Shown in pieces: positions 1-64,000 of a stretch of 64,000 nt of DNA. The stretch lies in IMG/VR virus record IMGVR_UViG_3300004774_000001; one strand, 5' to 3'. The translations under genes were made by a program, and so were the position numbers. The notes under the pieces were generated by a model. That model saw only the letters and a program-made list of their open reading frames with translations. It was not told the origin of the DNA and ran no database searches. Each line of letters starts with the position of its first letter. Position 1 is the first letter of the stretch. Origin of the DNA: an uncultured virus (IMG/VR IMGVR_UViG_3300004774_000001). Lineage: Duplodnaviria > Heunggongvirae > Uroviricota > Caudoviricetes.

Positions 1-272
1 CTCTAGTTCAAGTAGCAGCTTAAGTTCAAGTAGCAGCTTAAGTTCGACCAGTAGTTCAACTTCGAGTAGCAGCTCAAGTTCGAGCAGCTCAAGTTCGAGC
101 AGCTCAAGTTCGAGCAGCTCAAGTTCGAGCAGCTCAAGTTCAAGTAGCAGCTCAAGTTCGACCAGTAGTTCAACTTCGAGTAGCTCTAGTTCGAGCAGCT
201 CAAGTTCAAGTAGCAGCTCAAGTAGCAGCTCAACATCGTCCTCTAGCAGTTCGAGTAGTTCCAGTAGTTCAA
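1..272 (+). repeat. Low-complexity poly-Ser coding repeat (AGCTCAAGTTCGAGC-type 15-mers)
   Basis: Tandem agctcaagttcgagc units are directly visible. Confidence 0.9.
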
Positions 273-457
273 CCGGAATAATCGACTATCCTGCGTCCAA
301 GACGATCGATATAATCGGGCCGAACTCTAGTTCGTCATCTTCTGGTGGATATGCTTCAGTGGTAGGTGGCTTCAGTGATTCGGTGACTAACCCCTCATTC
401 TCTGGAATGACAGTTATAGTCATTGGGGCGTCCTCAGCGGAGATAGCAAGACCATGA
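1..457 (+). CDS. Ser-rich protein, 5'-truncated by the window edge (virion region)
   Basis: Frame 2 is open from position 2: about 90 codons that are almost all Ser, then TGIIDYPASKTIDIIGP...AEIARP. The TGA at 455-457 overlaps the next ATG (ATGA). Not in the ORF track because it has no start. Confidence 0.75.
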   Translation, partial: SSSSSSLSSSSSLSSTSSSTSSSSSSSSSSSSSSSSSSSSSSSSSSSSSSSSSTSSSTSSSSSSSSSSSSSSSSSSSTSSSSSSSSSSSSTGIIDYPASKTIDIIGPNSSSSSSGGYASVVGGFSDSVTNPSFSGMTVIVIGASSAEIARP

Positions 458-828
458 GTCTCATTCTAGCCCATCGAAAGAGAAAACTGATTCGGGACAT
501 CACGATTAAAGACTCTGCCGGGGCTATGGTGTCGCCGGGGGTGAACGATACTGTTCGGATCAAGATAGGGAAGCTCCGTCAAGTTCCGTCTCTTGATCTT
601 GGCAGTGACGTGGCAACAACTGGAGGGAGCACGATTACGAAGAACTCCCCGACGGCAGGGGTAAGTAGAGTTCAGATCTCCCAGACGGATCTAAGTTCGA
701 TGCAGGCTGGTGTTTATTCTTTCGAAGTTTCACTGGTCGACAACGCGGATGCGCAGGCTATCAAACATGTTGATATGCAGATTATGGTGCTTCAGGACAC
801 CATGCTAGGGAAGGTAGGATTGACATAA
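454..828 (+). CDS. Hypothetical virion-region protein (beta-rich)
   Basis: 124 aa ORF translationally coupled on both sides. Confidence 0.7.
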   Translation: MSLILAHRKRKLIRDITIKDSAGAMVSPGVNDTVRIKIGKLRQVPSLDLGSDVATTGGSTITKNSPTAGVSRVQISQTDLSSMQAGVYSFEVSLVDNADAQAIKHVDMQIMVLQDTMLGKVGLT

Positions 829-1628
829 TGGCAAAGATCGTAGACGACGCGATGGTACTGCTCGAGCTGGGTCTATCGTCATCTCTCACAGATGAGGAGA
901 GAGCGATCGTGCAACAGGCGGTGGTAAAAGCGGAGGGGGCTGTCATGAAGTTCCTCCGTTATGATCCTGCCCTGAAAAGCCATACTGAGTTCTACCCTCA
1001 GCAAGACTGCGATCCTCAGAATGCGACTGCAGTATGGGAAGCAACGGACACGGAAGCATTCGTTCGCCGAGTTTCATCTGCTGCTGTTGATGAGCTTCAA
1101 CTGCTTCATATTCCTGTCCGGGCATCAACCCCGATCGATCTTCGTGTCGAGTATGATGGAAGGTTCGGAACGAAAGTGGGGGCTTTTGCCGCTTCAACGC
1201 TGAAAGTCGAGGGGATTGATTTCTGGGCGCAGTACGATATGTTCGATAGTGTGTCTAAGGGCGTCTGTTCTGATGGCGTTATCAGGAGCATTGGACGGTG
1301 GCCGACAGAACCGGGATCAGTGAAGGTCATCTATACTGCCGGCTATACACAGGCTGAGCTCGAGGGACAAGATGATGTGATTGATGCATCACCAATCATG
1401 GAAGTGGTGGTGGAAGAAGCATTGCGACGAGCGAAGAAGGTATTCGTTCTGTGGAAGAAAAACTCACGATCTGGGCATAACTCCGGGGCGATTTCAAGTG
1501 AGACACTTGGTGAGTATTCCTACTCGCTGAATACAGCGTTGATGGATAAGGTGTTGGCTGGCGGAAGCCTGTCATCTGAGTCACGAGAACGATTGCAGCC
1601 GTTCGTAAACTATGGATTGATGGTATGA
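828..1628 (+). CDS. Head-tail connector/adaptor protein (gp6-like)
   Basis: VKVIYTAGY and C-terminal ISSETLGEYSYS motifs are typical of phage adaptors; genomic context fits. Confidence 0.65.
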   Translation: MAKIVDDAMVLLELGLSSSLTDEERAIVQQAVVKAEGAVMKFLRYDPALKSHTEFYPQQDCDPQNATAVWEATDTEAFVRRVSSAAVDELQLLHIPVRASTPIDLRVEYDGRFGTKVGAFAASTLKVEGIDFWAQYDMFDSVSKGVCSDGVIRSIGRWPTEPGSVKVIYTAGYTQAELEGQDDVIDASPIMEVVVEEALRRAKKVFVLWKKNSRSGHNSGAISSETLGEYSYSLNTALMDKVLAGGSLSSESRERLQPFVNYGLMV

Positions 1629-1975
1629 GCATCCTCGACAGCTTGCCACATCTTGCAACAGCACAGAAACGCGTCCGTGTTAAGGACACGCTGGGCGGTA
1701 GCAAGGATTCGTTTATCAACGTGTTCACGGACAGGGATTGTTGGTGTCAACAGGCTGGGGATTCTGAGATCACCGGATTTCAGAAGAGAGGGATCAACAT
1801 CAGTGACAAAGTGTACTTCACAGAGAATCCAGTACTCAATGAATCCCACGTGCTCGTGATTAGTGGTCAGACGTATGAAGTGATGAGTGCCCCGGAAATA
1901 GATGCCTCAGCTGGGTTGGGGGTGCTATGGAGAGTGAATGTAAACCGAAAGACCACGGAGCAGCATACCCCATGA
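1625..1975 (+). CDS. Head-closure/head-tail joining protein
   Basis: Size, D-x-x-GG near the N-terminus and GQTYEV are typical; follows the adaptor. Confidence 0.55.
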   Translation: MSILDSLPHLATAQKRVRVKDTLGGSKDSFINVFTDRDCWCQQAGDSEITGFQKRGINISDKVYFTENPVLNESHVLVISGQTYEVMSAPEIDASAGLGVLWRVNVNRKTTEQHTP

Positions 1976-2478
1976 TTACACCGATGGTAACTTCAGAAAT
2001 TATCGATGGTCGATTGAAGGTTCATATCGATCTGAAGACTGGTGGAAATCCCAACCATGACGAGCACGGGAGGTTTGCTGAAGGATCTGGCGGTGTGTCT
2101 GAAGGAGATGTGAACTCCAAAATGCGGGCATATGGAGGGATACAGTCTTATGTGGGCCCTAGGACATACCCAAAGCACGAAGGTGAAATCCCACAACGAC
2201 AAAAGGATGTTACCGAGGTCTTAAAGACACATGCGTTGATGAAATTCGTAACGGTGGAGAAATTGGTCAGCGAGTCAGGAAACAAGAAGAATCCAGAGGC
2301 ATTCTTGAAAGAACTACATGAATGGTTATGGCGTAGACCAAGTGCTTGGCAGGGAGAGATAGCAAATAAGCGATATGGTAAATATGCTGTGAGAATAAAC
2401 GAGAGGAATATAGGTCTTATCAGAGTAGTTCCTAAGCGGAAGAATGCTGGTGGAGTCTCCCTCGGTGTTGAGATATGA
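1972..2478 (+). CDS. NPNHDEHGRF-tagged protein with DGRLKVHIDLK leader, unknown cargo domain
   Basis: The ATG at 1972 overlaps the upstream stop and is a better start than 1927. Tag at 2047-2076. Confidence 0.7.
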   Translation: MITPMVTSEIIDGRLKVHIDLKTGGNPNHDEHGRFAEGSGGVSEGDVNSKMRAYGGIQSYVGPRTYPKHEGEIPQRQKDVTEVLKTHALMKFVTVEKLVSESGNKKNPEAFLKELHEWLWRRPSAWQGEIANKRYGKYAVRINERNIGLIRVVPKRKNAGGVSLGVEI

Positions 2479-2816
2479 AAATCACAACCACCGACATCTC
2501 TGATTTCCTTACTAATCTCAAAGACGCTCAGGTCTACAGGAGGGTGGTATACTTTGAGAGGTCGAAGCATCATCTCAACGGGAAGACGAAACACGATGCC
2601 ACGGCTTTTCAGATCATCTATCAGACCTCAGCGATCTTGGAATATGAAACTGATGGGCAGGCATTGCTAGTCTGTGGAGTTGATTGTGGGGTTGATAGGT
2701 TGAACGAGGATGGCGGAAGCGGCGGTTCAGATGTCCTGGAGGAACTCCACAAGCGATTGTGGGGATACTGTGAGTTGAACGGTTTGAGATTGTTACCCGG
2801 AATGTTGGATCAGTAA
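2475..2816 (+). CDS. Hypothetical protein
   Basis: 113 aa ORF with ATGA overlap. Confidence 0.65.
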   Translation: MKITTTDISDFLTNLKDAQVYRRVVYFERSKHHLNGKTKHDATAFQIIYQTSAILEYETDGQALLVCGVDCGVDRLNEDGGSGGSDVLEELHKRLWGYCELNGLRLLPGMLDQ

Positions 2817-2828
2817 AGGAGACCGAGG

Positions 2829-3188
2829 ATGACAGAGCACAAGACAGTTCATCAAGCACTATCCACTGTTCGGCATCGGCTGAAGGAAGCTGAGCAGTGT
2901 GGGAGTTTTCTGATCGGGATCTGGTGCTTGGGCAAAGATGGGAAGATGGTCTGCCATCGAACAACGTGGCAGTTTCCGAGTAGGGCCGTTGAGGACGTGA
3001 TCGGAACCCTGAAGGAGACTTTCGGGATCAAGGAAGAAGTCCTGGCCCCACTGCCGCTGGCGGAGTTTCTGAAGAAGTCCGATCCAATCGTATTCGATCA
3101 GGATGTTAAGTCGCCTATACTGGCTGGTGAGGTTCTTGGACCGTCCGAATACATCCCAGCGGAGGATATGCTAGATGCACGTCCTTAA
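2829..3188 (+). CDS. Hypothetical protein
   Basis: AAGGAG RBS upstream; 119 aa. Confidence 0.65.
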   Translation: MTEHKTVHQALSTVRHRLKEAEQCGSFLIGIWCLGKDGKMVCHRTTWQFPSRAVEDVIGTLKETFGIKEEVLAPLPLAEFLKKSDPIVFDQDVKSPILAGEVLGPSEYIPAEDMLDARP

Positions 3189-3540
3189 CTGGATCAAATC
3201 ATGGTTCGTCGCGGCATCCGTCGCTCGCCAGCTGTCCGGGTCTCAGAATCTGCTTATTGCTCTAGCCGCACGGGCACAGCAATCTTCGGAACGGCTAGAT
3301 GAACGAAGTAAAGAGCTATCTGCACTGGTGACGAGGATCGAAACCGACATTACCGATGCCAAGCGAATCCATCTGCGGTACGAATCGGCGTTGGACGAGG
3401 TGAGGGAGCAGAACCGTGTTTTGGAAACGACGATCCAGACGCTGGTTGCTTCGCATAAGCTGCTGATGGAAAGATATGACTGTGAGACTGCGTTGCAGGT
3501 TAGAACGAAAATCGCAGCATCCCAAGTAGGGCGGGAATAG
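3175..3540 (+). CDS. Hypothetical coiled-coil protein
   Basis: Heptad-rich 121 aa ORF. Confidence 0.6.
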   Translation: MHVLNWIKSWFVAASVARQLSGSQNLLIALAARAQQSSERLDERSKELSALVTRIETDITDAKRIHLRYESALDEVREQNRVLETTIQTLVASHKLLMERYDCETALQVRTKIAASQVGRE

Positions 3541-3652
3541 GGCTAAATCCCGATTGGCCGGCAGGACGGGTAATTATACGGGTTATGCCCTAGACCCCGT
3601 TAGAACGTAAGCCAGGCCCCTAGAAACAGGTGTCTATGGGGCGGACGGGTAG
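3541..3652. repeat. Non-coding element, inverted homolog of 37862-37973
   Basis: The reverse complement of 3545-3580 matches 37932-37967 at 31/36 nt, and further blocks also align. Confidence 0.75.
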
Positions 3653-3728
3653 GTGGTTTATAGGATGGTCCCATTCTATCAGTAGTTCGTATGTCGATAG
3701 GAAAATTCTCTAGAGGATCGGAAGTATC

Positions 3729-5477
3729 ATGTCAACTATGACGACAGCCCTCGCACGATCCGGCTCTGTGATCACGGCTGCCTATGAGACTGCCCTGTCA
3801 ATGAAAGCAGCGGGAATGCTTCCCGATATGGCCCCACAATCAGGACTTGCCCAGTTCGGAGCCTTCAGGGATGATGTCCAAAACAAGCAGCGGTATTCTT
3901 TATTCAGGGGCTGGCTTTATTCTGCCATCAACGCACTAGCAAGTGAGGCCGCTGGACAGCCGGTAGTCGTTGCATCTCTGAAGGGGAAGGTAAAGGCTCC
4001 GACAGGGAAGAAGTCCATCCGCAACAAAATGACAACGACGGCTAGGGTGAAGGCAGCCCAGCAGGACTTTGAGGTACTGGTTGATCATCCTCTTCTCGAC
4101 TTGCTCGAGACACCGAACCCGATTCAGAACAGATGGCAATTCGTCTATAGTTTCGTCGCCAACTTGAACCTCACCGGATGGTCATACATTATCGGCGGCG
4201 AGAATGAAGAGGGGGAGTACGAGTTCTACTCGCTGCCAACAACATGGATTAAGCCAGACCACAGGGATGGACCGTTTAGCCGATTCAAGGTAGTCGATCC
4301 AGCTAACCCGAAAGCTGGTGGGGATGAAGACGAATGGCTGACTAGGGAGAATGTGGCATTCGCTATGCTCCCGAATCCGGCTGATCCTCGCATGGCAATG
4401 GCCCCAGTCCAGTCACAGAATCCCGCCGTGCGGATTGACGACTTCATTCAGACGTCTCAGATGCAGTTCTTCGACAACGGTATCTTCCCGTCAGCGATAG
4501 TGACGATTGGTAAAGACCCACATCCTGATGTCCCAGGAGGAATTCGACCTCGGCTGACGGCAGCCCAGCGGAGGCAGGTCACTGGGGCGATCAGGAAGGT
4601 AATGGCCGGCGTCGCCAACTATGGCAACCCGGCGATTGTGGATGGCATGATTGAAAGCATCGAACGACTGACAATGACATCTAACGAGATGGGCTGGGAC
4701 AAGTCGGAAGACAAGAACCGCACCAGAATCCTATCTGCGTTTGGCGTTCATCCGTATATCCTCGGTGAGCCGGTAGGAGTGGGTGGGTATGCCCAGGTTG
4801 CAAATATTGAGAAGCGATTCTACAAGCGAGTGAACACGTTCCTCGATATGTTGGGGACTGTAGTCACCAACTTCGTTGGGTCAGCTGTTAGTGAGAATGC
4901 TGAAAACCTGTTTGTATGGTGGGAGGAGTGCCAAAGCGTTGATCCTCAGCTTCGGTGGTCGAACCTCAACGCCGCTCGGACTCGCGGGGACATCTCAAGA
5001 AATGAAATCCGCACTGAGTTGGGGCTGCCGCCGGATGAGACTGGTGGTGAGGCAACAAAGAACTACGCTGCGACTGATGTCACGGCAATCGTCGCAGTAC
5101 AGGCTGCCGTTGCCAGTGGTGGGATTTCACCCGAGCAGGCGGCCGCCCTCTATGTCTTAGCATTTGACATGGCACCGGAGGATGCAAAGAAGATCGCTGG
5201 GCCAAAGCCGAAGCCCCAACCAGTAGCCCCTGGAGGCGTTCCTGGAATTCCGGGTCAGCCTGGGAAGCCGGAAGGCAAGCCGGGGGCGTTCGGGAAACCG
5301 GCTGGTGGGGCTTCGGCCGATGAAGAGGAAGTCCCTCCGACTGAAGAAGAGGCTATGAGCAAAGCAACGAAGTCGTTAGAACTCGCAGTCGCGACGTTCG
5401 GACTTCAGACGTACAAAGGGTCGCTGCCTTCCTCGATTGTGGACCGGCTGCTAGAAGTCGTGGGTGAAGAATCATGA
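3729..5477 (+). CDS. Phage portal protein (HK97-like)
   Basis: HPLLDLLETPNPIQN, FFDNGIFP and ILSAFGVHPYILG motifs, NEIRTELGLPP, and a Pro/Gly-rich C-terminal tail. Confidence 0.92.
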   Translation: MSTMTTALARSGSVITAAYETALSMKAAGMLPDMAPQSGLAQFGAFRDDVQNKQRYSLFRGWLYSAINALASEAAGQPVVVASLKGKVKAPTGKKSIRNKMTTTARVKAAQQDFEVLVDHPLLDLLETPNPIQNRWQFVYSFVANLNLTGWSYIIGGENEEGEYEFYSLPTTWIKPDHRDGPFSRFKVVDPANPKAGGDEDEWLTRENVAFAMLPNPADPRMAMAPVQSQNPAVRIDDFIQTSQMQFFDNGIFPSAIVTIGKDPHPDVPGGIRPRLTAAQRRQVTGAIRKVMAGVANYGNPAIVDGMIESIERLTMTSNEMGWDKSEDKNRTRILSAFGVHPYILGEPVGVGGYAQVANIEKRFYKRVNTFLDMLGTVVTNFVGSAVSENAENLFVWWEECQSVDPQLRWSNLNAARTRGDISRNEIRTELGLPPDETGGEATKNYAATDVTAIVAVQAAVASGGISPEQAAALYVLAFDMAPEDAKKIAGPKPKPQPVAPGGVPGIPGQPGKPEGKPGAFGKPAGGASADEEEVPPTEEEAMSKATKSLELAVATFGLQTYKGSLPSSIVDRLLEVVGEES

Positions 5478-8400
5478 GCATAGCAGTTCTCGAAAAGACT
5501 GGCGGTGGAAATCCCAATCATGATGAGCATGGGAGGTTTGCTAGTGGTCGTGGACAGTCAATCCTGGATAAGCCGATAATTCACAGTTCGCAGGGGTTTG
5601 GAGAGGGTGTTGAGCCGACGCTTTGGCCGAGCGTGGATTTTGGTGCAGGTACATTTGGAGGACGGACTAGGCTAGGGCCGAACGCAGCCGATAGATATGG
5701 TCACATCGAGACTGTTCAACTATGTGACGTTTATGCTACTCAGGACGTGGTGCAACCATTCATCGTCGATCAATACGCACATGGAGAAAGACCGGTATAC
5801 GAACTGCCAAGACTTCTTAGATACAATGGGAAGTTACATGTAGATGATGGGCACCACCGACTAGAGGCTGCACGATTAAATGGGGAGACATCGATACGTG
5901 CTATCGTGGTTGATGTGGATAAGCATGGCCTGCCCTTAAAGTGGATAGATGAGAATCCAGAAAGTGCAAGAGAAGCCATTCAGATCCATGAGATGAGACA
6001 ACGGGAGAAATCCCCCTCCCGCCTCACCATCCTCCGCAAAGCCCTCGAAGTCACTCATCTAGCTCTCGACATCAAGCGCCAGCTGCTGTCGAAGGAACTG
6101 AAGAAAGCCGTCGTTCGCGGCGTCCATCTGAAGCAAGCAGAACAGGCCGAGAAGGAACTGACGGATGCTTTGGTCGGGTTGTTCAAAGAGCAGTTTAAGG
6201 CTGCGGCGAATCATATCAGCAAAGATGGTAAGACTGAGTTTAACCCCCGCGACTGGGACGATGCCCTAGTCGATACCTGCATGCCGGTGCTGATGAAGCA
6301 TGCCGGGCTGGCTGCCGCTGCTCAGATGATGTTGATGGGTGTCGATGTCAGCAGGCGGAAGAGGAAGATGGAGAAGTCTGGCGGAGGAAATCCCAACCAT
6401 GATGAGCATGGGGGGTTCGCTAGTGGGGCTTACACTGCGACTGAAGGAAAGGATCGCTCTGGAAAACCAGATCGCGATGATGTTCTGAATATAGTAGCGG
6501 ATGTTCGGGATAGGTGGGGCTACCAAGGTGGGGTATCTTTGGTCGACGGTCAGGGTGGGGAGTTTGAGCGTGGTGGGCTGAAATGGAGAACAGCTGGGCA
6601 GTGTCAGATTGCAGGGAGTGTTACGCAGATTGCAGGGAGTGTTACGATTTGGAGGGATACTGATTGGAGCTCGGTGGAATCGGTAGTGAGTTTAACAGCT
6701 CACGAAATGATGCATGGTACGTACCAAAAGATACAAGATAAGTATGACGGAGAGCAAAAACAGCTGACCGGGGATCATATCAGAATGAATGGTCAGTTGA
6801 AAGAGGAATACAGAGATCAGTTTCCTGTCTATGCTAGAATGTGGGAGCTGTATCAGGGGTCGAGGAATCCCAAAGTTGGGGACGATCAGTGGTTTCAAAA
6901 AGATGACGGGGTGAGTGAATATAGCAAAGCGTACTGGAGGGATTATGAGGCTGGTAAGTGTTCGCTTTCTACGGCTATTCACGAAACACTGGCTGAGATC
7001 GCGGGTGAACACGAATCAACTGGGGTGCTGGTCGGGAGTAGGCGGTATAGGGATTTCTACAAAGCCGTTAGGGATGAATACAGGGTCGAGATTGGTCAGT
7101 CGAGATTCAGAAGAGGGCCGGGGGTTCCAAAAAAGAGCGTTTCTGGACACACTGAAATCATCCCACACGAATTGTATTTTGACGCTGATTTTCGCCCGAC
7201 CAATCCAGAGAATGCTAGGTATGTTCGCTATTGGAACTCTGATGGAACAACTGGGATAGGAGTTCGCTCTGAGGAGCAGAAATCCCCCTCCCACCTCACC
7301 ATCCGAACCAAAACCACCGCCACCGATTTCCTTCAGAATCTGGAAGACTACGATGTCATCGACCTCTCCGGCATGGTCTTCACTCTTCCATCCGGTCTAG
7401 AAATCACTCTCGGCTTCATGACCGAGTGGCCGGAATGGATGAAGGTCGAAATCGTCGATCAGATCAAAGTGGCGTTCAGCCAGGGCTACTGGGTAGGAAT
7501 CAACGACACGACCGCGAACGGGATTGAATCCTACGTCCAGAAGGGACTGGAGAACGGGGATTCGATTGCCGACATCCGAGCGGCGATGGTGGGGGACGGG
7601 CTTGACGAATACTACTTCGGGCGAGGAAAGAACATTGCTAGAACAGAGGCAGGAAACGTCTTGAACGGTGCTCGATCCTCAGCGATGAATCGATTGCAGG
7701 AGGAGATCCCTGGACTGCAGGCAAAGAAGACATGGCTGAGTGTGCTGGGGACAACGACGAGGGACACGCATGCTCACTTGGATGGTGTGCCGGCAGATGA
7801 AGAGGGGATGTGGGTACTGGCTGGGATTCAGATACCGTGGCCAGGGCACTTTAGTCTACCGCCGGGCGAGCGTTGTTCGTGTCAATGCTCAATCGTTCAT
7901 TCTTGGGGCATGGGTGATTCGACGGCCGAGGGGCTGATCGCAGATTATAACGAAAGACTGCAACAGGAGAAATCTAATCCCAATCATGACCCAAGATCCG
8001 GGCGATTTTCCTCTGGCTCTGGGGGATCTCAGCAGCAGAAGCCAGCTAGCACAGCCCATACCGAAACCGTTCATGAGATCTCGAGCAAGATTAAGAAATC
8101 GAGTGACAACTTGGAAGGCGGGGCTAACGTAACGAAGATCCTTGAGATAGAAGCGGGCGGGATAACAAAGAAGGCCATTTTCAAACCCATTGATGGTGAG
8201 AACCCACATGTCAACCCAGCATTTCTCGGCCGGCAGAGTATTTGTGAAGTGGCATCTTCCATCGTTAGTGAGGAGATGGGGCTCGACCTCGTAGCAAAGA
8301 CGGCGATGGTGACCGTAAGCGGGAAGCGAGGATCACTGGCGAGCTGGGTGAACGATACGGCTACTTTGGCCGTTGACCTAATTGAAGAGCGATTCGCCGC

Positions 8401-9808
8401 TAACAGCGAAGAAAAGATGTGGATGAAGTTGAGTAGTGATGGTGTTAAGGGCGTCAACGATATGGTGTTCTTTGACGTCCTGACAGGTAACGCCGACCGT
8501 CATCTGGGGAATTGGTTGGTCAAGAATGGTGAAGTTAAGCCGATTGACAATGGGATGTCGTTTGCGCGGAACGATGAGTATATGGCAGGGGGGTTGCGGT
8601 TCCGCACTTTGGAGTCGGCACCGAAATCGATGGCCTATCAGTCGATGTCCCCAGCATTCAAAGCCGGGCTGGGGAATCTGTTAGAGAATAGGGACAAGGT
8701 GGATGCTAGGTTGGAGAACGCCGGGCTGGATCACAGGACGAGGGATTCATTCTGGAAGAGAGCAGTTTACTTGTCCAAGACGAGGATGCTGGGGATCAAT
8801 GGTAGGACTCTCCACGATGTTGCTCGGTTATCTGAGGGTTTAGATCTTTTCGCTTCGGTCGGTGACATCCAGACGAAGATGGTTGATGGGGTGTTGCAGA
8901 TTGAGATCGATCTAAAGACTGGTGGTGGGAATCCCAACCACGACGAGCATGGGCGGTTTGCCAGTAGGGTACTAACGCAGAACGAGATTAAAGCCATATC
9001 TGAATGGAGAGAACACCTGTGGAATCGTGGAATCGTAACTAAACTAGCACAAGAAACGATCAGGGGCGGATCGTTAGCGAAGTACCATCCAGGTGAAATG
9101 ATGGTGTACCGTGGTGGGAATATGCTAAGAACTGGCTCTTCGTGGTCAAAATCTAGGGAAGTGGCAGAAGAATATGCGGATGGTGGAAGAATCGAGGAAT
9201 TACATCTCACTTTGGACACGCCCGCGCTGGATATCAATAGGGTTCTATCCGCGATACCGTCAAAGAGTGAACGTGATGAGGAGGTATTCATCCCTCCACC
9301 GAGACGGAAATCTAACCCCAACCACGATGAACACGGGAGGTTCGCTAGCGGGAATGGAAGTTCCGGATCTCGTGTTTTTTATCGTGGGACAACAGAAGCC
9401 GCGGTTAGGGCGATCCTCAGAGACGGAATGCATCCTGGAAAGGGTGGCGGTGCAGAGGAGGATTGGGAAACTGGAATTGAGGATGGCTATGGGGGAGAGG
9501 ACGAGATAATCTCGGCGGGAAGACGTGCTTCAGTATATTTTACTTCTGACATTGAGATTGCCGACAGATATGCGAAACGAGCGAGCGAGCTTCGCGGGAG
9601 AAAGCCGGTTATCCTTGAAATTCATATTCCTACCGATGCTTCATCGCCCATTAAGCCGGATGGATCGCAGTATGCGTCGTATCGAGTAGAGCAGTCGATT
9701 CCAGCGGCTTGGATCAAGCGGTATGATAAATCCAAGGTAAAAGCTGATAACACTGGATCGCTATGGTATGCTGTTGTCCATGTCCCTATTAGGAGTCAGG
9801 ATAGATGA
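5474..9808 (+). CDS. MuF (SPP1 gp7-like) minor head polyprotein carrying five tagged effector modules
   Basis: MuF core IARTE...KTWLS...TRDTH...RCSCQC (~7600-7900). Other domains: ParB-like DDGHHR, zincin HEMMH, kinase-like DRHLGN/IDNG, and two ART-like domains (YRG...SSWS...E; FYRGT...VYFT). Five NPNHD tags. Confidence 0.85.
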   Translation: MSIAVLEKTGGGNPNHDEHGRFASGRGQSILDKPIIHSSQGFGEGVEPTLWPSVDFGAGTFGGRTRLGPNAADRYGHIETVQLCDVYATQDVVQPFIVDQYAHGERPVYELPRLLRYNGKLHVDDGHHRLEAARLNGETSIRAIVVDVDKHGLPLKWIDENPESAREAIQIHEMRQREKSPSRLTILRKALEVTHLALDIKRQLLSKELKKAVVRGVHLKQAEQAEKELTDALVGLFKEQFKAAANHISKDGKTEFNPRDWDDALVDTCMPVLMKHAGLAAAAQMMLMGVDVSRRKRKMEKSGGGNPNHDEHGGFASGAYTATEGKDRSGKPDRDDVLNIVADVRDRWGYQGGVSLVDGQGGEFERGGLKWRTAGQCQIAGSVTQIAGSVTIWRDTDWSSVESVVSLTAHEMMHGTYQKIQDKYDGEQKQLTGDHIRMNGQLKEEYRDQFPVYARMWELYQGSRNPKVGDDQWFQKDDGVSEYSKAYWRDYEAGKCSLSTAIHETLAEIAGEHESTGVLVGSRRYRDFYKAVRDEYRVEIGQSRFRRGPGVPKKSVSGHTEIIPHELYFDADFRPTNPENARYVRYWNSDGTTGIGVRSEEQKSPSHLTIRTKTTATDFLQNLEDYDVIDLSGMVFTLPSGLEITLGFMTEWPEWMKVEIVDQIKVAFSQGYWVGINDTTANGIESYVQKGLENGDSIADIRAAMVGDGLDEYYFGRGKNIARTEAGNVLNGARSSAMNRLQEEIPGLQAKKTWLSVLGTTTRDTHAHLDGVPADEEGMWVLAGIQIPWPGHFSLPPGERCSCQCSIVHSWGMGDSTAEGLIADYNERLQQEKSNPNHDPRSGRFSSGSGGSQQQKPASTAHTETVHEISSKIKKSSDNLEGGANVTKILEIEAGGITKKAIFKPIDGENPHVNPAFLGRQSICEVASSIVSEEMGLDLVAKTAMVTVSGKRGSLASWVNDTATLAVDLIEERFAANSEEKMWMKLSSDGVKGVNDMVFFDVLTGNADRHLGNWLVKNGEVKPIDNGMSFARNDEYMAGGLRFRTLESAPKSMAYQSMSPAFKAGLGNLLENRDKVDARLENAGLDHRTRDSFWKRAVYLSKTRMLGINGRTLHDVARLSEGLDLFASVGDIQTKMVDGVLQIEIDLKTGGGNPNHDEHGRFASRVLTQNEIKAISEWREHLWNRGIVTKLAQETIRGGSLAKYHPGEMMVYRGGNMLRTGSSWSKSREVAEEYADGGRIEELHLTLDTPALDINRVLSAIPSKSERDEEVFIPPPRRKSNPNHDEHGRFASGNGSSGSRVFYRGTTEAAVRAILRDGMHPGKGGGAEEDWETGIEDGYGGEDEIISAGRRASVYFTSDIEIADRYAKRASELRGRKPVILEIHIPTDASSPIKPDGSQYASYRVEQSIPAAWIKRYDKSKVKADNTGSLWYAVVHVPIRSQDR

Positions 9809-10995
9809 TATACTCTGTAACTACGTCCGCTAAAGTCGTTGACGGTCGATTGAAGGTTCATATCGACTTGAAGCGAAATGATGAACACATCGCGGCGGGG
9901 AATCCGCGGGGTGGTCAGTTTGCATCGAAGCGAGACTCCGTTGCCATCGGGACTCCGGTCGGTGCCGTTCGGGAGGGCAAAGGCAAAGAGGCTAAGATCG
10001 TACTCGCCAATGGTTCCCCAGCCCCGGCCCATATCCAAGCTGCTATGATCCCACCGGCCTGGAAGGATGTGAAGGTCTATACCGACCCGAAATCGGAAGT
10101 CTGGGTCGAGGCAACCAATGTGACGAAGCGGGGCGTGGTCAACTCAGTAAAGGTTTATTCTCCATCGTATGCCGCTTCTCAACAGGAAGCAAAGCACGTC
10201 CGTGTTGAGCAGATGTTGAAGGAGGCGCCTAATATCGACAAGCAGATCCAGCAGGGGAGAAAGAATCCGAAGACCAAAGAGGAAGCGGATTGTGCCCTGC
10301 TAATTTCAAAGCAGGCGACACGGCCGGGTAGCGATACTGACACTAAGGGACTTGAGAAGCACTATGGAGTGAAGGTGACACCGGACAATGTGATTGTGTC
10401 ATCTGGTGCCAAAGGAAAGACTAAAGTTGAACTCGAAGTCAACGGCGAACGGATTCACATCCGTGATGAGGGTGCGGCAGCTCAGCTGATTGCCAGAAAG
10501 CAATCCGGCGAGGGACTCCACGATTCGACTTATTGGTTGAAGTCGCACGGGGCTACGACTCTAGAAGGCAGGAACGTGGTCCAAGGAAAGGACGGTGTGC
10601 GGCTTCAGTTTATGGGCAAGGAGGGTGTCTGGCACGATCATCTAATCAAAGATCCAGAAGTCGCCAAGATGCTGACAGACAGAGCGAAGACTGCCAAAGA
10701 GAGGGATGGCCGCCTGTTTGATACTGATAACACCAAGCTGGCCTCCTACGTGAAGACTTTAGATACGGGGCGATTCTCTCCGAAAGACTTCCGCACGAAG
10801 GTCGCTAACGAGATCGCAGCGAGGGAGCTGCAGTCATATGCTGGCAAGACGCCAAAAGATGCGAAGCAGCGGGAGGAATGGATAAAGACTATCGCGACAA
10901 CCGTGTCGAGGACTCTAGGGAATAAGCCAGCCCAGTGCGTCGAGAGCTACATCAACCCCCACGTATGGGATATTTGGCCGTCAGCGGCCGCATGA
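9805..10995 (+). CDS. DNA topoisomerase IB (bacterial/poxvirus-like) with DGRLKVHIDLK leader
   Basis: IPPAWKDV, RPG, F-x-GKEG, KDFRT and LGN...SYI match the type IB catalytic motifs. Confidence 0.85.
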   Translation: MIYSVTTSAKVVDGRLKVHIDLKRNDEHIAAGNPRGGQFASKRDSVAIGTPVGAVREGKGKEAKIVLANGSPAPAHIQAAMIPPAWKDVKVYTDPKSEVWVEATNVTKRGVVNSVKVYSPSYAASQQEAKHVRVEQMLKEAPNIDKQIQQGRKNPKTKEEADCALLISKQATRPGSDTDTKGLEKHYGVKVTPDNVIVSSGAKGKTKVELEVNGERIHIRDEGAAAQLIARKQSGEGLHDSTYWLKSHGATTLEGRNVVQGKDGVRLQFMGKEGVWHDHLIKDPEVAKMLTDRAKTAKERDGRLFDTDNTKLASYVKTLDTGRFSPKDFRTKVANEIAARELQSYAGKTPKDAKQREEWIKTIATTVSRTLGNKPAQCVESYINPHVWDIWPSAAA

Positions 10996-11003
10996 GGTGA
11001 AAT

Positions 11004-11192
11004 ATGGAAGTGTTCGACCTGCCGGCTGAGTATTTCGTTGGCTCTGCCGATGATACGATGACGATTGAAGAGGCTCAAAACGATGCTTCAACTCTCGACG
11101 AGGATCAAGACGAAGATCCCGAGATGTCTGGGGCTGAGAAAAATTATATTAAGCGGATGCTAGGCTTCGATCCGTCAAAGTGGGAGGCGTAA
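11004..11192 (+). CDS. Small acidic protein
   Basis: GAGGTG RBS; Asp/Glu-rich 62 aa. Confidence 0.65.
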   Translation: MEVFDLPAEYFVGSADDTMTIEEAQNDASTLDEDQDEDPEMSGAEKNYIKRMLGFDPSKWEA

Positions 11193-11440
11193 TGGTCAAG
11201 GCAATTGTCTACGAAGTCGGTAACGATGGACAGCAGAATAAAGTCTGCGTGCTAGAGATGCGAACTGGTGTGGTTGTCCCCACTAGCAATCGCCCGCTTG
11301 GCAGTTTCGTTCTATCAAGACCCGTCGTCGATCCAGCCGGACGTAAAATCACTGTGGAGGATGGTGAGGAGTTTCTACGCGCTTTGCCCGCTGCGTATTC
11401 CGGAAGTCGAGTGCGGGTCGGATTAAAGGAGACCCAATGA
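11192..11440 (+). CDS. Hypothetical protein
   Basis: GGAGG RBS; ATG at 11192 overlaps the upstream stop. Confidence 0.6.
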   Translation: MVKAIVYEVGNDGQQNKVCVLEMRTGVVVPTSNRPLGSFVLSRPVVDPAGRKITVEDGEEFLRALPAAYSGSRVRVGLKETQ

Positions 11441-11745
11441 ACAGACCAGATGTCTTGAAACCGAGTATGATGGATGATGTTGCTTTCCCCGACGCCGTCG
11501 AGAGCAGGTTCCTCGATCTTTGCGCCGCCTACAAGCGGACGCATGGGAGCGAACTACTAATCCCGAGTTCGCTGGATCCTGATATACTCCGATGGAGAAC
11601 TCTCCGTGTCCGTCACAAGAAGGGGGATTTCCGCCATACCGAGGCGGAAATGAAATCAACGAAGACGATTGCACAGTGGTTGCTAGACAACAACGCCGAC
11701 CTGCGTAATCAGCCAAGAAAGATCCTCGACGTTCTGAAGGCATGA
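11437..11745 (+). CDS. Hypothetical protein
   Basis: AAGGAG RBS; coupled ORF. Confidence 0.6.
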   Translation: MNRPDVLKPSMMDDVAFPDAVESRFLDLCAAYKRTHGSELLIPSSLDPDILRWRTLRVRHKKGDFRHTEAEMKSTKTIAQWLLDNNADLRNQPRKILDVLKA

Positions 11746-12041
11746 GGGAGATTCAGATGGACGCAACATCCATGCTAGTTGGTATCTTTGTCGGCGGTAT
11801 GCTCTGTGGGATGATAGGATTTCTACTCGGTATCGTCGTTGGTGTCCAATCTGGTAGGGCTGATGCCCTGAAGAAGTGGTGGAAGGCGGCTATCGGAGAT
11901 CAAATATCCACACTTCAGACTGGACAGACTTTTGAGATTGGCTTTTATGTCTGCAAGGATGTGGATGACGACGATGGTGGAGATACAGAAGCGCTGCCGA
12001 ACTCAGACTTCGGTGGTTCTAGCAGGTTCAGCAACAACTAA
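11742..12041 (+). CDS. Single-pass membrane protein
   Basis: Hydrophobic Gly-rich N-terminal helix and acidic tail. Confidence 0.6.
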   Translation: MREIQMDATSMLVGIFVGGMLCGMIGFLLGIVVGVQSGRADALKKWWKAAIGDQISTLQTGQTFEIGFYVCKDVDDDDGGDTEALPNSDFGGSSRFSNN

Positions 12042-12052
12042 GGAGACTTGGT

Positions 12053-12310
12053 ATGCAACCGTTTGGAATCGGAGGAAAGGCAAAGCCGAAACTGGCTGAC
12101 GTGCAGTGCTCACGGATGCAGTTCCAGCCAGGGGATAGAATCCTAGTCCGCGTCTATCGGGCGCTGTCCGAGGAAGAGGAGAAGAAACTTCGGAAGAGCG
12201 TTGAGCGGTGGTCTGGTGGCATCACTGAAGTGCTCGTGATCAACGGATTGGATACGGATGTGACGGTAGAGAAGGGAGTGTCTGATGGATCAAAAATCCT
12301 CCTGCCCTGA
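12053..12310 (+). CDS. Hypothetical protein
   Basis: AAGGAG RBS; 85 aa. Confidence 0.6.
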   Translation: MQPFGIGGKAKPKLADVQCSRMQFQPGDRILVRVYRALSEEEEKKLRKSVERWSGGITEVLVINGLDTDVTVEKGVSDGSKILLP

Positions 12311-12539
12311 AGAGGGATATCGAAAGGCCCTCAAAGACGACCCATCACTCGTGGCGTTCCTCTCTGCCCTCAAAGAATTCGACCGTGCCTTTTGTGACGC
12401 GATGGCCAGTGGAACTGACTTCACCCTGAAGTTGGAAGTTCATGGGAATAGGTCTGAATTGATTCATGCCCGTGTTCAAAATGATAGCTTCCGGCGACCT
12501 GCCGGGGTCGAGAAGAGGGTTGAAAAAGCAGGAGGTTAA
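12285..12539 (+). CDS. Hypothetical protein
   Basis: 84 aa ORF overlapping the previous gene. Confidence 0.55.
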   Translation: MDQKSSCPEEGYRKALKDDPSLVAFLSALKEFDRAFCDAMASGTDFTLKLEVHGNRSELIHARVQNDSFRRPAGVEKRVEKAGG

Positions 12540-12615
12540 AATTCCCCGAAAATTCTGTATAGGAAATCCTACTGGATTCCCGTATTATACAGACACACGA
12601 GACGTCTAGGCGTGA

Positions 12616-12662
12616 GGGCCGCGGCGAGGTAACACCTTCCATTTCCGCGGCCTTTGTTTTTT
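12616..12662 (+). terminator. Terminator-like hairpin
   Basis: GGCCGCGG...CCGCGGCC followed by TTTGTTTTTT. Confidence 0.5.
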
Positions 12663-12672
12663 GGGGAATGAC

Positions 12673-13236
12673 ATGAGCAAGATTGTAAATTTCTACCTTG
12701 GGCCAGCACTCGGCCTAACATCACGGACCGTAACGATCACCCGCATGTATCGGGCTGGTGACGACGCACCGCCTGCCGCTGCGTATGGTCCGACTAACGT
12801 CGGTGGATCAGCGACCACTCTTTCCGTATCGCTTGACGACAACGTTATCTACCAGGCGAAACTGATCGATGTCTTGACCGGCGGGGGGACGAGCGCCCCG
12901 GACATCCTGAACTTCCACACGGGCGACCTACAATTTCCCGGACCGCGTTCTGACGACCGACTCCAGATCCTTTCGATGGAAGACGAGTCGAGTGCATCGA
13001 GTTCCAATTCCTCGACTAGTTCTAGCAGCTCGGCGAGCAGTTCGACTAGTAGTTCAATCAGTACCAGCTCACTGAGTACTTCGAGTTCACTAAGCTCGAG
13101 CAGCCCGTCCAGTAGCTCGTCGCATAGTGACTCATCGCTAAGCTCGAGCAGCCCGTCCAGTAGCTCGTCGCACAGCACGTCAACCAGCTCTTCTAGCTCG
13201 CAGTCGAGCGAGAGTTCAAGTTCTGAAGGAGTATAA
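12673..13236 (+). CDS. Virion-region protein with beta-rich N-domain and poly-Ser C-terminal tail
   Basis: About 80-residue Ser-rich tail; ATG at 12673 preferred as start. Confidence 0.75.
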   Translation: MSKIVNFYLGPALGLTSRTVTITRMYRAGDDAPPAAAYGPTNVGGSATTLSVSLDDNVIYQAKLIDVLTGGGTSAPDILNFHTGDLQFPGPRSDDRLQILSMEDESSASSSNSSTSSSSSASSSTSSSISTSSLSTSSSLSSSSPSSSSSHSDSSLSSSSPSSSSSHSTSTSSSSSQSSESSSSEGV

Positions 13237-13239
13237 CGT

Positions 13240-13590
13240 ATGGCGGAGAGAAGGAAGCTTGATACCCACCCGCAACTGGCGGGTGGGACATCCAGGTACA
13301 AAGTTCAGAGTCGGGCATTGGATGACAATGGGTTCAATTCCGTTGTCCGTCTGATCAAAACCGGCCGGCTTGCCCAGATTGACCAGATCAAGGAAGCCGT
13401 GTTCACTAACATGAAGCGGTTGCGTCTCCATACCAAGGGATTCAATGCCATCGTTGGTATCCCGGAAGGCAGCGATCAGATCGACATCGGAACGATCATC
13501 TCCTGGGCCGGTGGAGTCGGACGGAAGGATGAGCCGGCAAAAGAGCAGCTTGTTCTTCTCGCCGTTACCATCAACGCAAGGCTGGTCTAG
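13240..13590 (+). CDS. Hypothetical protein
   Basis: AAGGAG RBS; 116 aa. Confidence 0.6.
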   Translation: MAERRKLDTHPQLAGGTSRYKVQSRALDDNGFNSVVRLIKTGRLAQIDQIKEAVFTNMKRLRLHTKGFNAIVGIPEGSDQIDIGTIISWAGGVGRKDEPAKEQLVLLAVTINARLV

Positions 13591-13624
13591 TCTACCAACG
13601 TACTGTGATGCAAGGAAGAAAGAA

Positions 13625-15091
13625 ATGAGCCAAAAACTGCTCGAAGCCATTCAAGAACGCCAGCAGAAGCACACTGAGTTCGGGTATGGCATTCTGACTG
13701 CTGATCGGTACGTCCGCAACGTCCTCGATGCCATCGGTGTTGATAAGTGCTATCGATATGCTGCCACGAGGTCTGTCTCGTGGAATGACGTGATGGAGAA
13801 AGCTGCTCACACGTTGGTCTATTCCAATCCAGACATGATCACTGAAGAGATCAGCTACAGTAAACGTGCGGGCAGTTCTTTGAAAGAATATGACGACATC
13901 GAGCTACCGAAGAACACCCTGATGGTATTCAAGCACGTCTTGACCACGCCCCGAAAGGATCGGGATGGTGACGTGTTGCGGACGCAAGGCGCCTCGGTCG
14001 ACCCGAAGATGCTCTTGCTTTGGCAGCACGTCCATACGATGCCGATCGGCAAGATGCTCACCATCGCCGAGCATAACAGCAAGAAGTTGACGCTGGTCTC
14101 CTGCATCGTGGACATGAATGACTTGAGTCATGACGCTGCGGTGATGATCGACAACGACATGGGTCGGTTTAGCCATGGCTTCCGGGCGATCGAGTTCAAC
14201 AAGATCAAGGCAGAGGGCGGACACGAGGGCGGGTTTGATGTGACTGCTTTTGAAATTATGGAAGCCTCTTTGGTTTCGGTTCCGTCGAATACCGATGCCG
14301 ATGTTGAAGAAGTGATCCTGTCTTTGGTTGAAGGCAGGAAGCTGACTAGCCCGATCATGAAAGAAGTTGGCCGGTCGATCCGTGAGAAGCAACCGACGCG
14401 AATCACGTTACCTGTGGATCTGAAGATCACCCTGAACGGTAAGGAGATCTCCAATGAGGAGCTCAGCGGAAGTGGAAGCGATGCGACAAAGGGAGCAGGA
14501 GAAGAACAAGACGGCACCCGCACATCAGAAAAAGCCGATGCAAAAGCAGGAGACGGAAAAGCAGAGGAAGCAGCCACCGACACGGAAATGAAGTGCCCGA
14601 AGTGCGGAGCGATGATGCCGAAGAGTTCGAAGAAGTGTCCCAAGTGCGGACACGTGATGACGGCGGAGGATTTGAATCCGGAGAAGAGCTTCGACGGTGA
14701 GAAATCCGGTCGAGCTTTGAGCTGCAAGAACTTGGACCGTCTGAAAGAAATCCACGGGGACATGAAAGAGCTTCACACCGGCAGTCATATCATGAGCCCA
14801 CGGGGACGGGACCTGTGTGAGAAGTGCGTCAAGGGAATGGGGTCGATGATTGAGGAACATGACAGGCCAGATCGACCGGAAGAGGAAGAAGAGAACGCCG
14901 AGGGTGAAGGTGGGATGTTCAGTCGAGGGAAGCGCTCGATGGAAGATGCAATCGGTCAAGTCATTTCCAACGCAACGCCCCAGCAACGGGATACGATCCG
15001 GAAAACGTTCGATGCGTTGGACAAGGTCGAGGGGCAGAACAAACTGGCAGAAGAATTCCGAACTCTTGTGAGTTCAGATCATAAAGGGTGA
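13625..15091 (+). CDS. Prohead protease (HK97-type) with C-terminal Zn-ribbon/scaffold extension
   Basis: DRDGD, LLWQH, PIGK, FSHGF and EASLVSVPSN motifs; CPKCG twice. ATG at 13625 follows AAGGAAG. Confidence 0.88.
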   Translation: MSQKLLEAIQERQQKHTEFGYGILTADRYVRNVLDAIGVDKCYRYAATRSVSWNDVMEKAAHTLVYSNPDMITEEISYSKRAGSSLKEYDDIELPKNTLMVFKHVLTTPRKDRDGDVLRTQGASVDPKMLLLWQHVHTMPIGKMLTIAEHNSKKLTLVSCIVDMNDLSHDAAVMIDNDMGRFSHGFRAIEFNKIKAEGGHEGGFDVTAFEIMEASLVSVPSNTDADVEEVILSLVEGRKLTSPIMKEVGRSIREKQPTRITLPVDLKITLNGKEISNEELSGSGSDATKGAGEEQDGTRTSEKADAKAGDGKAEEAATDTEMKCPKCGAMMPKSSKKCPKCGHVMTAEDLNPEKSFDGEKSGRALSCKNLDRLKEIHGDMKELHTGSHIMSPRGRDLCEKCVKGMGSMIEEHDRPDRPEEEEENAEGEGGMFSRGKRSMEDAIGQVISNATPQQRDTIRKTFDALDKVEGQNKLAEEFRTLVSSDHKG

Positions 15092-15152
15092 AGTCGCCGG
15101 CGGTCGTCGATGATCCCTGTGTTTCATGGGTTTCAGAAGTGAGGTTACGAAC

Positions 15153-16799
15153 GTGAAGATTACGAAAGGTCTGAAGACGTGGATCAAGGCGAACTGCGAT
15201 GTTGAAGACATCGCGGATGAAGCTGAGTTCCAGAAAGCCGCCGGCGTTGCTCTCGGTACGGGCAAGCTCTCGGTGGAGAAGTTCGCAGAATTGGCTAAGG
15301 ACGAGGATGCCGACAACGCGTCTGAGTTCAACAAGCAGCTGTCTGCTCTTGGTAAAGGCATCGCCGACCTGACCAAGATGCTGAGTGCGAAGCCGGCCGA
15401 AGATAAGCCGGAAGAGACCAAGAAGGTCGAAGTCGAGGCGAAGGAGAAGCCGGAAGCGACGGACAAAAAGACTGACGTCACCTGGCACAAGTCGATCAAG
15501 CGGATGATGAACTTGGAACCGCCGACCGACGAGGAGGGGAACATTCGGGTCAAGGGTGCGTGGGAGCAGTACTCCACGACCAAGACTGCCATGCGGTTCC
15601 CGAACCAAACCAAGAGCGGCCGTCCCCATCCATTCGCTGGGAAGCAGGTCGTTGATTTTTCCGATAGTGGACGTCCGCTCGATGAACCGTCCGATCTGGA
15701 CAAAGCGGTCGCCGGCTCGTTCGCCAAGTTGCTGTGCGCCACGGCCCAGCGTGGCGGAAGCCGGACGTTTGGTTTCCAGGCCCTGCCGCAGCACGACAAG
15801 GAAATCCTCCATTATGCGATGGAGAAGATGCCGTGGGGTGGTGTGTCCTCAATCACCAACACTGACGCGGACAACTATGCCGACATCAAGAATCGCCTGC
15901 TGACTCCTCGGGAGCAGAAGGCGTTGATTGACGATGCGACTTCTGGTGGCCTGGAAGCGGCCCCGATCGTGTTCGACGACCAAGTGATCCAGACGCCCTT
16001 CCTCAACGGCGAGCTGTTCCCGCTGGTCAATTCGGTTCCGCTCGACCGCGGTCGCCGGATTGAAGCCGTCGCCGTTGGTCACGTGACGTCGAGCTGGGGT
16101 GGAGTTGATGATTCCGCCATCACCTTGTTCACGACGACCTCCTTCGTGACCGCCTTCGACACTACGATCTTCCGATGGCAGGGTGCGATCAAGATCGGCC
16201 TGGACTTCCTCAGTGACACGCCGATTGACTTCGGTCAGATCGTGACCCAGCAGTACGGCGAGAAGCTGCTGGAAGACCTCGACGACGTGGTCGCGACCGG
16301 CAACGGAACGACGCAGCCGGAGGGTGTGATGAATAAGACCGGTACTACGACGGTTGCATGGGGTGGAACCACCTCGATCGGCAACTACGAATCCCTGCGG
16401 TTCGGAGTCGCCAAGAAGGAACACAAGGCGGCCGGACTCGGTACTGCTGTGTTCTGCGGGACGGAAACCTCCTTTCAGCGGATGAAGGCCATCCCAGTCG
16501 GAACCGGGGACGCTCGCCGCCTGTTCGGTGGTGGCTTCATGGGAACGTCGAACTATGATGACTACACCATGATGCAGCGGCCGTACAAGATCAACGAGAG
16601 TCTCACCAACTCACAGGTCTTCTACGCGATCCTCAACAAGTACCGGATGTACCGCCGCCGTGGTCTGACGATGCGGACCTCACAGGAAGGTGACACGCTG
16701 ATTCGTGCCAATGAGTTACTCATGATTGCGATGGCGCGTTACGGTGGACACCTCGAGCGTGGTGCTGTAGCCGCGAAGACGACCACTGCCCCCGCCTGA
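15153..16799 (+). CDS. Major capsid protein (HK97 fold) with N-terminal delta/scaffold domain
   Basis: Follows the protease. Charged N-terminal scaffold, QK/ALIDD...GG candidate maturation site, and GNGTTQPEGV. GTG start after GAGG. Confidence 0.88.
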   Translation: MKITKGLKTWIKANCDVEDIADEAEFQKAAGVALGTGKLSVEKFAELAKDEDADNASEFNKQLSALGKGIADLTKMLSAKPAEDKPEETKKVEVEAKEKPEATDKKTDVTWHKSIKRMMNLEPPTDEEGNIRVKGAWEQYSTTKTAMRFPNQTKSGRPHPFAGKQVVDFSDSGRPLDEPSDLDKAVAGSFAKLLCATAQRGGSRTFGFQALPQHDKEILHYAMEKMPWGGVSSITNTDADNYADIKNRLLTPREQKALIDDATSGGLEAAPIVFDDQVIQTPFLNGELFPLVNSVPLDRGRRIEAVAVGHVTSSWGGVDDSAITLFTTTSFVTAFDTTIFRWQGAIKIGLDFLSDTPIDFGQIVTQQYGEKLLEDLDDVVATGNGTTQPEGVMNKTGTTTVAWGGTTSIGNYESLRFGVAKKEHKAAGLGTAVFCGTETSFQRMKAIPVGTGDARRLFGGGFMGTSNYDDYTMMQRPYKINESLTNSQVFYAILNKYRMYRRRGLTMRTSQEGDTLIRANELLMIAMARYGGHLERGAVAAKTTTAPA

Positions 16800-16814
16800 T
16801 GCTGACGGGTGAAG

Positions 16815-16864
16815 GCCCGGCGGGAGGGGTTGCGGTCTCCTATCCTCCCGCCGGGTTCTATTTC
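16815..16864 (+). terminator. Hairpin after the capsid gene
   Basis: CCCGGCGGGAGG...CCTCCCGCCGGG followed by TTCTATTT. Confidence 0.6.
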
Positions 16865-16914
16865 GAATTGAGGAGACCATTCACCCGAACGTTCTTTCTA
16901 GGAGACCAGTTATC

Positions 16915-17505
16915 ATGTCAACAGCCGCACAAGAGAAACCGAAAGCTGCCGTAATCGTTCCCGCGTTTGGGATCGAAGTTGATCACCCTCAGAATTGCGA
17001 CATCCTGCTTCAGTCGATTCCGGGATGCCGGCTTCGCAGCAAGATCAAACCGACATCAATGACCATCCAGGGTCATGTTCGGACGCCGACCGCCAATGGC
17101 CAGTCGCCGCCGGAAGTACCCGGCATGCAGTTGCATGTGAACCCAGCTGAGCTCTCCTACGTCATTTTCGATCCATTGAACGATGATGAGGAAGCCAAGC
17201 AGCGAATCAAGCGGTTCCTCAACATGACGACGGGCGTCCGGTCGGACACGATGTTGAAAGGCGTCGATACCAAGAAGGGAACGCTTGACATCCATCGGAT
17301 GAAGACGTTGTGTCGGGAGATCTGTTGGTTGCTCGATGCGAAAGAGGTACGGGTTGTGAAGGGAGCAGCCCCTTTGATGGATGACGTTGAGGAGCTGCCC
17401 GGTAAGTTCCTACTTAACCCCGGTCTGCGGACCCAATCAACACAGCCGACCTATGAGGAGGATCTTCCGGAGTGGATAAACCAGTTGACGAGAAGTGGTG
17501 GTTAA
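16915..17505 (+). CDS. Hypothetical protein (head-tail region)
   Basis: AGGAG RBS; 196 aa. Confidence 0.7.
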   Translation: MSTAAQEKPKAAVIVPAFGIEVDHPQNCDILLQSIPGCRLRSKIKPTSMTIQGHVRTPTANGQSPPEVPGMQLHVNPAELSYVIFDPLNDDEEAKQRIKRFLNMTTGVRSDTMLKGVDTKKGTLDIHRMKTLCREICWLLDAKEVRVVKGAAPLMDDVEELPGKFLLNPGLRTQSTQPTYEEDLPEWINQLTRSGG

Positions 17506-17952
17506 ATGTCTGCGGCAACTGATGCAGCGTATGCTAGGAGATCAGGACGGTCAGCTGCCGCAGCGTTGGAAGTACAGTGGTTCGTTCAAGACTTCCACAA
17601 CCGAATGGACGTATCACTGAGGCAGAGAGTTCAAGTGGCAGTTGTGTTTCTGCAAGACGCGATAGTGAAGAACATCAGTGTTCCGGTTGTGAAGAAGATC
17701 GTCAACGGAAGAACAATCGTCACGAAGAGAAGCAAACCAGGTGAATTTCCCAGAGCGGACACCACACAGCTGATGAAGACGATCTTCAACGACGTGGTTG
17801 ATTATGGGAACGGAGTGATTCATGGATACGTGGGGACGCCACTCGGGTATGGGCTTGAGTTAGAGACGTTGAAACAGCGCCAGTTCCTGACTAGGACGTT
17901 GAATGAGGAGATAGGAAACATCACTGGGTTGCTTACAGGACCGATAGTATGA
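17506..17952 (+). CDS. HK97 gp10-like neck/tail component
   Basis: SKPGEFPRADT, VGTPLGYGLELE and R-x-FL motifs. Confidence 0.7.
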   Translation: MSAATDAAYARRSGRSAAAALEVQWFVQDFHNRMDVSLRQRVQVAVVFLQDAIVKNISVPVVKKIVNGRTIVTKRSKPGEFPRADTTQLMKTIFNDVVDYGNGVIHGYVGTPLGYGLELETLKQRQFLTRTLNEEIGNITGLLTGPIV

Positions 17953-18500
17953 CTCCCATCGAACGCAAAGCTGCCGAGGTTCAACTAGGGGTGCTGAAAC
18001 TTCAGCACCTCATGTTGAGCCAGAAGTTCAACGAGAACCACGACGAACACGGGCGATTTGCCAGTGGGGATAGTCAGAGCGGTTCTGGTGGGAGCTCTGG
18101 TGGAGAGACATCGTCTGCGATGACAGTGGCTGAAGCCCATAAGAAGATGGGCAATGCTATGGGTGGTAAGACCGGTGGTGACTACAAAGTCGGGGATGTG
18201 ATTGGTCATCCTCGATATCGTGGCTTTGTCATCACCGATAAGAACAGCCAAGGCTACAAAGCATATCATCCGAGCAACGGCCCGCAGGCGACGACGAGTA
18301 TCAAGAATGGTTGGGTGGCTGATAGGACGGGTGGCAAGACCGGCGGTGACTACAAAGTTGGGGATCAGATCAGTCACTCCAGATACCGTGGTTTTATCAT
18401 CACAGATAAGAATAGTCAGGGGTACACGGCGTACCATCCGAGCAACGGCCCGCAGGCGACGACGCACATCAAGAATAGTTGGGTGGCTGAGGGGCGGTAG
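17949..18500 (+). CDS. NENHDEHGRF-tagged protein with a duplicated 56-aa domain
   Basis: Tag at 18030-18059; tandem 168-bp repeat starting at 18162 and 18330. Confidence 0.75.
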   Translation: MTPIERKAAEVQLGVLKLQHLMLSQKFNENHDEHGRFASGDSQSGSGGSSGGETSSAMTVAEAHKKMGNAMGGKTGGDYKVGDVIGHPRYRGFVITDKNSQGYKAYHPSNGPQATTSIKNGWVADRTGGKTGGDYKVGDQISHSRYRGFIITDKNSQGYTAYHPSNGPQATTHIKNSWVAEGR

Positions 18501-18505
18501 ATCGT

Positions 18506-19009
18506 ATGAGTGGGGCGGCGGACATTCATCGAGCAGTCGCAGCCCTCTGGGATAGTGGGGGACTGAACACCCTCTTCCAATCCTATTGGGCAACAGCTGA
18601 CCGAAACTCATACGTCAGCTTGAATGACGGTAACGCAGCTCCGAACACCCCGTTTCCTTATGTGACCTATACCGCCCCGAAATCAAATACCAGATCCCGG
18701 ATGTCAGGAACGGGACAAGAGAAACGAAGCATTCAAGATCAGCCCTGGATCTTCAACGTATTCGCCCTAAAGACAAGTACCCTATCAGGCAAGGAACTAG
18801 CAGCATTCCTGGCAGACGAAATCCTCAAGGTGTTTGGTGGCCACCCGACGGTTGAACCAACTTATCCCTCGCTTGACAATGGCAACTGCCTCAACGTCCA
18901 GTACCAGGACGACTATAGTGACCCAGAAGAAGACGAAATTCACGGCATCCACCGTTGGGTGATCGAGTACAAGATAACCTCAGACATCCCCGTTATGGTC
19001 GGAGCATAG
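18506..19009 (+). CDS. Tail terminator/completion protein
   Basis: APNTPFPYV motif, size and position before the tail tube. Confidence 0.6.
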   Translation: MSGAADIHRAVAALWDSGGLNTLFQSYWATADRNSYVSLNDGNAAPNTPFPYVTYTAPKSNTRSRMSGTGQEKRSIQDQPWIFNVFALKTSTLSGKELAAFLADEILKVFGGHPTVEPTYPSLDNGNCLNVQYQDDYSDPEEDEIHGIHRWVIEYKITSDIPVMVGA

Positions 19010-19010
19010 C

Positions 19011-19805
19011 ATGTCAAACAGAAGCCTATCGAGCCCGAAAATCATCGCTCAGATCTCTGCCCAGATCCAGAACACACTGGATGATGGGACGGTCATCGCT
19101 GCTTCGTTCCTCGCCAACGTGAGTGGTATGCTGGAGAGTGGGGTCGGAGCGAGCTTAGTGAATCGTGGTTGGCAGTGGAAGCATGCAACCGCCAACCCAA
19201 AGACGATCCTCAGTGGGGCCAACGTCGTCATCGATGTATATGACTTCGCCGGACTCGATCAAGGGGCAGGCGCCGGTAATGATGCTGTTGGACAGGCCCT
19301 GACTCTTGAGAGCATTGTCGCGGTGATGGTCAAGAATGAGAATGCGGTCGGTGATGCCGGATCGCTCGAGATCGAACCCGATGCCACCAATGGGTGGACG
19401 CCTATCGGAATTCATACCGTTGCGACTGGCGGGGCCGTACGTGGCGGTGGGTTGATCCTGAAGTACCAGCCGGACGCCACTGGGTTCAACGTCTCGGACG
19501 GCTCGAAGAACAGGATCAAGCTAACAGCCAACGGCGGGGATGTTGACTATAGCGTTTGGATCCTTGGTAGAAGTGACGATGAGACGAGCAGCTCCAGCTC
19601 GTCTAGCAGCGGGATGAGCAGCTCCAGCTCCTCACCGAGTTCGAGCAGCAAGTCGAGTTCGAGTAGCTATAGCCATTCGACAAGTTCAAGCAGTTCGAGT
19701 TCGATCTCGACGTCCGGAAGTTCAAGCAGTTCACAAAGCTCAAGTAGTTCGAGCTCGAGCAGTTCGAGTTCGTCTTCGAGCCAGAGTTCGAGTAGCCTGA
19801 ATTAG
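19011..19805 (+). CDS. Virion-region protein with poly-Ser C-terminal tail
   Basis: Beta-rich N-domain and about 70 aa Ser tail. Confidence 0.75.
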   Translation: MSNRSLSSPKIIAQISAQIQNTLDDGTVIAASFLANVSGMLESGVGASLVNRGWQWKHATANPKTILSGANVVIDVYDFAGLDQGAGAGNDAVGQALTLESIVAVMVKNENAVGDAGSLEIEPDATNGWTPIGIHTVATGGAVRGGGLILKYQPDATGFNVSDGSKNRIKLTANGGDVDYSVWILGRSDDETSSSSSSSSGMSSSSSSPSSSSKSSSSSYSHSTSSSSSSSISTSGSSSSSQSSSSSSSSSSSSSSSQSSSSLN

Positions 19806-19824
19806 CAATGAGGGAGGTTGATAG

Positions 19825-20259
19825 ATGTCCAGCCTGAACACACTTACTGGGCGTAACGGGAAATTCGTGGTTGGAACCACCCTCGTTGCCCGGACGAAGA
19901 AATGGGATGTAAATCCCAAACTAGCGGGTGGTTCGACGTGGGGTGATTCCGACAGTGCCGGGTATACCAACCGAGCGCCCGGCCGGAAGGATTGCACGTT
20001 CAAAGTTGAGGGTGTTTATGACACCACCCATGAACAGTTCGATATCTTCCAGCCGGAAGATATCGCGCTTGCTGTACTCTGGATGAATGCAACAGCCCTC
20101 TACTGGGACTTCCCGCGAGCCCTCTGCGAAGATTTCAGCCTGGCGGTTGACATCGACACGGAAGACGTGGTCGGATGGTCAGCCGGTTGGGGTGCCGATG
20201 GGATCTTCTACCGACCTGGGCAGTCTGGGGCTACGGTCCGAACTTTGCCGACGCTGTGA
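19825..20259 (+). CDS. Tail tube protein (putative)
   Basis: Position before the chaperones and tape measure; beta-rich 144 aa. Confidence 0.6.
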   Translation: MSSLNTLTGRNGKFVVGTTLVARTKKWDVNPKLAGGSTWGDSDSAGYTNRAPGRKDCTFKVEGVYDTTHEQFDIFQPEDIALAVLWMNATALYWDFPRALCEDFSLAVDIDTEDVVGWSAGWGADGIFYRPGQSGATVRTLPTL

Positions 20260-20263
20260 TACC

Positions 20264-20380
20264 ATGACTCCTATTGAACACAAAGCTGCTGAGATTCAAC
20301 ATGGACACGCAGCAAGCAGAGTACCATATGACTGGTCCAGGCGGGAAGGCGGAAAGAAAGACCTCCCGCGAAGTTCGTGA
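20264..20380 (+). pseudogene. Remnant of a 17949-type leader (MTPIEHKAAEIQ) without tag or cargo
   Basis: The first ~37 nt are near-identical to the 5' end of 17949. Confidence 0.5.
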
Positions 20381-20690
20381 TATGGTGTATGCTGCAGCAG
20401 GTATCGCCAGATGACTCCCTTTGAAATCACAAGAATCGAGGTACATGATTTGGATTCCTGCCCGTGCTTAGAATGCGGGCAGGAACGGGCACGACGAACT
20501 TCCGCACATCCCGCCGAATCTTCTCTTCGCATAATCCCCCTCGAGGCGGCAACAGCGCTTCGACTTATCATACGACGTCCTGCTGGTTCGCTTGCCCGTG
20601 AACTTATGTTGGCCGAGAAGGCTGACTAGACAATTCGAGACGTCATCCTCTGACCCAGGGGATTCTATCTATTTCCACAGGAGACCTTCA

Positions 20691-21314
20691 ATGTCTGACA
20701 AAGAAGCCAGAGTGCTTGGTGCTGGGGACACGCTGACCGTCAAAGAGAAAGAGTTCCGTATCCTCCCGATTGGAATGCAGCAGCTGACTGAGGTTCAGCG
20801 TCACGCTGTTGCCTATTACAAACGAGAGTATCTACGGACATTCGCCGAGAACCTCGACTTGTTTCCGGCTGAGAAGGCCGATGGTCTGCTAGAGCAAAAG
20901 CTGGAAGAGGTCGCTCGATGGGATGTCGGGGACTTGCCAGTCAAGATGTCATACGACGTTTCCTCCACCCCGATCGATACTCTGAGTGCAGAGCTGACTG
21001 CGATCTATGGTGAGCTGCCGGCCGGTGAGTTTACTCGCAGAGCTCTTCTCGCGACTGCTCTCGATTCTGGAAAGATCACTCCTGATACGGTCGAGGCGGT
21101 TTCCGGCATTCGTCCCGGCCGTGCAAGAGTCCCCTACGATACATGGTGGATCACAGCCGTCTATGATGGTATGATCACATTCGTTTGGGCGTCGATGAAG
21201 ATCAGCCATCCAGAGCTGACGAAGAAAGATATCAGTAACTGGTCGTTGGCAAAGATCATCGAGGCGGCGAGGATGGTCGAACGATTGACTGCGCCGGCCT
21301 TGGGAAATATGTAG
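20691..21314 (+). CDS. Tail assembly chaperone (gpG-like)
   Basis: AGGAG RBS; position before the tape measure; ends with slippery GGGAAAT. Confidence 0.7.
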   Translation: MSDKEARVLGAGDTLTVKEKEFRILPIGMQQLTEVQRHAVAYYKREYLRTFAENLDLFPAEKADGLLEQKLEEVARWDVGDLPVKMSYDVSSTPIDTLSAELTAIYGELPAGEFTRRALLATALDSGKITPDTVEAVSGIRPGRARVPYDTWWITAVYDGMITFVWASMKISHPELTKKDISNWSLAKIIEAARMVERLTAPALGNM

Positions 21315-21721
21315 GGCTCACCGCCCTCGAGAATGCCGAGGCCAGGGACGATGAGACCGACCTCGGTGGCGGTGGGTTGTCCTTTGGGATCACTACTTAT
21401 CATTTGAGACTGCTGACTGATAATCCATATGAAGGCGGTGGAGGCTACTCATACGAAGAGGTCGGTAGGATGAGTCCTGATCAGATTTATCACCGGCTCT
21501 GCGACATCAAAGTTCTTAAAGCTAAAGGCGGTAGACGAATAGCCAAGGCGGACCCTCTGTCCGTCACCGTGGACGAGAACGGGATGGTCAAGGGCAGAGA
21601 TGCAGATGGGAATCCGATAGAGGCGAGGATCGGTGGAAAGTCCTTGGCCAGGAGATTGATGGAAGAGGAGAAGGCCAAGCAGCAGGCACCGAAGGAACGC
21701 AGAAGAAGACACAGAGGTTGA
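21302..21721 (+). CDS. -1 frameshift extension of the chaperone (gpGT-like)
   Basis: G GGA AAT at 21302-21308; the -1 frame is open from 21302 to 21721. Confidence 0.75.
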   Translation, partial: GKYVGLTALENAEARDDETDLGGGGLSFGITTYHLRLLTDNPYEGGGGYSYEEVGRMSPDQIYHRLCDIKVLKAKGGRRIAKADPLSVTVDENGMVKGRDADGNPIEARIGGKSLARRLMEEEKAKQQAPKERRRRHRG

Positions 21722-21723
21722 GA

Positions 21724-24700
21724 ATGGGTATTGAGCTCGCCAGAGCATTTGTAACGGTCTCAGCCGACGCCTCCCAGGCGAAGTCGACGCTGGACAATTT
21801 CCAGTCTAGCACGACCAAGTCGCTGATGAATTCCAGTAACACCGTCGACCAGATTTTGGCTGTGATGTCAGACGGAATTGACAGGCAGCGGGCTGTTCTT
21901 GGTGTATCTGCTGAACAGCTCGCCCGTCATGCCTTGGAATCTCAGGGGGCATCTAAGTCTCAGATGGCCCTCTATGATTCAATGGTTGCCTCTGGTGGGG
22001 AGATCAATAAGCAGTCCGCTGCCATTGAAAGGGGGCAGGCCCTAACCCGGCAAGTCGCGGAATCAACGAAGGGGTACACCGGCCATGTCGCTGATCTGGA
22101 CGATTTATTGAAACGGCACACGATCACGCAGGACACGTACAACGCCGCCCTCAGCCAGCTCAAGAATCAAAACTTCCAGCAGCTCGCCAGTCAGATATCG
22201 CAAGTGACTGGCTCTGTCGCTGTTATGGGTGGTGTGATGACGATGGCATTCGGTGGGGCCGCCAGCGCAGCCATTATGGCAGCTGGCAAGTTCGAGCAGA
22301 CTACTATCGCATTCTCTACGATGCTTGGATCGGCCGAGAAGGCTGGTGACCTTCTCGAGAAGCTGACCAAGTTCGCCGCCGCAACCCCATTCGAGATGCC
22401 TGAAATTGAACAGGTATCCCGCGGTCTGGTGATGTTTGGCGAGGATAGCAAGACCCTCATGCAGACCCTCACCATGCTAGGCAATGCCGCTTCTGGCACG
22501 TCTAGCTCATTCGGAATGATCGGGCTGGTTTATAATCAGATTCGGGGTGTCGGTCACCTATTGACCCAAGACTTCCGCCAGTTGAGTACACGCGGTGTTA
22601 TCTCCCTCCGCGACATCGCTGCTCACTATAAGATTACAGATGCCGCAGCTCAGGATATGATCTCGAAGGGTAAGATATCGTTCAACGACTTCCGAGAAAT
22701 CATGCTCGAGCTGACCGGCGGGTCCGGACGTTTCTCCAATATGATGGAGAAGCAGAGCAAGTCTATGCTCGGTATGCTTTCCACCTTCAACGACGCATGG
22801 CGGATTACTCTACGTCAGATCGGCGAGGAGATCACCCCAATCGGTAAGGTAGTCATGGGGGCGGGGATTTCAACACTCGAAATGTTTAGTAGCATGGATA
22901 AAGGATCCAAGCTGTTCCTCGCTGGATCATTGGGTCTAGGGGCTGTAGTTGGTGGGTTGGTGACTTCGATCACTGGGATGGTGTTCGTTGGGGTAAAGTT
23001 GGTAAGCGCCTATACCAGCATGTCGTCTATTTTGACGACTATGGCGGCGACGTCTAGAGCGGCTGCCGCCGCTCAATGGTCACTGAACGCCGCGATGACG
23101 GCAGGGAAGGTTGCGTTTGGCCTCACTGGAATCGCGATCGCCGGGCTAGTCGGATACAATTTAGGAAATTGGTTGGAGGGACAATCAGAAGCCGGCAAGA
23201 AGATGGCTGAGATGTATGAGAAATTAGGTAAGGACATAGCAGATATCTCAGTCGCCCCAAGCTTCAAGGGCCAGTCAACGGCTGGTCTAGAAAAATACCT
23301 CAAGAACGTAGAGACTTTGATTGCTGAGTCCACCGCTCGGGTGGCTGCCCAAGAGAAAGATCCGAATGCAAAGGGCGCTGAGTCTCTGAAGCTGGAGAAG
23401 AAACTGCTACTGAACCTTACCGATCTGAAGAAGAAAGCTCAGGACGAACTCAGTCAACATAGTGATGCAAAGGTCAACGATAAGGAAGTACGGGATAAGA
23501 AGATCAAGTCTGCTAGGGAGGAATACGATGCCCTTCTTAAAGAGGCGAAAGACCTCGATGAGAAGATGAAGGGGAATACGAAGTTAGCTACCCCTCTGGC
23601 ATTTGATCCAGACGATCAAGGTAAGACGAGGAGGGCCCGTATCCAGGCCCGCAAAGAGCTGGAAGAAGACGCAGCAAAGAAAGTCGAACTCGATGCCAAG
23701 CTGCGCATGGCCGGGGAGCGTCAGCGTTCACTCGTCCAGGCCAAAAAGACTGCAGAGGATCCAGCCGACGAGAAGAAAACGGCAAAGGCGAAGGAAGAGA
23801 CGGAGAAGCTGAAGGAGAAAGCCGACACATGGAAGATGAATGCGGATCAGGCCGCCGCATATAAGATGAAGGTTGAGAAGGTCTCGGCTGCAGAGATACT
23901 CCTGAACCAAGTTGAGCGGGGCCGCGAGCGTGCCCTGAAAGTAGACGACATCGTTGAGAAGTACGAGAAGGAAGCTAGGGCGGTCGGAAAAACCAAGGAT
24001 GAGCTGGAGCTATTGAAGATTTCAGAGGATAAGTCTCTGGGGCTGAATAACAATCTAGAAGACATGGGGGATCAACTCGAACGTATCCGCCAGAAGCTCA
24101 GTGATTTACGTGTAGCAGAGGCCATCCAAGCAATGCAGACTCCTGCCCAGAAGCTCCAAGCAACGTATGCCGGTATAGCACGGGATTCTGGTGTCGGTAC
24201 GGAAGCGACGGCAACACGATTCGCTGCTTTGCGTCAGTCGACCATCGACGCCCTGAACCCATTGAAAGCGTTAGGGGACAAGATCGAAGAGCTGAAGATT
24301 CACTTTGTGAATGGACTGTCTGTCGATGACGCCAGACGAGCTATGGCTGGGCTAGTAGATGGGTTTGGAGACGCGATCGATCCTGCCGATGCCCTCGCTA
24401 AGCAGTTTGATAATCTGGCGAGACAATTCGGTGCTGGGTCGATGGAATATGGGGTGTTTGCAGAGCGTCTAGGCAAGGGAGTGCGAGATTCCCTCGACCC
24501 CCATAGACAGCTGAATGCTGAAGTCGCCCGGCTGACAGCCATGATGAAGGGTGGGGCATTTAGTGGGAATGAAGCAGAGAATGTTCGAATCTATGACGCC
24601 GCTATTCTCAACCTCGGTAAGTCCGCTAGGGAGTCAGTTAACCCATTCCTCGCCCTTCAAACTAGGGTAGCGGAGTTCAAGAATCAGCTAGATCAGGGCG

Positions 24701-25257
24701 TGCTAGGTGAAGGGGCAGCGGGGCTGGAAGTATTCAAGAAATTGGTCGCCAGCCTCGGTGACTCTGTGAGGGCATCGGTTGACCCATTGTTTGCTTTAGA
24801 TAAGCAGATTGAGCAGCTGGATGCCCAACTCAAAGCCGGTGCGTTTGGAGAAGGTGCCACTGGCCTCGATCTCTATAACAAGGCTGTGGCGAACCTCGGT
24901 AAGTCAGTCCGCGACTCGGTCAACCCCGTCGCTGCTCTGGCGTCGAAGATGGAGGAGCTGGACGCACTACGAAAGAGAAACGCAATCAGTGAATGGGAGT
25001 ATGGTCAGGCCGTTCGGGCTGCGAAGGTGGCGGCTGGATTCGAGTTGGGTGCTGGCAAGTATGGGATGGCTGATCTGGGTAAACGATTCCAGGATATTAT
25101 GCTTAAGCCTACCCCGCCCGGCGGATTCGGTGAGGCTGGGAAGCCAAAAGATAGACAGAATGACATGGTCGATTTGATGGGGCGTCAGATCGTCAAACAG
25201 GACGAAATGATCAAGGCCGTCAAAGAAGGTCAGGTTCAGAAGGGGATGCTAAACTAA
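21724..25257 (+). CDS. Tape measure protein
   Basis: FAAATPFEMPEI tape-measure motif; long Ala/Lys helical protein with internal DSxxP repeats. Confidence 0.92.
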   Translation: MGIELARAFVTVSADASQAKSTLDNFQSSTTKSLMNSSNTVDQILAVMSDGIDRQRAVLGVSAEQLARHALESQGASKSQMALYDSMVASGGEINKQSAAIERGQALTRQVAESTKGYTGHVADLDDLLKRHTITQDTYNAALSQLKNQNFQQLASQISQVTGSVAVMGGVMTMAFGGAASAAIMAAGKFEQTTIAFSTMLGSAEKAGDLLEKLTKFAAATPFEMPEIEQVSRGLVMFGEDSKTLMQTLTMLGNAASGTSSSFGMIGLVYNQIRGVGHLLTQDFRQLSTRGVISLRDIAAHYKITDAAAQDMISKGKISFNDFREIMLELTGGSGRFSNMMEKQSKSMLGMLSTFNDAWRITLRQIGEEITPIGKVVMGAGISTLEMFSSMDKGSKLFLAGSLGLGAVVGGLVTSITGMVFVGVKLVSAYTSMSSILTTMAATSRAAAAAQWSLNAAMTAGKVAFGLTGIAIAGLVGYNLGNWLEGQSEAGKKMAEMYEKLGKDIADISVAPSFKGQSTAGLEKYLKNVETLIAESTARVAAQEKDPNAKGAESLKLEKKLLLNLTDLKKKAQDELSQHSDAKVNDKEVRDKKIKSAREEYDALLKEAKDLDEKMKGNTKLATPLAFDPDDQGKTRRARIQARKELEEDAAKKVELDAKLRMAGERQRSLVQAKKTAEDPADEKKTAKAKEETEKLKEKADTWKMNADQAAAYKMKVEKVSAAEILLNQVERGRERALKVDDIVEKYEKEARAVGKTKDELELLKISEDKSLGLNNNLEDMGDQLERIRQKLSDLRVAEAIQAMQTPAQKLQATYAGIARDSGVGTEATATRFAALRQSTIDALNPLKALGDKIEELKIHFVNGLSVDDARRAMAGLVDGFGDAIDPADALAKQFDNLARQFGAGSMEYGVFAERLGKGVRDSLDPHRQLNAEVARLTAMMKGGAFSGNEAENVRIYDAAILNLGKSARESVNPFLALQTRVAEFKNQLDQGVLGEGAAGLEVFKKLVASLGDSVRASVDPLFALDKQIEQLDAQLKAGAFGEGATGLDLYNKAVANLGKSVRDSVNPVAALASKMEELDALRKRNAISEWEYGQAVRAAKVAAGFELGAGKYGMADLGKRFQDIMLKPTPPGGFGEAGKPKDRQNDMVDLMGRQIVKQDEMIKAVKEGQVQKGMLN

Positions 25258-26174
25258 TGGTCTCAAAATATGAAGATCCAACAACCTGGCGACTGAAGAC
25301 CGGTGGGACAGGCGTCCCATACCGTATTGTGTCGATGAGCGGTGTGATCGAGGCTGCTGATTCCTCCGCAAGCATAACAATGCTCGTCCCGTCTGATAAG
25401 CTGATGCAGTTCGCAGAGGAGATGTTCCCAGAATCCTACATGCTTGGAACATTCCCGATTCAACCATCTCCGGGAAGAATCTATGGGACGCCGTTATTTG
25501 CTGGACGGATCGCATGGAAGGGGCATGTCGATGGTAAGCCGGTCGATCCATTCGGTGTTGACCCAACGGCACCAGATGAGACGTATCAACCGATCTGTGA
25601 ATGTACCGTCGATTTCACAACGAAGCAGGATCAAGAAGAAAGCGATCCGAATGATCCTTTCACATTCCTCACTGTGAGTTGTTCTGGGGCCGGTGAGTTC
25701 ATTCACACCACGGCTCCAAAGGCGAAGTGGACTGATTCGGACATCCTCGGTGCTGCTCTTGAGCCGAACAAGCTGCAAACGACCCCTGTTAGTTTTATCG
25801 TCCCCGAAGTTGACTGGGATGTTTCATGGCCACAAGTGCCAAATGTTTTTTACAGGAATACACTAGTCGCTAGGTTGAGGGCTGCACTTGGAAAGGTAAA
25901 TTCCAAAGTCATCCCTCTGTTCTTTAATGCTCCGCCGGAGACGATTCTGTTTGTTGGTTACTCCCTGCGAACAAGCTATACATGGCGGACGGCGACCCAA
26001 CCACCTTTTCAGATGAACTTGAAATTCCTCGAGAAGCACGTGATAGATGATGCCGGCAAGGTCCGTGGTCACAACGACTTCTGGAAAGCCGATGTTGGGT
26101 GGCAGCGCCTATTGTTTGACGGAGTGAATCCGGTATATAAGTCCACCGACCTCCTAACGATTTTCAAGTCGTAG
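25257..26174 (+). CDS. Tail tip/distal tail protein (putative)
   Basis: Immediately follows the tape measure; 305 aa. Confidence 0.55.
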   Translation: MVSKYEDPTTWRLKTGGTGVPYRIVSMSGVIEAADSSASITMLVPSDKLMQFAEEMFPESYMLGTFPIQPSPGRIYGTPLFAGRIAWKGHVDGKPVDPFGVDPTAPDETYQPICECTVDFTTKQDQEESDPNDPFTFLTVSCSGAGEFIHTTAPKAKWTDSDILGAALEPNKLQTTPVSFIVPEVDWDVSWPQVPNVFYRNTLVARLRAALGKVNSKVIPLFFNAPPETILFVGYSLRTSYTWRTATQPPFQMNLKFLEKHVIDDAGKVRGHNDFWKADVGWQRLLFDGVNPVYKSTDLLTIFKS

Positions 26175-26176
26175 TC

Positions 26177-26905
26177 ATGCACGAGATATTTCCAGTTAAG
26201 AAGCCGGGTGACCCGCTGTATGCGAGGGAGATCAACCTCCTCAGCGGGGCCGCTCGAACCGCCGGTACGAGCAGGGAAGGTGGAAATCAGTTCGGTACTC
26301 GTGGATGGTTTAATGCGTCGGCTGCAGATCAGTCTCATATCGAATGCCTGATGAAAATCGTCGCGAACGTGGTCGAGGCCGGGGACGTTCCGTATGCCGG
26401 CCGATACAAAGGGCGCCCACGATACTTCGATCAGGATGCCCTCAAATGGACTGATTGGGAGGATGGCACTGGAGGGGAGAACGATTACGAGATCGACGCC
26501 CGTGGGTATACTAGATATTCAGCATCAACTCAGTGGGCACCTGTTCTGCTCTATGGTGATCTGATCACGGTTCGGTACGACGAGCAGCGGGGAGTTCTCG
26601 TTCCTGTCACCATCCCGTGGGTGGACAGATGGGTTCTGACGCCGGCCGACGGAATCCCGGCCCGCGTCGGTGCCACTGAAAGTAGTGCGACCTGTAAATT
26701 CGTGAAACAGGAATTGAACACGGCTGGCGATACGATAACATGGTCGTACCTGAAAGATGCTGCGGATGCCGATGTCGAGTATAAGGTCTTCAACGGATTT
26801 CCCGATGACATCCCAGGTGAGATCCATGCGAAGGTGTCTTATAATTCCATCGGTCAGTTTCATATCACTGGTGTTCCGTGCTCTGAGGATTCTCCTCTGG
26901 TATAA
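26177..26905 (+). CDS. Tail-region protein
   Basis: Context; 242 aa. Confidence 0.5.
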   Translation: MHEIFPVKKPGDPLYAREINLLSGAARTAGTSREGGNQFGTRGWFNASAADQSHIECLMKIVANVVEAGDVPYAGRYKGRPRYFDQDALKWTDWEDGTGGENDYEIDARGYTRYSASTQWAPVLLYGDLITVRYDEQRGVLVPVTIPWVDRWVLTPADGIPARVGATESSATCKFVKQELNTAGDTITWSYLKDAADADVEYKVFNGFPDDIPGEIHAKVSYNSIGQFHITGVPCSEDSPLV

Positions 26906-26907
26906 AC

Positions 26908-29580
26908 ATGGGTAACGGCACTGGGATAATGAAGTTTCAGCCGGGGCAGCCGTGCTGCTCGTCCCCATATTGCGAACTACTCAAGGCGGATTTCTCCTCC
27001 CTACAGATGGTTCAGAGTGAATGGGATCTCCGTGCCGGTTCATGGGACGACGTGGACGGGACTGGAACAGAGCTAGAGTTGCAGGCTGCCGGAGTTGAGT
27101 TGCTCGCTACGGAAGAACCCGCCGTCTCTCCCTATGGCGTCAAGACGACCGTCAGTTTCCGGGGCCGGGCCGGTTCGGTCATCAGGTTCTTCGCCGGGGC
27201 CGATGCTGACGTATCAGTATCAGCCGAAGTCACGCTTGGCACAGACTGCGGACAGCTCCGCTTCTACGAGCAATCGCTGAGCGGCGAGACCCGCGTGGGT
27301 GACGTCCACTGGATACGTGAGCTACGCGGTGAAGAGTGGCATGTCGGTGAGCTTTGCTACGACCCCGCCCGCGGCTACCTGACGATGAAGGTGACGACGT
27401 TGGCCGGCGAGACGCAATCCTACACCGCACTGATCGGTTCTACCGGGGCCGCGGGCTACGGCGTTGGGACGGTGACTGATACGGCGGAATTCCGTTCTTT
27501 GACCGCGGCGGTGACTGGACACATCCTGATTCCGATGGCAGTCTGCGGCAGCGTGGCCATCACGACCACGCAGGAGGGCAGGGCTACGCCGCAACAGCAG
27601 ATCCTGTCGGTGCAATTGGGCAGCGGAGACAACGTTTCACTGTGGTGGAGCTATGGGGCCGCAGTGTCGTTCGTAATCGATGCCATGCCGGGAGGAACAG
27701 AATCTACGACTGGCAGTTACACGATAGGGTTTGACCCGCCTAGCGTAGTCGCATCGACCCTTGAAGGTCTGATCAATACAGCCCTAACTGGTCTAGGCAG
27801 CGTTGCTTGTTCAATCGCGGACGGCGTGTTAGAGATCAACTACACAAGCAATCCGCCGGCGGATCTTTACCTGCTAATGTGGTTGCGAGTCGGCGGCACC
27901 ATTGACACTTCGCACCCGGTCACCGAAACGCAGCCATACATTCCAGCGCGGAATGAGATCCAGGCCATAGCAATCACAGGCGGGCCGACCGGCGGAACCT
28001 TTACCCTGACGTTCAGCGGTCAGACCACTGGCGCGATCGCGTTCGACGCTGATGCTGCAACGGTTCGGGGTGCTTTGGAATCACTGAGCAATATCGGCAG
28101 TGGAAATGTATCAGTCACCGGCGTTGCCATGTCGTGGCTCGTGGAGTTCGTCGGCACGTTGGCGGCAACGGACGTGCCGCAGATGACCGCTTCCGGCTCG
28201 TTCACTGGCTGCCCGTGTTCGTACAGTTACGGGGCCTACGATCCGTCGTGCTACTTCACTTGCGCGAGTTGCGATCCTTCGTGCTCACTGGCTGGATCGG
28301 CGTTCAGTGGCACGTTGTCGGATTGCGATTGGGACGGCGTGGGGTATGCGTTTTCGGCAACCGGGGCGACGGGAACAGGATCGCTGGAGCATCGCACCGA
28401 AATATACACCATTCCGTTAGCGGCGACCGCCGCTGCGACGGGGATAGAGATCAGTGACTTTGAGGCCGGCTATAGTTACTCGCTGACAATCGCTGGCATC
28501 ACAGAAACCGCCACGTTGAAAAAATCAGGAACTCCCTCAAAGTATTACGTCAATTTCACCGTCAATGGAACGACCGTTGGAAAGTATGAACAGACGACCT
28601 TCCCGGCATCGATTTGGTTGCGTGTATGCAGGTCGTATACGTCAGCGCGGGTGACAGTTAGTCATACGTTTGAAGACTGCGTGCTGTCTAAAACAGAGAC
28701 GTTGCTTGATAACGAGACTTACTATCAGACATACCCGACATCTTTGTCTGTCACTACTGATGATCCAGAGGTAACCTGGACATCGATACACGCGACCAAA
28801 CAGTTCGAATTGTATGCGGCCTGTTCATGCTATCTGTCAACTGGCGGTGGCGGTAGAGATCCAAACTACCCACGGTGCAGTGTTCCATGTACTGGAAATT
28901 GCAAAGACGATAAGTGGCCGTCGGCATTCATCGTAGACAGCGACGGAATGCCTTTTCATTCGTATGAAGTGCCAAACGTTGGATGCAGGTACGATCTTCA
29001 GGCGGGCTACATCTACTATGAATATGCGGTAGAAAACGGTCACGTTGACGCCGGCTCGCCAATGGGTTCAGCGACCCCATTCCCAACTGAGGTATGTAAT
29101 GGAATCGCAGCGACTATGGGGTATTATGAGGGCTGGACATGCACGGTTCTTGTCAGTGTTTTACCGTCTGTTTTGGGAGTAGATTTATGGATGGTCCCCA
29201 GCCATATTGGTTCGATCATGATAGGGTACGGGGACCCCTCGCAGATCATTCATGATGATCACTACTACACGGTTGTACTTCTGAGCATTGCAATGGAGCT
29301 AAATGACAGCGTGATACGAAGAGCAGGAAACACTTTGGCATTCCTTCACGATCACGGGCCTGATAAGCCGGACTGTATGGTCTTCACTGACCTGCCGTGT
29401 ACGTTCTATGCGTCTGGTTCTAAGTGGAAAAATAACTTCTACACTGCATTGAAGGGTGGCGGCCAAAGATGGTCTGGGATTGCGAACTTTTGTCATAGTG
29501 GGCCTGGAGCGATAGACGAAACGGACCCAGAATGGAGCTACTTGTCACCTGGATTTCTCGTCCACATTACCGCAGTATAG
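26908..29580 (+). CDS. Cys-rich tail fibre/receptor-binding-like protein
   Basis: 890 aa, beta- and Cys-rich; GGTFTLTFSGQTTGAIAFDA...ALESL module. Confidence 0.55.
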   Translation: MGNGTGIMKFQPGQPCCSSPYCELLKADFSSLQMVQSEWDLRAGSWDDVDGTGTELELQAAGVELLATEEPAVSPYGVKTTVSFRGRAGSVIRFFAGADADVSVSAEVTLGTDCGQLRFYEQSLSGETRVGDVHWIRELRGEEWHVGELCYDPARGYLTMKVTTLAGETQSYTALIGSTGAAGYGVGTVTDTAEFRSLTAAVTGHILIPMAVCGSVAITTTQEGRATPQQQILSVQLGSGDNVSLWWSYGAAVSFVIDAMPGGTESTTGSYTIGFDPPSVVASTLEGLINTALTGLGSVACSIADGVLEINYTSNPPADLYLLMWLRVGGTIDTSHPVTETQPYIPARNEIQAIAITGGPTGGTFTLTFSGQTTGAIAFDADAATVRGALESLSNIGSGNVSVTGVAMSWLVEFVGTLAATDVPQMTASGSFTGCPCSYSYGAYDPSCYFTCASCDPSCSLAGSAFSGTLSDCDWDGVGYAFSATGATGTGSLEHRTEIYTIPLAATAAATGIEISDFEAGYSYSLTIAGITETATLKKSGTPSKYYVNFTVNGTTVGKYEQTTFPASIWLRVCRSYTSARVTVSHTFEDCVLSKTETLLDNETYYQTYPTSLSVTTDDPEVTWTSIHATKQFELYAACSCYLSTGGGGRDPNYPRCSVPCTGNCKDDKWPSAFIVDSDGMPFHSYEVPNVGCRYDLQAGYIYYEYAVENGHVDAGSPMGSATPFPTEVCNGIAATMGYYEGWTCTVLVSVLPSVLGVDLWMVPSHIGSIMIGYGDPSQIIHDDHYYTVVLLSIAMELNDSVIRRAGNTLAFLHDHGPDKPDCMVFTDLPCTFYASGSKWKNNFYTALKGGGQRWSGIANFCHSGPGAIDETDPEWSYLSPGFLVHITAV

Positions 29581-29582
29581 CT

Positions 29583-31346
29583 ATGCACTGTACACCAATC
29601 GCGATAACGCAAGGGGAACGACGGACGTGGGTATGCAGTAAGTGCCACCGAGAATTTCCTGTTCCAACACGCTCGCCACCGACTGTTGAATGTTCACGGC
29701 CTAATGCAATTCCGTCTTCGATTGAGTTGATTATCGAAAATCAATCGAAAAAAAATCGCACTGGCAATGTACCATTAGCACTGTGTTCACGCCGTGGACG
29801 GCTCGCTAAGACGATACCCGCTGGCATTCTCGCGTGCGGATGCCAGACAATTCGACTCTACGAATGCCTGTTCCACGACGACCTGACAACCGATCAACCG
29901 TGTCATGCGGACGTGGCCGAACTGCTCACCAGGCTAGAACCGACGCTACGGCGGAACTGCGCGACGTGTCAAGACAGGAACCGCCGCAAGCATCCGCCGG
30001 CCAAAAATGTCGTACTGTCAGATACCGGGCTCGGCGACGTGACACTCAACTGCTGGTATCCGGAGGCCAAGCTGAACGTTCCCGCGAACCGCGTTGACGT
30101 CGTGCGAATGTTCGGCGGGACGCTGACAACCGATCCGGGCGAGAATCTTGCGGAAAGTTGGCAACCAGAACTACGATCGCGCGAGCCACGGATTGACTTC
30201 CGGGCACGATGGTTCGGACTGACGGAGATACGGCGACCGCCCGTCCACCTGGATCTCGCCGCGGTAGCGTGGGCGAAGACGCTACGCGAGCCGAACAAAC
30301 CGCTGGTAGTCTTCGCCCCGCAGTCTCACCAGAACGAACGGCAGTGGGTCTGGACGCACTGGTTGGCACTTGGCGCGACTCTGGCGGCTCAGGGCTATTC
30401 CGTCATCATGGATCTCGGACGGCCAGACGCCGCGTTGCAGGCGGGGCCGTGGCGGGTGTTCGTCGGGCAGTCCATCCAGCGACTGGCGGCGCTGATCGCT
30501 GAGACTGACTTGGTTGTGGCCATCGACTCGGGGCCCGCCCACGTCGCGGGGACCATCGACAGACCCACGCTGTTACTGCTGGGGCCGCTTTCGGAGAACA
30601 GCTACGAGCACATGCCGAGCGTCCAGCCGATCAGAAGCAAACGGTCGTGCGGGCCGTGCAACTTCCAGCCACCGAACTACGTGCCGGCGTGCTTTCCTGC
30701 CTGTGCGAGTCTACAAGAGTTGACGCCTGAAGCCGTCGCCGCGCGAGCCGTGCGGATGCTGACGCCAACGAACATTGGGGCTTGTACCCTGGCCGACGAC
30801 CGCATGGCCGACATTCGAGCTGTCACGCGACCACCGCTGGAAGCCTATTGCGGACGGCACGGATACAGGCTCGTGACCGCTGACGCCACGCTTTGCCCGG
30901 CTCGTCCGGCATCGTGGTCCAAAATCCTGATGTTGCAACGGTGGCTGTCCGACCACGATTGGCTTTGGTGGATCGACGCGGACGCGGTGGTGACGGCGCC
31001 CGAGCGGCGGCTCCAGGAACTGACGGACGGTGCCACAGGCGACCTGCTGATAGCCCGCGACCACAACGGGATCAACTCGGGTTCGTTCCTACTGCGGAAT
31101 TGCCCGTGGTCCCATGACTTTCTGCGGCGCGTCTGGGAAACAACCGAACCGCACGATCACTGCTGGTGGGAACAGTGGGCCATTATGCAGTTGTTGCGAA
31201 ATCCGGACGACATGCGGCACGTCCAGATCGTTCGCAAGCGTTCGCTCAACAGTTACCCAGACGACTGGCGTCCTGGCGACTTGGTTTGTCACGCGCCGGG
31301 AGTACCGAATAGACTGGGTGTGTTGCGTGAATTCTTAGGACGGTGA
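29583..31346 (+). CDS. Fusion of Cys-rich domain + GT9-like + GT34-like glycosyltransferase
   Basis: VVAIDSGPAHVAG (GT9); WSKI...WWIDADAVV...GINSGSF...WEQ (GT34). Confidence 0.8.
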   Translation: MHCTPIAITQGERRTWVCSKCHREFPVPTRSPPTVECSRPNAIPSSIELIIENQSKKNRTGNVPLALCSRRGRLAKTIPAGILACGCQTIRLYECLFHDDLTTDQPCHADVAELLTRLEPTLRRNCATCQDRNRRKHPPAKNVVLSDTGLGDVTLNCWYPEAKLNVPANRVDVVRMFGGTLTTDPGENLAESWQPELRSREPRIDFRARWFGLTEIRRPPVHLDLAAVAWAKTLREPNKPLVVFAPQSHQNERQWVWTHWLALGATLAAQGYSVIMDLGRPDAALQAGPWRVFVGQSIQRLAALIAETDLVVAIDSGPAHVAGTIDRPTLLLLGPLSENSYEHMPSVQPIRSKRSCGPCNFQPPNYVPACFPACASLQELTPEAVAARAVRMLTPTNIGACTLADDRMADIRAVTRPPLEAYCGRHGYRLVTADATLCPARPASWSKILMLQRWLSDHDWLWWIDADAVVTAPERRLQELTDGATGDLLIARDHNGINSGSFLLRNCPWSHDFLRRVWETTEPHDHCWWEQWAIMQLLRNPDDMRHVQIVRKRSLNSYPDDWRPGDLVCHAPGVPNRLGVLREFLGR

Positions 31347-31489
31347 TCCAGCTTCATTTATTTTGGAGACCTCAACTGATAGTTTTGGAGCCGTGCTACG
31401 AATATAATGCAGTGAAGGCGGAAGCCCATTAGCCCGGGGTGAACGATGCCACCGTGGTATCCTAAACCGGCGAAGTTGTAGGAGAATTT

Positions 31490-32641
31490 ATGGAACACCG
31501 ATGCCTCTGCACGTCTGCCGGCCACTGCCGTTGGCATAACACGGTGACTACGCCGGAAGAGTTCCTAGCCTGCCGAAATGGGACTCCTCCGACGCCAGCC
31601 CCGGACGAATCACATTGTGTCTATCTATCGGATCAAAAGGAAGATCTGATTGATGGTTATTCCTATCGTTGCAATCTCTACAAGGTCTGTACCTTGCTCT
31701 CTAACAATTCGGCCATTCCAGCCTGCGCTGATTGCAAGGACAACCTGAGTATCAATGATGCATCCATCGGACAGAAATTCCTCGACCCCCTTGTAGTGAC
31801 CGACAGGGCCAAAACCCCCACCCATGCTCTCCGCGGGATGTTAGCCAACCGTGCTGCGTTCCTAGTCTGCGGTGGACCGTCAGCCAAGTTGGTCGACTAC
31901 CACAGATTATCTGACCGTGGGATCTTCAGTCTAGGCGTGAACAACATCGCCGGCATGGTTCCTGTCAACGCATTCGTCTGCTCCGATCCACCGATGAAGT
32001 TTCATTGGGGAATCTTTGACGATCCTCAGATCATGAAGTTCCTCCCAATCCCGAAACTAGGAGGGAGCAGAGGCCGCGGGATGCTACGGGAGAAGCGAGG
32101 AGAGACTTTTCATTGGTTGGACCTATGCGCCAAGGACTGTCCGAACGTGTGGGGGTTTGCGCGTCGGAGCTGGCTAACGCCGGACCATACGTTCTTCACG
32201 GACACACAGGCATCGTGGGGAAATCAGCAGTCTGGAGTAAGCCGGACTGGAGAAGAAAAGACTGCCTGTACGATGCTGCTCGGAATTCGATTGCTGTATT
32301 ATCTTGGGGCTAGAACGATATTCCTGCTTGGGTGCGACTTCCATATGCGACCGGAAGCCGGCCTCAAAGAGAACTACGCATTTGGTCAGGACAGAGACGC
32401 CAATACAATCGCTTCGAATAACCGCCAACTGAAAATCTCGGGTGATTGGCTGACTCGGTTACGTCCCTACTTTGAGAAGTTTGGGCTGCAAATTTATAAC
32501 TGCTATAGGGAGTCTCATCTGAGGGCATTTGATTTCGTGCCATTCGAATCCGCCCTGGGTATCTGCCGTGGGGTGGTCCCGAAGGGTGAATTCGACCTTG
32601 ATGGCTGGTATTCTAAAGAAACGGAAGGGGATTCCAAGTGA
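31490..32641 (+). CDS. Cys-rich N-domain + MAF/DUF115-like transferase
   Basis: FLVCGGPS, LGVNN and LGARTIFLLGCDF motifs. Confidence 0.65.
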   Translation: MEHRCLCTSAGHCRWHNTVTTPEEFLACRNGTPPTPAPDESHCVYLSDQKEDLIDGYSYRCNLYKVCTLLSNNSAIPACADCKDNLSINDASIGQKFLDPLVVTDRAKTPTHALRGMLANRAAFLVCGGPSAKLVDYHRLSDRGIFSLGVNNIAGMVPVNAFVCSDPPMKFHWGIFDDPQIMKFLPIPKLGGSRGRGMLREKRGETFHWLDLCAKDCPNVWGFARRSWLTPDHTFFTDTQASWGNQQSGVSRTGEEKTACTMLLGIRLLYYLGARTIFLLGCDFHMRPEAGLKENYAFGQDRDANTIASNNRQLKISGDWLTRLRPYFEKFGLQIYNCYRESHLRAFDFVPFESALGICRGVVPKGEFDLDGWYSKETEGDSK

Positions 32642-33072
32642 GTGACGACATGCGGGACTTCGAGCGGATGGTGAAGGAGAACGTTATCCGTTTTGAGAAG
32701 AAGGCGTGGGGTGAAGTCGCCCATATCTTCGCGTCCGACGAGGTAGCCGTTTCCATTCTCAAACTAGAGGCTGGATTTCGTTGCTCCCGTCACCTGCATA
32801 CCCACCGTGTTAATAAATTCATCATTCTATCTGGCTCTGTTGAGATTGATGAGTGGTGTAACGAAGAGGATTGTCGGAAATATCCAGATCGGCCGGCGTG
32901 GCGGCATATACTGATCCCCGGAGTATCAGAACAGATCTCAATCAGGATCAACATACCTCATATGTTTCGAGTATGGCGACCTGGCTTGATGGTCGAGATC
33001 TATACGGCGAACGGCGGACCTGTTCGGGCCGACGACATCACCCGCTTTGACGAAGGAGGCCCGTGTGTTTAG
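32638..33072 (+). CDS. Cupin (sugar isomerase-like)
   Basis: KAWG...CSRHLH...PHMF pattern. Confidence 0.65.
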   Translation: MSDDMRDFERMVKENVIRFEKKAWGEVAHIFASDEVAVSILKLEAGFRCSRHLHTHRVNKFIILSGSVEIDEWCNEEDCRKYPDRPAWRHILIPGVSEQISIRINIPHMFRVWRPGLMVEIYTANGGPVRADDITRFDEGGPCV

Positions 33073-33859
33073 TCCCGATATGACTCTTGTTGTTGGGGCG
33101 GACGATTACCACCTTCGTCAACTATCCGTGACGTGGCCGACGTGGAAGAGGCATAAGCCTTCACTGCTGAATCATCCGATGGTGATCTTCTTCGATCACG
33201 AGCAGGTGAATGCCGGGCAGGTCTTTCAGGTAATTGATCATCCGGACCTCCTTACTGTTCCGTGGCCGCCGCCAGGAGTTCATTATCCCGCAGGGGAAGA
33301 CAAGTGGTCTAACCAACAGCGGTATCGTATGTTGGCCGGTTTCGTTCATGTGCCGGCAGCCCATGTCCAGACGAAATACTGGTTGAAACTCGACACGGAT
33401 ACAGTGGCAACTGGTCAGAATGACTGGATCAAAGAAGAGTGGTTTGAGGACAATTCGGCTATCGTAGCCCAGGGCTGGGGTTATACAAAACCGCCAGATC
33501 AGATGATGAAGCTTGATCAGTGGGTCGAACAAAGCACGACTGGAATGACTATCCTAAAGTCCAGTCTACCACTGAATCTGATCCCAGAGCCAGGGGCTGA
33601 TAAACTCCGGCACAAGCGTATTATCTCATGGTGTGGCTTCTTTAGTCGAACGCTCTCGATGGCTGCATCGAAGTATGCCACGACTACATGTGGGGTAGGA
33701 CACCTCCCTGTTCCGTCGCAGGACGGATTCATGTTTTATCTGGCTACGAGATTGAAGATGCCCGTGAACCGAGTGGACATGAAGAAATGTGGGTTTGAGC
33801 ATTGGGGCTGCATGTCGAATATCGAAGCCGCGGCGGAAATGGCGATGAGAAATGTTTAA
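33065..33859 (+). CDS. Putative glycosyltransferase (GT-A)
   Basis: YWLKLDTD DxD motif; cluster context. Confidence 0.55.
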   Translation: MFSPDMTLVVGADDYHLRQLSVTWPTWKRHKPSLLNHPMVIFFDHEQVNAGQVFQVIDHPDLLTVPWPPPGVHYPAGEDKWSNQQRYRMLAGFVHVPAAHVQTKYWLKLDTDTVATGQNDWIKEEWFEDNSAIVAQGWGYTKPPDQMMKLDQWVEQSTTGMTILKSSLPLNLIPEPGADKLRHKRIISWCGFFSRTLSMAASKYATTTCGVGHLPVPSQDGFMFYLATRLKMPVNRVDMKKCGFEHWGCMSNIEAAAEMAMRNV

Positions 33860-34124
33860 GTGGTTGCGTAAAGTAGTAAAGCGGTGGCTCTCTGAGGAAG
33901 AGGAACGCGTCACATCCCTCGAATGCTTCATCGAAGGGAAGATCCAGCGAATGGCCGTTGGCCTAGTCCACGGGATGAAACTCGAAGTCTGGGACCCGCA
34001 CGGTGCCTACCTAGTTGGACCGGAGAAGGCACTTAACCCACACGAGTTTTGGAAAGCGTGGTCTCAACGAACGGACAAGAAGCCGGTTTGGGAAGATGGC
34101 TCAGAATTCAAACCAGAAGGATGA
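33852..34124 (+). CDS. Hypothetical protein
   Basis: Coupled 90 aa ORF. Confidence 0.55.
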   Translation: MFKWLRKVVKRWLSEEEERVTSLECFIEGKIQRMAVGLVHGMKLEVWDPHGAYLVGPEKALNPHEFWKAWSQRTDKKPVWEDGSEFKPEG

Positions 34125-34999
34125 TTTCAATGACTAGACGCGTTGTGTACCTCATGTCTGGTGCTGCTCATCTCCCATATCTTGCTACCAGTATCTATTC
34201 GCTGCGTAAGCATTGGAGTGGAGCTGTGGTCATCTATGCATGGCCAGAGTCGATCGAAATCGCTCGTCAGATTGCCAATGATCCACTTATCCACGCGATG
34301 GCGATCGAGATCCTCCCTGCGTACCGTGGCAAGAATGATCAATTCTTGAATAAGATTCTGCTGATGCAGTCACTCGGTGACGGGCAGAATCTCTACCTCG
34401 ACGCGGACACGTTGGTGCTCGGTTCACTAGATGAGATGTTTACCGCAGCAGCATCCTATGGTTTCGCTTCCACACAATTCAACAACTGGATGACTGGAGG
34501 ACCACTTATCCGAAACCGCCTCGCCCGGCTTCGAGAATTTCCAGCTATCATTCAGAGCGTAGTTGAGCACGTCCTGATCTCGACATACCCGTCAGTCAAC
34601 GGTGGGGTGTTCGCTAGCGAACCCGACAGCCCGGTGCTGCCTCTCTGGTACAGATGGTCATGGGAGGCGAGATCGATTTTCATCGCAGACGAATGCGTAC
34701 TTCATCTGATGACTCCTCTGTTCCAGCCGGAGGGGAAGTTGATCGTGGCCCCTGGCTATTTCAATTCCTCACCGAAGTACACCAATCTCGAAAATGTGAG
34801 GATCTGCCACGGTCACGGGGATTGCTTCACTCGACCAGATAAATGTGCTCGCGGACATGATATATGGTGGGCGGCTCTAGAAAAGGTCCGACATCTGAAC
34901 CTTGGCGGGATCAATCAGTGGATCAATTCTGTCGGGAACAAGTATCTTGACATCCTCCTTTCTAGAGAGCAAAAGCATGAAACTGCTGTCATTCAGTAG
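34121..34999 (+). CDS. Putative glycosyltransferase (GT8-like)
   Basis: SIYSLRKH, LYLDADTLV and VNGGVF motifs. Confidence 0.65.
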   Translation: MISMTRRVVYLMSGAAHLPYLATSIYSLRKHWSGAVVIYAWPESIEIARQIANDPLIHAMAIEILPAYRGKNDQFLNKILLMQSLGDGQNLYLDADTLVLGSLDEMFTAAASYGFASTQFNNWMTGGPLIRNRLARLREFPAIIQSVVEHVLISTYPSVNGGVFASEPDSPVLPLWYRWSWEARSIFIADECVLHLMTPLFQPEGKLIVAPGYFNSSPKYTNLENVRICHGHGDCFTRPDKCARGHDIWWAALEKVRHLNLGGINQWINSVGNKYLDILLSREQKHETAVIQ

Positions 35000-35543
35000 C
35001 TATGAAGAATACATAAAGCAACAACGGCGGACTGATAGGCGCAAGCGGCTCCGCCCCTGCCTGTCTAGAGTGGAAGTGTCTGATGTTGCCCATTGGCTCC
35101 GACATCATAATGCCATCGTTTCAACTGGGATGTGTCATGGTGCTCGGCAGGGGCAGGAAGTCGATTGGTATCAGGACGAATTCCCTCGTGCTAAGGTTTG
35201 GGGTACTGACCTGTTCCCTAAGGGGCATGATAAGGTAGTTCAGCATGACTTCCACGAGGAGAACCCTAAGTGGGTTGGAGCGTTTGATTTCGTCTACTCA
35301 AACGCTCTCGACCATTCCTACGATCCAGTAAAGGCACTGACCTGCTGGTTTGGGCAGCTAAAGGAAAACGGCTACCTCCTCACCCAATGGAGTAGGTGGC
35401 ATGTCACAACCAGGGGTGGTGACTGCTTCGGGGCCGAATTCCATGAGTATATCAGTATGATAGGGAAAATAGGACAAGTGATGGATGTCATCTATCATGG
35501 CAACACAATCTTGACAATCGTGGCGAGGAAGAGACATGCATAA
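34977..35543 (+). CDS. SAM-dependent methyltransferase-like protein
   Basis: CHGARQG, GTDL and FDFVYSNALDH motifs. Confidence 0.65.
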   Translation: MKLLSFSSYEEYIKQQRRTDRRKRLRPCLSRVEVSDVAHWLRHHNAIVSTGMCHGARQGQEVDWYQDEFPRAKVWGTDLFPKGHDKVVQHDFHEENPKWVGAFDFVYSNALDHSYDPVKALTCWFGQLKENGYLLTQWSRWHVTTRGGDCFGAEFHEYISMIGKIGQVMDVIYHGNTILTIVARKRHA

Positions 35544-36084
35544 GCACGCAAAATCTCTTGTCGATTTATTCACACATCATTTTGGTCTCTTCCGCTATAT
35601 TCACGGGGTAGAGGTTGGGGTGTGGCGGGGGGATTTGTCTCGCACACTGTTGATGAGTTTCCCGCGGCTGACGCTGGCTATGGTCGATCCGTGGGAGGAA
35701 CTCGATGCGATCACTCCCACGATGCGGAAGGAACGGGATGAGGTGATTCGTGCCAGGGAGGCAGCAGAAGCAAACGTGCACACATTCAGTCGCCATGCGA
35801 TCTATCAGATGACGAGCAAGGTCGCTGCGACCGACAGCACCTTGACGAAGTTCAAGCTCAACTTCGTTTTCATCGATGCGAACCATCTCTATGAATCTGT
35901 CAAGGAAGATATTGAGCTTTGGCTTCCGCTGATCGTTCCGAATGGAATCGTCTGTGGGCACGACTATAATGGTGTCGGGGACAGGCGGAAGGGGTGGGGA
36001 GTGAAAAGGGCCGTCGATGAGAAATTCGGAAAGGGTGTCAACGTATTGCCCGGTCTGGTGTGGTGGGTACAGACGAAAGCATGA
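35536..36084 (+). CDS. Class I methyltransferase (Methyltransf_24-like)
   Basis: VEVGVWRG, FVFIDANHLYE and GHDY motifs. Confidence 0.8.
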   Translation: MHKHAKSLVDLFTHHFGLFRYIHGVEVGVWRGDLSRTLLMSFPRLTLAMVDPWEELDAITPTMRKERDEVIRAREAAEANVHTFSRHAIYQMTSKVAATDSTLTKFKLNFVFIDANHLYESVKEDIELWLPLIVPNGIVCGHDYNGVGDRRKGWGVKRAVDEKFGKGVNVLPGLVWWVQTKA

Positions 36085-36090
36085 TGTCAA

Positions 36091-36297
36091 ATGGTAATAA
36101 CCGACCGTGACGTCAACATTCTCGTACTCGCCAAGGGGAAAGAGCGGTATGTTTTTGTCTTCAGTGACGATAATATTCGAGAAGTTCTTGGGCAGTTCGG
36201 TCGGTTCGCTTCCAGCCAAGATCTGAGCTTTAGTTGGTACGATGCCGCTGTTCTAGCAGATAAAATCCGACAAACGCAACAGAGTAAGAGAATCTGA
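36091..36297 (+). CDS. Small conserved Planctomycete-type protein
   Basis: NILVLAKGKERYVF...GRFASSQDLSFSWYDAAVL resembles, from memory, a family seen in Planctomycetes. Confidence 0.6.
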   Translation: MVITDRDVNILVLAKGKERYVFVFSDDNIREVLGQFGRFASSQDLSFSWYDAAVLADKIRQTQQSKRI

Positions 36298-36298
36298 G

Positions 36299-36847
36299 AT
36301 GGCGATGGACTTCGGGTTGTTTCGGTTCGCTTCTCCTCCGAGGACAGCAACGTCTTGGATCAAGCAGGCAGCCGTGATGTGTGGGCTGACGGAGCTTGAA
36401 CCGAATAAGGTCCACGTCCCCCATGATCTGGCTGAGAAGAATACCATCAAGCTGTCCACAGTGCGTCACCCGTGTTCGTGGCTTGCCAGTTACTATGTGG
36501 AGATCTATCCAGGTGTAGTTGGCATTCCAGAGGTCGACTGTTTTCGACCTTCCCTTTGCATCCCTACCTTCGATGCTTTTGTCCGTAGCTATCTGATGGA
36601 TCTGTGCTCCGTTGGATTGATGTTCAAGGCGTACAATGCCGACGTTTGCCTGCGTGTCGAAGATCTGCCGTGGGCATTTATCGAGTTCCTGGAGTCCCTC
36701 GGTGTCCCGAAGAAAATGCGCGAGAGGTGCCTGGCCCTCACCCCACAGAACTCATCGAAGCGTGAAAGGCACCCCACATGGTCGCCTTCGCTGCGTGCTA
36801 GGGTTTTGGAAGCTGAGCGGGCCTTCTTACAGGAGTACCACTACTGA
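36299..36847 (+). CDS. Sulfotransferase-like protein
   Basis: PPRTATSWI (5'-PSB-like) and VRHP..WLASYY (3'-PB-like). Confidence 0.65.
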   Translation: MAMDFGLFRFASPPRTATSWIKQAAVMCGLTELEPNKVHVPHDLAEKNTIKLSTVRHPCSWLASYYVEIYPGVVGIPEVDCFRPSLCIPTFDAFVRSYLMDLCSVGLMFKAYNADVCLRVEDLPWAFIEFLESLGVPKKMRERCLALTPQNSSKRERHPTWSPSLRARVLEAERAFLQEYHY

Positions 36848-37581
36848 TGTCCGTACACATCGTCGTCCATTGTTATGCCGTAGAGTTACCTGCTTATTCA
36901 CGGATGCTGCAGTTCCAACTCTCGTCTTTGGCACTTCATCCACCGAAAGTTCCCGTAACCATTGAGGTATGCTATACTGACATGGACAGAAGGACGACGG
37001 ATGTCCTCGAATGGTTCATCCGCTATACCAGTGTGCGAGTCGAGATAACACCCCCCTTGCCTGCTGATCGGCTGTTTCGTCGGGCTATTGGTCGGAATGC
37101 CGCCGCCCTCCGAAGTCATTCCGACTTGGTATGGTTCACTGATGTTGATCATTGCTTTGGGGAGGGATGCCTTGACGGGCTATGGGCAGCATGGCAAGCC
37201 CAGACTGAATTCTCCTCAATGTACTTCCCGCAACAGGTCATGGTCCATTCTACGCATAAAATGGGCGATGACTGTGTTGCCATCTCTGATATGGTCGGTT
37301 TGGTAAATATCGCTGGGGAGTTCCGCCCAATGCGGTATCGAAAGGCCATCGGTGGTGTACAGATAGTTTCCGGATCATTTGCCAGGAAGTATGGATACTT
37401 GGATCACCATCGTCGGTATCAGCAACCACTCGGCCGGCCTTTCGCCAACTTCCACGACGATGTGGCATATCGTAAGTTCTGCCTTCAGCACGGGCCGATC
37501 ACGCCAATCGACATTCCGAACTTGTATAGAATCAGACATTCTTGTCTGACATACAAGAATCAGCCGCAGAAGATTTCTTGA
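36847..37581 (+). CDS. Glycosyltransferase family 2-like protein
   Basis: GRNAAA...WFTDVD motif. Confidence 0.65.
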   Translation: MSVHIVVHCYAVELPAYSRMLQFQLSSLALHPPKVPVTIEVCYTDMDRRTTDVLEWFIRYTSVRVEITPPLPADRLFRRAIGRNAAALRSHSDLVWFTDVDHCFGEGCLDGLWAAWQAQTEFSSMYFPQQVMVHSTHKMGDDCVAISDMVGLVNIAGEFRPMRYRKAIGGVQIVSGSFARKYGYLDHHRRYQQPLGRPFANFHDDVAYRKFCLQHGPITPIDIPNLYRIRHSCLTYKNQPQKIS

Positions 37582-37600
37582 ATAATCTTCCTTTCCTTCT

Positions 37601-37635
37601 AATAATGAACGCTGCTGGACGAATAACTAGCAGAC
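37601..37635 (+). promoter_or_regulatory. Early promoter-like motif, copy 1 (AATAAT-N11-GACGAATAACTAG)
   Basis: Repeated at 44038, 44956, 45667 and 48763 with identical spacing. Confidence 0.7.
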
Positions 37636-37663
37636 GATTCAATTACACGAAGGAGATGCACAG

Positions 37664-37861
37664 ATGTTCCAGATTTATACCGAGAAGCGCAAACGAAATC
37701 GCGGCGGAAAGCCACGTACATTCCTGGTGGAATTCCGAAGCGGACGGATTGATCGTCAGTGCCATGCGGTAGGCATGACGGCTGAGCAGGTAGTCGTATT
37801 CGTCAACTCTTCCGGGCTTGCCAGATCGAGGGTAGAAACGGTGCCGGTCGAGTTACTGTAG
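37664..37861 (+). CDS. Small hypothetical early protein
   Basis: AAGGAG RBS directly after the motif. Confidence 0.55.
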   Translation: MFQIYTEKRKRNRGGKPRTFLVEFRSGRIDRQCHAVGMTAEQVVVFVNSSGLARSRVETVPVELL

Positions 37862-37973
37862 ACCCGACCGCCCCGAAATCATCCAATTCTAGGCCCCTAG
37901 CTCACGCCCTACGGCGTTCCGGGGCCGGGATCGTATATTTACCCATTCTGCCGGCTAATCGGGCTTTGGAGCC
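37862..37973. repeat. Non-coding element, inverted homolog of 3541-3652
   Basis: See 3541. Confidence 0.75.
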
Positions 37974-38076
37974 TGTTTCTATAGCCGAAAACTTCTTGTA
38001 ATCACGAAAAGTTTCTGCTGTGAGATACGAATACTGGTCGTAAGCATCAAATCCACCAACACAAAGGAATCGAACG

Positions 38077-39093
38077 ATGGCCCACGAAATCCTGGAACAC
38101 GATCAAGTTCTCCTCCACGCAGCCCCGGCTTGGCATGGCTTCGGGCAGGTAGTTCCCGACGCACCGACTGCGGTCGCTGCCCAAAAGCGGGTGCTGGACT
38201 GGGAGGTTCTTCAGGCGCCTCTGCTCGCGATGTGCGATGATGGCGAAGACCTCGCGGTCCACGATTACCAGTTGAACTATCGGTCAGACACACACGACCA
38301 GCTGGGGATCGTCGGGACGGGTTACTGCCCGATCCAGAACTCGGAACTAGCCGCGTTTTGCGACGCTCTCGCCGAACAAGGGGACACGATTAAGGTCGAG
38401 AGCTGCGGGTCGATTCGGAACGGAAAGAAGGTCTGGTTCCTGCTGAAGGGCGAATCATTCAGCGTCCGCGACAAGGACGAGGTCAAACCATATATTCTGG
38501 TCAGCAACGGCCACGATGGTTGGACCGCCCTGCGGTGCACACCGACCACGATTCGGGTGGTTTGCTCAAATACGCTCCACATGGTGATCCCGCAGCGGGA
38601 AGCCGAGGGGCGCATCCAGAAGGCGATGCCGGCCAGCTTCGTCGCTCACCACACCTCGACGATCCTCGGGCGGGTTCACGAAGCCCAAGCAGCCCTGAAG
38701 CTGTACGGGAAGTCGCTGGACGCCACCCGGCAGGTGATCGACCAACTCGCCGCAAAGGACGTCAGCCGGGAAGATGTCCAGAAGTTCTTCCTTGAGTGTT
38801 ACACCCGCGACTTCGCCGTGATCCCGACCGAGCCGAAGAAAAAGACTGAACAGAACGCGCGGGACAAGGCGATGGATGCCTGCGCGAAGATGTTCAACCG
38901 CTTCGACCAGGAGCGAGATCTCTGCGGGGCGACGGCATGGAACATGCTCAACGCCTACACCTGGATGACGCAACATGACCTCGGTCGGTTGAAGGATCAG
39001 GAGAAGGCGGCCGAACGGAAGGTTGAAAGCAAGCTGTTCGGCAAGGACTCTGTGCGAGCGTACAACGCACTGACCGCTGCGATGGCTCTGTAG
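38077..39093 (+). CDS. DUF932 family (LGT_TIGR03299-like) protein
   Basis: PAWHGFG, LDWEV, Y.PIQN, NGHDG, IRVVCSNT and TAWNMLNA motifs. Confidence 0.85.
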   Translation: MAHEILEHDQVLLHAAPAWHGFGQVVPDAPTAVAAQKRVLDWEVLQAPLLAMCDDGEDLAVHDYQLNYRSDTHDQLGIVGTGYCPIQNSELAAFCDALAEQGDTIKVESCGSIRNGKKVWFLLKGESFSVRDKDEVKPYILVSNGHDGWTALRCTPTTIRVVCSNTLHMVIPQREAEGRIQKAMPASFVAHHTSTILGRVHEAQAALKLYGKSLDATRQVIDQLAAKDVSREDVQKFFLECYTRDFAVIPTEPKKKTEQNARDKAMDACAKMFNRFDQERDLCGATAWNMLNAYTWMTQHDLGRLKDQEKAAERKVESKLFGKDSVRAYNALTAAMAL

Positions 39094-39109
39094 GCTAAGT
39101 TGGTATGGT

Positions 39110-39139
39110 GAATCCCGGCCAATATGGCCGGGATTCTTG
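39110..39139 (+). terminator. Perfect 11-bp hairpin
   Basis: GAATCCCGGCC aatat GGCCGGGATTC. Confidence 0.5.
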
Positions 39140-39164
39140 CTGGGCACTACAAAGGAGACTAGGC

Positions 39165-39461
39165 ATGACAGCCCGCGATCTGCAACTGCGGAGTTTCGAT
39201 CTCGCTCTGTTCACCTATCACAAGGAGACCAAGTGCTTAGTCGCTGAGGTGAGCGGTCTGGCAGCGCGGGGCATGTGGCTCCAGCGACTGTACAACGATG
39301 CGTGTGATTTGGGGATCGCTATCCATAGCCCAACAACTGGGAGAACGGTTCGGTTCTATCTCGAGCGGACCGAGGAGAAGGACGGCGATCTGCTGTCACG
39401 GCGTTTCAAGCCGCTCGACAATGCCGGCCCGGTGACATCGGTGGTTGTTTTCAACGACTAG
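39165..39461 (+). CDS. Hypothetical protein
   Basis: AAGGAG RBS before ATG 39165. Confidence 0.6.
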   Translation: MTARDLQLRSFDLALFTYHKETKCLVAEVSGLAARGMWLQRLYNDACDLGIAIHSPTTGRTVRFYLERTEEKDGDLLSRRFKPLDNAGPVTSVVVFND

Positions 39462-39471
39462 GAGAATAGGG

Positions 39472-40275
39472 ATGCACAACGAAGCAGAAATCAAAGAACG
39501 AATTCGTAAACTGCTGGCGGTTGTCGGCAACTCGGCGGCGACGGAGGGTGAAGTGGACAACGCACTTCGATTTGCCACGAGCATGATGGATAAGTACCAC
39601 CTGGAGGAAGAAGATCTGGTCGAGGAGCCGGTTGACCAGTGGAAGAGGGTCGAGGCTGCAACACGGGATCGGGTATTCGTTTCCGTTGGCGGGAAGACCT
39701 ACAGGTGGGAGGGTCACCTCGCGATGTTCTGCGCTCAATTCGTTGGCGGTGTCGGGACGTATCGTGATCCTAGCAAGGACAAAGTCGCTCGCGACCATCG
39801 GAACATCGTGATCCTCAATGAGCAGGATGAACCGTACAAAGGGAAGCGGTTCTGCTTTTACGGGATTGCTGAAGATGCGATGATGGCTGCCGAATTGTTT
39901 CACGAACTACGCATGACTATCCGGGCGATGTCCCGTCTGCGTTGGGGTGGGTGCTATAAGAAGGATGGTGGAGCGTATGCAGAGGGATTCGTCAACGGTC
40001 TGTATACCAAGATCGTGCAGCAGACCAAAGAGGAGAAGTTGCTGGCCCACGAAAGTGGGTCAAGGGCGTTGATCTTGATTGAGAGGCGGAATGATCTGAT
40101 CCGCCGCAAAGAGGAGACCGCCAAGCAGTGGCTGCGGAAGGCTACGGGGATAAAGCTGCAAAGGGGATATGGCTCTCCTGGGGCCTCGGGATCATACGAA
40201 GCGTTCCGTGAGGGAGTCACCGATGGGAAACGGTCGGACGTTAGCGCGCTTCGCATGGCGAAGATCGGAGGTTAG
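39472..40275 (+). CDS. DUF2786-containing protein
   Basis: ERIRKLLA...TEGE...A...MMDKY N-terminal motif. Confidence 0.75.
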   Translation: MHNEAEIKERIRKLLAVVGNSAATEGEVDNALRFATSMMDKYHLEEEDLVEEPVDQWKRVEAATRDRVFVSVGGKTYRWEGHLAMFCAQFVGGVGTYRDPSKDKVARDHRNIVILNEQDEPYKGKRFCFYGIAEDAMMAAELFHELRMTIRAMSRLRWGGCYKKDGGAYAEGFVNGLYTKIVQQTKEEKLLAHESGSRALILIERRNDLIRRKEETAKQWLRKATGIKLQRGYGSPGASGSYEAFREGVTDGKRSDVSALRMAKIGG

Positions 40276-40646
40276 AGTGTCCGTGTTGTATGTTGAGCTG
40301 CCGGATCCCGTGAAACGGGATGATGGACAGTGGTGGATCCCAAGATTTCCACCACATTACTTCGTTGCGATGGGACCATACGCTAGCCTGCTCGAGGCTG
40401 AGGCGGACCGTTGCGGGGTTGAGAATACGATCAACTCCCCAGATTGGCGGAGCGTGATTCAAGACCTTCAAGAGGAAGGGGTGCTGTGATGGAATACGAA
40501 ATCGCCGAGGAGTTGTTACGGAAGATTGAGGCAGCTCTGCCAGAACTCAAGCGACTGGCCCAAGATGGGAGGCTGGATGGTGATTTCTGGCCGGATGTTG
40601 CGGAGGCGGCCGACCTGCTGGTCGCTCTCGTGGAGGCGCATGAGCA

Positions 40647-40880
40647 GTGAAGACTCAATACGCAATTAGACTGGGACCACACCGAGCGGCGGTCGCCGAC
40701 GTCCATCCGCTCGGTCGCTGCCATTGGATAACGAGGATCAACGTGCCGCGGGAGTACCGTGGCAGGGGCTATGGCACCGCACTGCTAGAGCAGGTCTTGG
40801 AAGACGCCGACCGCGAGGGCGTCACGCTTCGGTTGGAGATCAATCCGTACGGCGATTTCGGAATCCCTACGTTGTGGTGA
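40647..40880 (+). pseudogene. Truncated GNAT acetyltransferase
   Basis: INVPREYRGRGYGTALL motif A; ends shortly after LEINPYG. Confidence 0.55.
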
Positions 40881-41021
40881 AGATGGATCTCGATGGGCGA
40901 GAGATCAAAGTCCAGGCCCACCAAGTGCGGGAAATGCAGTAGACACCCCGCTTGTTTCAGACTAGGGAATCATGTAGAATAGTGGGACAGAAACCACCCT
41001 ATTCATCATAAGGAGACAGCG

Positions 41022-41582
41022 ATGGGATTCGCCACAGCACATCTGATGAAGCGTACGGAACGATGGGATGAACGTCGGAAGGCGACCGCAGAAGAGACCT
41101 ACGTCGAGGTCAAGGATTTGATCTATCACACGGTCTGGAGGATCGTCAAGAAGTATGGCGGCCACTTCGACGACATGGTCTCTGAGGCGAATGTCGCTTT
41201 CATCGAGGCTTATGATACGTTCGATGGTCGAATCCCGTTCTCGGCCTGGGTTCGGCAGCTGGTGACATATGAGCTAGTCGATAACGTACGGGCTCGGTGT
41301 GTTGAGCACGCTCGCTACGAGTCGGTTGAGGATTGCGATATCGCCCGACCGTCTCACAACTGGAAAGTTGAGGATGTGCTCGAGGGACTCTCCGAAGATG
41401 CCACGACCGTCATCAAGCTGGTCGTGGATACGCCCCAAGAACTGGCAGAAATCGTGGCAGGAAAGGGCGGTCAGCCACGAAATTTTCGTAGTACAGTACG
41501 ATCCTACCTAGACGGGATCGGCTGGACTGCGAAGCGAGTCGCCGAGACGTTCTTTGAAATTCAACGAGTTCTTGCTGACTAA
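41022..41582 (+). CDS. Sigma-70 region 2-like phage transcription factor
   Basis: DDMVSEANVAFIEAYDTFD...FSAWV...VDNVR pattern; AAGGAG RBS. Confidence 0.6.
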   Translation: MGFATAHLMKRTERWDERRKATAEETYVEVKDLIYHTVWRIVKKYGGHFDDMVSEANVAFIEAYDTFDGRIPFSAWVRQLVTYELVDNVRARCVEHARYESVEDCDIARPSHNWKVEDVLEGLSEDATTVIKLVVDTPQELAEIVAGKGGQPRNFRSTVRSYLDGIGWTAKRVAETFFEIQRVLAD

Positions 41583-41892
41583 CATCTACCAAGAAAGGAA
41601 GCAGACCATGAAGCACCTAAAGCAGCATGCTCGAGTTTGCCGCTATATGACCGCGATGTGATCGACGACGTCGGCCCCGGTGGATTTTGACTGATAGGCA
41701 GATTGGTTTGACGGGATGGGAACGCCAAATACTTTAATGCGAAAGAGTCATGCCCGACATAGCGGGTAGAAGCAATGATTCATCAGTCAACGTCCATGAG
41801 CCTCGGCATTGGTGCTATCGACAAGACAACACCTGCGGCTTGGCATCCGCTAGCGACGAGTAGGCACCGCATCCTATAGGTAGTTGTCTTCA

Positions 41893-41966
41893 CGGAATGT
41901 AGGATAGCCTGGTAATCCGCCTGCTTTGGGAGCAGGAGACCGCTGGTTCGAATCCAGCCATTCCGA
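41893..41966 (+). tRNA. tRNA-Pro (TGG)
   Basis: Acceptor CGGAATG/CATTCCG; anticodon arm CCTGC-TTTGGGA-GCAGG; T arm GCTGG-TTCGAAT-CCAGC. Confidence 0.92.
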
Positions 41967-41970
41967 CTAA

Positions 41971-42086
41971 CTGGGCGTGGTGTAGGTAGCTAGGACGCTA
42001 GCAAGCCAATGCATAGGTTCTGGCGGACAAAGCGCTATCCGGTTTACGGAACCAGGATGCAGGTGAAAATCCTGCCGCCCAGACCA
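41971..42086 (+). ncRNA. tRNA-like RNA with enlarged D and anticodon loops and CCA end
   Basis: CTGGGCG/CGCCCAG-A-CCA; T-like arm GCAGG-TGAAAAT-CCTGC; GGTTC/GAACC stem enclosing 28 nt. Confidence 0.6.
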
Positions 42087-42526
42087 TATTTTGAAATAGG
42101 CCGCTCCGTGTTAGCGGAGGGACTAGACCCTTGCTCTAACAGGCAGAATGCACGCCGAGCTCATACCCCGGAAGTCCAGAGTGGGTTGGTTGGCGGCGGT
42201 TGACACCGCTGTGGTGTAAGGTCCGGGCCTTTTGTATTCCCGAGGGATAGGGGCTGGCGGTCCATCAAACGGTGTACGTGAGCTGCTCGCAAGGCAGTAG
42301 CAAAAAGCCTACCGCTGATCGCATCCAACGCATCAGGGCTAAAGGCCCTCAGCCCCGCGCGTATTCGACCGCTTGCCAGAGTGTCTATCGATTTTAACCT
42401 GCTAACTCGTTCCAACGAGCGAGGAAAAATAGGAGGATCATAGAAACTCTGATCTGGGACAGACAGTCAGAGAACCGCCCACGTAGGGCAACTGGCAGGC
42501 GGTCGTTTTATTCTAGCGGATCACCC

Positions 42527-43927
42527 ATGACCACCACTGAGAGACCAATCGCCTTTGAGTACCAAAAGGACGTCGTGTACGACGTAGAAGATTTTGATGG
42601 GCGAGCTCTCTGCGCTCTGGATATGGGCCTTGGCAAGACTCTCGTCGCTCTCTGGCTGCTGAAGCGGGGGAGGATTCAATCGTTCCCGGCCGTGGTCGTC
42701 TGCCCCGCCTCCGTCAAGTATCAGTGGGAGCATGAGGCGCTCCGTCTGGGGATTCGCCCCACCATTCTCGAGGGCCAGCGGGTCCCATCATCCAAGGGAC
42801 GGAAATCAGAGCCGCCGCGGATGACCATCGTCAACTATGACATTCTGAAATTCTGGCTGCCGGCCCTGCTGAAGCGGGGAGTTGGTACTGTGATCTTCGA
42901 CGAGTCCCAGTATCTGCTCAGCCGAACGTCGCAGCGTACCAAGGCGAGCGTTAAACTTGGCCGAGCTGCACAGCACGTGATCGCCCTATCTGGCACGCCA
43001 TTGGTCAATCGGCCGGCAGAACTCTGGCCAATACTCCACATCCTCCGTCCCGATCTCTATCCCTCATTCTGGGCGTTCGCCCAACGCTTCTGCAAACCAA
43101 GACGAACTCCGTGGGGCTGGAATTTCTCCGGGGCATCCAACTTGGACATCCTACACTCTACGCTGACCAGAACATGCATGGTGCGGAGGTTGAAGAAGGA
43201 CGTTCTCAAAGACCTACCCGAGAAGATCCGCTGTGTGGTTCCTGTCGAGCTGTCCGATCCAAAAGAGTATGAACTCGCGAAGGACGATTTCATCGGATGG
43301 TTGAAGCAGCGGCAGGGAGACAGGGTAGCATCCGCGATGAAGGCCCAGCAGGTCACTCAGCTCGGCTATCTTCTCCGCCTATGCGCCAAGCTGAAGCTGA
43401 GGTCGGTGGTTGACTGGTGTAACAAGTTCCTCACCGAGACCGATGAGAAGCTGGTCGTATTCGCAATCCATATCAAGATGGTCGAGGCACTAAACCGCAG
43501 GCTGCTCGGCAAGCACGTTGTGGTAGACGGATCAGTGACTGGCCGAATGCGGAAGGCGGCTGTCGACCAATTTCAGCGAGATCCAAAGACGCGGGTGTTC
43601 ATCGGCAACATCCAGGCGGCCGGTCAAGGCGTCGATGGCCTTCAACGCGTCTGTTCGACTAGCGTGATCGCCGAGCTGCCTTGGCGGCCGGCCGACCTCA
43701 CCCAGCTGGAAGACCGGACCCACCGGATCGGCCAGGACGCCACTGCATGGTACTATTATCTAGTCGCCAACGGGACTATCGAAGAGAAGCTCTGCCGCGT
43801 TCTGCAAGAGAAACAACAGACGGTCCGAACCGTTCTGGACGGTGGACCTATAGGTGATGATCTCAATATCCTGGACCAGCTACTCGATGAGCTGAGGCAG
43901 CCCGGCCTTCTCCAGACGGCTAGATAA
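42527..43927 (+). CDS. SNF2/SMARCAL1-like helicase
   Basis: DMGLGKT, DESQ, LSGTP, RRLKKDVL and QLEDRTHRIGQ motifs. Confidence 0.9.
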   Translation: MTTTERPIAFEYQKDVVYDVEDFDGRALCALDMGLGKTLVALWLLKRGRIQSFPAVVVCPASVKYQWEHEALRLGIRPTILEGQRVPSSKGRKSEPPRMTIVNYDILKFWLPALLKRGVGTVIFDESQYLLSRTSQRTKASVKLGRAAQHVIALSGTPLVNRPAELWPILHILRPDLYPSFWAFAQRFCKPRRTPWGWNFSGASNLDILHSTLTRTCMVRRLKKDVLKDLPEKIRCVVPVELSDPKEYELAKDDFIGWLKQRQGDRVASAMKAQQVTQLGYLLRLCAKLKLRSVVDWCNKFLTETDEKLVVFAIHIKMVEALNRRLLGKHVVVDGSVTGRMRKAAVDQFQRDPKTRVFIGNIQAAGQGVDGLQRVCSTSVIAELPWRPADLTQLEDRTHRIGQDATAWYYYLVANGTIEEKLCRVLQEKQQTVRTVLDGGPIGDDLNILDQLLDELRQPGLLQTAR

Positions 43928-43945
43928 TCTAGCCGTCTTCTTGCT
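43914..43945 (+). terminator. Perfect 11-bp hairpin over the helicase stop codon
   Basis: AGACGGCTAGA taa TCTAGCCGTCT followed by TCTT. Confidence 0.55.
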
Positions 43946-44037
43946 TATTCAGCCGGCCTTCTCCCAGCACCTAGATATCCTATCTTTCTGGTGCAGTTAC
44001 CTAGAAAACTTTCTTTGGTATTTTGTTTTTCGTTTCC

Positions 44038-44072
44038 AATAATGAGGTCCGGCTGACGAATAACTAGCAGAC
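44038..44072 (+). promoter_or_regulatory. Early promoter-like motif, copy 2
   Basis: AATAATGAGGTCCGGCTGACGAATAACTAGCAGAC. Confidence 0.7.
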
Positions 44073-44097
44073 AACTCAACCGCACTGGAGACGAAAG

Positions 44098-44928
44098 ATG
44101 AACGCGACAGAACTGACCTTCGGAATCGAAATCGAAACCACAGTCGACGTCCAAACCGCAGCCGCCAACCTACTGCAGGTTGGTTCTTACTACAGCGGCA
44201 TCCAGGTGCCCTACCTGCCGGCCGGCTGGGAAGCGAAAAGCGATGGCAGCATCCAAAGCCCAAACGGCCACATGGGCTGCGAAATCGTCAGCCCGATCTT
44301 GAGGGGGGCTGAGGGGCTAGCCCAGGCGGTCGAAGTAGTCAAGATCCTAGAAGCTAAGGGCCACAAGGTCAACGCCAGCTGTGGCGTACACGTTCATATT
44401 GGTTGGAATCGGTGCTGGCCGTCCCAAAGCCTAGCCCGTCTGATCACGTATGTGGCCTGCGTCGAGAAAGGCCTATACGCGATCACCGGGACCAAGAACC
44501 GCGAGCGCGGTCACTTCTGTGGTGGCGTGCGGAAGTACGGGAACGCCACCGAAGCCAAGAAGAACATGGACTACAGCCGATACCATGCACTGAATGTGGC
44601 CAATCTGGCCAACGGCCGGAAATCCACAGTTGAGTTCCGCGTGTTCTCCGGCAGCTTGAACCCCGTCAAGATCGCCGGATGGATTCAAGTTTGCCTCGGG
44701 CTGGTCGAGAAGGCCCTCAACGGGAAGAAGAACGCCCCGTGGAACCCCAAACGGAAGCCGACCGCTGCCAATAAGATTGGCCAGCTCGAGACTTTCCGCC
44801 TCTCGATCTTCCTGGGCTGGGTCGAAAACGAGAAGCATCACTACGGGTGGATGAGCGAAACCATCTCTCGCCGAGATGTGTTAAACGCTTTCAACCGCCT
44901 CGCCAAGAAGTATGACGAAATGGTCTAA
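44098..44928 (+). CDS. Amidoligase (COOH-NH2 ligase, Amidoligase_2-like)
   Basis: TFGIEIE, DGSI, EIVSPIL, SCGVHVH, RYHALN and TVEFR motifs. Confidence 0.88.
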   Translation: MNATELTFGIEIETTVDVQTAAANLLQVGSYYSGIQVPYLPAGWEAKSDGSIQSPNGHMGCEIVSPILRGAEGLAQAVEVVKILEAKGHKVNASCGVHVHIGWNRCWPSQSLARLITYVACVEKGLYAITGTKNRERGHFCGGVRKYGNATEAKKNMDYSRYHALNVANLANGRKSTVEFRVFSGSLNPVKIAGWIQVCLGLVEKALNGKKNAPWNPKRKPTAANKIGQLETFRLSIFLGWVENEKHHYGWMSETISRRDVLNAFNRLAKKYDEMV

Positions 44929-44955
44929 ATTCTGAGAATTTCCTCCGGACCGGCC

Positions 44956-44988
44956 AATAACGAGCCGGCCCGGACGAATAACTAGTAG
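44956..44988 (+). promoter_or_regulatory. Early promoter-like motif, copy 3
   Basis: AATAACGAGCCGGCCCGGACGAATAACTAGTAG. Confidence 0.65.
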
Positions 44989-45024
44989 GGAACAAGACTG
45001 CGAACTGGATCAAGGAGACTTGTG

Positions 45025-45654
45025 ATGTGTGGCATCTTCGGATTCTTCGGTGACAACGGGGCGGTTCCCGACATGAAGCTGCTCCGCAAGCTGGCGATCA
45101 TTACCGAGCAACGCGGAGACCATGCGTTCGGCCTCGCCTGGGCGGACGGTGACCAGATCCAGACCTTCAAGAAACCCGGCCCGATCACTGACAGTTTGGG
45201 CGACCTGCGGATGGTCCGCGAGTCCAGCATGATGATCGGCCACTGCCGCTGGGCGACTCATGGCAGCCCGGACAACAACACCAACAACCATCCGCATCCT
45301 GCGGGTCGTGGGTGGTTGGTCCACAACGGGGTGGTGCGGAACTACCGCGAGCTGGTCGACCGCTTCGACCTCACCATGCAGACCGAGTGCGATAGTGAAG
45401 TGCTCGGCTTGCTGATGGCCAACGGCTCTGGCAACTTGGTTAGCCGCGCCGCCCGCATCAAAGAGATGGTCGAAGGTCCGATGGCCGTGCTCGGGATCTG
45501 GACAAAGCCCAACCGAATGCTGGTGATTCGCAGCGGCAATCCGCTCCACTTCTGCTCTCTTGGCGATGGCCTTTACTTCGCCAGCCTGCCGAACGGCATG
45601 CCAGGCAAGCGCTGGTCCTTGCCGGACGATTACGTCAGAATCTTGAAGAATTGA
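45025..45654 (+). CDS. Class II glutamine amidotransferase
   Basis: MCGIFG, GHCRWATHG, NNHP, HNGVV and DSEV motifs. Confidence 0.9.
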   Translation: MCGIFGFFGDNGAVPDMKLLRKLAIITEQRGDHAFGLAWADGDQIQTFKKPGPITDSLGDLRMVRESSMMIGHCRWATHGSPDNNTNNHPHPAGRGWLVHNGVVRNYRELVDRFDLTMQTECDSEVLGLLMANGSGNLVSRAARIKEMVEGPMAVLGIWTKPNRMLVIRSGNPLHFCSLGDGLYFASLPNGMPGKRWSLPDDYVRILKN

Positions 45655-45666
45655 GGGATCGTCTCC

Positions 45667-45701
45667 AATAATGAGGTCCGGCGGACGAATAACTATCAGA
45701 C
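45667..45701 (+). promoter_or_regulatory. Early promoter-like motif, copy 4
   Basis: AATAATGAGGTCCGGCGGACGAATAACTATCAGAC. Confidence 0.7.
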
Positions 45702-45737
45702 AACTCAACTAGGGAACGAAACTTGAAGGAGAACGAA

Positions 45738-46430
45738 ATGAGTATTCTGAACGTCGGTGATGCGGTTCTGTTTGTGAAGACCTACGGTGCGCGTCCGGTC
45801 GCTGGGAACGTCCACCGGGTGACCAAGACGCAGGTTCGGGTCACGCTGGTCGACGGTACCGAAGCCGGCGCGTTCAATAGGGAGGCGTTTAGCGGCCAGC
45901 ACGGGGCGGCCAAATCCGGCAACTGCCGAACCTACAGCTCGGTTTGGGCTAAGACGGAGGAGAATGAGAAGGAGCTGAACGCGAATGCGACCGAGGCCGA
46001 AGCGAATGCTCTCGAAAAGAAGGCCGCCGAACAGACTCGGCGAGGACAACAAGCTCAGCGTTTGGCTGAGGAGCTGGTGGCTGTCCAGGTGGCTTTTGGA
46101 TGCGGGCCGCAGGATAGCAAGAAGCTGGCTGACGTGACACGGGCTCGGGACGTGATGCCTGATGGTAGTCGCATCTATACCCTTGACATCCCAGTTGCTC
46201 AACAGTATGCCGAACGAAAGATGGGTTGGGAGCGGGTAATCGTTCGCTGCAAGAACGTTGAGGATTACGATTGGACGTCGGAGAATCGTGCGACGGTGAC
46301 CAAGGTCGAGGCGGTCTACACCTACTGCAACGGAAGCTCGGGCAGCTTCGCTTCATGTAGCTCGGCACGTTACGCCACCGACGAAGAGGCAGTCTGGGAC
46401 GCGGTGCGTCGGCAGTATCACAGCTGGTAA
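45738..46430 (+). CDS. Hypothetical early protein
   Basis: AAGGAG RBS after the motif. Confidence 0.65.
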   Translation: MSILNVGDAVLFVKTYGARPVAGNVHRVTKTQVRVTLVDGTEAGAFNREAFSGQHGAAKSGNCRTYSSVWAKTEENEKELNANATEAEANALEKKAAEQTRRGQQAQRLAEELVAVQVAFGCGPQDSKKLADVTRARDVMPDGSRIYTLDIPVAQQYAERKMGWERVIVRCKNVEDYDWTSENRATVTKVEAVYTYCNGSSGSFASCSSARYATDEEAVWDAVRRQYHSW

Positions 46431-46472
46431 GCTCTAGTAGGTTCAACTGGGAATGGGATTTTTGAAGGAGAC

Positions 46473-46859
46473 TTGAAGATGAAGGCTAACGAAATCAAAG
46501 TTGGTGGGAAGTATCGGATGAAGGTGAACGGGATTATTCGGACCGTTCGGGTGGATGAAATCCGGGAAGACTACCGGGGCCGGGAGGTCTATGGCGTAAC
46601 CAATCTGTCCACAGGCCGCCAGACGATAGCCCGATCAGCTGCCAAATTTCGGGAGCCGGCTACTGATAAGGCCCTCTACCTGGAGCGGATCAGCGGGGGC
46701 GCTGAGACCAAGCCTGCTTTCAGCATCGCAGAGGTCAATGCTCGGCAGGGCCGGGAGATGGAAGAGGCGATTGGACCGATTCCGGATTCCTATGCCAACC
46801 AAGACATTGACCGTGAGCAGGCGCGCCTGCTTGAAGCTACTCGAATCGAGAACAACTGA
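46473..46859 (+). CDS. Hypothetical protein (SH3-like N-terminus)
   Basis: AAGGAG RBS; EIKVGGKY. Confidence 0.6.
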   Translation: MKMKANEIKVGGKYRMKVNGIIRTVRVDEIREDYRGREVYGVTNLSTGRQTIARSAAKFREPATDKALYLERISGGAETKPAFSIAEVNARQGREMEEAIGPIPDSYANQDIDREQARLLEATRIENN

Positions 46860-47051
46860 CATGAAGAGTAAACTAACCAACTCGGAACGAATGGCCCGGC
46901 AGAACGCCAGGGCTATCCAGAAGATCAAACAGAACGCCCTGGCAGCGGCCAAGCTCGCCGCCAGGATCAAGGCCGGGGAGCTGACCGCAGCTCAGGCACT
47001 GAAAGAGCTGAGTGGAAAGTCTGAGACCGAACGACTTCATGATAGGGAGAA

Positions 47052-47369
47052 TTGACGATGCGGTACGCCGACAACCATTGCACCTACGAAGAGCAGTTTG
47101 AAAACGGGACGCACTTCTATCGTTTCACTGGGAAGTGCGTTGTGACTGGCAAGAGCTATTCCGTTGATGTTCCTGCGGATGGCCTGTTCGCGTATCGGCG
47201 GGGCGCATACATGCAGACCGCCTTTCCGAACATGCCGGCAGACGACCGCGAGTTCCTGATGTCCGGCATGTCGCCGGAGGGATGGAAGCTGACGTTCGGT
47301 GGAGAAGATGAGGACACCCAAGTGGAGGGGAATGAAGATGGGTCCGTTCAAGACCAAGAGGGCGAATAG
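47052..47369 (+). CDS. Conserved-looking phage hypothetical protein
   Basis: QTAFPNMPADDREFLMSG motif. Confidence 0.6.
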   Translation: MTMRYADNHCTYEEQFENGTHFYRFTGKCVVTGKSYSVDVPADGLFAYRRGAYMQTAFPNMPADDREFLMSGMSPEGWKLTFGGEDEDTQVEGNEDGSVQDQEGE

Positions 47370-47877
47370 AGGATTGCCGGCCGATGGGCCGGCAACGCTG
47401 GTGGTTGTTGGCACGTTCACCCCGGATGGTAGAAAGACCGGGGTCGAGGCGATTGTCAGTATGTTCACTGGATCGGACGGCGGAAAGACACCGGCCGCTG
47501 AGCTGGCGGCCATGCTCAACGAGGCGTGGGACCGATTTCATTCGGGAGGGCCGAAAGATGCGCAGCAGACACAAGATGTGGAGAAATGGGCGTGGTGGCC
47601 GATGGTCAGCGAGGATCATCTGGTTCGCCGAAGGGGAAGCCACGGAAGCAACTGACTGGGATATGCCGGACAACATCCGGTTAGAGTTAATGGACTGCGA
47701 GCGGGAAGTTCAGTTATTTCCTAAGACGTTGTTCGAAGCTCAGCGCATTTGGTTCATGTTCAAGCGGGGTGCCCCGATCGAGGGACAGAAGATTCCATTC
47801 ATTGCTGATCTTCTGAAACTACTGAAAGATACAGGAAAGGAAGTCCCTCAGTGTGGGGATGATACGATTGGCGTCGA

Positions 47878-48747
47878 ATGACCACCATCGCTGAGGTCTT
47901 ATCCCAGATCCACGTCCAGACTGCCGGCCACGGACACCACCACGGCCGGCAGGGGTGGACGAATATTGACTGCCCCTTCTGCCAAGAGAGCGGAAAATTC
48001 CACCTCGGCATCCATGATCTTGGCAGCGCCAACTGCTGGAAGTGTGGACCTCATTCTCTGTATGAAGTCCTTCGGGCACTAACCAGAGATGCCCAAGAGA
48101 CCAGTGAGATACTGGCATCTTTACACCTGGTCCGCCGACCCGGTAAAGCCCGCGTTTCAGGCCATCTCTCGCGGCCCGGCGGGGTTTCAGCGCTGGGCCC
48201 GATGCACATACGCTACCTGCGCCGGCGGGGCCTCGACGCGAGCCAGGCTGCTACGTTGTGGGGAGCAATGGGGATCGGAATCGCCGCCAAACTTCGGTGG
48301 CGGATCTTCATCCCGATTGTCCACCTCGGGCAGGAAGTCAGCTGGACGACACGGGCGGTCAAGCAGGATGCCGACCGGCGATATATCACAGCCGGACCGG
48401 AAGAAGAATCGATGCCGGCGAAATCCCTGCTCTATGGTGAGGATTATGTGAGGTCGGCCGTGATCGTTCACGAGGGACCGCTCGACGTCTGGAAGACCGG
48501 ACCTGGGGCGGTCGCTTTGTTCGGGTTGAACTATTCCGGGTCTCAGGTTGCCAGGATTGCCAAGTATCCACTGCGGGTGATCTGCCTGGACAATGCTGAA
48601 AAAGCCCAGTTTGTCGGTAAGAAACTGGCAGATGATCTATCGGTGTTCCCCGGTAAGACCATCCGGGTTCAGCTCGAGAGCGGAACTGATCCGGGGTCGG
48701 CAGACGACGAGGAGATCGCCGAACTGCGGCAAAAGTTTCTCGAATAA
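47878..48747 (+). CDS. DNA primase-like protein (Zn finger + TOPRIM)
   Basis: CPFC...CWKCG, EGPLD, CLD and DPG motifs. Confidence 0.8.
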   Translation: MTTIAEVLSQIHVQTAGHGHHHGRQGWTNIDCPFCQESGKFHLGIHDLGSANCWKCGPHSLYEVLRALTRDAQETSEILASLHLVRRPGKARVSGHLSRPGGVSALGPMHIRYLRRRGLDASQAATLWGAMGIGIAAKLRWRIFIPIVHLGQEVSWTTRAVKQDADRRYITAGPEEESMPAKSLLYGEDYVRSAVIVHEGPLDVWKTGPGAVALFGLNYSGSQVARIAKYPLRVICLDNAEKAQFVGKKLADDLSVFPGKTIRVQLESGTDPGSADDEEIAELRQKFLE

Positions 48748-48762
48748 TCTTCCTTTCTTTCT

Positions 48763-48797
48763 AATAATCAGCCCCGGTGAACGAATAACTAGTAGAC
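48763..48797 (+). promoter_or_regulatory. Early promoter-like motif, copy 5
   Basis: AATAATCAGCCCCGGTGAACGAATAACTAGTAGAC; flanks also match copy 1. Confidence 0.7.
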
Positions 48798-48818
48798 GAT
48801 TCAACTAGGGAAGGGGAA

Positions 48819-49010
48819 ATGAAGATGATCACGAAAATGAAGACGATACGAGAACTGATTATTGACAGGTTAGTGTGCTCCGTGTGGTTTAGCCGGATGG
48901 AGAAGAGGACGGCTGCGGAGTATAGTGCGTATCTCACTAGTCTATCCGACGAGGATTTACTTAATACTCTGATCGATACGAAAGTGAGTGAGGCCGAGTT
49001 GACTGACTGA
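48819..49010 (+). CDS. Small hypothetical protein
   Basis: Directly after motif copy 5 with a purine-rich RBS. Confidence 0.5.
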   Translation: MKMITKMKTIRELIIDRLVCSVWFSRMEKRTAAEYSAYLTSLSDEDLLNTLIDTKVSEAELTD

Positions 49011-49280
49011 CTAAGTGCCACTCAATTGGTTTCCATTCGAAAAGTGAAGTAGTCAACCACGCAACACACAGGGCCGACAACCGACCCGTTCGGGGGTCGT
49101 GCGGTGCCATGACGCGGCACACGCGCAACAAGTGCTCGGTGAGTCTGCTACGGTGGTATCCGAGCCCGCCGCGGATACTACGATTATGTGGACGGCAATG
49201 GCTGCTGGTGGTGTTCGGACGCGATGCGATTGGCATCGCGGGACTAGGGCCAACCGGCCCGCAACGGGGAGGGTGGAAAG

Positions 49281-49445
49281 ATGAAGAGATACACTATCAG
49301 AGAGGGCGGGGAAACCGGATCCTGGTCGGTAGTCCGCGAAGACGGAGCGTGGACGGAGTTCCTGTCTCGCGACGAGGCCGAGAGTGCCGCTTCGGCGCCG
49401 TCGGCTGGCAAAATGCTGGAGTCTGATTTCAATTGGCAGTTCTAG
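49281..49445 (+). CDS. 54 aa cassette protein (MKRYTIREGG...)
   Basis: RBS inside the upstream repeat; TAG stop forms the start of the next repeat. Confidence 0.65.
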   Translation: MKRYTIREGGETGSWSVVREDGAWTEFLSRDEAESAASAPSAGKMLESDFNWQF

Positions 49446-49481
49446 GGCCGGCAACCGGCCCGCAACGGGGAGGATGACGAG

Positions 49482-49820
49482 ATGGTTTGGCCACGCGGAA
49501 CCCGACGACACTCGACAGACGCAGCCCGCTTCGCACTCGCTATCGTCAGCGAGTTCGGTGCCCGCGAGATCGGTCGACGCTGCGGAGTATCTGACCGCAC
49601 GGTGCGCCGGTGGGCCAGCGGCGAGGATTGGCCAGACCAAGCCGCGCTGTTGCGGCTGGTGGAATCGCTCTATCCGCAGTCGGTCGGTTCGCTGCCGATC
49701 TACTCCGCGGATATGGCCATAGACGGTAACACGCGGACGGGTGGCGTGGGCGAGTTTTCTACCCGCGCGGCACGTGGGGATCAATCTTACCTGGAGGAGG
49801 TGTATCGTGTTGACACGTAG
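49482..49820 (+). CDS. HTH DNA-binding protein
   Basis: AREIGRRCGVSDRTVRRWASG helix-turn-helix. Confidence 0.7.
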   Translation: MVWPRGTRRHSTDAARFALAIVSEFGAREIGRRCGVSDRTVRRWASGEDWPDQAALLRLVESLYPQSVGSLPIYSADMAIDGNTRTGGVGEFSTRAARGDQSYLEEVYRVDT

Positions 49821-50457
49821 ACAGTTTTTTGGCGGCGGTCTCGTGACTGCCGCAGCAAGTGGAGCCGTGGCCGGCTTGGCCGCGGAGCACGCTGGCGAGA
49901 GCCGATTGACTCTGGCCGGATTGATTCAGATTTTCGGCCAAGAGCCGGTCTTGGCGACAATGGCAGACCTGCCTACGCCGGTCGATCTCCGTGAGGTGCG
50001 GAGGCGACTGAGCGGACCATTACGTCGCGAACGTCGGGCGACGAATCGGAGGCGGAATGCTGAGCGGCATCGCGACGTGATTCTGTGGTGCGGCATCGTC
50101 CGCATCGACGGCGTTATTGACAACCTACTGGCACTGCCCCAGGATCTCGACTACGACGGGCGCAATCAGCGCCACGGCGGTCGGGCGCGAGGCACGATCC
50201 GCAAGGCCAGGCTGCCGTGGCCGATGACCGTGACGGAATACGAGACGGATACGCAGCAAGTCCACGATGTGCCGGCTGACTCGCGGTTGGTGATGGACAC
50301 TCGCCGCACACTCGGCCCGGTGTGCACGTGCGAGATTGTCCACGTCGTCGGACGCGAGATCCGGCTACACCTGTGGTCGCGATCTGGCGAGCCGTATGCG
50401 GATACGGCCAACCGACTAGAACGAGTGGCTACGGTTGGCGGACTGTTACGACACTAG
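49807..50457 (+). CDS. Protein with twin-arginine (Tat)-like signal
   Basis: GGAGGAGG RBS; LTRRQFFGGGLVTAAASGAVAGLAA. Confidence 0.6.
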   Translation: MLTRRQFFGGGLVTAAASGAVAGLAAEHAGESRLTLAGLIQIFGQEPVLATMADLPTPVDLREVRRRLSGPLRRERRATNRRRNAERHRDVILWCGIVRIDGVIDNLLALPQDLDYDGRNQRHGGRARGTIRKARLPWPMTVTEYETDTQQVHDVPADSRLVMDTRRTLGPVCTCEIVHVVGREIRLHLWSRSGEPYADTANRLERVATVGGLLRH

Positions 50458-50488
50458 GGCCACGCGGCCCGCAAAGGAGGGTGAGAAA

Positions 50489-50707
50489 ATGAGGACGAAA
50501 AACTGGAATCTGGTGTCCGACGAGCCTATCATGAGTGAGGCAGAGAGAGCCGTGACTGACGGAGAGCGGGTCGGGTGGCGGTCGATCCGGTGGACTCAAT
50601 ACGGCCCGGCGTTCTATGGTCCGGTGTATTCCGAGCCGCGGTCGGTGCGCGTCGAGCGTAGCGCCACGGAATCGGATTACTCTGCCGCGCAACTGGCTAC
50701 GGTCTGA
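50489..50707 (+). CDS. Cassette hypothetical protein
   Basis: RBS AAGGAGG in the repeat. Confidence 0.6.
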   Translation: MRTKNWNLVSDEPIMSEAERAVTDGERVGWRSIRWTQYGPAFYGPVYSEPRSVRVERSATESDYSAAQLATV

Positions 50708-50800
50708 TCTCCCCAGACCCCGGCCCGTGTGAGGGGCCGGTGATGTGGGGAGACGATCAGACCAGGGCCGGACAACCGGCCCGCAACGGGGAGACGGAAG

Positions 50801-51037
50801 ATGGGGACGACAGAAGCCAGAAACGTAAACCTCAGCCAATACCACGCCGGCCAGATCGTGACGCCTTTCATCACCGAGCGGCCGATTGGCCGCGGGCGAC
50901 TGGAGATCGTGATCGGTTGGCACGATAGGAGCGACGATAGCGTGCGAAGCGAGACCATCCGCGGAAGCGTCCGGCAGTGCCAGCGGGCAATCACTGCGGC
51001 TGGAATCCATACTGACGACAACTACTCGCGACTGTAG
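50801..51037 (+). CDS. Cassette hypothetical protein
   Basis: RBS in the repeat. Confidence 0.6.
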   Translation: MGTTEARNVNLSQYHAGQIVTPFITERPIGRGRLEIVIGWHDRSDDSVRSETIRGSVRQCQRAITAAGIHTDDNYSRL

Positions 51038-51076
51038 GACTAGGGCCACGCGGCCCGCAACGGGGAGGATGGGAAG

Positions 51077-51265
51077 ATGAAGACCTACGAATTTTGGACT
51101 GACGGCGGAGATCGCGACGATATCGAGGCCGAAACGCTGGCAGATGCCGCGGACATCGCGAGCCGAAAAATCACGGTCGCGCAGTGGAATGACGGCGCGT
51201 GGGGAAGTGTCAGAGACGCAGACACGGACGAACAGATGGACGTACCGAGCCGGGCGACGGCGTAG
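51077..51265 (+). CDS. Cassette acidic hypothetical protein
   Basis: RBS in the repeat. Confidence 0.6.
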   Translation: MKTYEFWTDGGDRDDIEAETLADAADIASRKITVAQWNDGAWGSVRDADTDEQMDVPSRATA

Positions 51266-51316
51266 CCAACCACGCAACACTCAGGGCCACGCGGCCCGTG
51301 ACGAGGAGACCGAAAG

Positions 51317-51943
51317 ATGAAGACTGGAACAATCGTAACTGTGAATTTTCTGAATAAGAACTATGCCTACTGGAAGGCCATTCTTCGTCATGGTTACTTA
51401 GACCAACTTCCCCGCGACAGGGGCGAAAGACGGAAATTCATTGTACTCAAGGATCTGCCGGAACTAGATGCCTACCTTACCATGAAGGTCACCCACTTCA
51501 CCACTACGGTTGGCGACCTGATTAGTGATGCGTTCAGCGAGGCTGAGAACCTAGCCGATGAGATGCAGAGTTGGTATGATAGCCTCCCGGAAGGATTCCA
51601 GGCCAGTGACAAAGGAGAACGAATTCAGGAAGCTTCCGACACCCTGTCCAACATCCAGACCGTGGACGTACCTGACATCGTTGCGAAACTGAGTATCGTC
51701 TTCTATCCGGGCCGGGATCTGGACAGTCGACGAAGCCGGGCGGCAGAAGCGGCCGGAATGATGCGGACTGCCGCCGAAGAGATCAGGTCGTTTGTCGATG
51801 AGAATTCCGGTGAAGATGGTAACGAGGAGAAGAATGAAGAGGCGGACGGGATCGACGTGGATGAACTCCAGTCGCTCGCCGACGAGCTGGAATCGGCGGC
51901 CGACGAATCAGAAGGGGTCGAATTCCCTGGGATGTATGACTGA
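51317..51943 (+). CDS. Acidic helical hypothetical protein
   Basis: GAGGAG RBS; YDSLPEGFQASDKGE motif. Confidence 0.65.
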   Translation: MKTGTIVTVNFLNKNYAYWKAILRHGYLDQLPRDRGERRKFIVLKDLPELDAYLTMKVTHFTTTVGDLISDAFSEAENLADEMQSWYDSLPEGFQASDKGERIQEASDTLSNIQTVDVPDIVAKLSIVFYPGRDLDSRRSRAAEAAGMMRTAAEEIRSFVDENSGEDGNEEKNEEADGIDVDELQSLADELESAADESEGVEFPGMYD

Positions 51944-52229
51944 GGAGATGCAGATGATTTGTGCTTCCGCCGACGCAGAGGATAGACGATATCATAAGCA
52001 CGTCGGCAAGAGTGGGAAGATTTGGCTGGTCGCCGATCAAGAGGACTGTGCCGGTAACGTCTATGTTGAGGGTGGTCCGAATTCGGAGAAATTGTAAAGA
52101 TTTCTAGGTTGAAGTCACTGCTAGTCACGACTATACCACATCGAGGGATGGGAACTATAGTTGCTCGGACTACTAAACGAAAGAGAGGTGTGGGACGAAG
52201 CGCTAGTGACCACGAAAACAGTTACGCCG

Positions 52230-52287
52230 GGTGGTGTTGAGGTCGCTTCCGTTATCCCTAGCGGCGGTTGACCTCCACCACCTTTTT
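52230..52287 (+). terminator. Terminator-like hairpin
   Basis: GGTGGTG..GAGGTC...GACCTC.CACCACC followed by TTTTT. Confidence 0.55.
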
Positions 52288-52499
52288 AATATTTTCTGTA
52301 TAGGAACTGCCCTACGGTTAGGTTATACTGTAGGGACCGGCTAGGCTACACAGTCGGGATCGAGAGCAGCGCCAGAATGTCAACCAAATCATCTACAATC
52401 TGATACGAACGCGGTCGTTTCTGGTTCCGCGTGCTCTCGAGGCCCCGTACCCTGTGTAGCAACTAGGTACGGGGCTTTCTTATTTCCGAGAGTTCTCTA

Positions 52500-53157
52500 A
52501 TGACTACAGACCTGGAATATAACAGGAAGAACGGGTCAACCTACTCCGCAAGAGACTTCCATCTGAACTCGCTGGGGTTCAAAAGTTATCGGGACTACTT
52601 GGATAGTGGCCTATGGAAATCTATCAAGGTGAAAGTAGAGAAGGCAAAGGGCACTCTTTGCGTGCTATGCAGAGGTGAGGCAGAATGCTTCCATCACACG
52701 ATATTGCAAAGAGGATCTTGACGGAAGCACGATCGAGTATATTCACCCACTATGTAAGTCATGCCACGAGGCCGTTGAATTCGACAGTGACGGCGATAAG
52801 GTGAGTATGAAGCAGGCCATCTTTCGTTTCGCAGAGATAAAAAGTCTCTTCTCATCAAAACGACCATGTCCCAGAGTGTCGCGTCAATCTCCGTCGAAAA
52901 AGAAGAAGGTACACAAGCCTGTTCGGATAGATACTAACAGGGGTAGGATCTGTAAGATGTGTCAGAAAAACACGCCGAGGAAAGGAAGTTCTCTTTGCCG
53001 GCGGTGTGAAAAGAAACACCCAAACCTGTTGCCAGGATACAAACTCTGTTCTTCGTGTCATATAAATCAAGCAAGAAAAGGAAGAAATGTTTGCAAGGCG
53101 TGTGAGTTAAGATTTCCAAGCTGGAGTATAGAGGGATATGATGGACGGTCAGTATAG
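52500..53157 (+). pseudogene. HNH endonuclease split by a frameshift near 52698
   Basis: YRDYL...CVLC...HH in one frame continues as RY...LCKSCH in the +1 frame. Confidence 0.65.
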
Positions 53158-53572
53158 CATCATGCAATCGTTGATGAATCCTGGTGCGTGGTTCCGGTTC
53201 CCGAAAGGATTCCTCAAGATCATGTCGAGGGATGAAGCACTTGTGTTGTCATTCCTTGCGAATCATGCTTTTGTTGTCAAGTGCCATGAACGTAAGGGGT
53301 GGTTCTTCTGCCGGATGGTGCAGATGATGGCGGAGTTGAATATCAGTTCGGATGTTCAGACTCGTCTTATGGGCAATCTAGAAAGAAGGGGCTTTATCCT
53401 AACACGGAAGAAAGGGATGCCAGCCAAGCGTTGGATTTACATCGATTGGCTAGAAGTGGAAAAGAAACTAAGGGTATCTATGGCACTCGAGCCGTCATAC
53501 GGTCCGGATGAGAATGACAACTGGGAAGTAGAGCAGACTGACGAGTTTCCTCTAGATTTACAGACTCCGTGA
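53138..53572 (+). CDS. Replication initiator-like wHTH protein
   Basis: GWFF...ELNIS...L..RGFI...KKGMPAKRW pattern; followed by iteron-like repeats. Confidence 0.6.
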   Translation: MMDGQYSIMQSLMNPGAWFRFPKGFLKIMSRDEALVLSFLANHAFVVKCHERKGWFFCRMVQMMAELNISSDVQTRLMGNLERRGFILTRKKGMPAKRWIYIDWLEVEKKLRVSMALEPSYGPDENDNWEVEQTDEFPLDLQTP

Positions 53573-53710
53573 TCTTACAGAGTCTGTAAGACCTCGGACC
53601 TAGTGTCCGTAAGAGTACGGACTCTGGTATCTGTAAGAGTACGGAGTCATAAAAGAAGTATTAAATAGAAGAAGGAAGACAAATAGTTTGAGTTCTGACG
53701 AACTCAAACG
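53555..53710. repeat. Iteron-like repeats, A-rich tract and palindrome (putative ori)
   Basis: TTACAGACTC/GAGTCTGTAA, GTAAGAGTACGGA twice, and GTTTGAGTT...AACTCAAAC. Confidence 0.5.
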
Positions 53711-53737
53711 TCACAGTTTTTGGAGTTTGTTCTGAAT

Positions 53738-54466
53738 ATGCCATTCATCCAACCACAACAGAAGATCTTAACTGGATCATCACCATTCGATGGCAATGCC
53801 GCCAAGTTCCTAGCCAAAAGTCTACTGGAACAGCGACTCATCAAAGGTATGCCAAGCATAGCTAACTGGTCAGAAGAATTTCGACTGCTCCGCCATCATT
53901 CAACAGAATCGGAAATTAAGCAAACACTTATTTGGTTCTGTAAGCACGTCAAAGATAAATACACACCAAAGGTCTATTCTGCCTCTGGCTTCCGCTCGAA
54001 GTTCGTCCAGATCAAAAACGCGATGGCACGGGGCAGCGAAGATTGGAATATCTTGCCCGACATCGAGATCACCGATCAAGCCAGGCGGATCTCAGTATAC
54101 CTCGGTGGCTTGGTGTGGCCCGGCGACATCGAGGTGGAGGATGAGCTGAAAGCGATTCAGGTCTCAATCAACAACTACAACGAGTTCCTCACCAAGCTGA
54201 GGGCCGTTTCAGATAGGCATCCTCAGCATGCCCGTGTGTTTGCTTATATGCTGGTGATCGGTAGGGATGTCTCGACATTCGTCGAGGGGTGGTTTCGTCA
54301 GATTCACTCGATGGCCTGGGGCATGGAAAACTGGGGCAAGAATCTGGCTCGAGCTACGATAAGTATGCAGTCACCGCGGTTTCAACGAATCATCGATGGC
54401 TGGATTAGGGACTACCGCGGTGGGAACGAGAATCACTGGGAATGGCTCGAAAGGATACTGAAATGA
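53738..54466 (+). CDS. Hypothetical replication-region protein
   Basis: W..EFRLL...S...FRSKF pattern resembles initiator C-terminal domains. Confidence 0.5.
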   Translation: MPFIQPQQKILTGSSPFDGNAAKFLAKSLLEQRLIKGMPSIANWSEEFRLLRHHSTESEIKQTLIWFCKHVKDKYTPKVYSASGFRSKFVQIKNAMARGSEDWNILPDIEITDQARRISVYLGGLVWPGDIEVEDELKAIQVSINNYNEFLTKLRAVSDRHPQHARVFAYMLVIGRDVSTFVEGWFRQIHSMAWGMENWGKNLARATISMQSPRFQRIIDGWIRDYRGGNENHWEWLERILK

Positions 54467-54678
54467 GGCGAGTATCCGTAGCGCAGTTACGTGAGATTAC
54501 TCAACTGGCTTTGGCCAAAGCTCATGCCACTGAGTCGTATTATCGAACGAACCACGATCCGAATCCTCAAGTCCAAGAGATGCGTAGTATCAACAAGGGC
54601 TGTGTTGGTGCTTTGGAGGCTACGCTATTAGCTCTCAACGGCGATCTGGTTTTACTCAAGATTATGGCAGGAGTCTGA

Positions 54679-55566
54679 ATGATTACACAACCGATGCTCG
54701 CAGGGATATGCACAGATGTCAACAAGATCAAGTTTCCAGTTCTGGCAACGCCGAAGCTGGATGGGATTCGGTGTCTTGTGGTTGAGAAGGATGGTCGGGT
54801 TCAGGCTGTCAGCCGCAACTTCAAGCCGATTCCGAATCATAGCGTTCGCCGGTGGGTAGAGGCCAACTGCCCGGTCGGGTTCGACGGTGAGTTGATGGTC
54901 CCTGGCAGTTTTCAGGCCGTGGCGAGTGCCATTATGTCAAGGGAAGGGACGGCGGAGTTCGTCTATCGGGTGTTTGATTTCGTATCTGAGACTTCCGAGC
55001 CATACCACAAGCGAATTGACCAGCTGATGAGTCGTCCGGCTGGGTCTCACGTCGAGCTAGTGCTGCCGAGGATGATATCCGATCTAGATGCTCTGCAGAC
55101 GTATGAGACTGAGTGCCTCTCCGAAGGATATGAGGGCGTGATGGTGAGGACTCCGAGTTCACCGTACAAATGTGGACGGAGTACCGAGCGGGAGGGCTAC
55201 CTGCTCAAGATCAAACGGTTTGTCGATGGTGATGCGGTCGTGTTCGGCGTCGTTGAGAAGATGCACAATGCCAACGAAGCGACTAAGGACGAATTCGGCC
55301 ACACCGAGCATAGCTCGCATAAGGCTGGGATGGTTCCGATGGGGACGTTGGGATCGCTGATCGTTCGGGATCGCAAGACCGGGGTGGAGTTCAACATCGG
55401 ATCAGGATTCGATGATGGGACCAGAGCAGAGCTGTGGGCCGTTCGCAGTCAGCTGAACGGTCTGATTGTCAAGTACAAGAGTCAGCCAACGGGAGTGAAG
55501 AATGCCCCGCGGTTTCCGGTGTTTCTTGGGTTTCGATCGACGCTGCCGGAAGGGATGGGGACATGA
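54679..55566 (+). CDS. ATP-dependent DNA ligase
   Basis: KLDGIR, FDGEL, VFD, EGVMVR, LLKIK, GSGF and PRFP motifs. Confidence 0.92.
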   Translation: MITQPMLAGICTDVNKIKFPVLATPKLDGIRCLVVEKDGRVQAVSRNFKPIPNHSVRRWVEANCPVGFDGELMVPGSFQAVASAIMSREGTAEFVYRVFDFVSETSEPYHKRIDQLMSRPAGSHVELVLPRMISDLDALQTYETECLSEGYEGVMVRTPSSPYKCGRSTEREGYLLKIKRFVDGDAVVFGVVEKMHNANEATKDEFGHTEHSSHKAGMVPMGTLGSLIVRDRKTGVEFNIGSGFDDGTRAELWAVRSQLNGLIVKYKSQPTGVKNAPRFPVFLGFRSTLPEGMGT

Positions 55567-55841
55567 GGATTGAAAAGCTAATCAACTTCCTTCACGACTG
55601 GATGGCCTTGTTCTGCTTCGCTGTCGCTTTGGTTTGTTTAATTCTGAGTAAGGTGCTGAAATGACAACTGAGGAACGAGCAAGGCGTTTAGTTGGTGATA
55701 TGCCGTGGGTTACGGAGCATCTATCTGAAGCTCAGATTGTAGACTTAGGTCATCAAATCAAGGCATGTCTTGACGTGGCAGTCAGGGACACCTTGCAGGT
55801 GGCCAGTGATCCAGATGAATGGGAGAAAGTAGGGAACCAAG

Positions 55842-56213
55842 ATGACACTAGCGCAGCAGCTTATCGAGTGGGCGGGGGATGAACTGACGTCGATGGGTCT
55901 CGAGGGTGAGGAACGGGACCTGGCGTGGAAAGTGCTGTCGAAGCAGTTCCTCAAGCAGATGCGTCAGAAAGTCAAGGCGAAGGAAGAAAAGCCAGTCGAT
56001 CCAACTGAGATGGACTGGCACGACGCCCAGCACTTCGAACGACGGACTTTCCCACCGCAGTTCAAGGCCCATGCTGGGGAGAAGGTCTACGATGTTCCGC
56101 TAGAATACCTGACGTACTTGACGGATGATTCCTCATTCATTCGCGACTTGAAGAGGTATGTGAAGTCTGCCAGGTTTCGACAGAGGATGAAGACAGAAGG
56201 CGGTGACGAGTGA
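55842..56213 (+). CDS. Hypothetical protein (DUF3820-like C-terminal motif)
   Basis: F..HAGEKVYDVPLEYLTYL. Confidence 0.5.
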   Translation: MTLAQQLIEWAGDELTSMGLEGEERDLAWKVLSKQFLKQMRQKVKAKEEKPVDPTEMDWHDAQHFERRTFPPQFKAHAGEKVYDVPLEYLTYLTDDSSFIRDLKRYVKSARFRQRMKTEGGDE

Positions 56214-58903
56214 AGGTTAAGGATCATTCGGGTGGTGATGAACGAACCGTGCTCACGGGTATGATCGTCGACAATGTCGTCGCCGGCAAGATCGCTGCCA
56301 AGTGGAACCGCCAGGATGGTATGTTCAAGTCCAAGTGGTCGAATCTTGTCGGCATGTGGTGCTGTAAATACTTTCTGAAGTATCAGAAGGCCCCAGGAGC
56401 TTCGATTGAAGCAATCTTCCAATCCTGGGCGTCCAATGGCGAGAAGGACAAAGACACGGTTGCTTTGGTTGACCGATTCCTTTCTAGCCTGTCAGACGAG
56501 TATGAGGAGCTGGCGGCCAAGCAGAATCCAGAGTATGTGATCGACCTCGCCGGCCGTCATTTTCAGACTGTGGCCCTATCGCGGCTGGTCGAGGGAATCC
56601 AAGGGGATCTGGAGTTTGGTGAACATGAGAAAGCGCTGGCTAAGGTTTCATCATTCGGCAAGATCGAGTTGGGTGAGGGGGCTGGGATTGATGTGCTGGA
56701 GGATCAGGAGGCGATTCGCGCTGTATTTGAGGAGGAAACAGAATCGCTGATTGAGTGGCCTGGGGACTTGGCGAAATTCTTCGGCAATGCGTTTGAGCGC
56801 GATGCGTTCCTTGCGTTCCTCGGTGCTGAGAAATCTGGTAAGTGTATAGCCGGCGATATGGAGATTCTTCTTGAAGATGGAAGCCTCAGCACTATTGAGG
56901 ATATTGTGCTATCCGAAGATTCGAGAAGAATTCTGTCGTTGAATGAGGAGACCCAAAGAATTGAGTTCGTGGCAGTGAGTGATTTTTGGGATAATGGAAA
57001 AAAGCCATGTTGGGAGATGGAGACGAGGATTGGTCGGCGGGTGATCACCACAGGGAATCATAAGTACCTTACTCCAGACGGATGGAAGATCCTCTCAGAT
57101 CTCAAGGTCGGGGATTTTGTAGCCGTTCCAAAGAAACTGGATGTATTCGGTGGTTGTCGGATGGACGAAGACGAACTAAAGTTTCTGGCGTATATGCTTG
57201 CCGAGGGGTGCTGTGTTCAGTTGTATTGCAAGAAGAACGGGACTAGGAAGAAGAATGGGATATGCAGTACATTTACGAACACGGATGACGAATTGATAGA
57301 GGATTTCCTGGGGTGTTGTGATCGTTTAGGGTTTGGGCATAGGAAGGATGGGATCAGTTACCACTTACACGGGGCCACATCTTTAATGAGACGACTGGGT
57401 ATTGCTGGTCACTCTGCGAAGACAAAGATTATCCCGGCTGCGGTATTTTCGTGTCCGAAAGATCAAGTTGCGTTATTCCTTCGTATATTCATGTCGTGCG
57501 ATGGGTATGTGCTGAAGAGCGGAGAAGTGGGTGTTGGATTGGCTAACGAGCGAATGGTGCGTCAGATCGGTCACCTACTGACGCGGTTCGGGATAGTTCA
57601 TCGAATAAAGTCTGGTGATTCCTACAATGGGGAGGGAAAACGGTTCTGTCATTGGACGTTGTCTATTAGTGATGCAGAGAATGCTCAACTATTCACCAAC
57701 GAAATCAACATGATGTCTTACAAGAGGAGACCTGTGACGGCTGTTGGGCTGCATAAATCCTTTTTGGACAAGTTCCCTCATCAGGTGGCCGGTAGGTTTA
57801 TTTCTGAACTAGAGCATGAATTCTCCTCTTCTCCAGTTCCAGATTCTCTTGGTGTTGGTAGGGGTAAGCGCGTTAGAAAGAACCACGCACTTCGTGCATA
57901 TATGGGCACTGATCAGTTGGGATTCATTCGAGAGCAGATAGCTAAGAAATGCCCGATAATGAGGAAGTCCTTCGCCAAGGCGGCCGGCACTAGCACTTAC
58001 GATCTGTATATGAATTCTCATGTCCTCTGGGATGAGGTGACTTCAATAGAGCCCGTTGGGGATCGACGAACCTATGATTTGACTGTGCCGCCTCATCATA
58101 GCTTTGTTGCGAATGATTGTATAGTGCATAATACCTGGTGGTTGATGGAGGTCGCCTGGCGGGGAATGCTGCAGAAGAAGAAGGTCGCATTCTTCGAAGT
58201 CGGAGACATGAGCGAACGGCAAATTATGAAGAGGATGATGGTGCGGGCTACCAAGCACCCGTTCAGGCCACAGAAGGTTCAGAAGCCGACGAAGATCGAA
58301 AAGAACAAAGAGACCGGCGAAGTGACAGTCGAGCACGAGGAGATCGAATTCGACGACGCATTGTCATGGGGGAAGGCTGTAAAAGCCTGTGAGAAGATAA
58401 CACAGGGACGGACAGCACCGTATTTGAAGCTATCCTGTCATCCGAACTCTGCCATAGGGATGGAGGGGATTCGATCAATATTGCAAGGATGGGAGAGGGA
58501 TGGTTGGGGGACGCCGGATATTCTGGTGATTGATTACGCCGATAATCTGGAGCCACCTCGTGTCAGCGGGAACAATGATTTCCGTCATGGTACGAACCTG
58601 ATCTGGAAGCAGATGAGGCGGGCATCACAGGAACTTCACTGCCTGCTGGTGACAGCTACGCAGGCGAACTCTGGGGCGTATGAGCGAGCCACTTTAGGGA
58701 AAGGTTCGTTCTCAGAGGACAAACGCAAAAACGCCCACGTGACTGGGATGATTGGGATCAATGTTACGAAGGAAGAGCAAGAGAAGGGGATTCGGAGGTT
58801 GAACTGGATCGTTCGGCGAGAGGACGAGTTCAACGAATATAGATGCATAAACATAGCACACTGCTTGGCGTTGTCAAGGCCGTTTGTTCTGAGTTGCTTT
58901 TGA
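56210..58903 (+). CDS. DnaB-like replicative helicase with intein
   Basis: Walker A GAEKSGK|T split by an intein; ILVIDYAD, TATQAN and SEDK motifs. Confidence 0.85.
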   Translation: MKVKDHSGGDERTVLTGMIVDNVVAGKIAAKWNRQDGMFKSKWSNLVGMWCCKYFLKYQKAPGASIEAIFQSWASNGEKDKDTVALVDRFLSSLSDEYEELAAKQNPEYVIDLAGRHFQTVALSRLVEGIQGDLEFGEHEKALAKVSSFGKIELGEGAGIDVLEDQEAIRAVFEEETESLIEWPGDLAKFFGNAFERDAFLAFLGAEKSGKCIAGDMEILLEDGSLSTIEDIVLSEDSRRILSLNEETQRIEFVAVSDFWDNGKKPCWEMETRIGRRVITTGNHKYLTPDGWKILSDLKVGDFVAVPKKLDVFGGCRMDEDELKFLAYMLAEGCCVQLYCKKNGTRKKNGICSTFTNTDDELIEDFLGCCDRLGFGHRKDGISYHLHGATSLMRRLGIAGHSAKTKIIPAAVFSCPKDQVALFLRIFMSCDGYVLKSGEVGVGLANERMVRQIGHLLTRFGIVHRIKSGDSYNGEGKRFCHWTLSISDAENAQLFTNEINMMSYKRRPVTAVGLHKSFLDKFPHQVAGRFISELEHEFSSSPVPDSLGVGRGKRVRKNHALRAYMGTDQLGFIREQIAKKCPIMRKSFAKAAGTSTYDLYMNSHVLWDEVTSIEPVGDRRTYDLTVPPHHSFVANDCIVHNTWWLMEVAWRGMLQKKKVAFFEVGDMSERQIMKRMMVRATKHPFRPQKVQKPTKIEKNKETGEVTVEHEEIEFDDALSWGKAVKACEKITQGRTAPYLKLSCHPNSAIGMEGIRSILQGWERDGWGTPDILVIDYADNLEPPRVSGNNDFRHGTNLIWKQMRRASQELHCLLVTATQANSGAYERATLGKGSFSEDKRKNAHVTGMIGINVTKEEQEKGIRRLNWIVRREDEFNEYRCINIAHCLALSRPFVLSCF
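56843..58132 (+). mobile_element. Intein (430 aa) with LAGLIDADG homing endonuclease
   Basis: Starts CIAGD and ends HSFVANDCIVHN followed by T; LAYMLAEG and FMSCDG motifs. Confidence 0.9.
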
Positions 58904-58916
58904 AAGGATACTAAAG

Positions 58917-59108
58917 ATGTTGGTATTGTCACGGAAGATGGGGCAGAAGATCGTCATCGGCGAGAATATCACGGTCACCGTGGTGAAGCTGAAAGGTAAC
59001 TCGGTGCGCTTGGGATTCGAGGCTCCAGAAGACGTCCAGGTGCTCCGACAGGAAGTTCGGAATGCAAAGCAGGACGATGGCAATTCCAGAAAATTACCTG
59101 AAATCTGA
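58917..59108 (+). CDS. csrA: Carbon storage regulator CsrA homolog
   Basis: MLVLSRKMGQKIVIG...VRLGFEAPEDVQVLRQEV. Confidence 0.92.
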   Translation: MLVLSRKMGQKIVIGENITVTVVKLKGNSVRLGFEAPEDVQVLRQEVRNAKQDDGNSRKLPEI

Positions 59109-59224
59109 GAAGATTTTCACCTGATTTCCCAGCACCAGTTACGATATGAGGTTGTAAGGAATGGTTGGGTCAACCGTTCAAGTGACTGTCAAAACCATAG
59201 TTTCTTTCCTAGAGGAGATCTGAG

Positions 59225-60139
59225 ATGAAGATCGCGAAACGTTCTGCTGTGAAGTTGTTTGTCGCCCTCGGTCTGAAGAATGCTGACAAGTGGAACGACG
59301 CCCGCATGGCTGCCAAGCTGGCGAAGGTCAAGGAGATGGTTGACGAGGATGTCAAGCTCGAGGACGATGATCAGGGGACGCTGAACACCGTCCTGGCGGC
59401 GATCACTGGTGGTGAAGAGTTTGAGGTGTTCGAGGATGGTACGTCGGACGGGACCACCACGGCAGAGTTGCCGAGCGATGCCGAGCTGAACGCGGCGGAC
59501 AAAGCTGAGAAGGCCGCAGCTCGTGAGAAGCAGACTGCCGCCAACGCCGAGGCCAAGGCCGCGAAGGAGGCCGCGAAGGCAAAGGAGAAGGCTGACAAGG
59601 AAGCGGAGCGCGTTGCCGCGAAAGCCGAGAAGGAGGCCACCAAGGCGGAGGAGAAGGCCGCGAAGGCCGCGAAGGCCGCGGCGAAAGCGGCCGAAAAGGC
59701 TGAGAAAGAGCCGCGGGAGACCAAGGCGTTCCTCGCCGGCCAGATCGCCGCCAAAGTCGGCTTGGCTAACTTCAAGCGGATCGACATCGAGGTGATGTAT
59801 GGCGGGGGCTACAGCAAGGCCATTGTTGACGTCACGTACTACCGCACGCAGGGTGGGCTGCGCGGATTCTGCGAAGTCCCGGAAACGCGTCCCGGCCGCT
59901 TGTACCTCGCTGGCAAGCTGCTGAAGGAGAACGGCCTGAACGTCACCGAGGAGCTGGTCAAGAAGCTGGATGAGGCTTATGGCAAGCCGAACCAGAAGGA
60001 GAGCCAGACCGCTCTCAACCACACCCGTGACGCTGCTCGCGGCTTTCTCTCGGTGGCCCCAGAGGATCGGGCCACCGTGGTCGCTGCTCCCGCGGCAGCG
60101 GCGGTTGCCGAGCCCGCCGCAGTCCCGGCCGCTGTCTAG
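59225..60139 (+). CDS. Ala/Lys/Glu-rich protein
   Basis: AGGAG RBS; AEKAAK low-complexity helix; strongly biased codons. Confidence 0.7.
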   Translation: MKIAKRSAVKLFVALGLKNADKWNDARMAAKLAKVKEMVDEDVKLEDDDQGTLNTVLAAITGGEEFEVFEDGTSDGTTTAELPSDAELNAADKAEKAAAREKQTAANAEAKAAKEAAKAKEKADKEAERVAAKAEKEATKAEEKAAKAAKAAAKAAEKAEKEPRETKAFLAGQIAAKVGLANFKRIDIEVMYGGGYSKAIVDVTYYRTQGGLRGFCEVPETRPGRLYLAGKLLKENGLNVTEELVKKLDEAYGKPNQKESQTALNHTRDAARGFLSVAPEDRATVVAAPAAAAVAEPAAVPAAV

Positions 60140-60202
60140 TTTCGAGTTGGTGGTCAAAGTAGCCGGGGACAGTCCCCGGCTGCTTGTGTTGAGGGAGACG
60201 CA

Positions 60203-60676
60203 ATGATCAGTATCACACGCAAACTTGAATTCGACGCAGGTCATCGGGTATTGAAGCACGAATCGAAGTGCAAACATCTTCACGGCCACCGCTACGTCGC
60301 CGAGGTGACAGTTACTGCGCCAGAACTTGATCAGCTTGGCCGCGTGATTGACTTCGGGGTTATCAAAACTGAGGTCGGGGGATGGATCGACCAAAACTGG
60401 GACCACAACCTCATTCTTCATCCTGCCGACCCGCTGCTGCATGTGCTGACTGTTTTGCGGCAAGACGGTGAGCAGATTCTTGAGGGTGCAAATGGTCAGG
60501 TCGATGCCGTGTTGGGTGGGAAAGAGCCGTTTGTGCTGGACGGCAATCCGACCGCCGAGAACATGGCCCGGGTGCTGTTTCAAGTAGCGAGTGAATTGTT
60601 GCGTTCGTACGATATTGATGTGGTACGAGTTCGATTATTCGAAACCCCCAATTGCAGCGCTGACTACGTGAAGTGA
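60203..60676 (+). CDS. queD: 6-carboxytetrahydropterin synthase
   Basis: FDAGHR, C.HLHGH, NPTAEN and ETPN motifs. Confidence 0.92.
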   Translation: MISITRKLEFDAGHRVLKHESKCKHLHGHRYVAEVTVTAPELDQLGRVIDFGVIKTEVGGWIDQNWDHNLILHPADPLLHVLTVLRQDGEQILEGANGQVDAVLGGKEPFVLDGNPTAENMARVLFQVASELLRSYDIDVVRVRLFETPNCSADYVK

Positions 60677-60685
60677 GACCGAATC

Positions 60686-60913
60686 ATGGAGATCGAAAAT
60701 GTCCCTGTTGTCCGGTGTCCCCAGGCAGGGGAATCTTTCAGAAGGGAGCTGATTCAGGCTCTGCGTGCGATGGAATGTGGTCAGTCTGTCGTGGTTGATA
60801 AAGCCGATTCAAATCTTCGGACACTAGTTTGGGTCGTGAGTCAGTGCCTGGACAGACGTTATCTTATCCGGAAGCAGGCAGAGAAGCAGTGGAGAATCGG
60901 ACGGATCGACTAA
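60686..60913 (+). CDS. Hypothetical small DNA-binding-like protein
   Basis: 75 aa ORF coupled to queE. Confidence 0.5.
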   Translation: MEIENVPVVRCPQAGESFRRELIQALRAMECGQSVVVDKADSNLRTLVWVVSQCLDRRYLIRKQAEKQWRIGRID

Positions 60914-61575
60914 TGCTGAATAAACAACCACCCGAACACCGAGATCATAGCAGCCCCGATTCTCTTGAGATCGTAGACGTATGGAAGACGATCCAGGGCG
61001 AGGGGCCGTTTGCCGGTAGACCAGCAACTTTTATCCGATTGGCTGGTTGCAACTTTCAGTGTCCTGCTTGTGATACGAACTACACTACTGGTCGTCGGTT
61101 TGAGTTGGTGGAGGATCTGCTTGAACTGACGGGTGGCGCTGATCTGGTTGTGTTGACGGGCGGAGAGCCGCTCCGCCAGGACATCACTCGGCTAGTGGAT
61201 CTGCTGATTGATCGTGGCACGCAAGTTCAGATTGAAACCAACGGCATTCTTCATCTTCCAGGGCTTCATTCTCGGGCTGTGGTTGTTTGCTCACCCAAGA
61301 CGCCAGGCATCGCGCGGGAGCGGTGGCCCTATGCCTTCAAGTACGTACTCCAGGCGGGTCAAGTTGATACGGACGGCCTGCCGCTGACGGCTTTGGGTGG
61401 GATGCGACCAGCTCGTCCTCCCGAGGACTTCCCTCGATCCGAGATCTATCTGCAGCCTCTGGATGAGCAGGATCCGGAAGCAAACAAACGGAATGTTGAC
61501 GCGACGGTTCAGAGCTGCATGCAGTATGGCTATCGTCTCTGTCTCCAAATGCAGAAAATCGTGGGGCTGAAATGA
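60913..61575 (+). CDS. queE: 7-carboxy-7-deazaguanine synthase (radical SAM)
   Basis: TIQGEG, FIRLAGCNFQCPACDT, TGGEP, ETNG and SPK motifs. Confidence 0.92.
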   Translation: MLNKQPPEHRDHSSPDSLEIVDVWKTIQGEGPFAGRPATFIRLAGCNFQCPACDTNYTTGRRFELVEDLLELTGGADLVVLTGGEPLRQDITRLVDLLIDRGTQVQIETNGILHLPGLHSRAVVVCSPKTPGIARERWPYAFKYVLQAGQVDTDGLPLTALGGMRPARPPEDFPRSEIYLQPLDEQDPEANKRNVDATVQSCMQYGYRLCLQMQKIVGLK

Positions 61576-62324
61576 GTGAAACAGACGCAACTGTGAAGTC
61601 TGAAATCGTTGACGGTCGATTGAAGGTTCATATCGACATCAAAGAGAACCCGAACCACGATCAACGCGGGCGGTTTGCCAGTGGGGGAGGATCTGGTGGG
61701 TCCTCGGCGAGGGTGTCTGTCAAGGTGTCGGTCGATCCAGAGACACTGGGGAGACTGAAGCGCAAGGCTGACAAGGAAGAGATACAGCAGACTGCGGTGG
61801 AGGTTGAGAAGTCACTCGCTGGTGTTGCAGAGCGTTGCCAGAAGTTGACTGACCAGCTGCCAAAGTCTGAGATGGGTATTCGGTTGAAGGGGACACCGTT
61901 CTGGATCTCGAAGAATGGGCAGGGAGCGACGACTGGACAGTATGATAAAGAGACCGGCACGGCTGAGGTCGCCGGCTTCGGGCATCCCGCAACATCGGAC
62001 CATTTGAAGGGCGGGCAGTTCTCGTTGAGTGATGCAGTCTCAGATATTGCCACCCATGAGTTCGGCCACCATCTTCTTGAGCAAATGCTCGCCGCCAACG
62101 GAGGGAAGGGTGTCGGGGAGCCTGGCCGTCTGGTCAATATCTGGAAGGTGACCCCGAAGAGTGAGCTCCGCAAGTTGAGTCAGTACGCGGCGGACCATCC
62201 AGCTGAGATGTTCTGCGAGGGACTGCTCGCCTACACGCATCCTAGTTATGGTACTAAGAACGGTGCCAAGATGCCGAAGGCGCTGGCGAAATACTTCGAC
62301 GATGTAATCGGGAAAGGAAAATAA
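61572..62324 (+). CDS. NPNHDQRGRF-tagged zincin metallopeptidase with DGRLKVHIDIK leader
   Basis: HEFGH plus LSQYA...EMFCE; tag at 61647-61676. Confidence 0.75.
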   Translation: MSETDATVKSEIVDGRLKVHIDIKENPNHDQRGRFASGGGSGGSSARVSVKVSVDPETLGRLKRKADKEEIQQTAVEVEKSLAGVAERCQKLTDQLPKSEMGIRLKGTPFWISKNGQGATTGQYDKETGTAEVAGFGHPATSDHLKGGQFSLSDAVSDIATHEFGHHLLEQMLAANGGKGVGEPGRLVNIWKVTPKSELRKLSQYAADHPAEMFCEGLLAYTHPSYGTKNGAKMPKALAKYFDDVIGKGK

Positions 62325-62326
62325 CG

Positions 62327-62530
62327 ATGTTGGCAGTGCCGAAATGCTTCACCCGTCAGTGCGTTCATTTTCAGGGGACTAAGTCGGACGATAACGCCGA
62401 GACCAATGAGAGGCCGGCCTGCAAAGCGTTCCCTGATGGTATCCCTGTTGAGATCAGTTATGGGGACAATCCCCACTTGATGCCGGTCGATGGGGATGGT
62501 GGGATCGTTTTCGAGAAGGGGAGCAAATGA
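62327..62530 (+). CDS. Small Cys/His protein (CKAFPDGIP), possible partner of the peptidase
   Basis: C..QCVHF...CKAFPDGIP...H motif, which I recall downstream of MuF genes. Confidence 0.6.
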   Translation: MLAVPKCFTRQCVHFQGTKSDDNAETNERPACKAFPDGIPVEISYGDNPHLMPVDGDGGIVFEKGSK

Positions 62531-63396
62531 CAGAGCGAACGGTTTTGACGTGGCGTGATGTTGAGAGCTGCGCTGCTGTAGCACGCAGTCGCATCCCGGA
62601 TGGTGTCGCACTTTATGGAGTTCCTCGCGGCGGTGCGATGGCGGCCCTTGCGATTCGTAGGATCGGCGCCATGCGACTCGTGAGTACCCCAGAGGAGGCA
62701 GATGTTATCGTCGATGACATCATCGACTCTGGTGTGACTAAGCAACGATACAATGGGCGCTTCCCGGACAAGCCATTTGTGGTCTTGGTTGATAAAAGGA
62801 ATCGGAAAGATTCCGACTGGATAGTGTTTCCGTGGGAGACCGATGAGCAGGATGGACCAGAGGAAAACATCCGACGGCTGCTTGAATTCGTCGGAGACGA
62901 TCCGAATCGTGAAGGATTGAGGGAGACGCCGGCTCGGGTGATCCGCAGCTATGGTGAAATCTTCTCGGGGTACAAGATCGACCCCGCCTCTGTCTTCAAG
63001 GTGTTCGAGGAGGGGGCTTGCGACGAGATGGTGTTGGTTCGCAACGTCGAGTTCTTCTCAGTCTGCGAGCATCATATGCAGCCCTTCTTCGGGCAGGCCC
63101 ACTTGGCGTATGTGCCGAATGGCAAGGTGATTGGGGTATCGAAGCTGGTCCGGCTGCTCGAGGTATTCACTCGCCGGCTTCAGATTCAAGAACGAATCTG
63201 TCAGCAGGTGACGGCGGCTCTGGACGAGTATCTGAAGCCACTCGGCTCTGCCTGTATCCTGGAGGCGAAGCACTTTTGTATGACCTGTCGAGGAGTCAAC
63301 AAGCAGGGCAGTGAGATGGTGACCTCGAGCCTAACTGGTGTGTTTCGGGACAAGGCTCCCGCTCGTCAGGAACTCTTGTCGTTGATCCGAGGTTAG
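62527..63396 (+). CDS. folE: Phosphoribosyltransferase-like + GTP cyclohydrolase I fusion
   Basis: GVPRGG, VDDIIDSG and WIVFPWE; then REGLRETPAR, CEHH, RLQIQE and HFCM..RG. Confidence 0.9.
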   Translation: MTERTVLTWRDVESCAAVARSRIPDGVALYGVPRGGAMAALAIRRIGAMRLVSTPEEADVIVDDIIDSGVTKQRYNGRFPDKPFVVLVDKRNRKDSDWIVFPWETDEQDGPEENIRRLLEFVGDDPNREGLRETPARVIRSYGEIFSGYKIDPASVFKVFEEGACDEMVLVRNVEFFSVCEHHMQPFFGQAHLAYVPNGKVIGVSKLVRLLEVFTRRLQIQERICQQVTAALDEYLKPLGSACILEAKHFCMTCRGVNKQGSEMVTSSLTGVFRDKAPARQELLSLIRG

Positions 63397-63397
63397 C

Positions 63398-64000
63398 ATG
63401 ACGGACCGCCTGCTGATGCTCGACTCTGGTGCCTTCTCAGTCTGGAAGTCTGGGGCTTCAATCGACATCGACCAGTACATTGACTTCTGCCAGACTCATC
63501 CAGCGATTTCTTACTACGTCAACCTTGACGTGATCCCAGGGACTGCTGATAGTTCTCCGACCGCCGCGGACATTGAGGACGCTGCCGCACGGGGATGGAA
63601 GAACTACCTGCGGATGATTCGTAAGCTGGACTTTGAGAAAGTGATCCCGGTTTTCCACCGCGGGGAGTCCCTTAAGTGGTTGGAGAAGATGTTGGCGATT
63701 GAGTGCCCATACATTGGGCTTGGCGGGACGGCGGGATCTGTCAACAGGCGGGCTGTGATTGGGTGGCTGAATTCAGTTCGTGGCGTTGTTGCACCGGATG
63801 GCAAGCCGATCGTGCGGACTCATGGATTCGGGATCAACAGCCTTGAGCTACTCAGACGGTTCCCGTGGTATTCGGTCGACTCGGCCAGCTGGTTGGTGCT
63901 GGCCGCTTTTGGTAAGATATGGGTGCCGCGGAAGACCAATGGTCAATTCGATTTCGATCTCAAGGCCGCAGTCAATGCAATGACACCCCAGTCTGGGTGG
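63398..64000 (+). CDS. DpdA/TGT-like DNA transglycosylase, 3'-truncated by the window edge
   Basis: MTDRLLMLDSGAFS...YVNLDVIPG...IPVFH.GE...IGLGG...HGFG...FPWYSVDSASW. Open to the window end and not in the ORF track. Confidence 0.8.
   Translation, partial: MTDRLLMLDSGAFSVWKSGASIDIDQYIDFCQTHPAISYYVNLDVIPGTADSSPTAADIEDAAARGWKNYLRMIRKLDFEKVIPVFHRGESLKWLEKMLAIECPYIGLGGTAGSVNRRAVIGWLNSVRGVVAPDGKPIVRTHGFGINSLELLRRFPWYSVDSASWLVLAAFGKIWVPRKTNGQFDFDLKAAVNAMTPQSGW

Follow-up and report, generated by a model that had tools for sequence, protein, structure and literature searches.

A hairpin leader peptide on scattered enzyme genes of an uncultured HK97-type phage, a candidate address label for packing into the virus head

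Why should scattered genes for unrelated proteins of one phage begin with the same short peptide? We addressed this question in an uncultured virus (IMG/VR IMGVR_UViG_3300004774_000001) by analysing a stretch of 64,000 nucleotides, here called the window; the whole phage genome measures about 95 kb (94,972 bp). Three genes in the window encode a leader peptide followed by a header tag and cargo:

1972..2478, + strand: g1972, 168 aa, cargo of no known family
1972..2037, + strand: leader of g1972, MITPMVTSEIIDGRLKVHIDLK; its start codon and the preceding stop codon overlap as ATGA
2047..2079, + strand: header tag of g1972, NPNHDEHGRFA
9805..10995, + strand: g9805, 396 aa, type IB topoisomerase-like cargo, directly 3' of the MuF gene
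9805..9873, + strand: leader of g9805, MIYSVTTSAKVVDGRLKVHIDLK; ATGA overlap with the MuF stop codon
9877..9927, + strand: degenerate tag of g9805, NDEHIAAGNPRGGQFAS
61572..62324, + strand: g61572, 250 aa, zincin-like metallopeptidase cargo (HEFGHH)
61572..61643, + strand: leader of g61572, MSETDATVKSEIVDGRLKVHIDIK; ATGA overlap with a QueE-like gene
61647..61679, + strand: header tag of g61572, NPNHDQRGRFA

Unlike g9805, which lies beside MuF and whose tag has degenerated to the form RNDEHIAAGNPRGGQFAS, g1972 and g61572 are dispersed, and g61572 sits within a 7-deazaguanine gene cluster. A search of the ESM Atlas returned nothing for the g1972 cargo. A diverged fourth copy had been reported inside MuF at about 8882 by an earlier sequence-only reading, and VDGVLQIEIDLK is present there at 8882-8917 as part of a complete leader:

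8852..8917, + strand: internal diverged leader ASVGDIQTKMVDGVLQIEIDLK, within the MuF gene

We aligned eight leaders from the start Met, comprising these four, two from related phages (L071 5120-5680 and L078 3558-5129) and two from metagenomic proteins (P0059 and P0091). The leaders are 22-24 residues long and share a layout of Met, 8-12 variable residues, [ST]x[EK][IV][IV]-DG-RLKVHIDLK and then the header tag, with the distance from the start Met to the hairpin held at 8-12 residues throughout. Seven of the eight stand at the start of a protein, and BLASTP between cargo parts detected no similarity in the tested pairs except a weak HExGHH match (E 0.058). That the leader is an N-terminal module portable between unrelated cargo proteins is supported. 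From the 8-row alignment, AlphaFold2 placed strands at residues 6-13 and 16-23, with a pLDDT of 92 over residues 11-20 and a mean of 69.5; the earlier proposal of a beta-hairpin thus agrees with a model of two strands that scores highly (pLDDT ~92) around the turn, and the predicted structure is an amphipathic, two-strand hairpin of about 16-18 residues.

The header tag does not need this hairpin. A census covered 133 proteins with 397 NPxHDxxGRF tags, of which 61 were N-terminal, 333 internal and 3 C-terminal; only 2 of the 397 followed the hairpin. Their consensus reads hydrophobic(-4) x K(-2) F/Y/A(-1) N-P-x-H-D-x-x-G-R-F, with K at -2 in 58% of N-terminal tags (n=61) and 47% of internal tags (n=336). 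Since K(-2) belongs to the general tag consensus, the lysine is not specific to the leader. The claim that the peptide always ends in K directly before the tag stands for all four window copies (three before a canonical NPNHD..GRF, one before the degenerate form) and fails as a rule for the leader at large, where the residue following D/E-L/I is K in six of the eight, L078 having T and P0091 having N. The window holds eight canonical NPxHDxxGRF modules and one degenerate one; five header tags lie in the MuF protein, starting at 5510, 6389, 7976, 8930 and 9314. Behind the leader of one relative stands a second tag type, LPGHPFRGNQW, interchangeable with NPNHDxxGRF, and one window protein has a tag behind a different peptide:

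17949..18500, + strand: 183-aa protein with a different 26-residue N-terminal peptide and the tag NENHDEHGRFA at 18030

At the DNA level, the leaders of the three separate genes share a short identical core. The near-identical copies reported at 2005, 9841 and 61611 proved to carry an exact 26-nt pattern, GAYGGTCGATTGAAGGTTCATATCGA, at 2005-2030, 9841-9866 and 61611-61636, all on the + strand, and at <=3 mismatches this pattern has 3 matches in the window against 0 in 100 shuffles. The longest exact runs are 23 nt between g1972 and g9805, 23 nt between g1972 and g61572 and 32 nt between g9805 and g61572, the last of which contains the 30 nt previously noted as common to 9838 and 61608:

2008..2030, + strand: 23-nt DNA core GGTCGATTGAAGGTTCATATCGA, copy 1
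9836..9867, + strand: 32-nt stretch identical to 61606-61637, including core copy 2 (9844-9866)
61614..61636, + strand: 23-nt DNA core, copy 3

No further copy of the core was found on either strand. All seven core codons (GGT CGA TTG AAG GTT CAT ATC) are identical in all three pairs, which has a probability of ~2.5e-7 for three independent copies given the codon usage of this genome, whereas only 1/4, 4/16 and 3/4 of flanking codons for the same residue match and the tags differ at synonymous sites. The suggestion of recent copying of a leader module accordingly survives as short identity of 23-32 nt and not as recent copying of whole modules, whose flanks and tags are synonymously saturated. 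Identity so limited, together with synonymous differences in flanks and tags, means that the modules are old and that only the short core has been kept identical; the pattern is unlike a recent graft of whole modules, and short-patch gene conversion among the paralogous leaders explains it best.

The fourth copy has a history of its own, set within a large multidomain protein:

5474..9808, + strand: MuF polyvalent protein, 1444 aa
8852..9808, + strand: formerly separate leader-bearing gene, fused in frame to MuF

The MuF protein runs from a ParB-like part through an HEMMH motif, MuF and a PI3/4-kinase-like domain to the fused leader gene, which itself consists of leader, tag, a 111-aa module of no known family, a second tag and a 150-aa C-terminal module. 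In three of three homologues (P0262, P0080 and the L071 ORF 1701-2768) the kinase-like protein stops at ..EGxxLF, and the internal leader begins one residue past that end point; a leader-only HMM matches the MuF-internal copy from model position 2. Because the kinase-like domain ends the protein in all three homologues, the MuF-internal leader is the derived, fused state, and these end points show, at the level of sequence comparison, that it arose by fusion of a once separate leader gene.

The leader is known from five independent sources, namely the window phage, two relatives (L071 and L078) and two metagenomic proteins (P0059 and P0091), and in the latter four it heads ParB-like and other proteins. 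In L071 and L078 it is written in other codons, so that the peptide is conserved and the DNA is not. IMG/VR contigs L002-L007 also carry the pattern; being 100% identical to the window, they represent the same phage and are not independent. The search in related phages suggested by the sequence-only reading thus had a divided outcome, with leaders in L071 and L078 and none in two relatives with complete genomes, G005 at 84.9 kb and G006 at 93.2 kb, and the leader-only HMM found none beyond L071 and L078 among 9,304 ORFs of relatives' loci. Given this absence from complete relatives and other relatives' loci, the function must be dispensable for the family. Exact and back-translated leader patterns retrieved from IMG/VR only window-identical contigs, L071 and one spurious 70-aa frame. 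A metagenome scan gave 20 stretches, of which three came from the 94,972-bp genome of the window itself; the other 17 had no tag in any, and comprised nine in ~1,050-aa proteins (..WADGRLKVHVEVT..), two more in long frames of other kinds, and the remaining six in frames <31 aa. In the genomes of 185,579 species 20 stretches turned up; each was either a tiny frame or a hairpin in the interior of a cellular protein, and a tag accompanied none. The other 17 metagenome matches and these species-genome matches are not leaders; they show that the leader peptide resembles a generic hairpin. A word-indexed search with P0003 residues 1-45 returned P0003 itself only (1 of 11 candidates); P0059 and P0091 had no match in IMG/VR and P0095 had none in genomes; tblastn with the 43-aa module as query gave no match in cultured phages, the whole MuF protein matched cultured phages in MuF domains only, and a literature search on the motif strings found no relevant paper.

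Head genes of the window include:

3729..5477, + strand: portal protein (Pfam Phage_portal)
13445..15091, + strand: prohead protease of S78 (HK97) type with a long C-terminal extension; PVDLK at residues 323-327
15126..16799, + strand: HK97-family major capsid protein; N-terminal part of ~265 residues, with YADIK at 251-255 and REQK at 262-265

The protease scores 20.6 bits against Peptidase_S78, where the curated cut-off is 21. The cargo domains (TopIB, zincin peptidase and ParB-like) are of head-delivered types, and relatives of the TopIB with 44-54% identity are encoded in one open frame with head or effector modules, joined by tag-like linkers: a lambda-type portal in L014 (Phage_portal_2 plus Topoisom_I), ART-PolyVal in L008 and a peptidase in L023. 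Here TopIB follows MuF directly, and MuF, ParB-like, kinase-like, TopIB and zincin peptidase domains make up a polyvalent repertoire. As far as the available text of two papers on polyvalent and MuF-fused effectors goes (PMC5512222, PMC5576092), MuF, ParB, zincin peptidase and ART domains are shared with those systems, as is their coding in or beside head-assembly genes; TopIB and the kinase-like domain are additional here, and unlike those effectors this phage has three free-standing modules with their own leader, one far from the head genes. Within that text, term searches met neither 'GRF' nor 'linker' in Iyer et al. 2017 (PMC5512222), and in Jamet et al. 2017 (PMC5576092) none of 'linker', 'conserved motif' and 'cleav'.

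Most likely, the hairpin peptide on the three scattered enzyme genes is an address label for packing into the virus head. For the more specific proposal, that the leader is a lineage-specific capsid-loading propeptide, comparable to the T4 CTS, for cargo no longer fused to a head protein, we hold the chances to be about even. The hairpin would replace the covalent link to a portal or polyvalent head protein seen in relatives, would dock free-standing cargo in the procapsid during its assembly, in the manner of the T4 CTS, and might then be cut off after the lysine by the HK97-type (S78) prohead protease; we infer capsid loading, the docking partner and the lysine cleavage alike. Against capsid loading, g61572 is translationally coupled to DNA-modification genes and not to head genes. 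In this phage, as for a T4-type CTS, one peptide stands on unrelated proteins (eight leaders, tested BLASTP pairs). The gp21 motif is L/I-x-E. The leader does not have that T4 sequence, ending in I-D-L/I-K, and the protease is of Peptidase_S78 type. In the part of PMC9026906 available to us, the T4 CTS of IPI-III and Alt resembles the leader as a short N-terminal peptide common to unrelated proteins, portable between them, whose cargo consists of enzymes delivered with the DNA (putatively so here) and whose end is a likely prohead-protease site. The two differ in having no sequence likeness and in form, a two-strand hairpin with a separate tag versus a 10-residue peptide; where T4 has a gp21/gp22 core, this phage combines an S78 protease with a capsid protein that carries a scaffold part at its own N-terminus.

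By analogy with HK97, cleavage after the leader lysine is plausible. In the available portion of PMC10275583, HK97 is cut at K103/S104, after a DG turn and a strand docking on the P-domain sheet in the interior of the procapsid; gp5 (NC_002167) reads ..SWDGKQGTFGAKTFNK up to the cut and S after it. Like the leader, the end of the HK97 scaffold domain thus has a DG turn, a short beta-strand and a lysine, after which the S78 cut is known for HK97, in a likeness of pattern only (DG ... [AI]D[IL]K). The leader HMM did not match the capsid and protease segments of this phage, so that describing the leader as a mimic of a cleavage or docking strand draws on pattern only. The motif [AVILM]D[LI]K occurs seven times in the window, within the shuffle range (mean 2.6, maximum 8), with four occurrences in the leaders and the others in MuF, the protease and the capsid protein. 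The capsid YADIK was rejected as a cut site mirrored by IDLK, K255 being kept in only 59/120 homologues; K265 (REQK before A) is kept in 111/120. The AlphaFold2 model of the capsid protein has a mean pLDDT of 49.7, too poor to place a cleavage site, and phmmer of this protein against PDB sequences gave 0 matches.

Several other readings compete with capsid loading by the hairpin. The header tag alone might be the signal, as address, cut site or ejection handle, with the hairpin a near-neutral, lineage-specific extension spread with it by duplication. Short varied peptides or almost nothing precede 59 of the 61 N-terminal tags elsewhere, complete relatives do without the leader, and it is rare in every collection scanned; yet the peptide pattern persists in five independent sources with different codons, before two tag types and two poor tags (g9805 and L078), at a constant 8-12 residues from Met, and we give this account a modest chance. 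The frozen synonymous sites would be accounted for if the 23-nt core were a nucleotide element, either an mRNA hairpin or the site of a dimeric or RNA-binding regulator such as the CsrA of this phage, and the peptide secondary. Core codons are identical in 7/7 positions against 1/4, 4/16 and 3/4 in the flanks, the core forms an imperfect palindrome (GTCGAT-N11-ATCGAC) folding to a hairpin with an AGGU loop, and a CsrA gene lies at 58917-59105. The CsrA-site consensus includes GGA, which the core loop lacks; folding z-scores are ordinary (-0.58, -1.27 and -0.76), the 3 Rfam matches in the window at E up to 1 fall at none of the core sites, neither strand has other copies, and in L071 and L078 the peptide is preserved while the DNA is not, all of which makes a nucleotide element improbable.

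Equally improbable is a latency or folding propeptide that, in the producing cell, stops potentially self-damaging enzymes (topoisomerase, peptidase, ParB-type nuclease) from folding or acting before they are processed in the head. The cargo enzymes do act on DNA or protein, and the leader stands at the N-terminus with a plausible cut site at its end, but one would hardly expect a 16-residue hairpin plus a flexible, Gly-rich tag to inhibit a range of unrelated folds, and no result of the analysis hints at the hairpin packing on cargo, the ESM Atlas model of P0003 being given as whole-protein scores only. Least probable is that the leader is the relic of an upstream domain end, carried along when a polyvalent protein split; within the MuF polyprotein one copy does follow immediately on the kinase-like domain, but that domain ends before the leader, 3/3 homologues stop there, and 7/8 leaders begin a protein.

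Capsid loading by the hairpin could be part of something broader. We consider it unlikely that HK97-type phages with MuF- or portal-linked polyvalent cargo use an undescribed two-part loading code of header tag plus lineage hairpin. The first part would be a universal tag in interchangeable variants (NPxHDxxGRF, LPGHPFRGNQW); the hairpin would imitate the turn-strand-Lys end of the scaffold domain of the capsid protein, attach to the inner face of the capsid and, like that domain, be cleaved by the S78 protease. Any gene could then become virion cargo by gaining about 40 codons, and gene conversion, in keeping three leaders identical over 23 nt, would supply homology for grafting. If hairpin and tag are a loading address, they would join the T4 CTS as a second, different kind of capsid-targeting signal, applying to a very large group of HK97-like phages with MuF- or portal-linked effectors and offering a small, defined handle for predicting phage proteins injected with the DNA. 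The cargo types (topoisomerase, peptidase and ParB-like) suggest early host takeover or counter-defence. A loading address would also show cargo switching between fused and free-standing forms, and both directions are seen: TopIB is portal-fused in relatives and free here, and a leader gene has been fused onto MuF.

All genes of the window, a phage genome, lie on the + strand. A metagenome contig of 94,972 bp, circularly permuted relative to the window, agreed with it fully at all sampled 40-mers. Exact matches to the 26-nt pattern reported in the sequence-only reading occur at 2005, 9841 and 61611, all on the + strand and each 8–12 codons past a start codon that overlaps the stop of the preceding gene (ATGA). 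The pattern encodes part of a leader, an N-terminal peptide (Met, 8–12 residues, a DG turn and RLKVHIDLK) that stands ahead of an NPxHDxxGRF-type header tag and a variable cargo in three genes named here by start coordinate:

1972–2478, + strand: g1972, 168 aa, matching no known protein family
9805–10995, + strand: g9805, a type IB topoisomerase-like protein (TopIB; Pfam Topoisom_I, E = 1.3e-11; PDB 2f4q, E = 2e-6)
61572–62324, + strand: g61572, a zincin-like metallopeptidase (motif HEFGHH; M90/ATLF-like neighbours in the ESM Atlas)

No further copy with up to three mismatches was found on either strand of the window, 100 shuffles yielded 0 matches, and the IMG/VR contigs carrying the pattern are 100% identical to the window and thus represent the same phage. 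The longest exact runs between leader pairs are 23, 23 and 32 nt, and seven codons within the common 23-nt core are identical in all three pairs (P ~2.5e-7 under the genome's own codon usage). Codons for identical residues flanking the core agree in only 1/4, 4/16 and 3/4 cases, and the window's header tags vary freely at synonymous sites. The proposed recent copying of a leader module onto new genes therefore does not hold for whole modules. The DNA identity most likely stems from short-patch gene conversion that acted among paralogous leaders. A phage-specific nucleotide element at the core is a possible alternative, consistent with the imperfect palindrome formed by the core and with the presence of a CsrA gene in this phage. 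However, RNA folding z-scores are ordinary at the core sites, an Rfam search of the window gave no match there, and leaders at two related loci, L071 and L078, keep the same peptide with other codons, all of which favors gene conversion over a nucleotide element.

The diverged fourth copy (VDGVLQIEIDLK) noted inside the MuF polyvalent protein was confirmed at residues 1137–1148 of 1,444, and its context suggests how it arrived there. Three homologues of the MuF kinase-like domain (proteins P0262 and P0080, and L071 ORF 1701–2768) all terminate at ..EGxxLF, aligned to ..EGLDLF at window residue 1126, past which the window frame continues with ASVGDIQTKMVDGVLQIEIDLK, a tag, a 111-aa module, a second tag and a 150-aa module. 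Immediately behind LF, this stretch is matched by the leader HMM starting at model position 2. Together, the homologue termini and the HMM match indicate that a once separate leader gene was fused onto MuF. We also considered that the leader is the leftover end of an upstream domain, a reading ruled out by fusion of a separate leader gene.

Relatives of the TopIB cargo provide a second view of fusion. Across 18 loci, 17 of them not from the window's own phage, TopIB relatives align only from residue 26–58 onward, past the leader, and the open frame runs on upstream. Five of the frames were scanned with Pfam, which identified a lambda-type portal plus TopIB in L014, ART-PolyVal plus TopIB in L008, TopIB with a Peptidase_Mx-like part that scored 24.4 bits, under the curated cut-off of 27, in L023, and TopIB only in L010 and L011. 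The fusion junctions contain tag-like linkers, for example KSNxPFDExxHPRxxxGKFG and KHLPGQHNQMSHG. These in-frame fusions argue that the free-standing leader genes of the window represent, in unfused form, modules that at other loci are covalently linked to head proteins. TopIB itself, fused in L014, L008 and L023, may be a recurrent head-delivered module.

Eight leaders can be aligned from the initiator Met, including four from the window, one each from L071 (MKADVKSWIQDGRLQVQVDLK) and L078 (MATISTSLVGDRLKVRIDLT), and those of metagenomic proteins P0059 and P0091. AlphaFold2 modeling on this alignment agrees with the beta-hairpin proposed from sequence, predicting strands at residues 6–13 and 16–23 with the DG turn between them (pLDDT 92 over residues 11–20, mean 69.5, with low confidence in the tag region). 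We infer, on indirect evidence that points both ways, that the leader may act as a capsid-loading propeptide. In favor are the fusion of the cargo to head proteins in relatives, the N-terminal position of the leader, parallels with the T4 capsid targeting sequence (CTS) and the HK97 scaffold end, and the placement of the motif [AVILM]D[LI]K. In HK97, as described in PMC10275583 and compared here also using the gp5 sequence, a DG turn and strand at the end of the scaffold domain dock on the P-domain sheet immediately ahead of the K103/S104 cleavage site. The motif occurs seven times in the window: four are the leaders and the other three lie in MuF, the prohead protease (just behind the catalytic domain) and the capsid protein (close to where scaffold and shell meet). 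These three proteins make up 12.9% of residues, giving a chance of ~0.2% for 3/3 in a post hoc test. Against the capsid-loading reading, the total of seven falls inside the shuffle range (maximum 8), capsid K255 is kept in 59/120 homologues versus 111/120 for K265 (REQK|A), and the leader HMM gives no match to the protease or capsid motif segments.

The capsid protein (15126–16799, + strand) has an N-terminal part of ~265 residues modeled with pLDDT 75–89 at residues 10–60 and 140–240, suggesting that the scaffold domain is folded and not simply a coiled coil; the HK97-fold part of the same model failed. In an alignment read by eye, prohead protease homologues often have a VPVxLDLKVTVNGQEV hairpin where the window protease has its PVDLKITLNGK hairpin; the homologue in L146 instead shows a GHPFRGNQY tag there, within the linker behind its catalytic domain.

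The header tag is a feature separate from, and much wider than, the leader. A leader-plus-tag profile searched against 1.84 billion representative proteins (E up to 1e-3) matched 135 proteins, nearly all via the tag alone; giant proteins with 3–15 matched stretches were numerous among them. Excluding the window's own, 133 proteins hold 397 NPxHDxxGRF tags, of which 61 are N-terminal, 333 internal and 3 C-terminal, with a median spacing of 240 residues between consecutive tags; the near-absence of C-terminal tags and this spacing support a role as a header ahead of each module. The hairpin precedes only 2/397 tags (P0059 and P0091). The tag consensus reaches upstream (position −4 hydrophobic, −2 K, −1 F/Y/A), so the Lys that had been assigned to the leader end belongs to the tag as well and not solely to the leader. 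A second tag type, GDLPGHPFRGNQW, occurs in P0262 at positions homologous to NPxHDxxGRF in P0080 and the window, and also behind the L071 leader, and the two types look interchangeable. In the homologous MuF proteins P0262, P0080 and window 6340–6421, GDLPGHPFRGNQW and KFNPxHDxxGRF share one position after a conserved ..AAAAQMLLMG.. stretch. The KHLPGQHNQMSHG linker of L008 is a third kind of tag. The 183-aa product of 17949–18500 (+ strand) begins with a 26-residue N-terminal peptide of a different kind, followed by the tag NENHDEHGRFA, a Gly/Ser linker and a tandem pair of ~55-aa repeats (GGKTGGDYKVGD...); L073 and L121 conserve its leader and tag.

The leader is rare. In IMG/VR, degenerate DNA patterns recovered it from no source but L071 and the genome of the window itself; among 241 million metagenome records that genome was the sole source, the remaining 17/20 stretches being unrelated. 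Genomes of 185,579 species yielded no leader: all 20 stretches detected there, none with a tag, were tiny frames or hairpins internal to cellular proteins. A leader-only HMM run on 9,304 ORFs of relatives' loci found nothing beyond L071 and L078. The search for the leader in related phages thus succeeded at these two loci, whose capsid proteins share 69–70% identity with that of the window, but not in two complete relatives (G005, 84.9 kb; G006, 93.2 kb). The leader genes L071 5120–5680 and L078 3558–5129 are inserted at differing points within a set of conserved small head-module genes homologous to window 12053–13236, and the window counterpart of the L071 site is merely a 121-bp gap (12540–12660). 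These differences suggest that the leader genes behave like mobile cassettes.

By function, the nearest known system is the T4 CTS (PMC9026906), yet the leader differs from it in both sequence and protease type and cannot be counted as a CTS on either basis. The cargo belongs to the polyvalent-protein repertoire of Iyer et al. (PMC5512222), a paper in which a term search found neither 'GRF' nor 'linker'. Literature searches with leader and tag motif strings found no relevant paper. The hairpin ahead of the tag, the fusion and unfusion of modules, and the frozen 23-nt core are new details within a known kind of system.

The leader-bearing peptidase gene g61572, flanked by QueE-like and GTP-cyclohydrolase genes, sits in the middle of a 7-deazaguanine DNA-modification cluster (60203–64000, + strand) of QueD-like, QueE-like, GTP cyclohydrolase and DpdA/TGT-like genes; the window showed no QueC gene. 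The CsrA homologue (58917–59105, + strand; Pfam CsrA, E = 1.6e-23) is unusual phage cargo and a possible post-transcriptional regulator. An amidoligase-like gene adjoins a glutamine amidotransferase-like gene at 44098–45651 (+ strand; PHROG matches), and a tRNA gene lies at 41893–41966 (+ strand; Rfam tRNA, 68.1 bits).

What the first reader, a model, noticed from the sequence alone, without database searches (positions are those of the whole stretch)
9805..11192. Topoisomerase IB carrying the cargo leader, followed by a small acidic protein
Seen: type IB catalytic motifs appear intact, the gene lies in the head operon right after MuF, and it bears the leader plus a tag variant. Known: poxviruses package topoisomerase IB in virions for early transcription. 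Inference: a tailed phage may inject its own topoisomerase, and the acidic 62 aa protein at 11004 could be a DNA-mimic inhibitor.
Basis: partly seen in the sequence, partly recalled or inferred. Interest (0 to 1): 0.72.

Follow-up and report, generated by a model that had tools for sequence, protein, structure and literature searches.

The report
Phage head topoisomerase with dedicated inhibitor
This uncultured phage encodes, among its head-building genes, an intact DNA-relaxing enzyme (type IB topoisomerase) with a "load me into the capsid" type leader, followed by a tiny acidic protein that travels with this enzyme in many phages and is predicted to plug its active site, so the enzyme is probably injected with the DNA and kept switched off while the virus is being built.

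Summary
Observation confirmed. 9805-10995 is an intact bacterial-type TopIB (R173, K272, K327, R330, N373, Y382), overlapping the MuF stop and carrying the shared leader (leave-one-out 27.6 bits, shuffles at most 8.2). Among 81 non-redundant relatives, 34 are fused to portal or MuF by Pfam and 69 lie by head genes. The acidic 62-aa protein is a dedicated partner: within 1.3 kb downstream in 60 of 67 TopIB-found loci, 0 of 76 cellular TopIB loci, and 35 of 37 copies found independently have TopIB upstream. A predicted complex scores 0.74 (best control 0.00) and covers five of six catalytic residues. Best reading: a mobile virion-cargo topoisomerase plus inhibitor, built like a MuF toxin-immunity pair. 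Packaging, injection, activity and purpose are untested. Phage TopIB as such is known (jumbo phages); I found no paper on this head-cargo clade or its partner. This scan reported the same cassette three times on other DNA.

The parts
9805..10995 (+). Type IB topoisomerase gene, 396 aa, stand-alone, translationally coupled to MuF
9805..9873 (+). Cargo leader (aa 1-23), predicted beta-hairpin ending in I-D-L-K, putative prohead-protease site after Lys23
   Evidence: cleavage inferred
9874..9927 (+). Tag variant (aa 24-41), disordered in the model
9937..10164 (+). Poxvirus/bacterial-type N-terminal DNA-binding domain (aa 45-120)
   Evidence: PF21338 weak, E 0.015; aligned to 2f4q and 2h7f; model pLDDT >90
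10165..10992 (+). Catalytic domain; R173 (10321), K272 (10618), K327 (10783), R330 (10792), N373 (10921), Y382 nucleophile (10948)
10351..10539 (+). 63-64 aa insertion (aa 183-245), an internal duplicate of the following sheet-plus-helix element; marks one subclade
   Evidence: HHalign probability 85.7, E 5.5e-6, three control segments at most 1.3%; 14 of 82 representatives, one side of a branch
11004..11192 (+). 62-aa acidic partner ending in L-G-F-D-P; predicted TopIB inhibitor; no leader or tag
11192..11440 (+). 82-aa protein of unknown function, coupled to the partner gene; fused N-terminally to TopIB in close relatives
   Evidence: P0002, P0004, P0006, P0028; 3 of 82 loci only
5474..9808 (+). 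MuF polyprotein (MuF, PI3/4-kinase-like, ParB-like and other modules) with five tags and one internal leader copy (8861-8917)
3729..5477 (+). HK97-type portal (context)
   Evidence: PF04860
13445..15091 (+). Prohead protease ORF (true start probably later); holds V-D-L-K at 14414 just behind the protease domain, the only [IV]D[LI]K in the window outside the four leaders
   Evidence: PF04586 weak, PHROGs 80
1981..2037 (+). Leader copy on another tagged stand-alone gene (ORF 1927-2478)
61587..61643 (+). Leader copy on a third stand-alone tagged gene (61572-62324); shares an exact 32-nt repeat with the TopIB leader

Best explanation
A mobile two-gene cassette: a virion-cargo type IB topoisomerase and its own inhibitor. 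(1) Shown from sequence: the enzyme is complete and belongs to a phage clade that sits in head modules. (2) Inferred: it is made late with the head proteins, drawn into the prohead by the leader (in most relatives by fusion to portal or MuF instead), trimmed after Lys23 by the prohead protease so that the tag becomes its new N-terminus, and delivered with the DNA. (3) Supported by linkage and a predicted complex: the untagged acidic protein, translated right behind it, binds over the catalytic pocket and keeps the abundant late-made enzyme from relaxing or nicking host and phage DNA in the producing cell. (4) Least certain: in the new host the few delivered copies act as an ATP-independent swivel on the incoming genome during entry, circularisation and first transcription. 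Step odds: active enzyme 0.85, packaged 0.75, partner binds and inhibits 0.75, swivel on the phage's own DNA 0.5.
For: Catalytic residues: K272, K327, R330, N373, Y382 invariant and R173 nearly so in 35 aligned homologues, matching the pentad with Asn for His of active bacterial TopIBs (PMC2666729). Fusions: of 57 representatives with a long N-terminal extension (57 of 82 scanned), 30 carry a portal domain of four families, 4 MuF, 9 only other cargo enzymes, 14 no Pfam hit. Head marker within the fetched flank in 69 of 81, weak in 3, none in 9 (hand count). Residue before tags follows head type: Asp over Lys in 20 of 23 DUF1073/DUF2213 loci, Lys over Asp in 4 of 5 HK97/S78 loci, no reversals; all 8 other tags in this window have a Lys 1-4 residues upstream and the leader end recurs in the protease. 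Partner: at most 120 nt downstream in 54, within 1.3 kb in 6, absent in 5, flank cut in 2 of 67 TopIB-found representatives; 0 of 76 cellular TopIB loci; 35 of 37 independently found copies have TopIB within 1.5 kb upstream; its distances follow TopIB distances (rho 0.71, 70 pairs, Mantel p 0.001), also across different head types. Predicted complex: score 0.74, best of 3 controls 0.00; the mark was reached by 116 of 157 solved complexes and 2 of 215 mismatched pairs; runs agree in at least 83% of contacts, partner pLDDT at least 69; interface includes R173, K272, K327, N373, Y382. Precedents: T4 capsid-targeting propeptides removed by the prohead protease (PMC9026906); small immunity ORF behind MuF toxins (PMC5576092).
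Against: No experiment and no cultured member: tblastn of 50,697 phage records finds only distant TopIBs. The tag here is degenerate, and close relative L021 has an in-frame stop between leader and tag. 5 of 67 loci had no profile hit for the partner (two show diverged copies by eye, one has it 3.1 kb away) and 9 of 81 have no head marker in the flank. In 34 of 146 family members the partner is fused to the N-terminus of longer proteins, some of them MuF or cargo chains, so it may enter the prohead too. The tag-residue test uses related phages and only 5 HK97-type loci, so its p (9e-5) is overstated. An acidic chain on a basic DNA-binding surface may be favoured by charge; the controls were unrelated natural proteins, not acidic decoys. 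Nothing here shows which DNA the enzyme acts on.
Confidence: 0.55

Rival explanations
1. Same cassette, but the enzyme is an offensive effector: once injected it strips negative supercoils from, or leaves covalent nicks in, the host chromosome or resident plasmids and prophages; the acidic protein is a classical immunity protein.
For: Gene order equals MuF toxin plus immunity (PMC5576092); it shares chains with ADP-ribosyltransferase, NUDIX, 2H and InPase modules that Iyer 2017 treats as conflict effectors; P. aeruginosa TopIB was toxic when expressed in E. coli (PMC2666729).
Against: A portal fusion gives about 12 copies per particle (recalled portal stoichiometry), few against host gyrase; the full religation pentad is kept, which a nicking toxin would not need.
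Confidence: 0.2
2. The enzyme works during assembly, not after infection: tethered at the portal or inside the prohead it relieves torsion during DNA packaging, and is not ejected; the partner switches it off outside the head.
For: Portal is the commonest fusion partner, 30 of 57.
Against: Here and in many relatives it is stand-alone or joined to unrelated cargo enzymes; a tag and protease-type site separate it from the portal; a deletion that removes the catalytic domain is carried by some phages (L125, L156), so it is dispensable.
Confidence: 0.12
3. The acidic protein is a chaperone, loader or activator rather than an inhibitor, or stays bound in the virion as a subunit.
For: Tight one-to-one coupling fits any obligate partner; it is sometimes fused to head proteins.
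Against: The predicted pose occupies the catalytic pocket and DNA-facing helices, which is hard to reconcile with activity; cellular and jumbo-phage TopIBs fold and work without it.
Confidence: 0.08
4. An ordinary late or moron gene: a cytoplasmic topoisomerase whose leader is a by-product of recombination between short repeats; never packaged.
For: The leader is copied at DNA level (45 of 57 nt identical to the 61572 copy, 32 nt exact); the tag is degenerate.
Against: Clade-wide portal/MuF fusions and head location; leader kept with amino-acid conservation despite DNA divergence (30 of 57 nt to the MuF copy) and in relatives P0002, P0004, P0006.
Confidence: 0.05

Closest known systems
Bacterial type IB topoisomerase (D. 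radiodurans TopIB, PDB 2f4q/3m4a; P. aeruginosa TopIB, PMC2666729)
   Same: Two-domain build, R-K-K-R-N pentad and Tyr nucleophile, best sequence and fold match.
   Different: Separate clade; leader and tag; 64-aa duplicated insert; head-module location; dedicated acidic partner absent from 76 cellular loci.
Poxvirus TopIB (vaccinia/variola, PDB 2h7f, 3igc, 1a41)
   Same: Same fold and chemistry; encapsidated and mainly serving early transcription (PMC12188299 passage and reference titles).
   Different: His in place of Asn373; acts inside the core with a virion transcription machinery; no known inhibitor partner (recalled); packaging here is only inferred.
Jumbo-phage TopIB (Lu11, PaBG, Motura, NCTB, phiRSL1; Iyer et al. 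2021, PMC7824862)
   Same: Phage-encoded type IB topoisomerase.
   Different: 540-610 aa, 23-27% identical to a clade member; in Lu11 and RHph_N28_1 no tag, no acidic partner, neighbours are not head genes.
MuF polymorphic toxins with immunity ORF (Jamet et al. 2017, PMC5576092) and phage polyvalent proteins (Iyer et al. 2017, PMC5512222)
   Same: Enzyme module on MuF or portal, next to ART, 2H, InPase, NUDIX modules; small ORF directly downstream.
   Different: Neither main text names a topoisomerase as such a module; here the gene is stand-alone with a leader; toxicity not shown.
T4 capsid-targeting sequence on internal proteins (PMC9026906)
   Same: Short shared N-terminal propeptide on unrelated proteins, ending in a prohead-protease-type site.
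   Different: No sequence relation seen; about 23 aa, ends in Lys, also occurs inside a polyprotein, and is followed by a retained tag; function untested.

Membership tests
Type IB topoisomerase (bacterial/poxvirus type) | Catalytic pentad Arg-Lys-Lys-Arg-His/Asn and Tyr nucleophile | tested here: met
   R173, K272, K327, R330, N373, Y382
Type IB topoisomerase (bacterial/poxvirus type) | Short N-terminal domain plus TopIB catalytic fold | tested here: met
   Model pLDDT 88.9; all 21 Foldseek matches at E up to 0.001 that are shown are TopIB; PF01028 above cut-off
Type IB topoisomerase (bacterial/poxvirus type) | ATP-independent relaxation through a 3'-phosphotyrosine intermediate | not testable with these tools
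   needs an assay
Cellular bacterial TopIB clade | Branches inside cellular sequences | tested here: not met
   15 cellular rows form one side of a branch (96/99); the window's enzyme lies in the phage group. Cellular sample is narrow; actinobacterial rows were dropped
MuF polymorphic toxin-immunity system | Effector is the C-terminal part of a MuF protein | tested here: not met
   Here a separate gene overlapping the MuF stop; met in 4 relatives
MuF polymorphic toxin-immunity system | Small cognate ORF directly downstream | tested here: met
MuF polymorphic toxin-immunity system | Toxicity neutralised by the small ORF | not testable with these tools
   needs expression test
Capsid-targeting propeptide (T4 CTS-like) | Shared N-terminal peptide on unrelated proteins ending in a protease-type site | tested here: met
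Capsid-targeting propeptide (T4 CTS-like) | Sufficient for packaging and removed by the prohead protease | not testable with these tools
   needs virion proteomics or reporter fusion
DNA-mimic proteins | Acidic surface occupying the target's DNA-binding site | tested here: inconclusive
   Net charge -14 and predicted pose over the active site, but no stable fold alone (pLDDT 0.41); may be a folding-on-binding competitive inhibitor
Tyrosine recombinase/integrase | His-x-x-Arg motif and recombinase fold as best match | tested here: not met
   Lys327-x-x-Arg330; recombinases match only at E above 0.01

The most novel reading that the evidence does not exclude
A widespread, undescribed clade of virion-delivered type IB topoisomerases in tailed phages, controlled by the first dedicated protein-inhibitor family of a type IB topoisomerase (an active-site plug ending in L-G-F-D-P); this clade is sister to, or the source of, cellular bacterial TopIB, the missing viral group that Forterre and Gadelle 2009 predicted.
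Probability: 0.4. Interest if true: 0.85.

Novelty: new variant of a known kind. Interest (0 to 1): 0.72.

Why it matters
It would add DNA-topology control to the enzymes that tailed phages carry in the head, in phages of at least four portal families, and give a natural protein inhibitor of a type IB topoisomerase, an enzyme class known mainly as a drug target; both claims are testable with two small recombinant proteins. The clade also bears on a stated open question: Forterre and Gadelle (PMC2647321) suggested that bacterial TopIB came from a viral group with no known member. The leader may be a portable packaging signal for HK97-type heads.

Tried and rejected
No whole genome is held for this window. 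Pfam and PHROGs have no family for the 62-aa or 82-aa proteins; the ESM Atlas gave nothing usable for the 62-aa protein. The 82-aa protein is not a general third part: 3 of 82 loci by profile, only itself in a protein search limited to 45-144 residues. The insert folded alone (pLDDT 84) gave no match at Z 5 or more; three TopIB chains appear at Z 2.6-3.3 among unrelated small folds, too weak to count. Sigma-70 promoter and terminator scan of 9000-13600: chance level, none on the coding strand. Sequencing runs: no RNA holder listed. Rooted tree with two jumbo-phage TopIBs as outgroup: one phage row (L106) falls outside cellular plus the other 39, but holding all 40 phage rows together is not rejected (p-AU 0.23), so direction of transfer is undecided; 9 of 24 chosen cellular rows were dropped by my motif filter. 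My first partner count had a filter error and is replaced. Mis-assembly at the 32-nt leader repeat was considered: Logan contigs break there, but relative L021 has the same order, cargo kinase chain, leader, TopIB, partner, 82-aa gene. Integrase/recombinase identity rejected. Literature searches without a paper on this system: 0 papers; 0 papers.
Full report
Setting. The window is an HK97-like tailed phage: portal 3729-5477, MuF polyprotein 5474-9808, prohead protease ORF 13445-15091, capsid 15126-16799. The finding covers the two genes right after MuF: 9805-10995 (396 aa), whose start overlaps the MuF stop, and 11004-11192 (62 aa), followed with another overlap by an 82-aa gene.

The enzyme. 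PF01028 matches above its cut-off (E 1.3e-11). The only significant solved relative by single-sequence search is D. radiodurans TopIB; a profile of 35 homologues finds it at E 1e-35, then archaeal, variola and human enzymes. The model (pLDDT 88.9) matches TopIB structures first. The pentad and nucleophile named in PMC2666729 (passages) map to R173, K272, K327, R330, N373 and Y382; five are invariant and R173 nearly so in the 35 rows. Asn in place of His is the bacterial form. Residues 183-245 are an insertion found in 14 of 82 representatives that form one side of a branch; profile comparison shows it is a duplicate of the sheet-plus-helix element that follows (probability 85.7, three control segments at most 1.3%). 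Its role is unknown; it folds on its own and leaves the catalytic residues in place.

Leader and tag. The leader has four copies in the window. A profile of the three others scores the TopIB copy 27.6 bits against at most 8.2 in 20 codon shuffles. It ends in I-D-L-K; this motif class occurs five times in six frames, in the four leaders and once in the prohead protease behind its catalytic domain, where relative L020 keeps it (about 0.04 expected in that protein, 1.7 in all six frames). All 8 other tags have a Lys one to four residues upstream. Across relatives the residue before tags follows head type: Asp over Lys in 20 of 23 DUF1073/DUF2213 loci with tags, Lys over Asp in 4 of 5 HK97/S78 loci, no reversal; lambda- and Mu-type loci mostly show neither. 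These phages are related, so the p value (9e-5) is only a guide. The pattern is what cleavage by each phage's own prohead protease would give; T4 propeptides are the precedent (PMC9026906, passages). No cut was measured. The TopIB tag lacks the core of the other tags but resembles tag types of other phages.

The clade. TopIB searches and partner searches gave 141 loci with a full catalytic core, 82 after removing near-duplicates, one of them cellular. The viral search found 137 loci and kept the best 80. Of 57 representatives with over 140 extra N-terminal residues, 30 carry a portal domain (17 PF06381, 9 PF05136, 2 PF04860, 2 PF06074; a few below cut-off), 4 MuF, 9 only other cargo enzymes, 14 no hit. 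By hand count, 69 of 81 have a clear head marker in the fetched flank, 3 a weak one, 9 none. In trees the phage sequences and the cellular ones fall on different sides. With two jumbo-phage enzymes as outgroup the root position is undecided (p-AU 0.23).

The partner. A profile of 12 copies finds 148 clusters at 50% identity; I dropped two low-complexity hits and built a profile from 146. The domain starts within the first 30 residues in 145 of 146 and never has a tag upstream; 112 are short stand-alone proteins, 34 are fused to longer chains. Forward test: among 67 representatives found through TopIB (the window's own copy included; 14 found through the partner left out), it lies at most 120 nt downstream in 54, within 1.3 kb in 6, is absent in 5, and the flank is cut in 2; 0 of 76 cellular TopIB loci have it. 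The profile was seeded from such loci, so about a dozen of these hits are circular. Reverse test: a DNA pattern for the partner alone gave 104 stretches; 37 non-redundant ones are real family members, 35 have TopIB within 1.5 kb upstream (one a deletion remnant), one has only 261 nt of flank, one is a second inverted copy on a TopIB contig. The pattern sees only part of the family; the window's own protein as query gave three other loci, all behind TopIB. Partner and enzyme distances correlate (rho 0.71, 70 pairs); partners are 45% identical when the TopIB subclade is shared and the head type differs, 28% when the head type is shared and the subclade differs. So the two genes move as one cassette between head types.

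Complex prediction. Residues 45-394 with the 62-aa protein, each as an alignment: score 0.74, best of 3 controls 0.00; the mark was reached by 116 of 157 solved complexes and 2 of 215 mismatched pairs (counts hold roughly, since my alignments were used); runs agree in at least 83% of contacts, partner pLDDT at least 69. The interface names R173, K272, K327, N373 and Y382; the acidic stretch lies on residues 323-328 and the L-G-F-D-P motif on helices 353-364 and 376-380. This supports binding and an inhibitory pose; it does not show either, and no acidic decoy was among the controls. I saw no solved TopIB-inhibitor complex.

How it most likely works. Made late with the head proteins; held off by its partner in the producing cell; drawn into the prohead by the leader; trimmed after Lys23; delivered with the DNA; acting, most likely, as a swivel on the incoming genome. 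The first two steps of evidence (intact enzyme, exclusive partner) are shown from sequence; binding is predicted; packaging, cleavage and delivery are inferred from fusions and motifs; the purpose is the weakest step, with attack on host DNA topology and a role in packaging as rivals.

What is known. Phage-encoded TopIB is not new: Iyer et al. 2021 name it in Motura, NCTB, phiRSL1, Lu11 and PaBG (PMC7824862, passages), and annotated records agree; the two that I opened are long, distant, untagged and without the partner. Bacteroides phage BS162P1 has a short distant copy without partner. Vaccinia encapsidates its enzyme for early transcription (PMC12188299, passages and reference titles). The main texts of Iyer 2017 (PMC5512222, passages) and Jamet 2017 (PMC5576092, part 1 of 6 and passages) do not name a topoisomerase as MuF or portal cargo; I did not read their supplements, nor that of Iyer 2021, which may list such fusions. 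Forterre and Gadelle 2009 (PMC2647321, passages) list no phage TopIB and predict an unknown viral source of bacterial TopIB. Searches (listings only, apart from the papers named) showed no paper on the head-cargo clade or its partner; subscription papers are not covered. That no protein inhibitor of type IB topoisomerases is known is from recall. This scan reported the cassette three times on other genomes and the cut-site-plus-tag code several times; I saw these after my own tests and do not count them as support.

Verdict. Observation confirmed; interpretation partly supported and strengthened for the inhibitor. A new variant of a known kind (head cargo enzyme plus immunity-like partner), interest 0.72.

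Noticed in passing
window 9836-9867 and about 61606-61637: Exact 32-nt repeat between the leaders of TopIB and of the 61572 gene; it breaks public contigs and suggests recent copying of the leader by recombination.
   Followed up: partly
L021 about 2765-2840: A close relative has an in-frame TAG between leader and tag of its TopIB: sequencing error, read-through or loss of the leader.
   Followed up: no
L125, L156, L203: In-frame deletion that removes the TopIB catalytic domain and fuses the tag and start of the enzyme directly to the acidic partner.
   Followed up: partly
window 17949-18500 and 20265-20380: A second kind of leader (M-T-P-I-E-x-K-A-A-E) occurs twice; the first copy precedes a tag and two internal repeats, the second looks like a stub.
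   Followed up: no
window 8235-8575 within MuF: PI3/PI4-kinase-like module in the MuF polyprotein (PF00454), also present in the cargo chain of L021.
   Followed up: no
window 60203-63396: 7-deazaguanine-type genes (PTPS, GTP cyclohydrolase I) interrupted by the leader-and-tag gene 61572-62324, far from the head module.
   Followed up: no
window 12661-13236 and 19011-19805: Two proteins with long Ser-rich tails; the same is seen, longer, in L020.
   Followed up: no
window 56210-58903: Helicase-like gene that appears by eye to contain an intein; not tested.
   Followed up: no
L143 (same contig as L142): Two inverted copies of the acidic partner gene about 1.1 kb apart, one downstream of TopIB.
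   Followed up: no
L215-L290: Several actinobacterial cellular TopIBs show Asp at the His/Asn position of the pentad.
   Followed up: no
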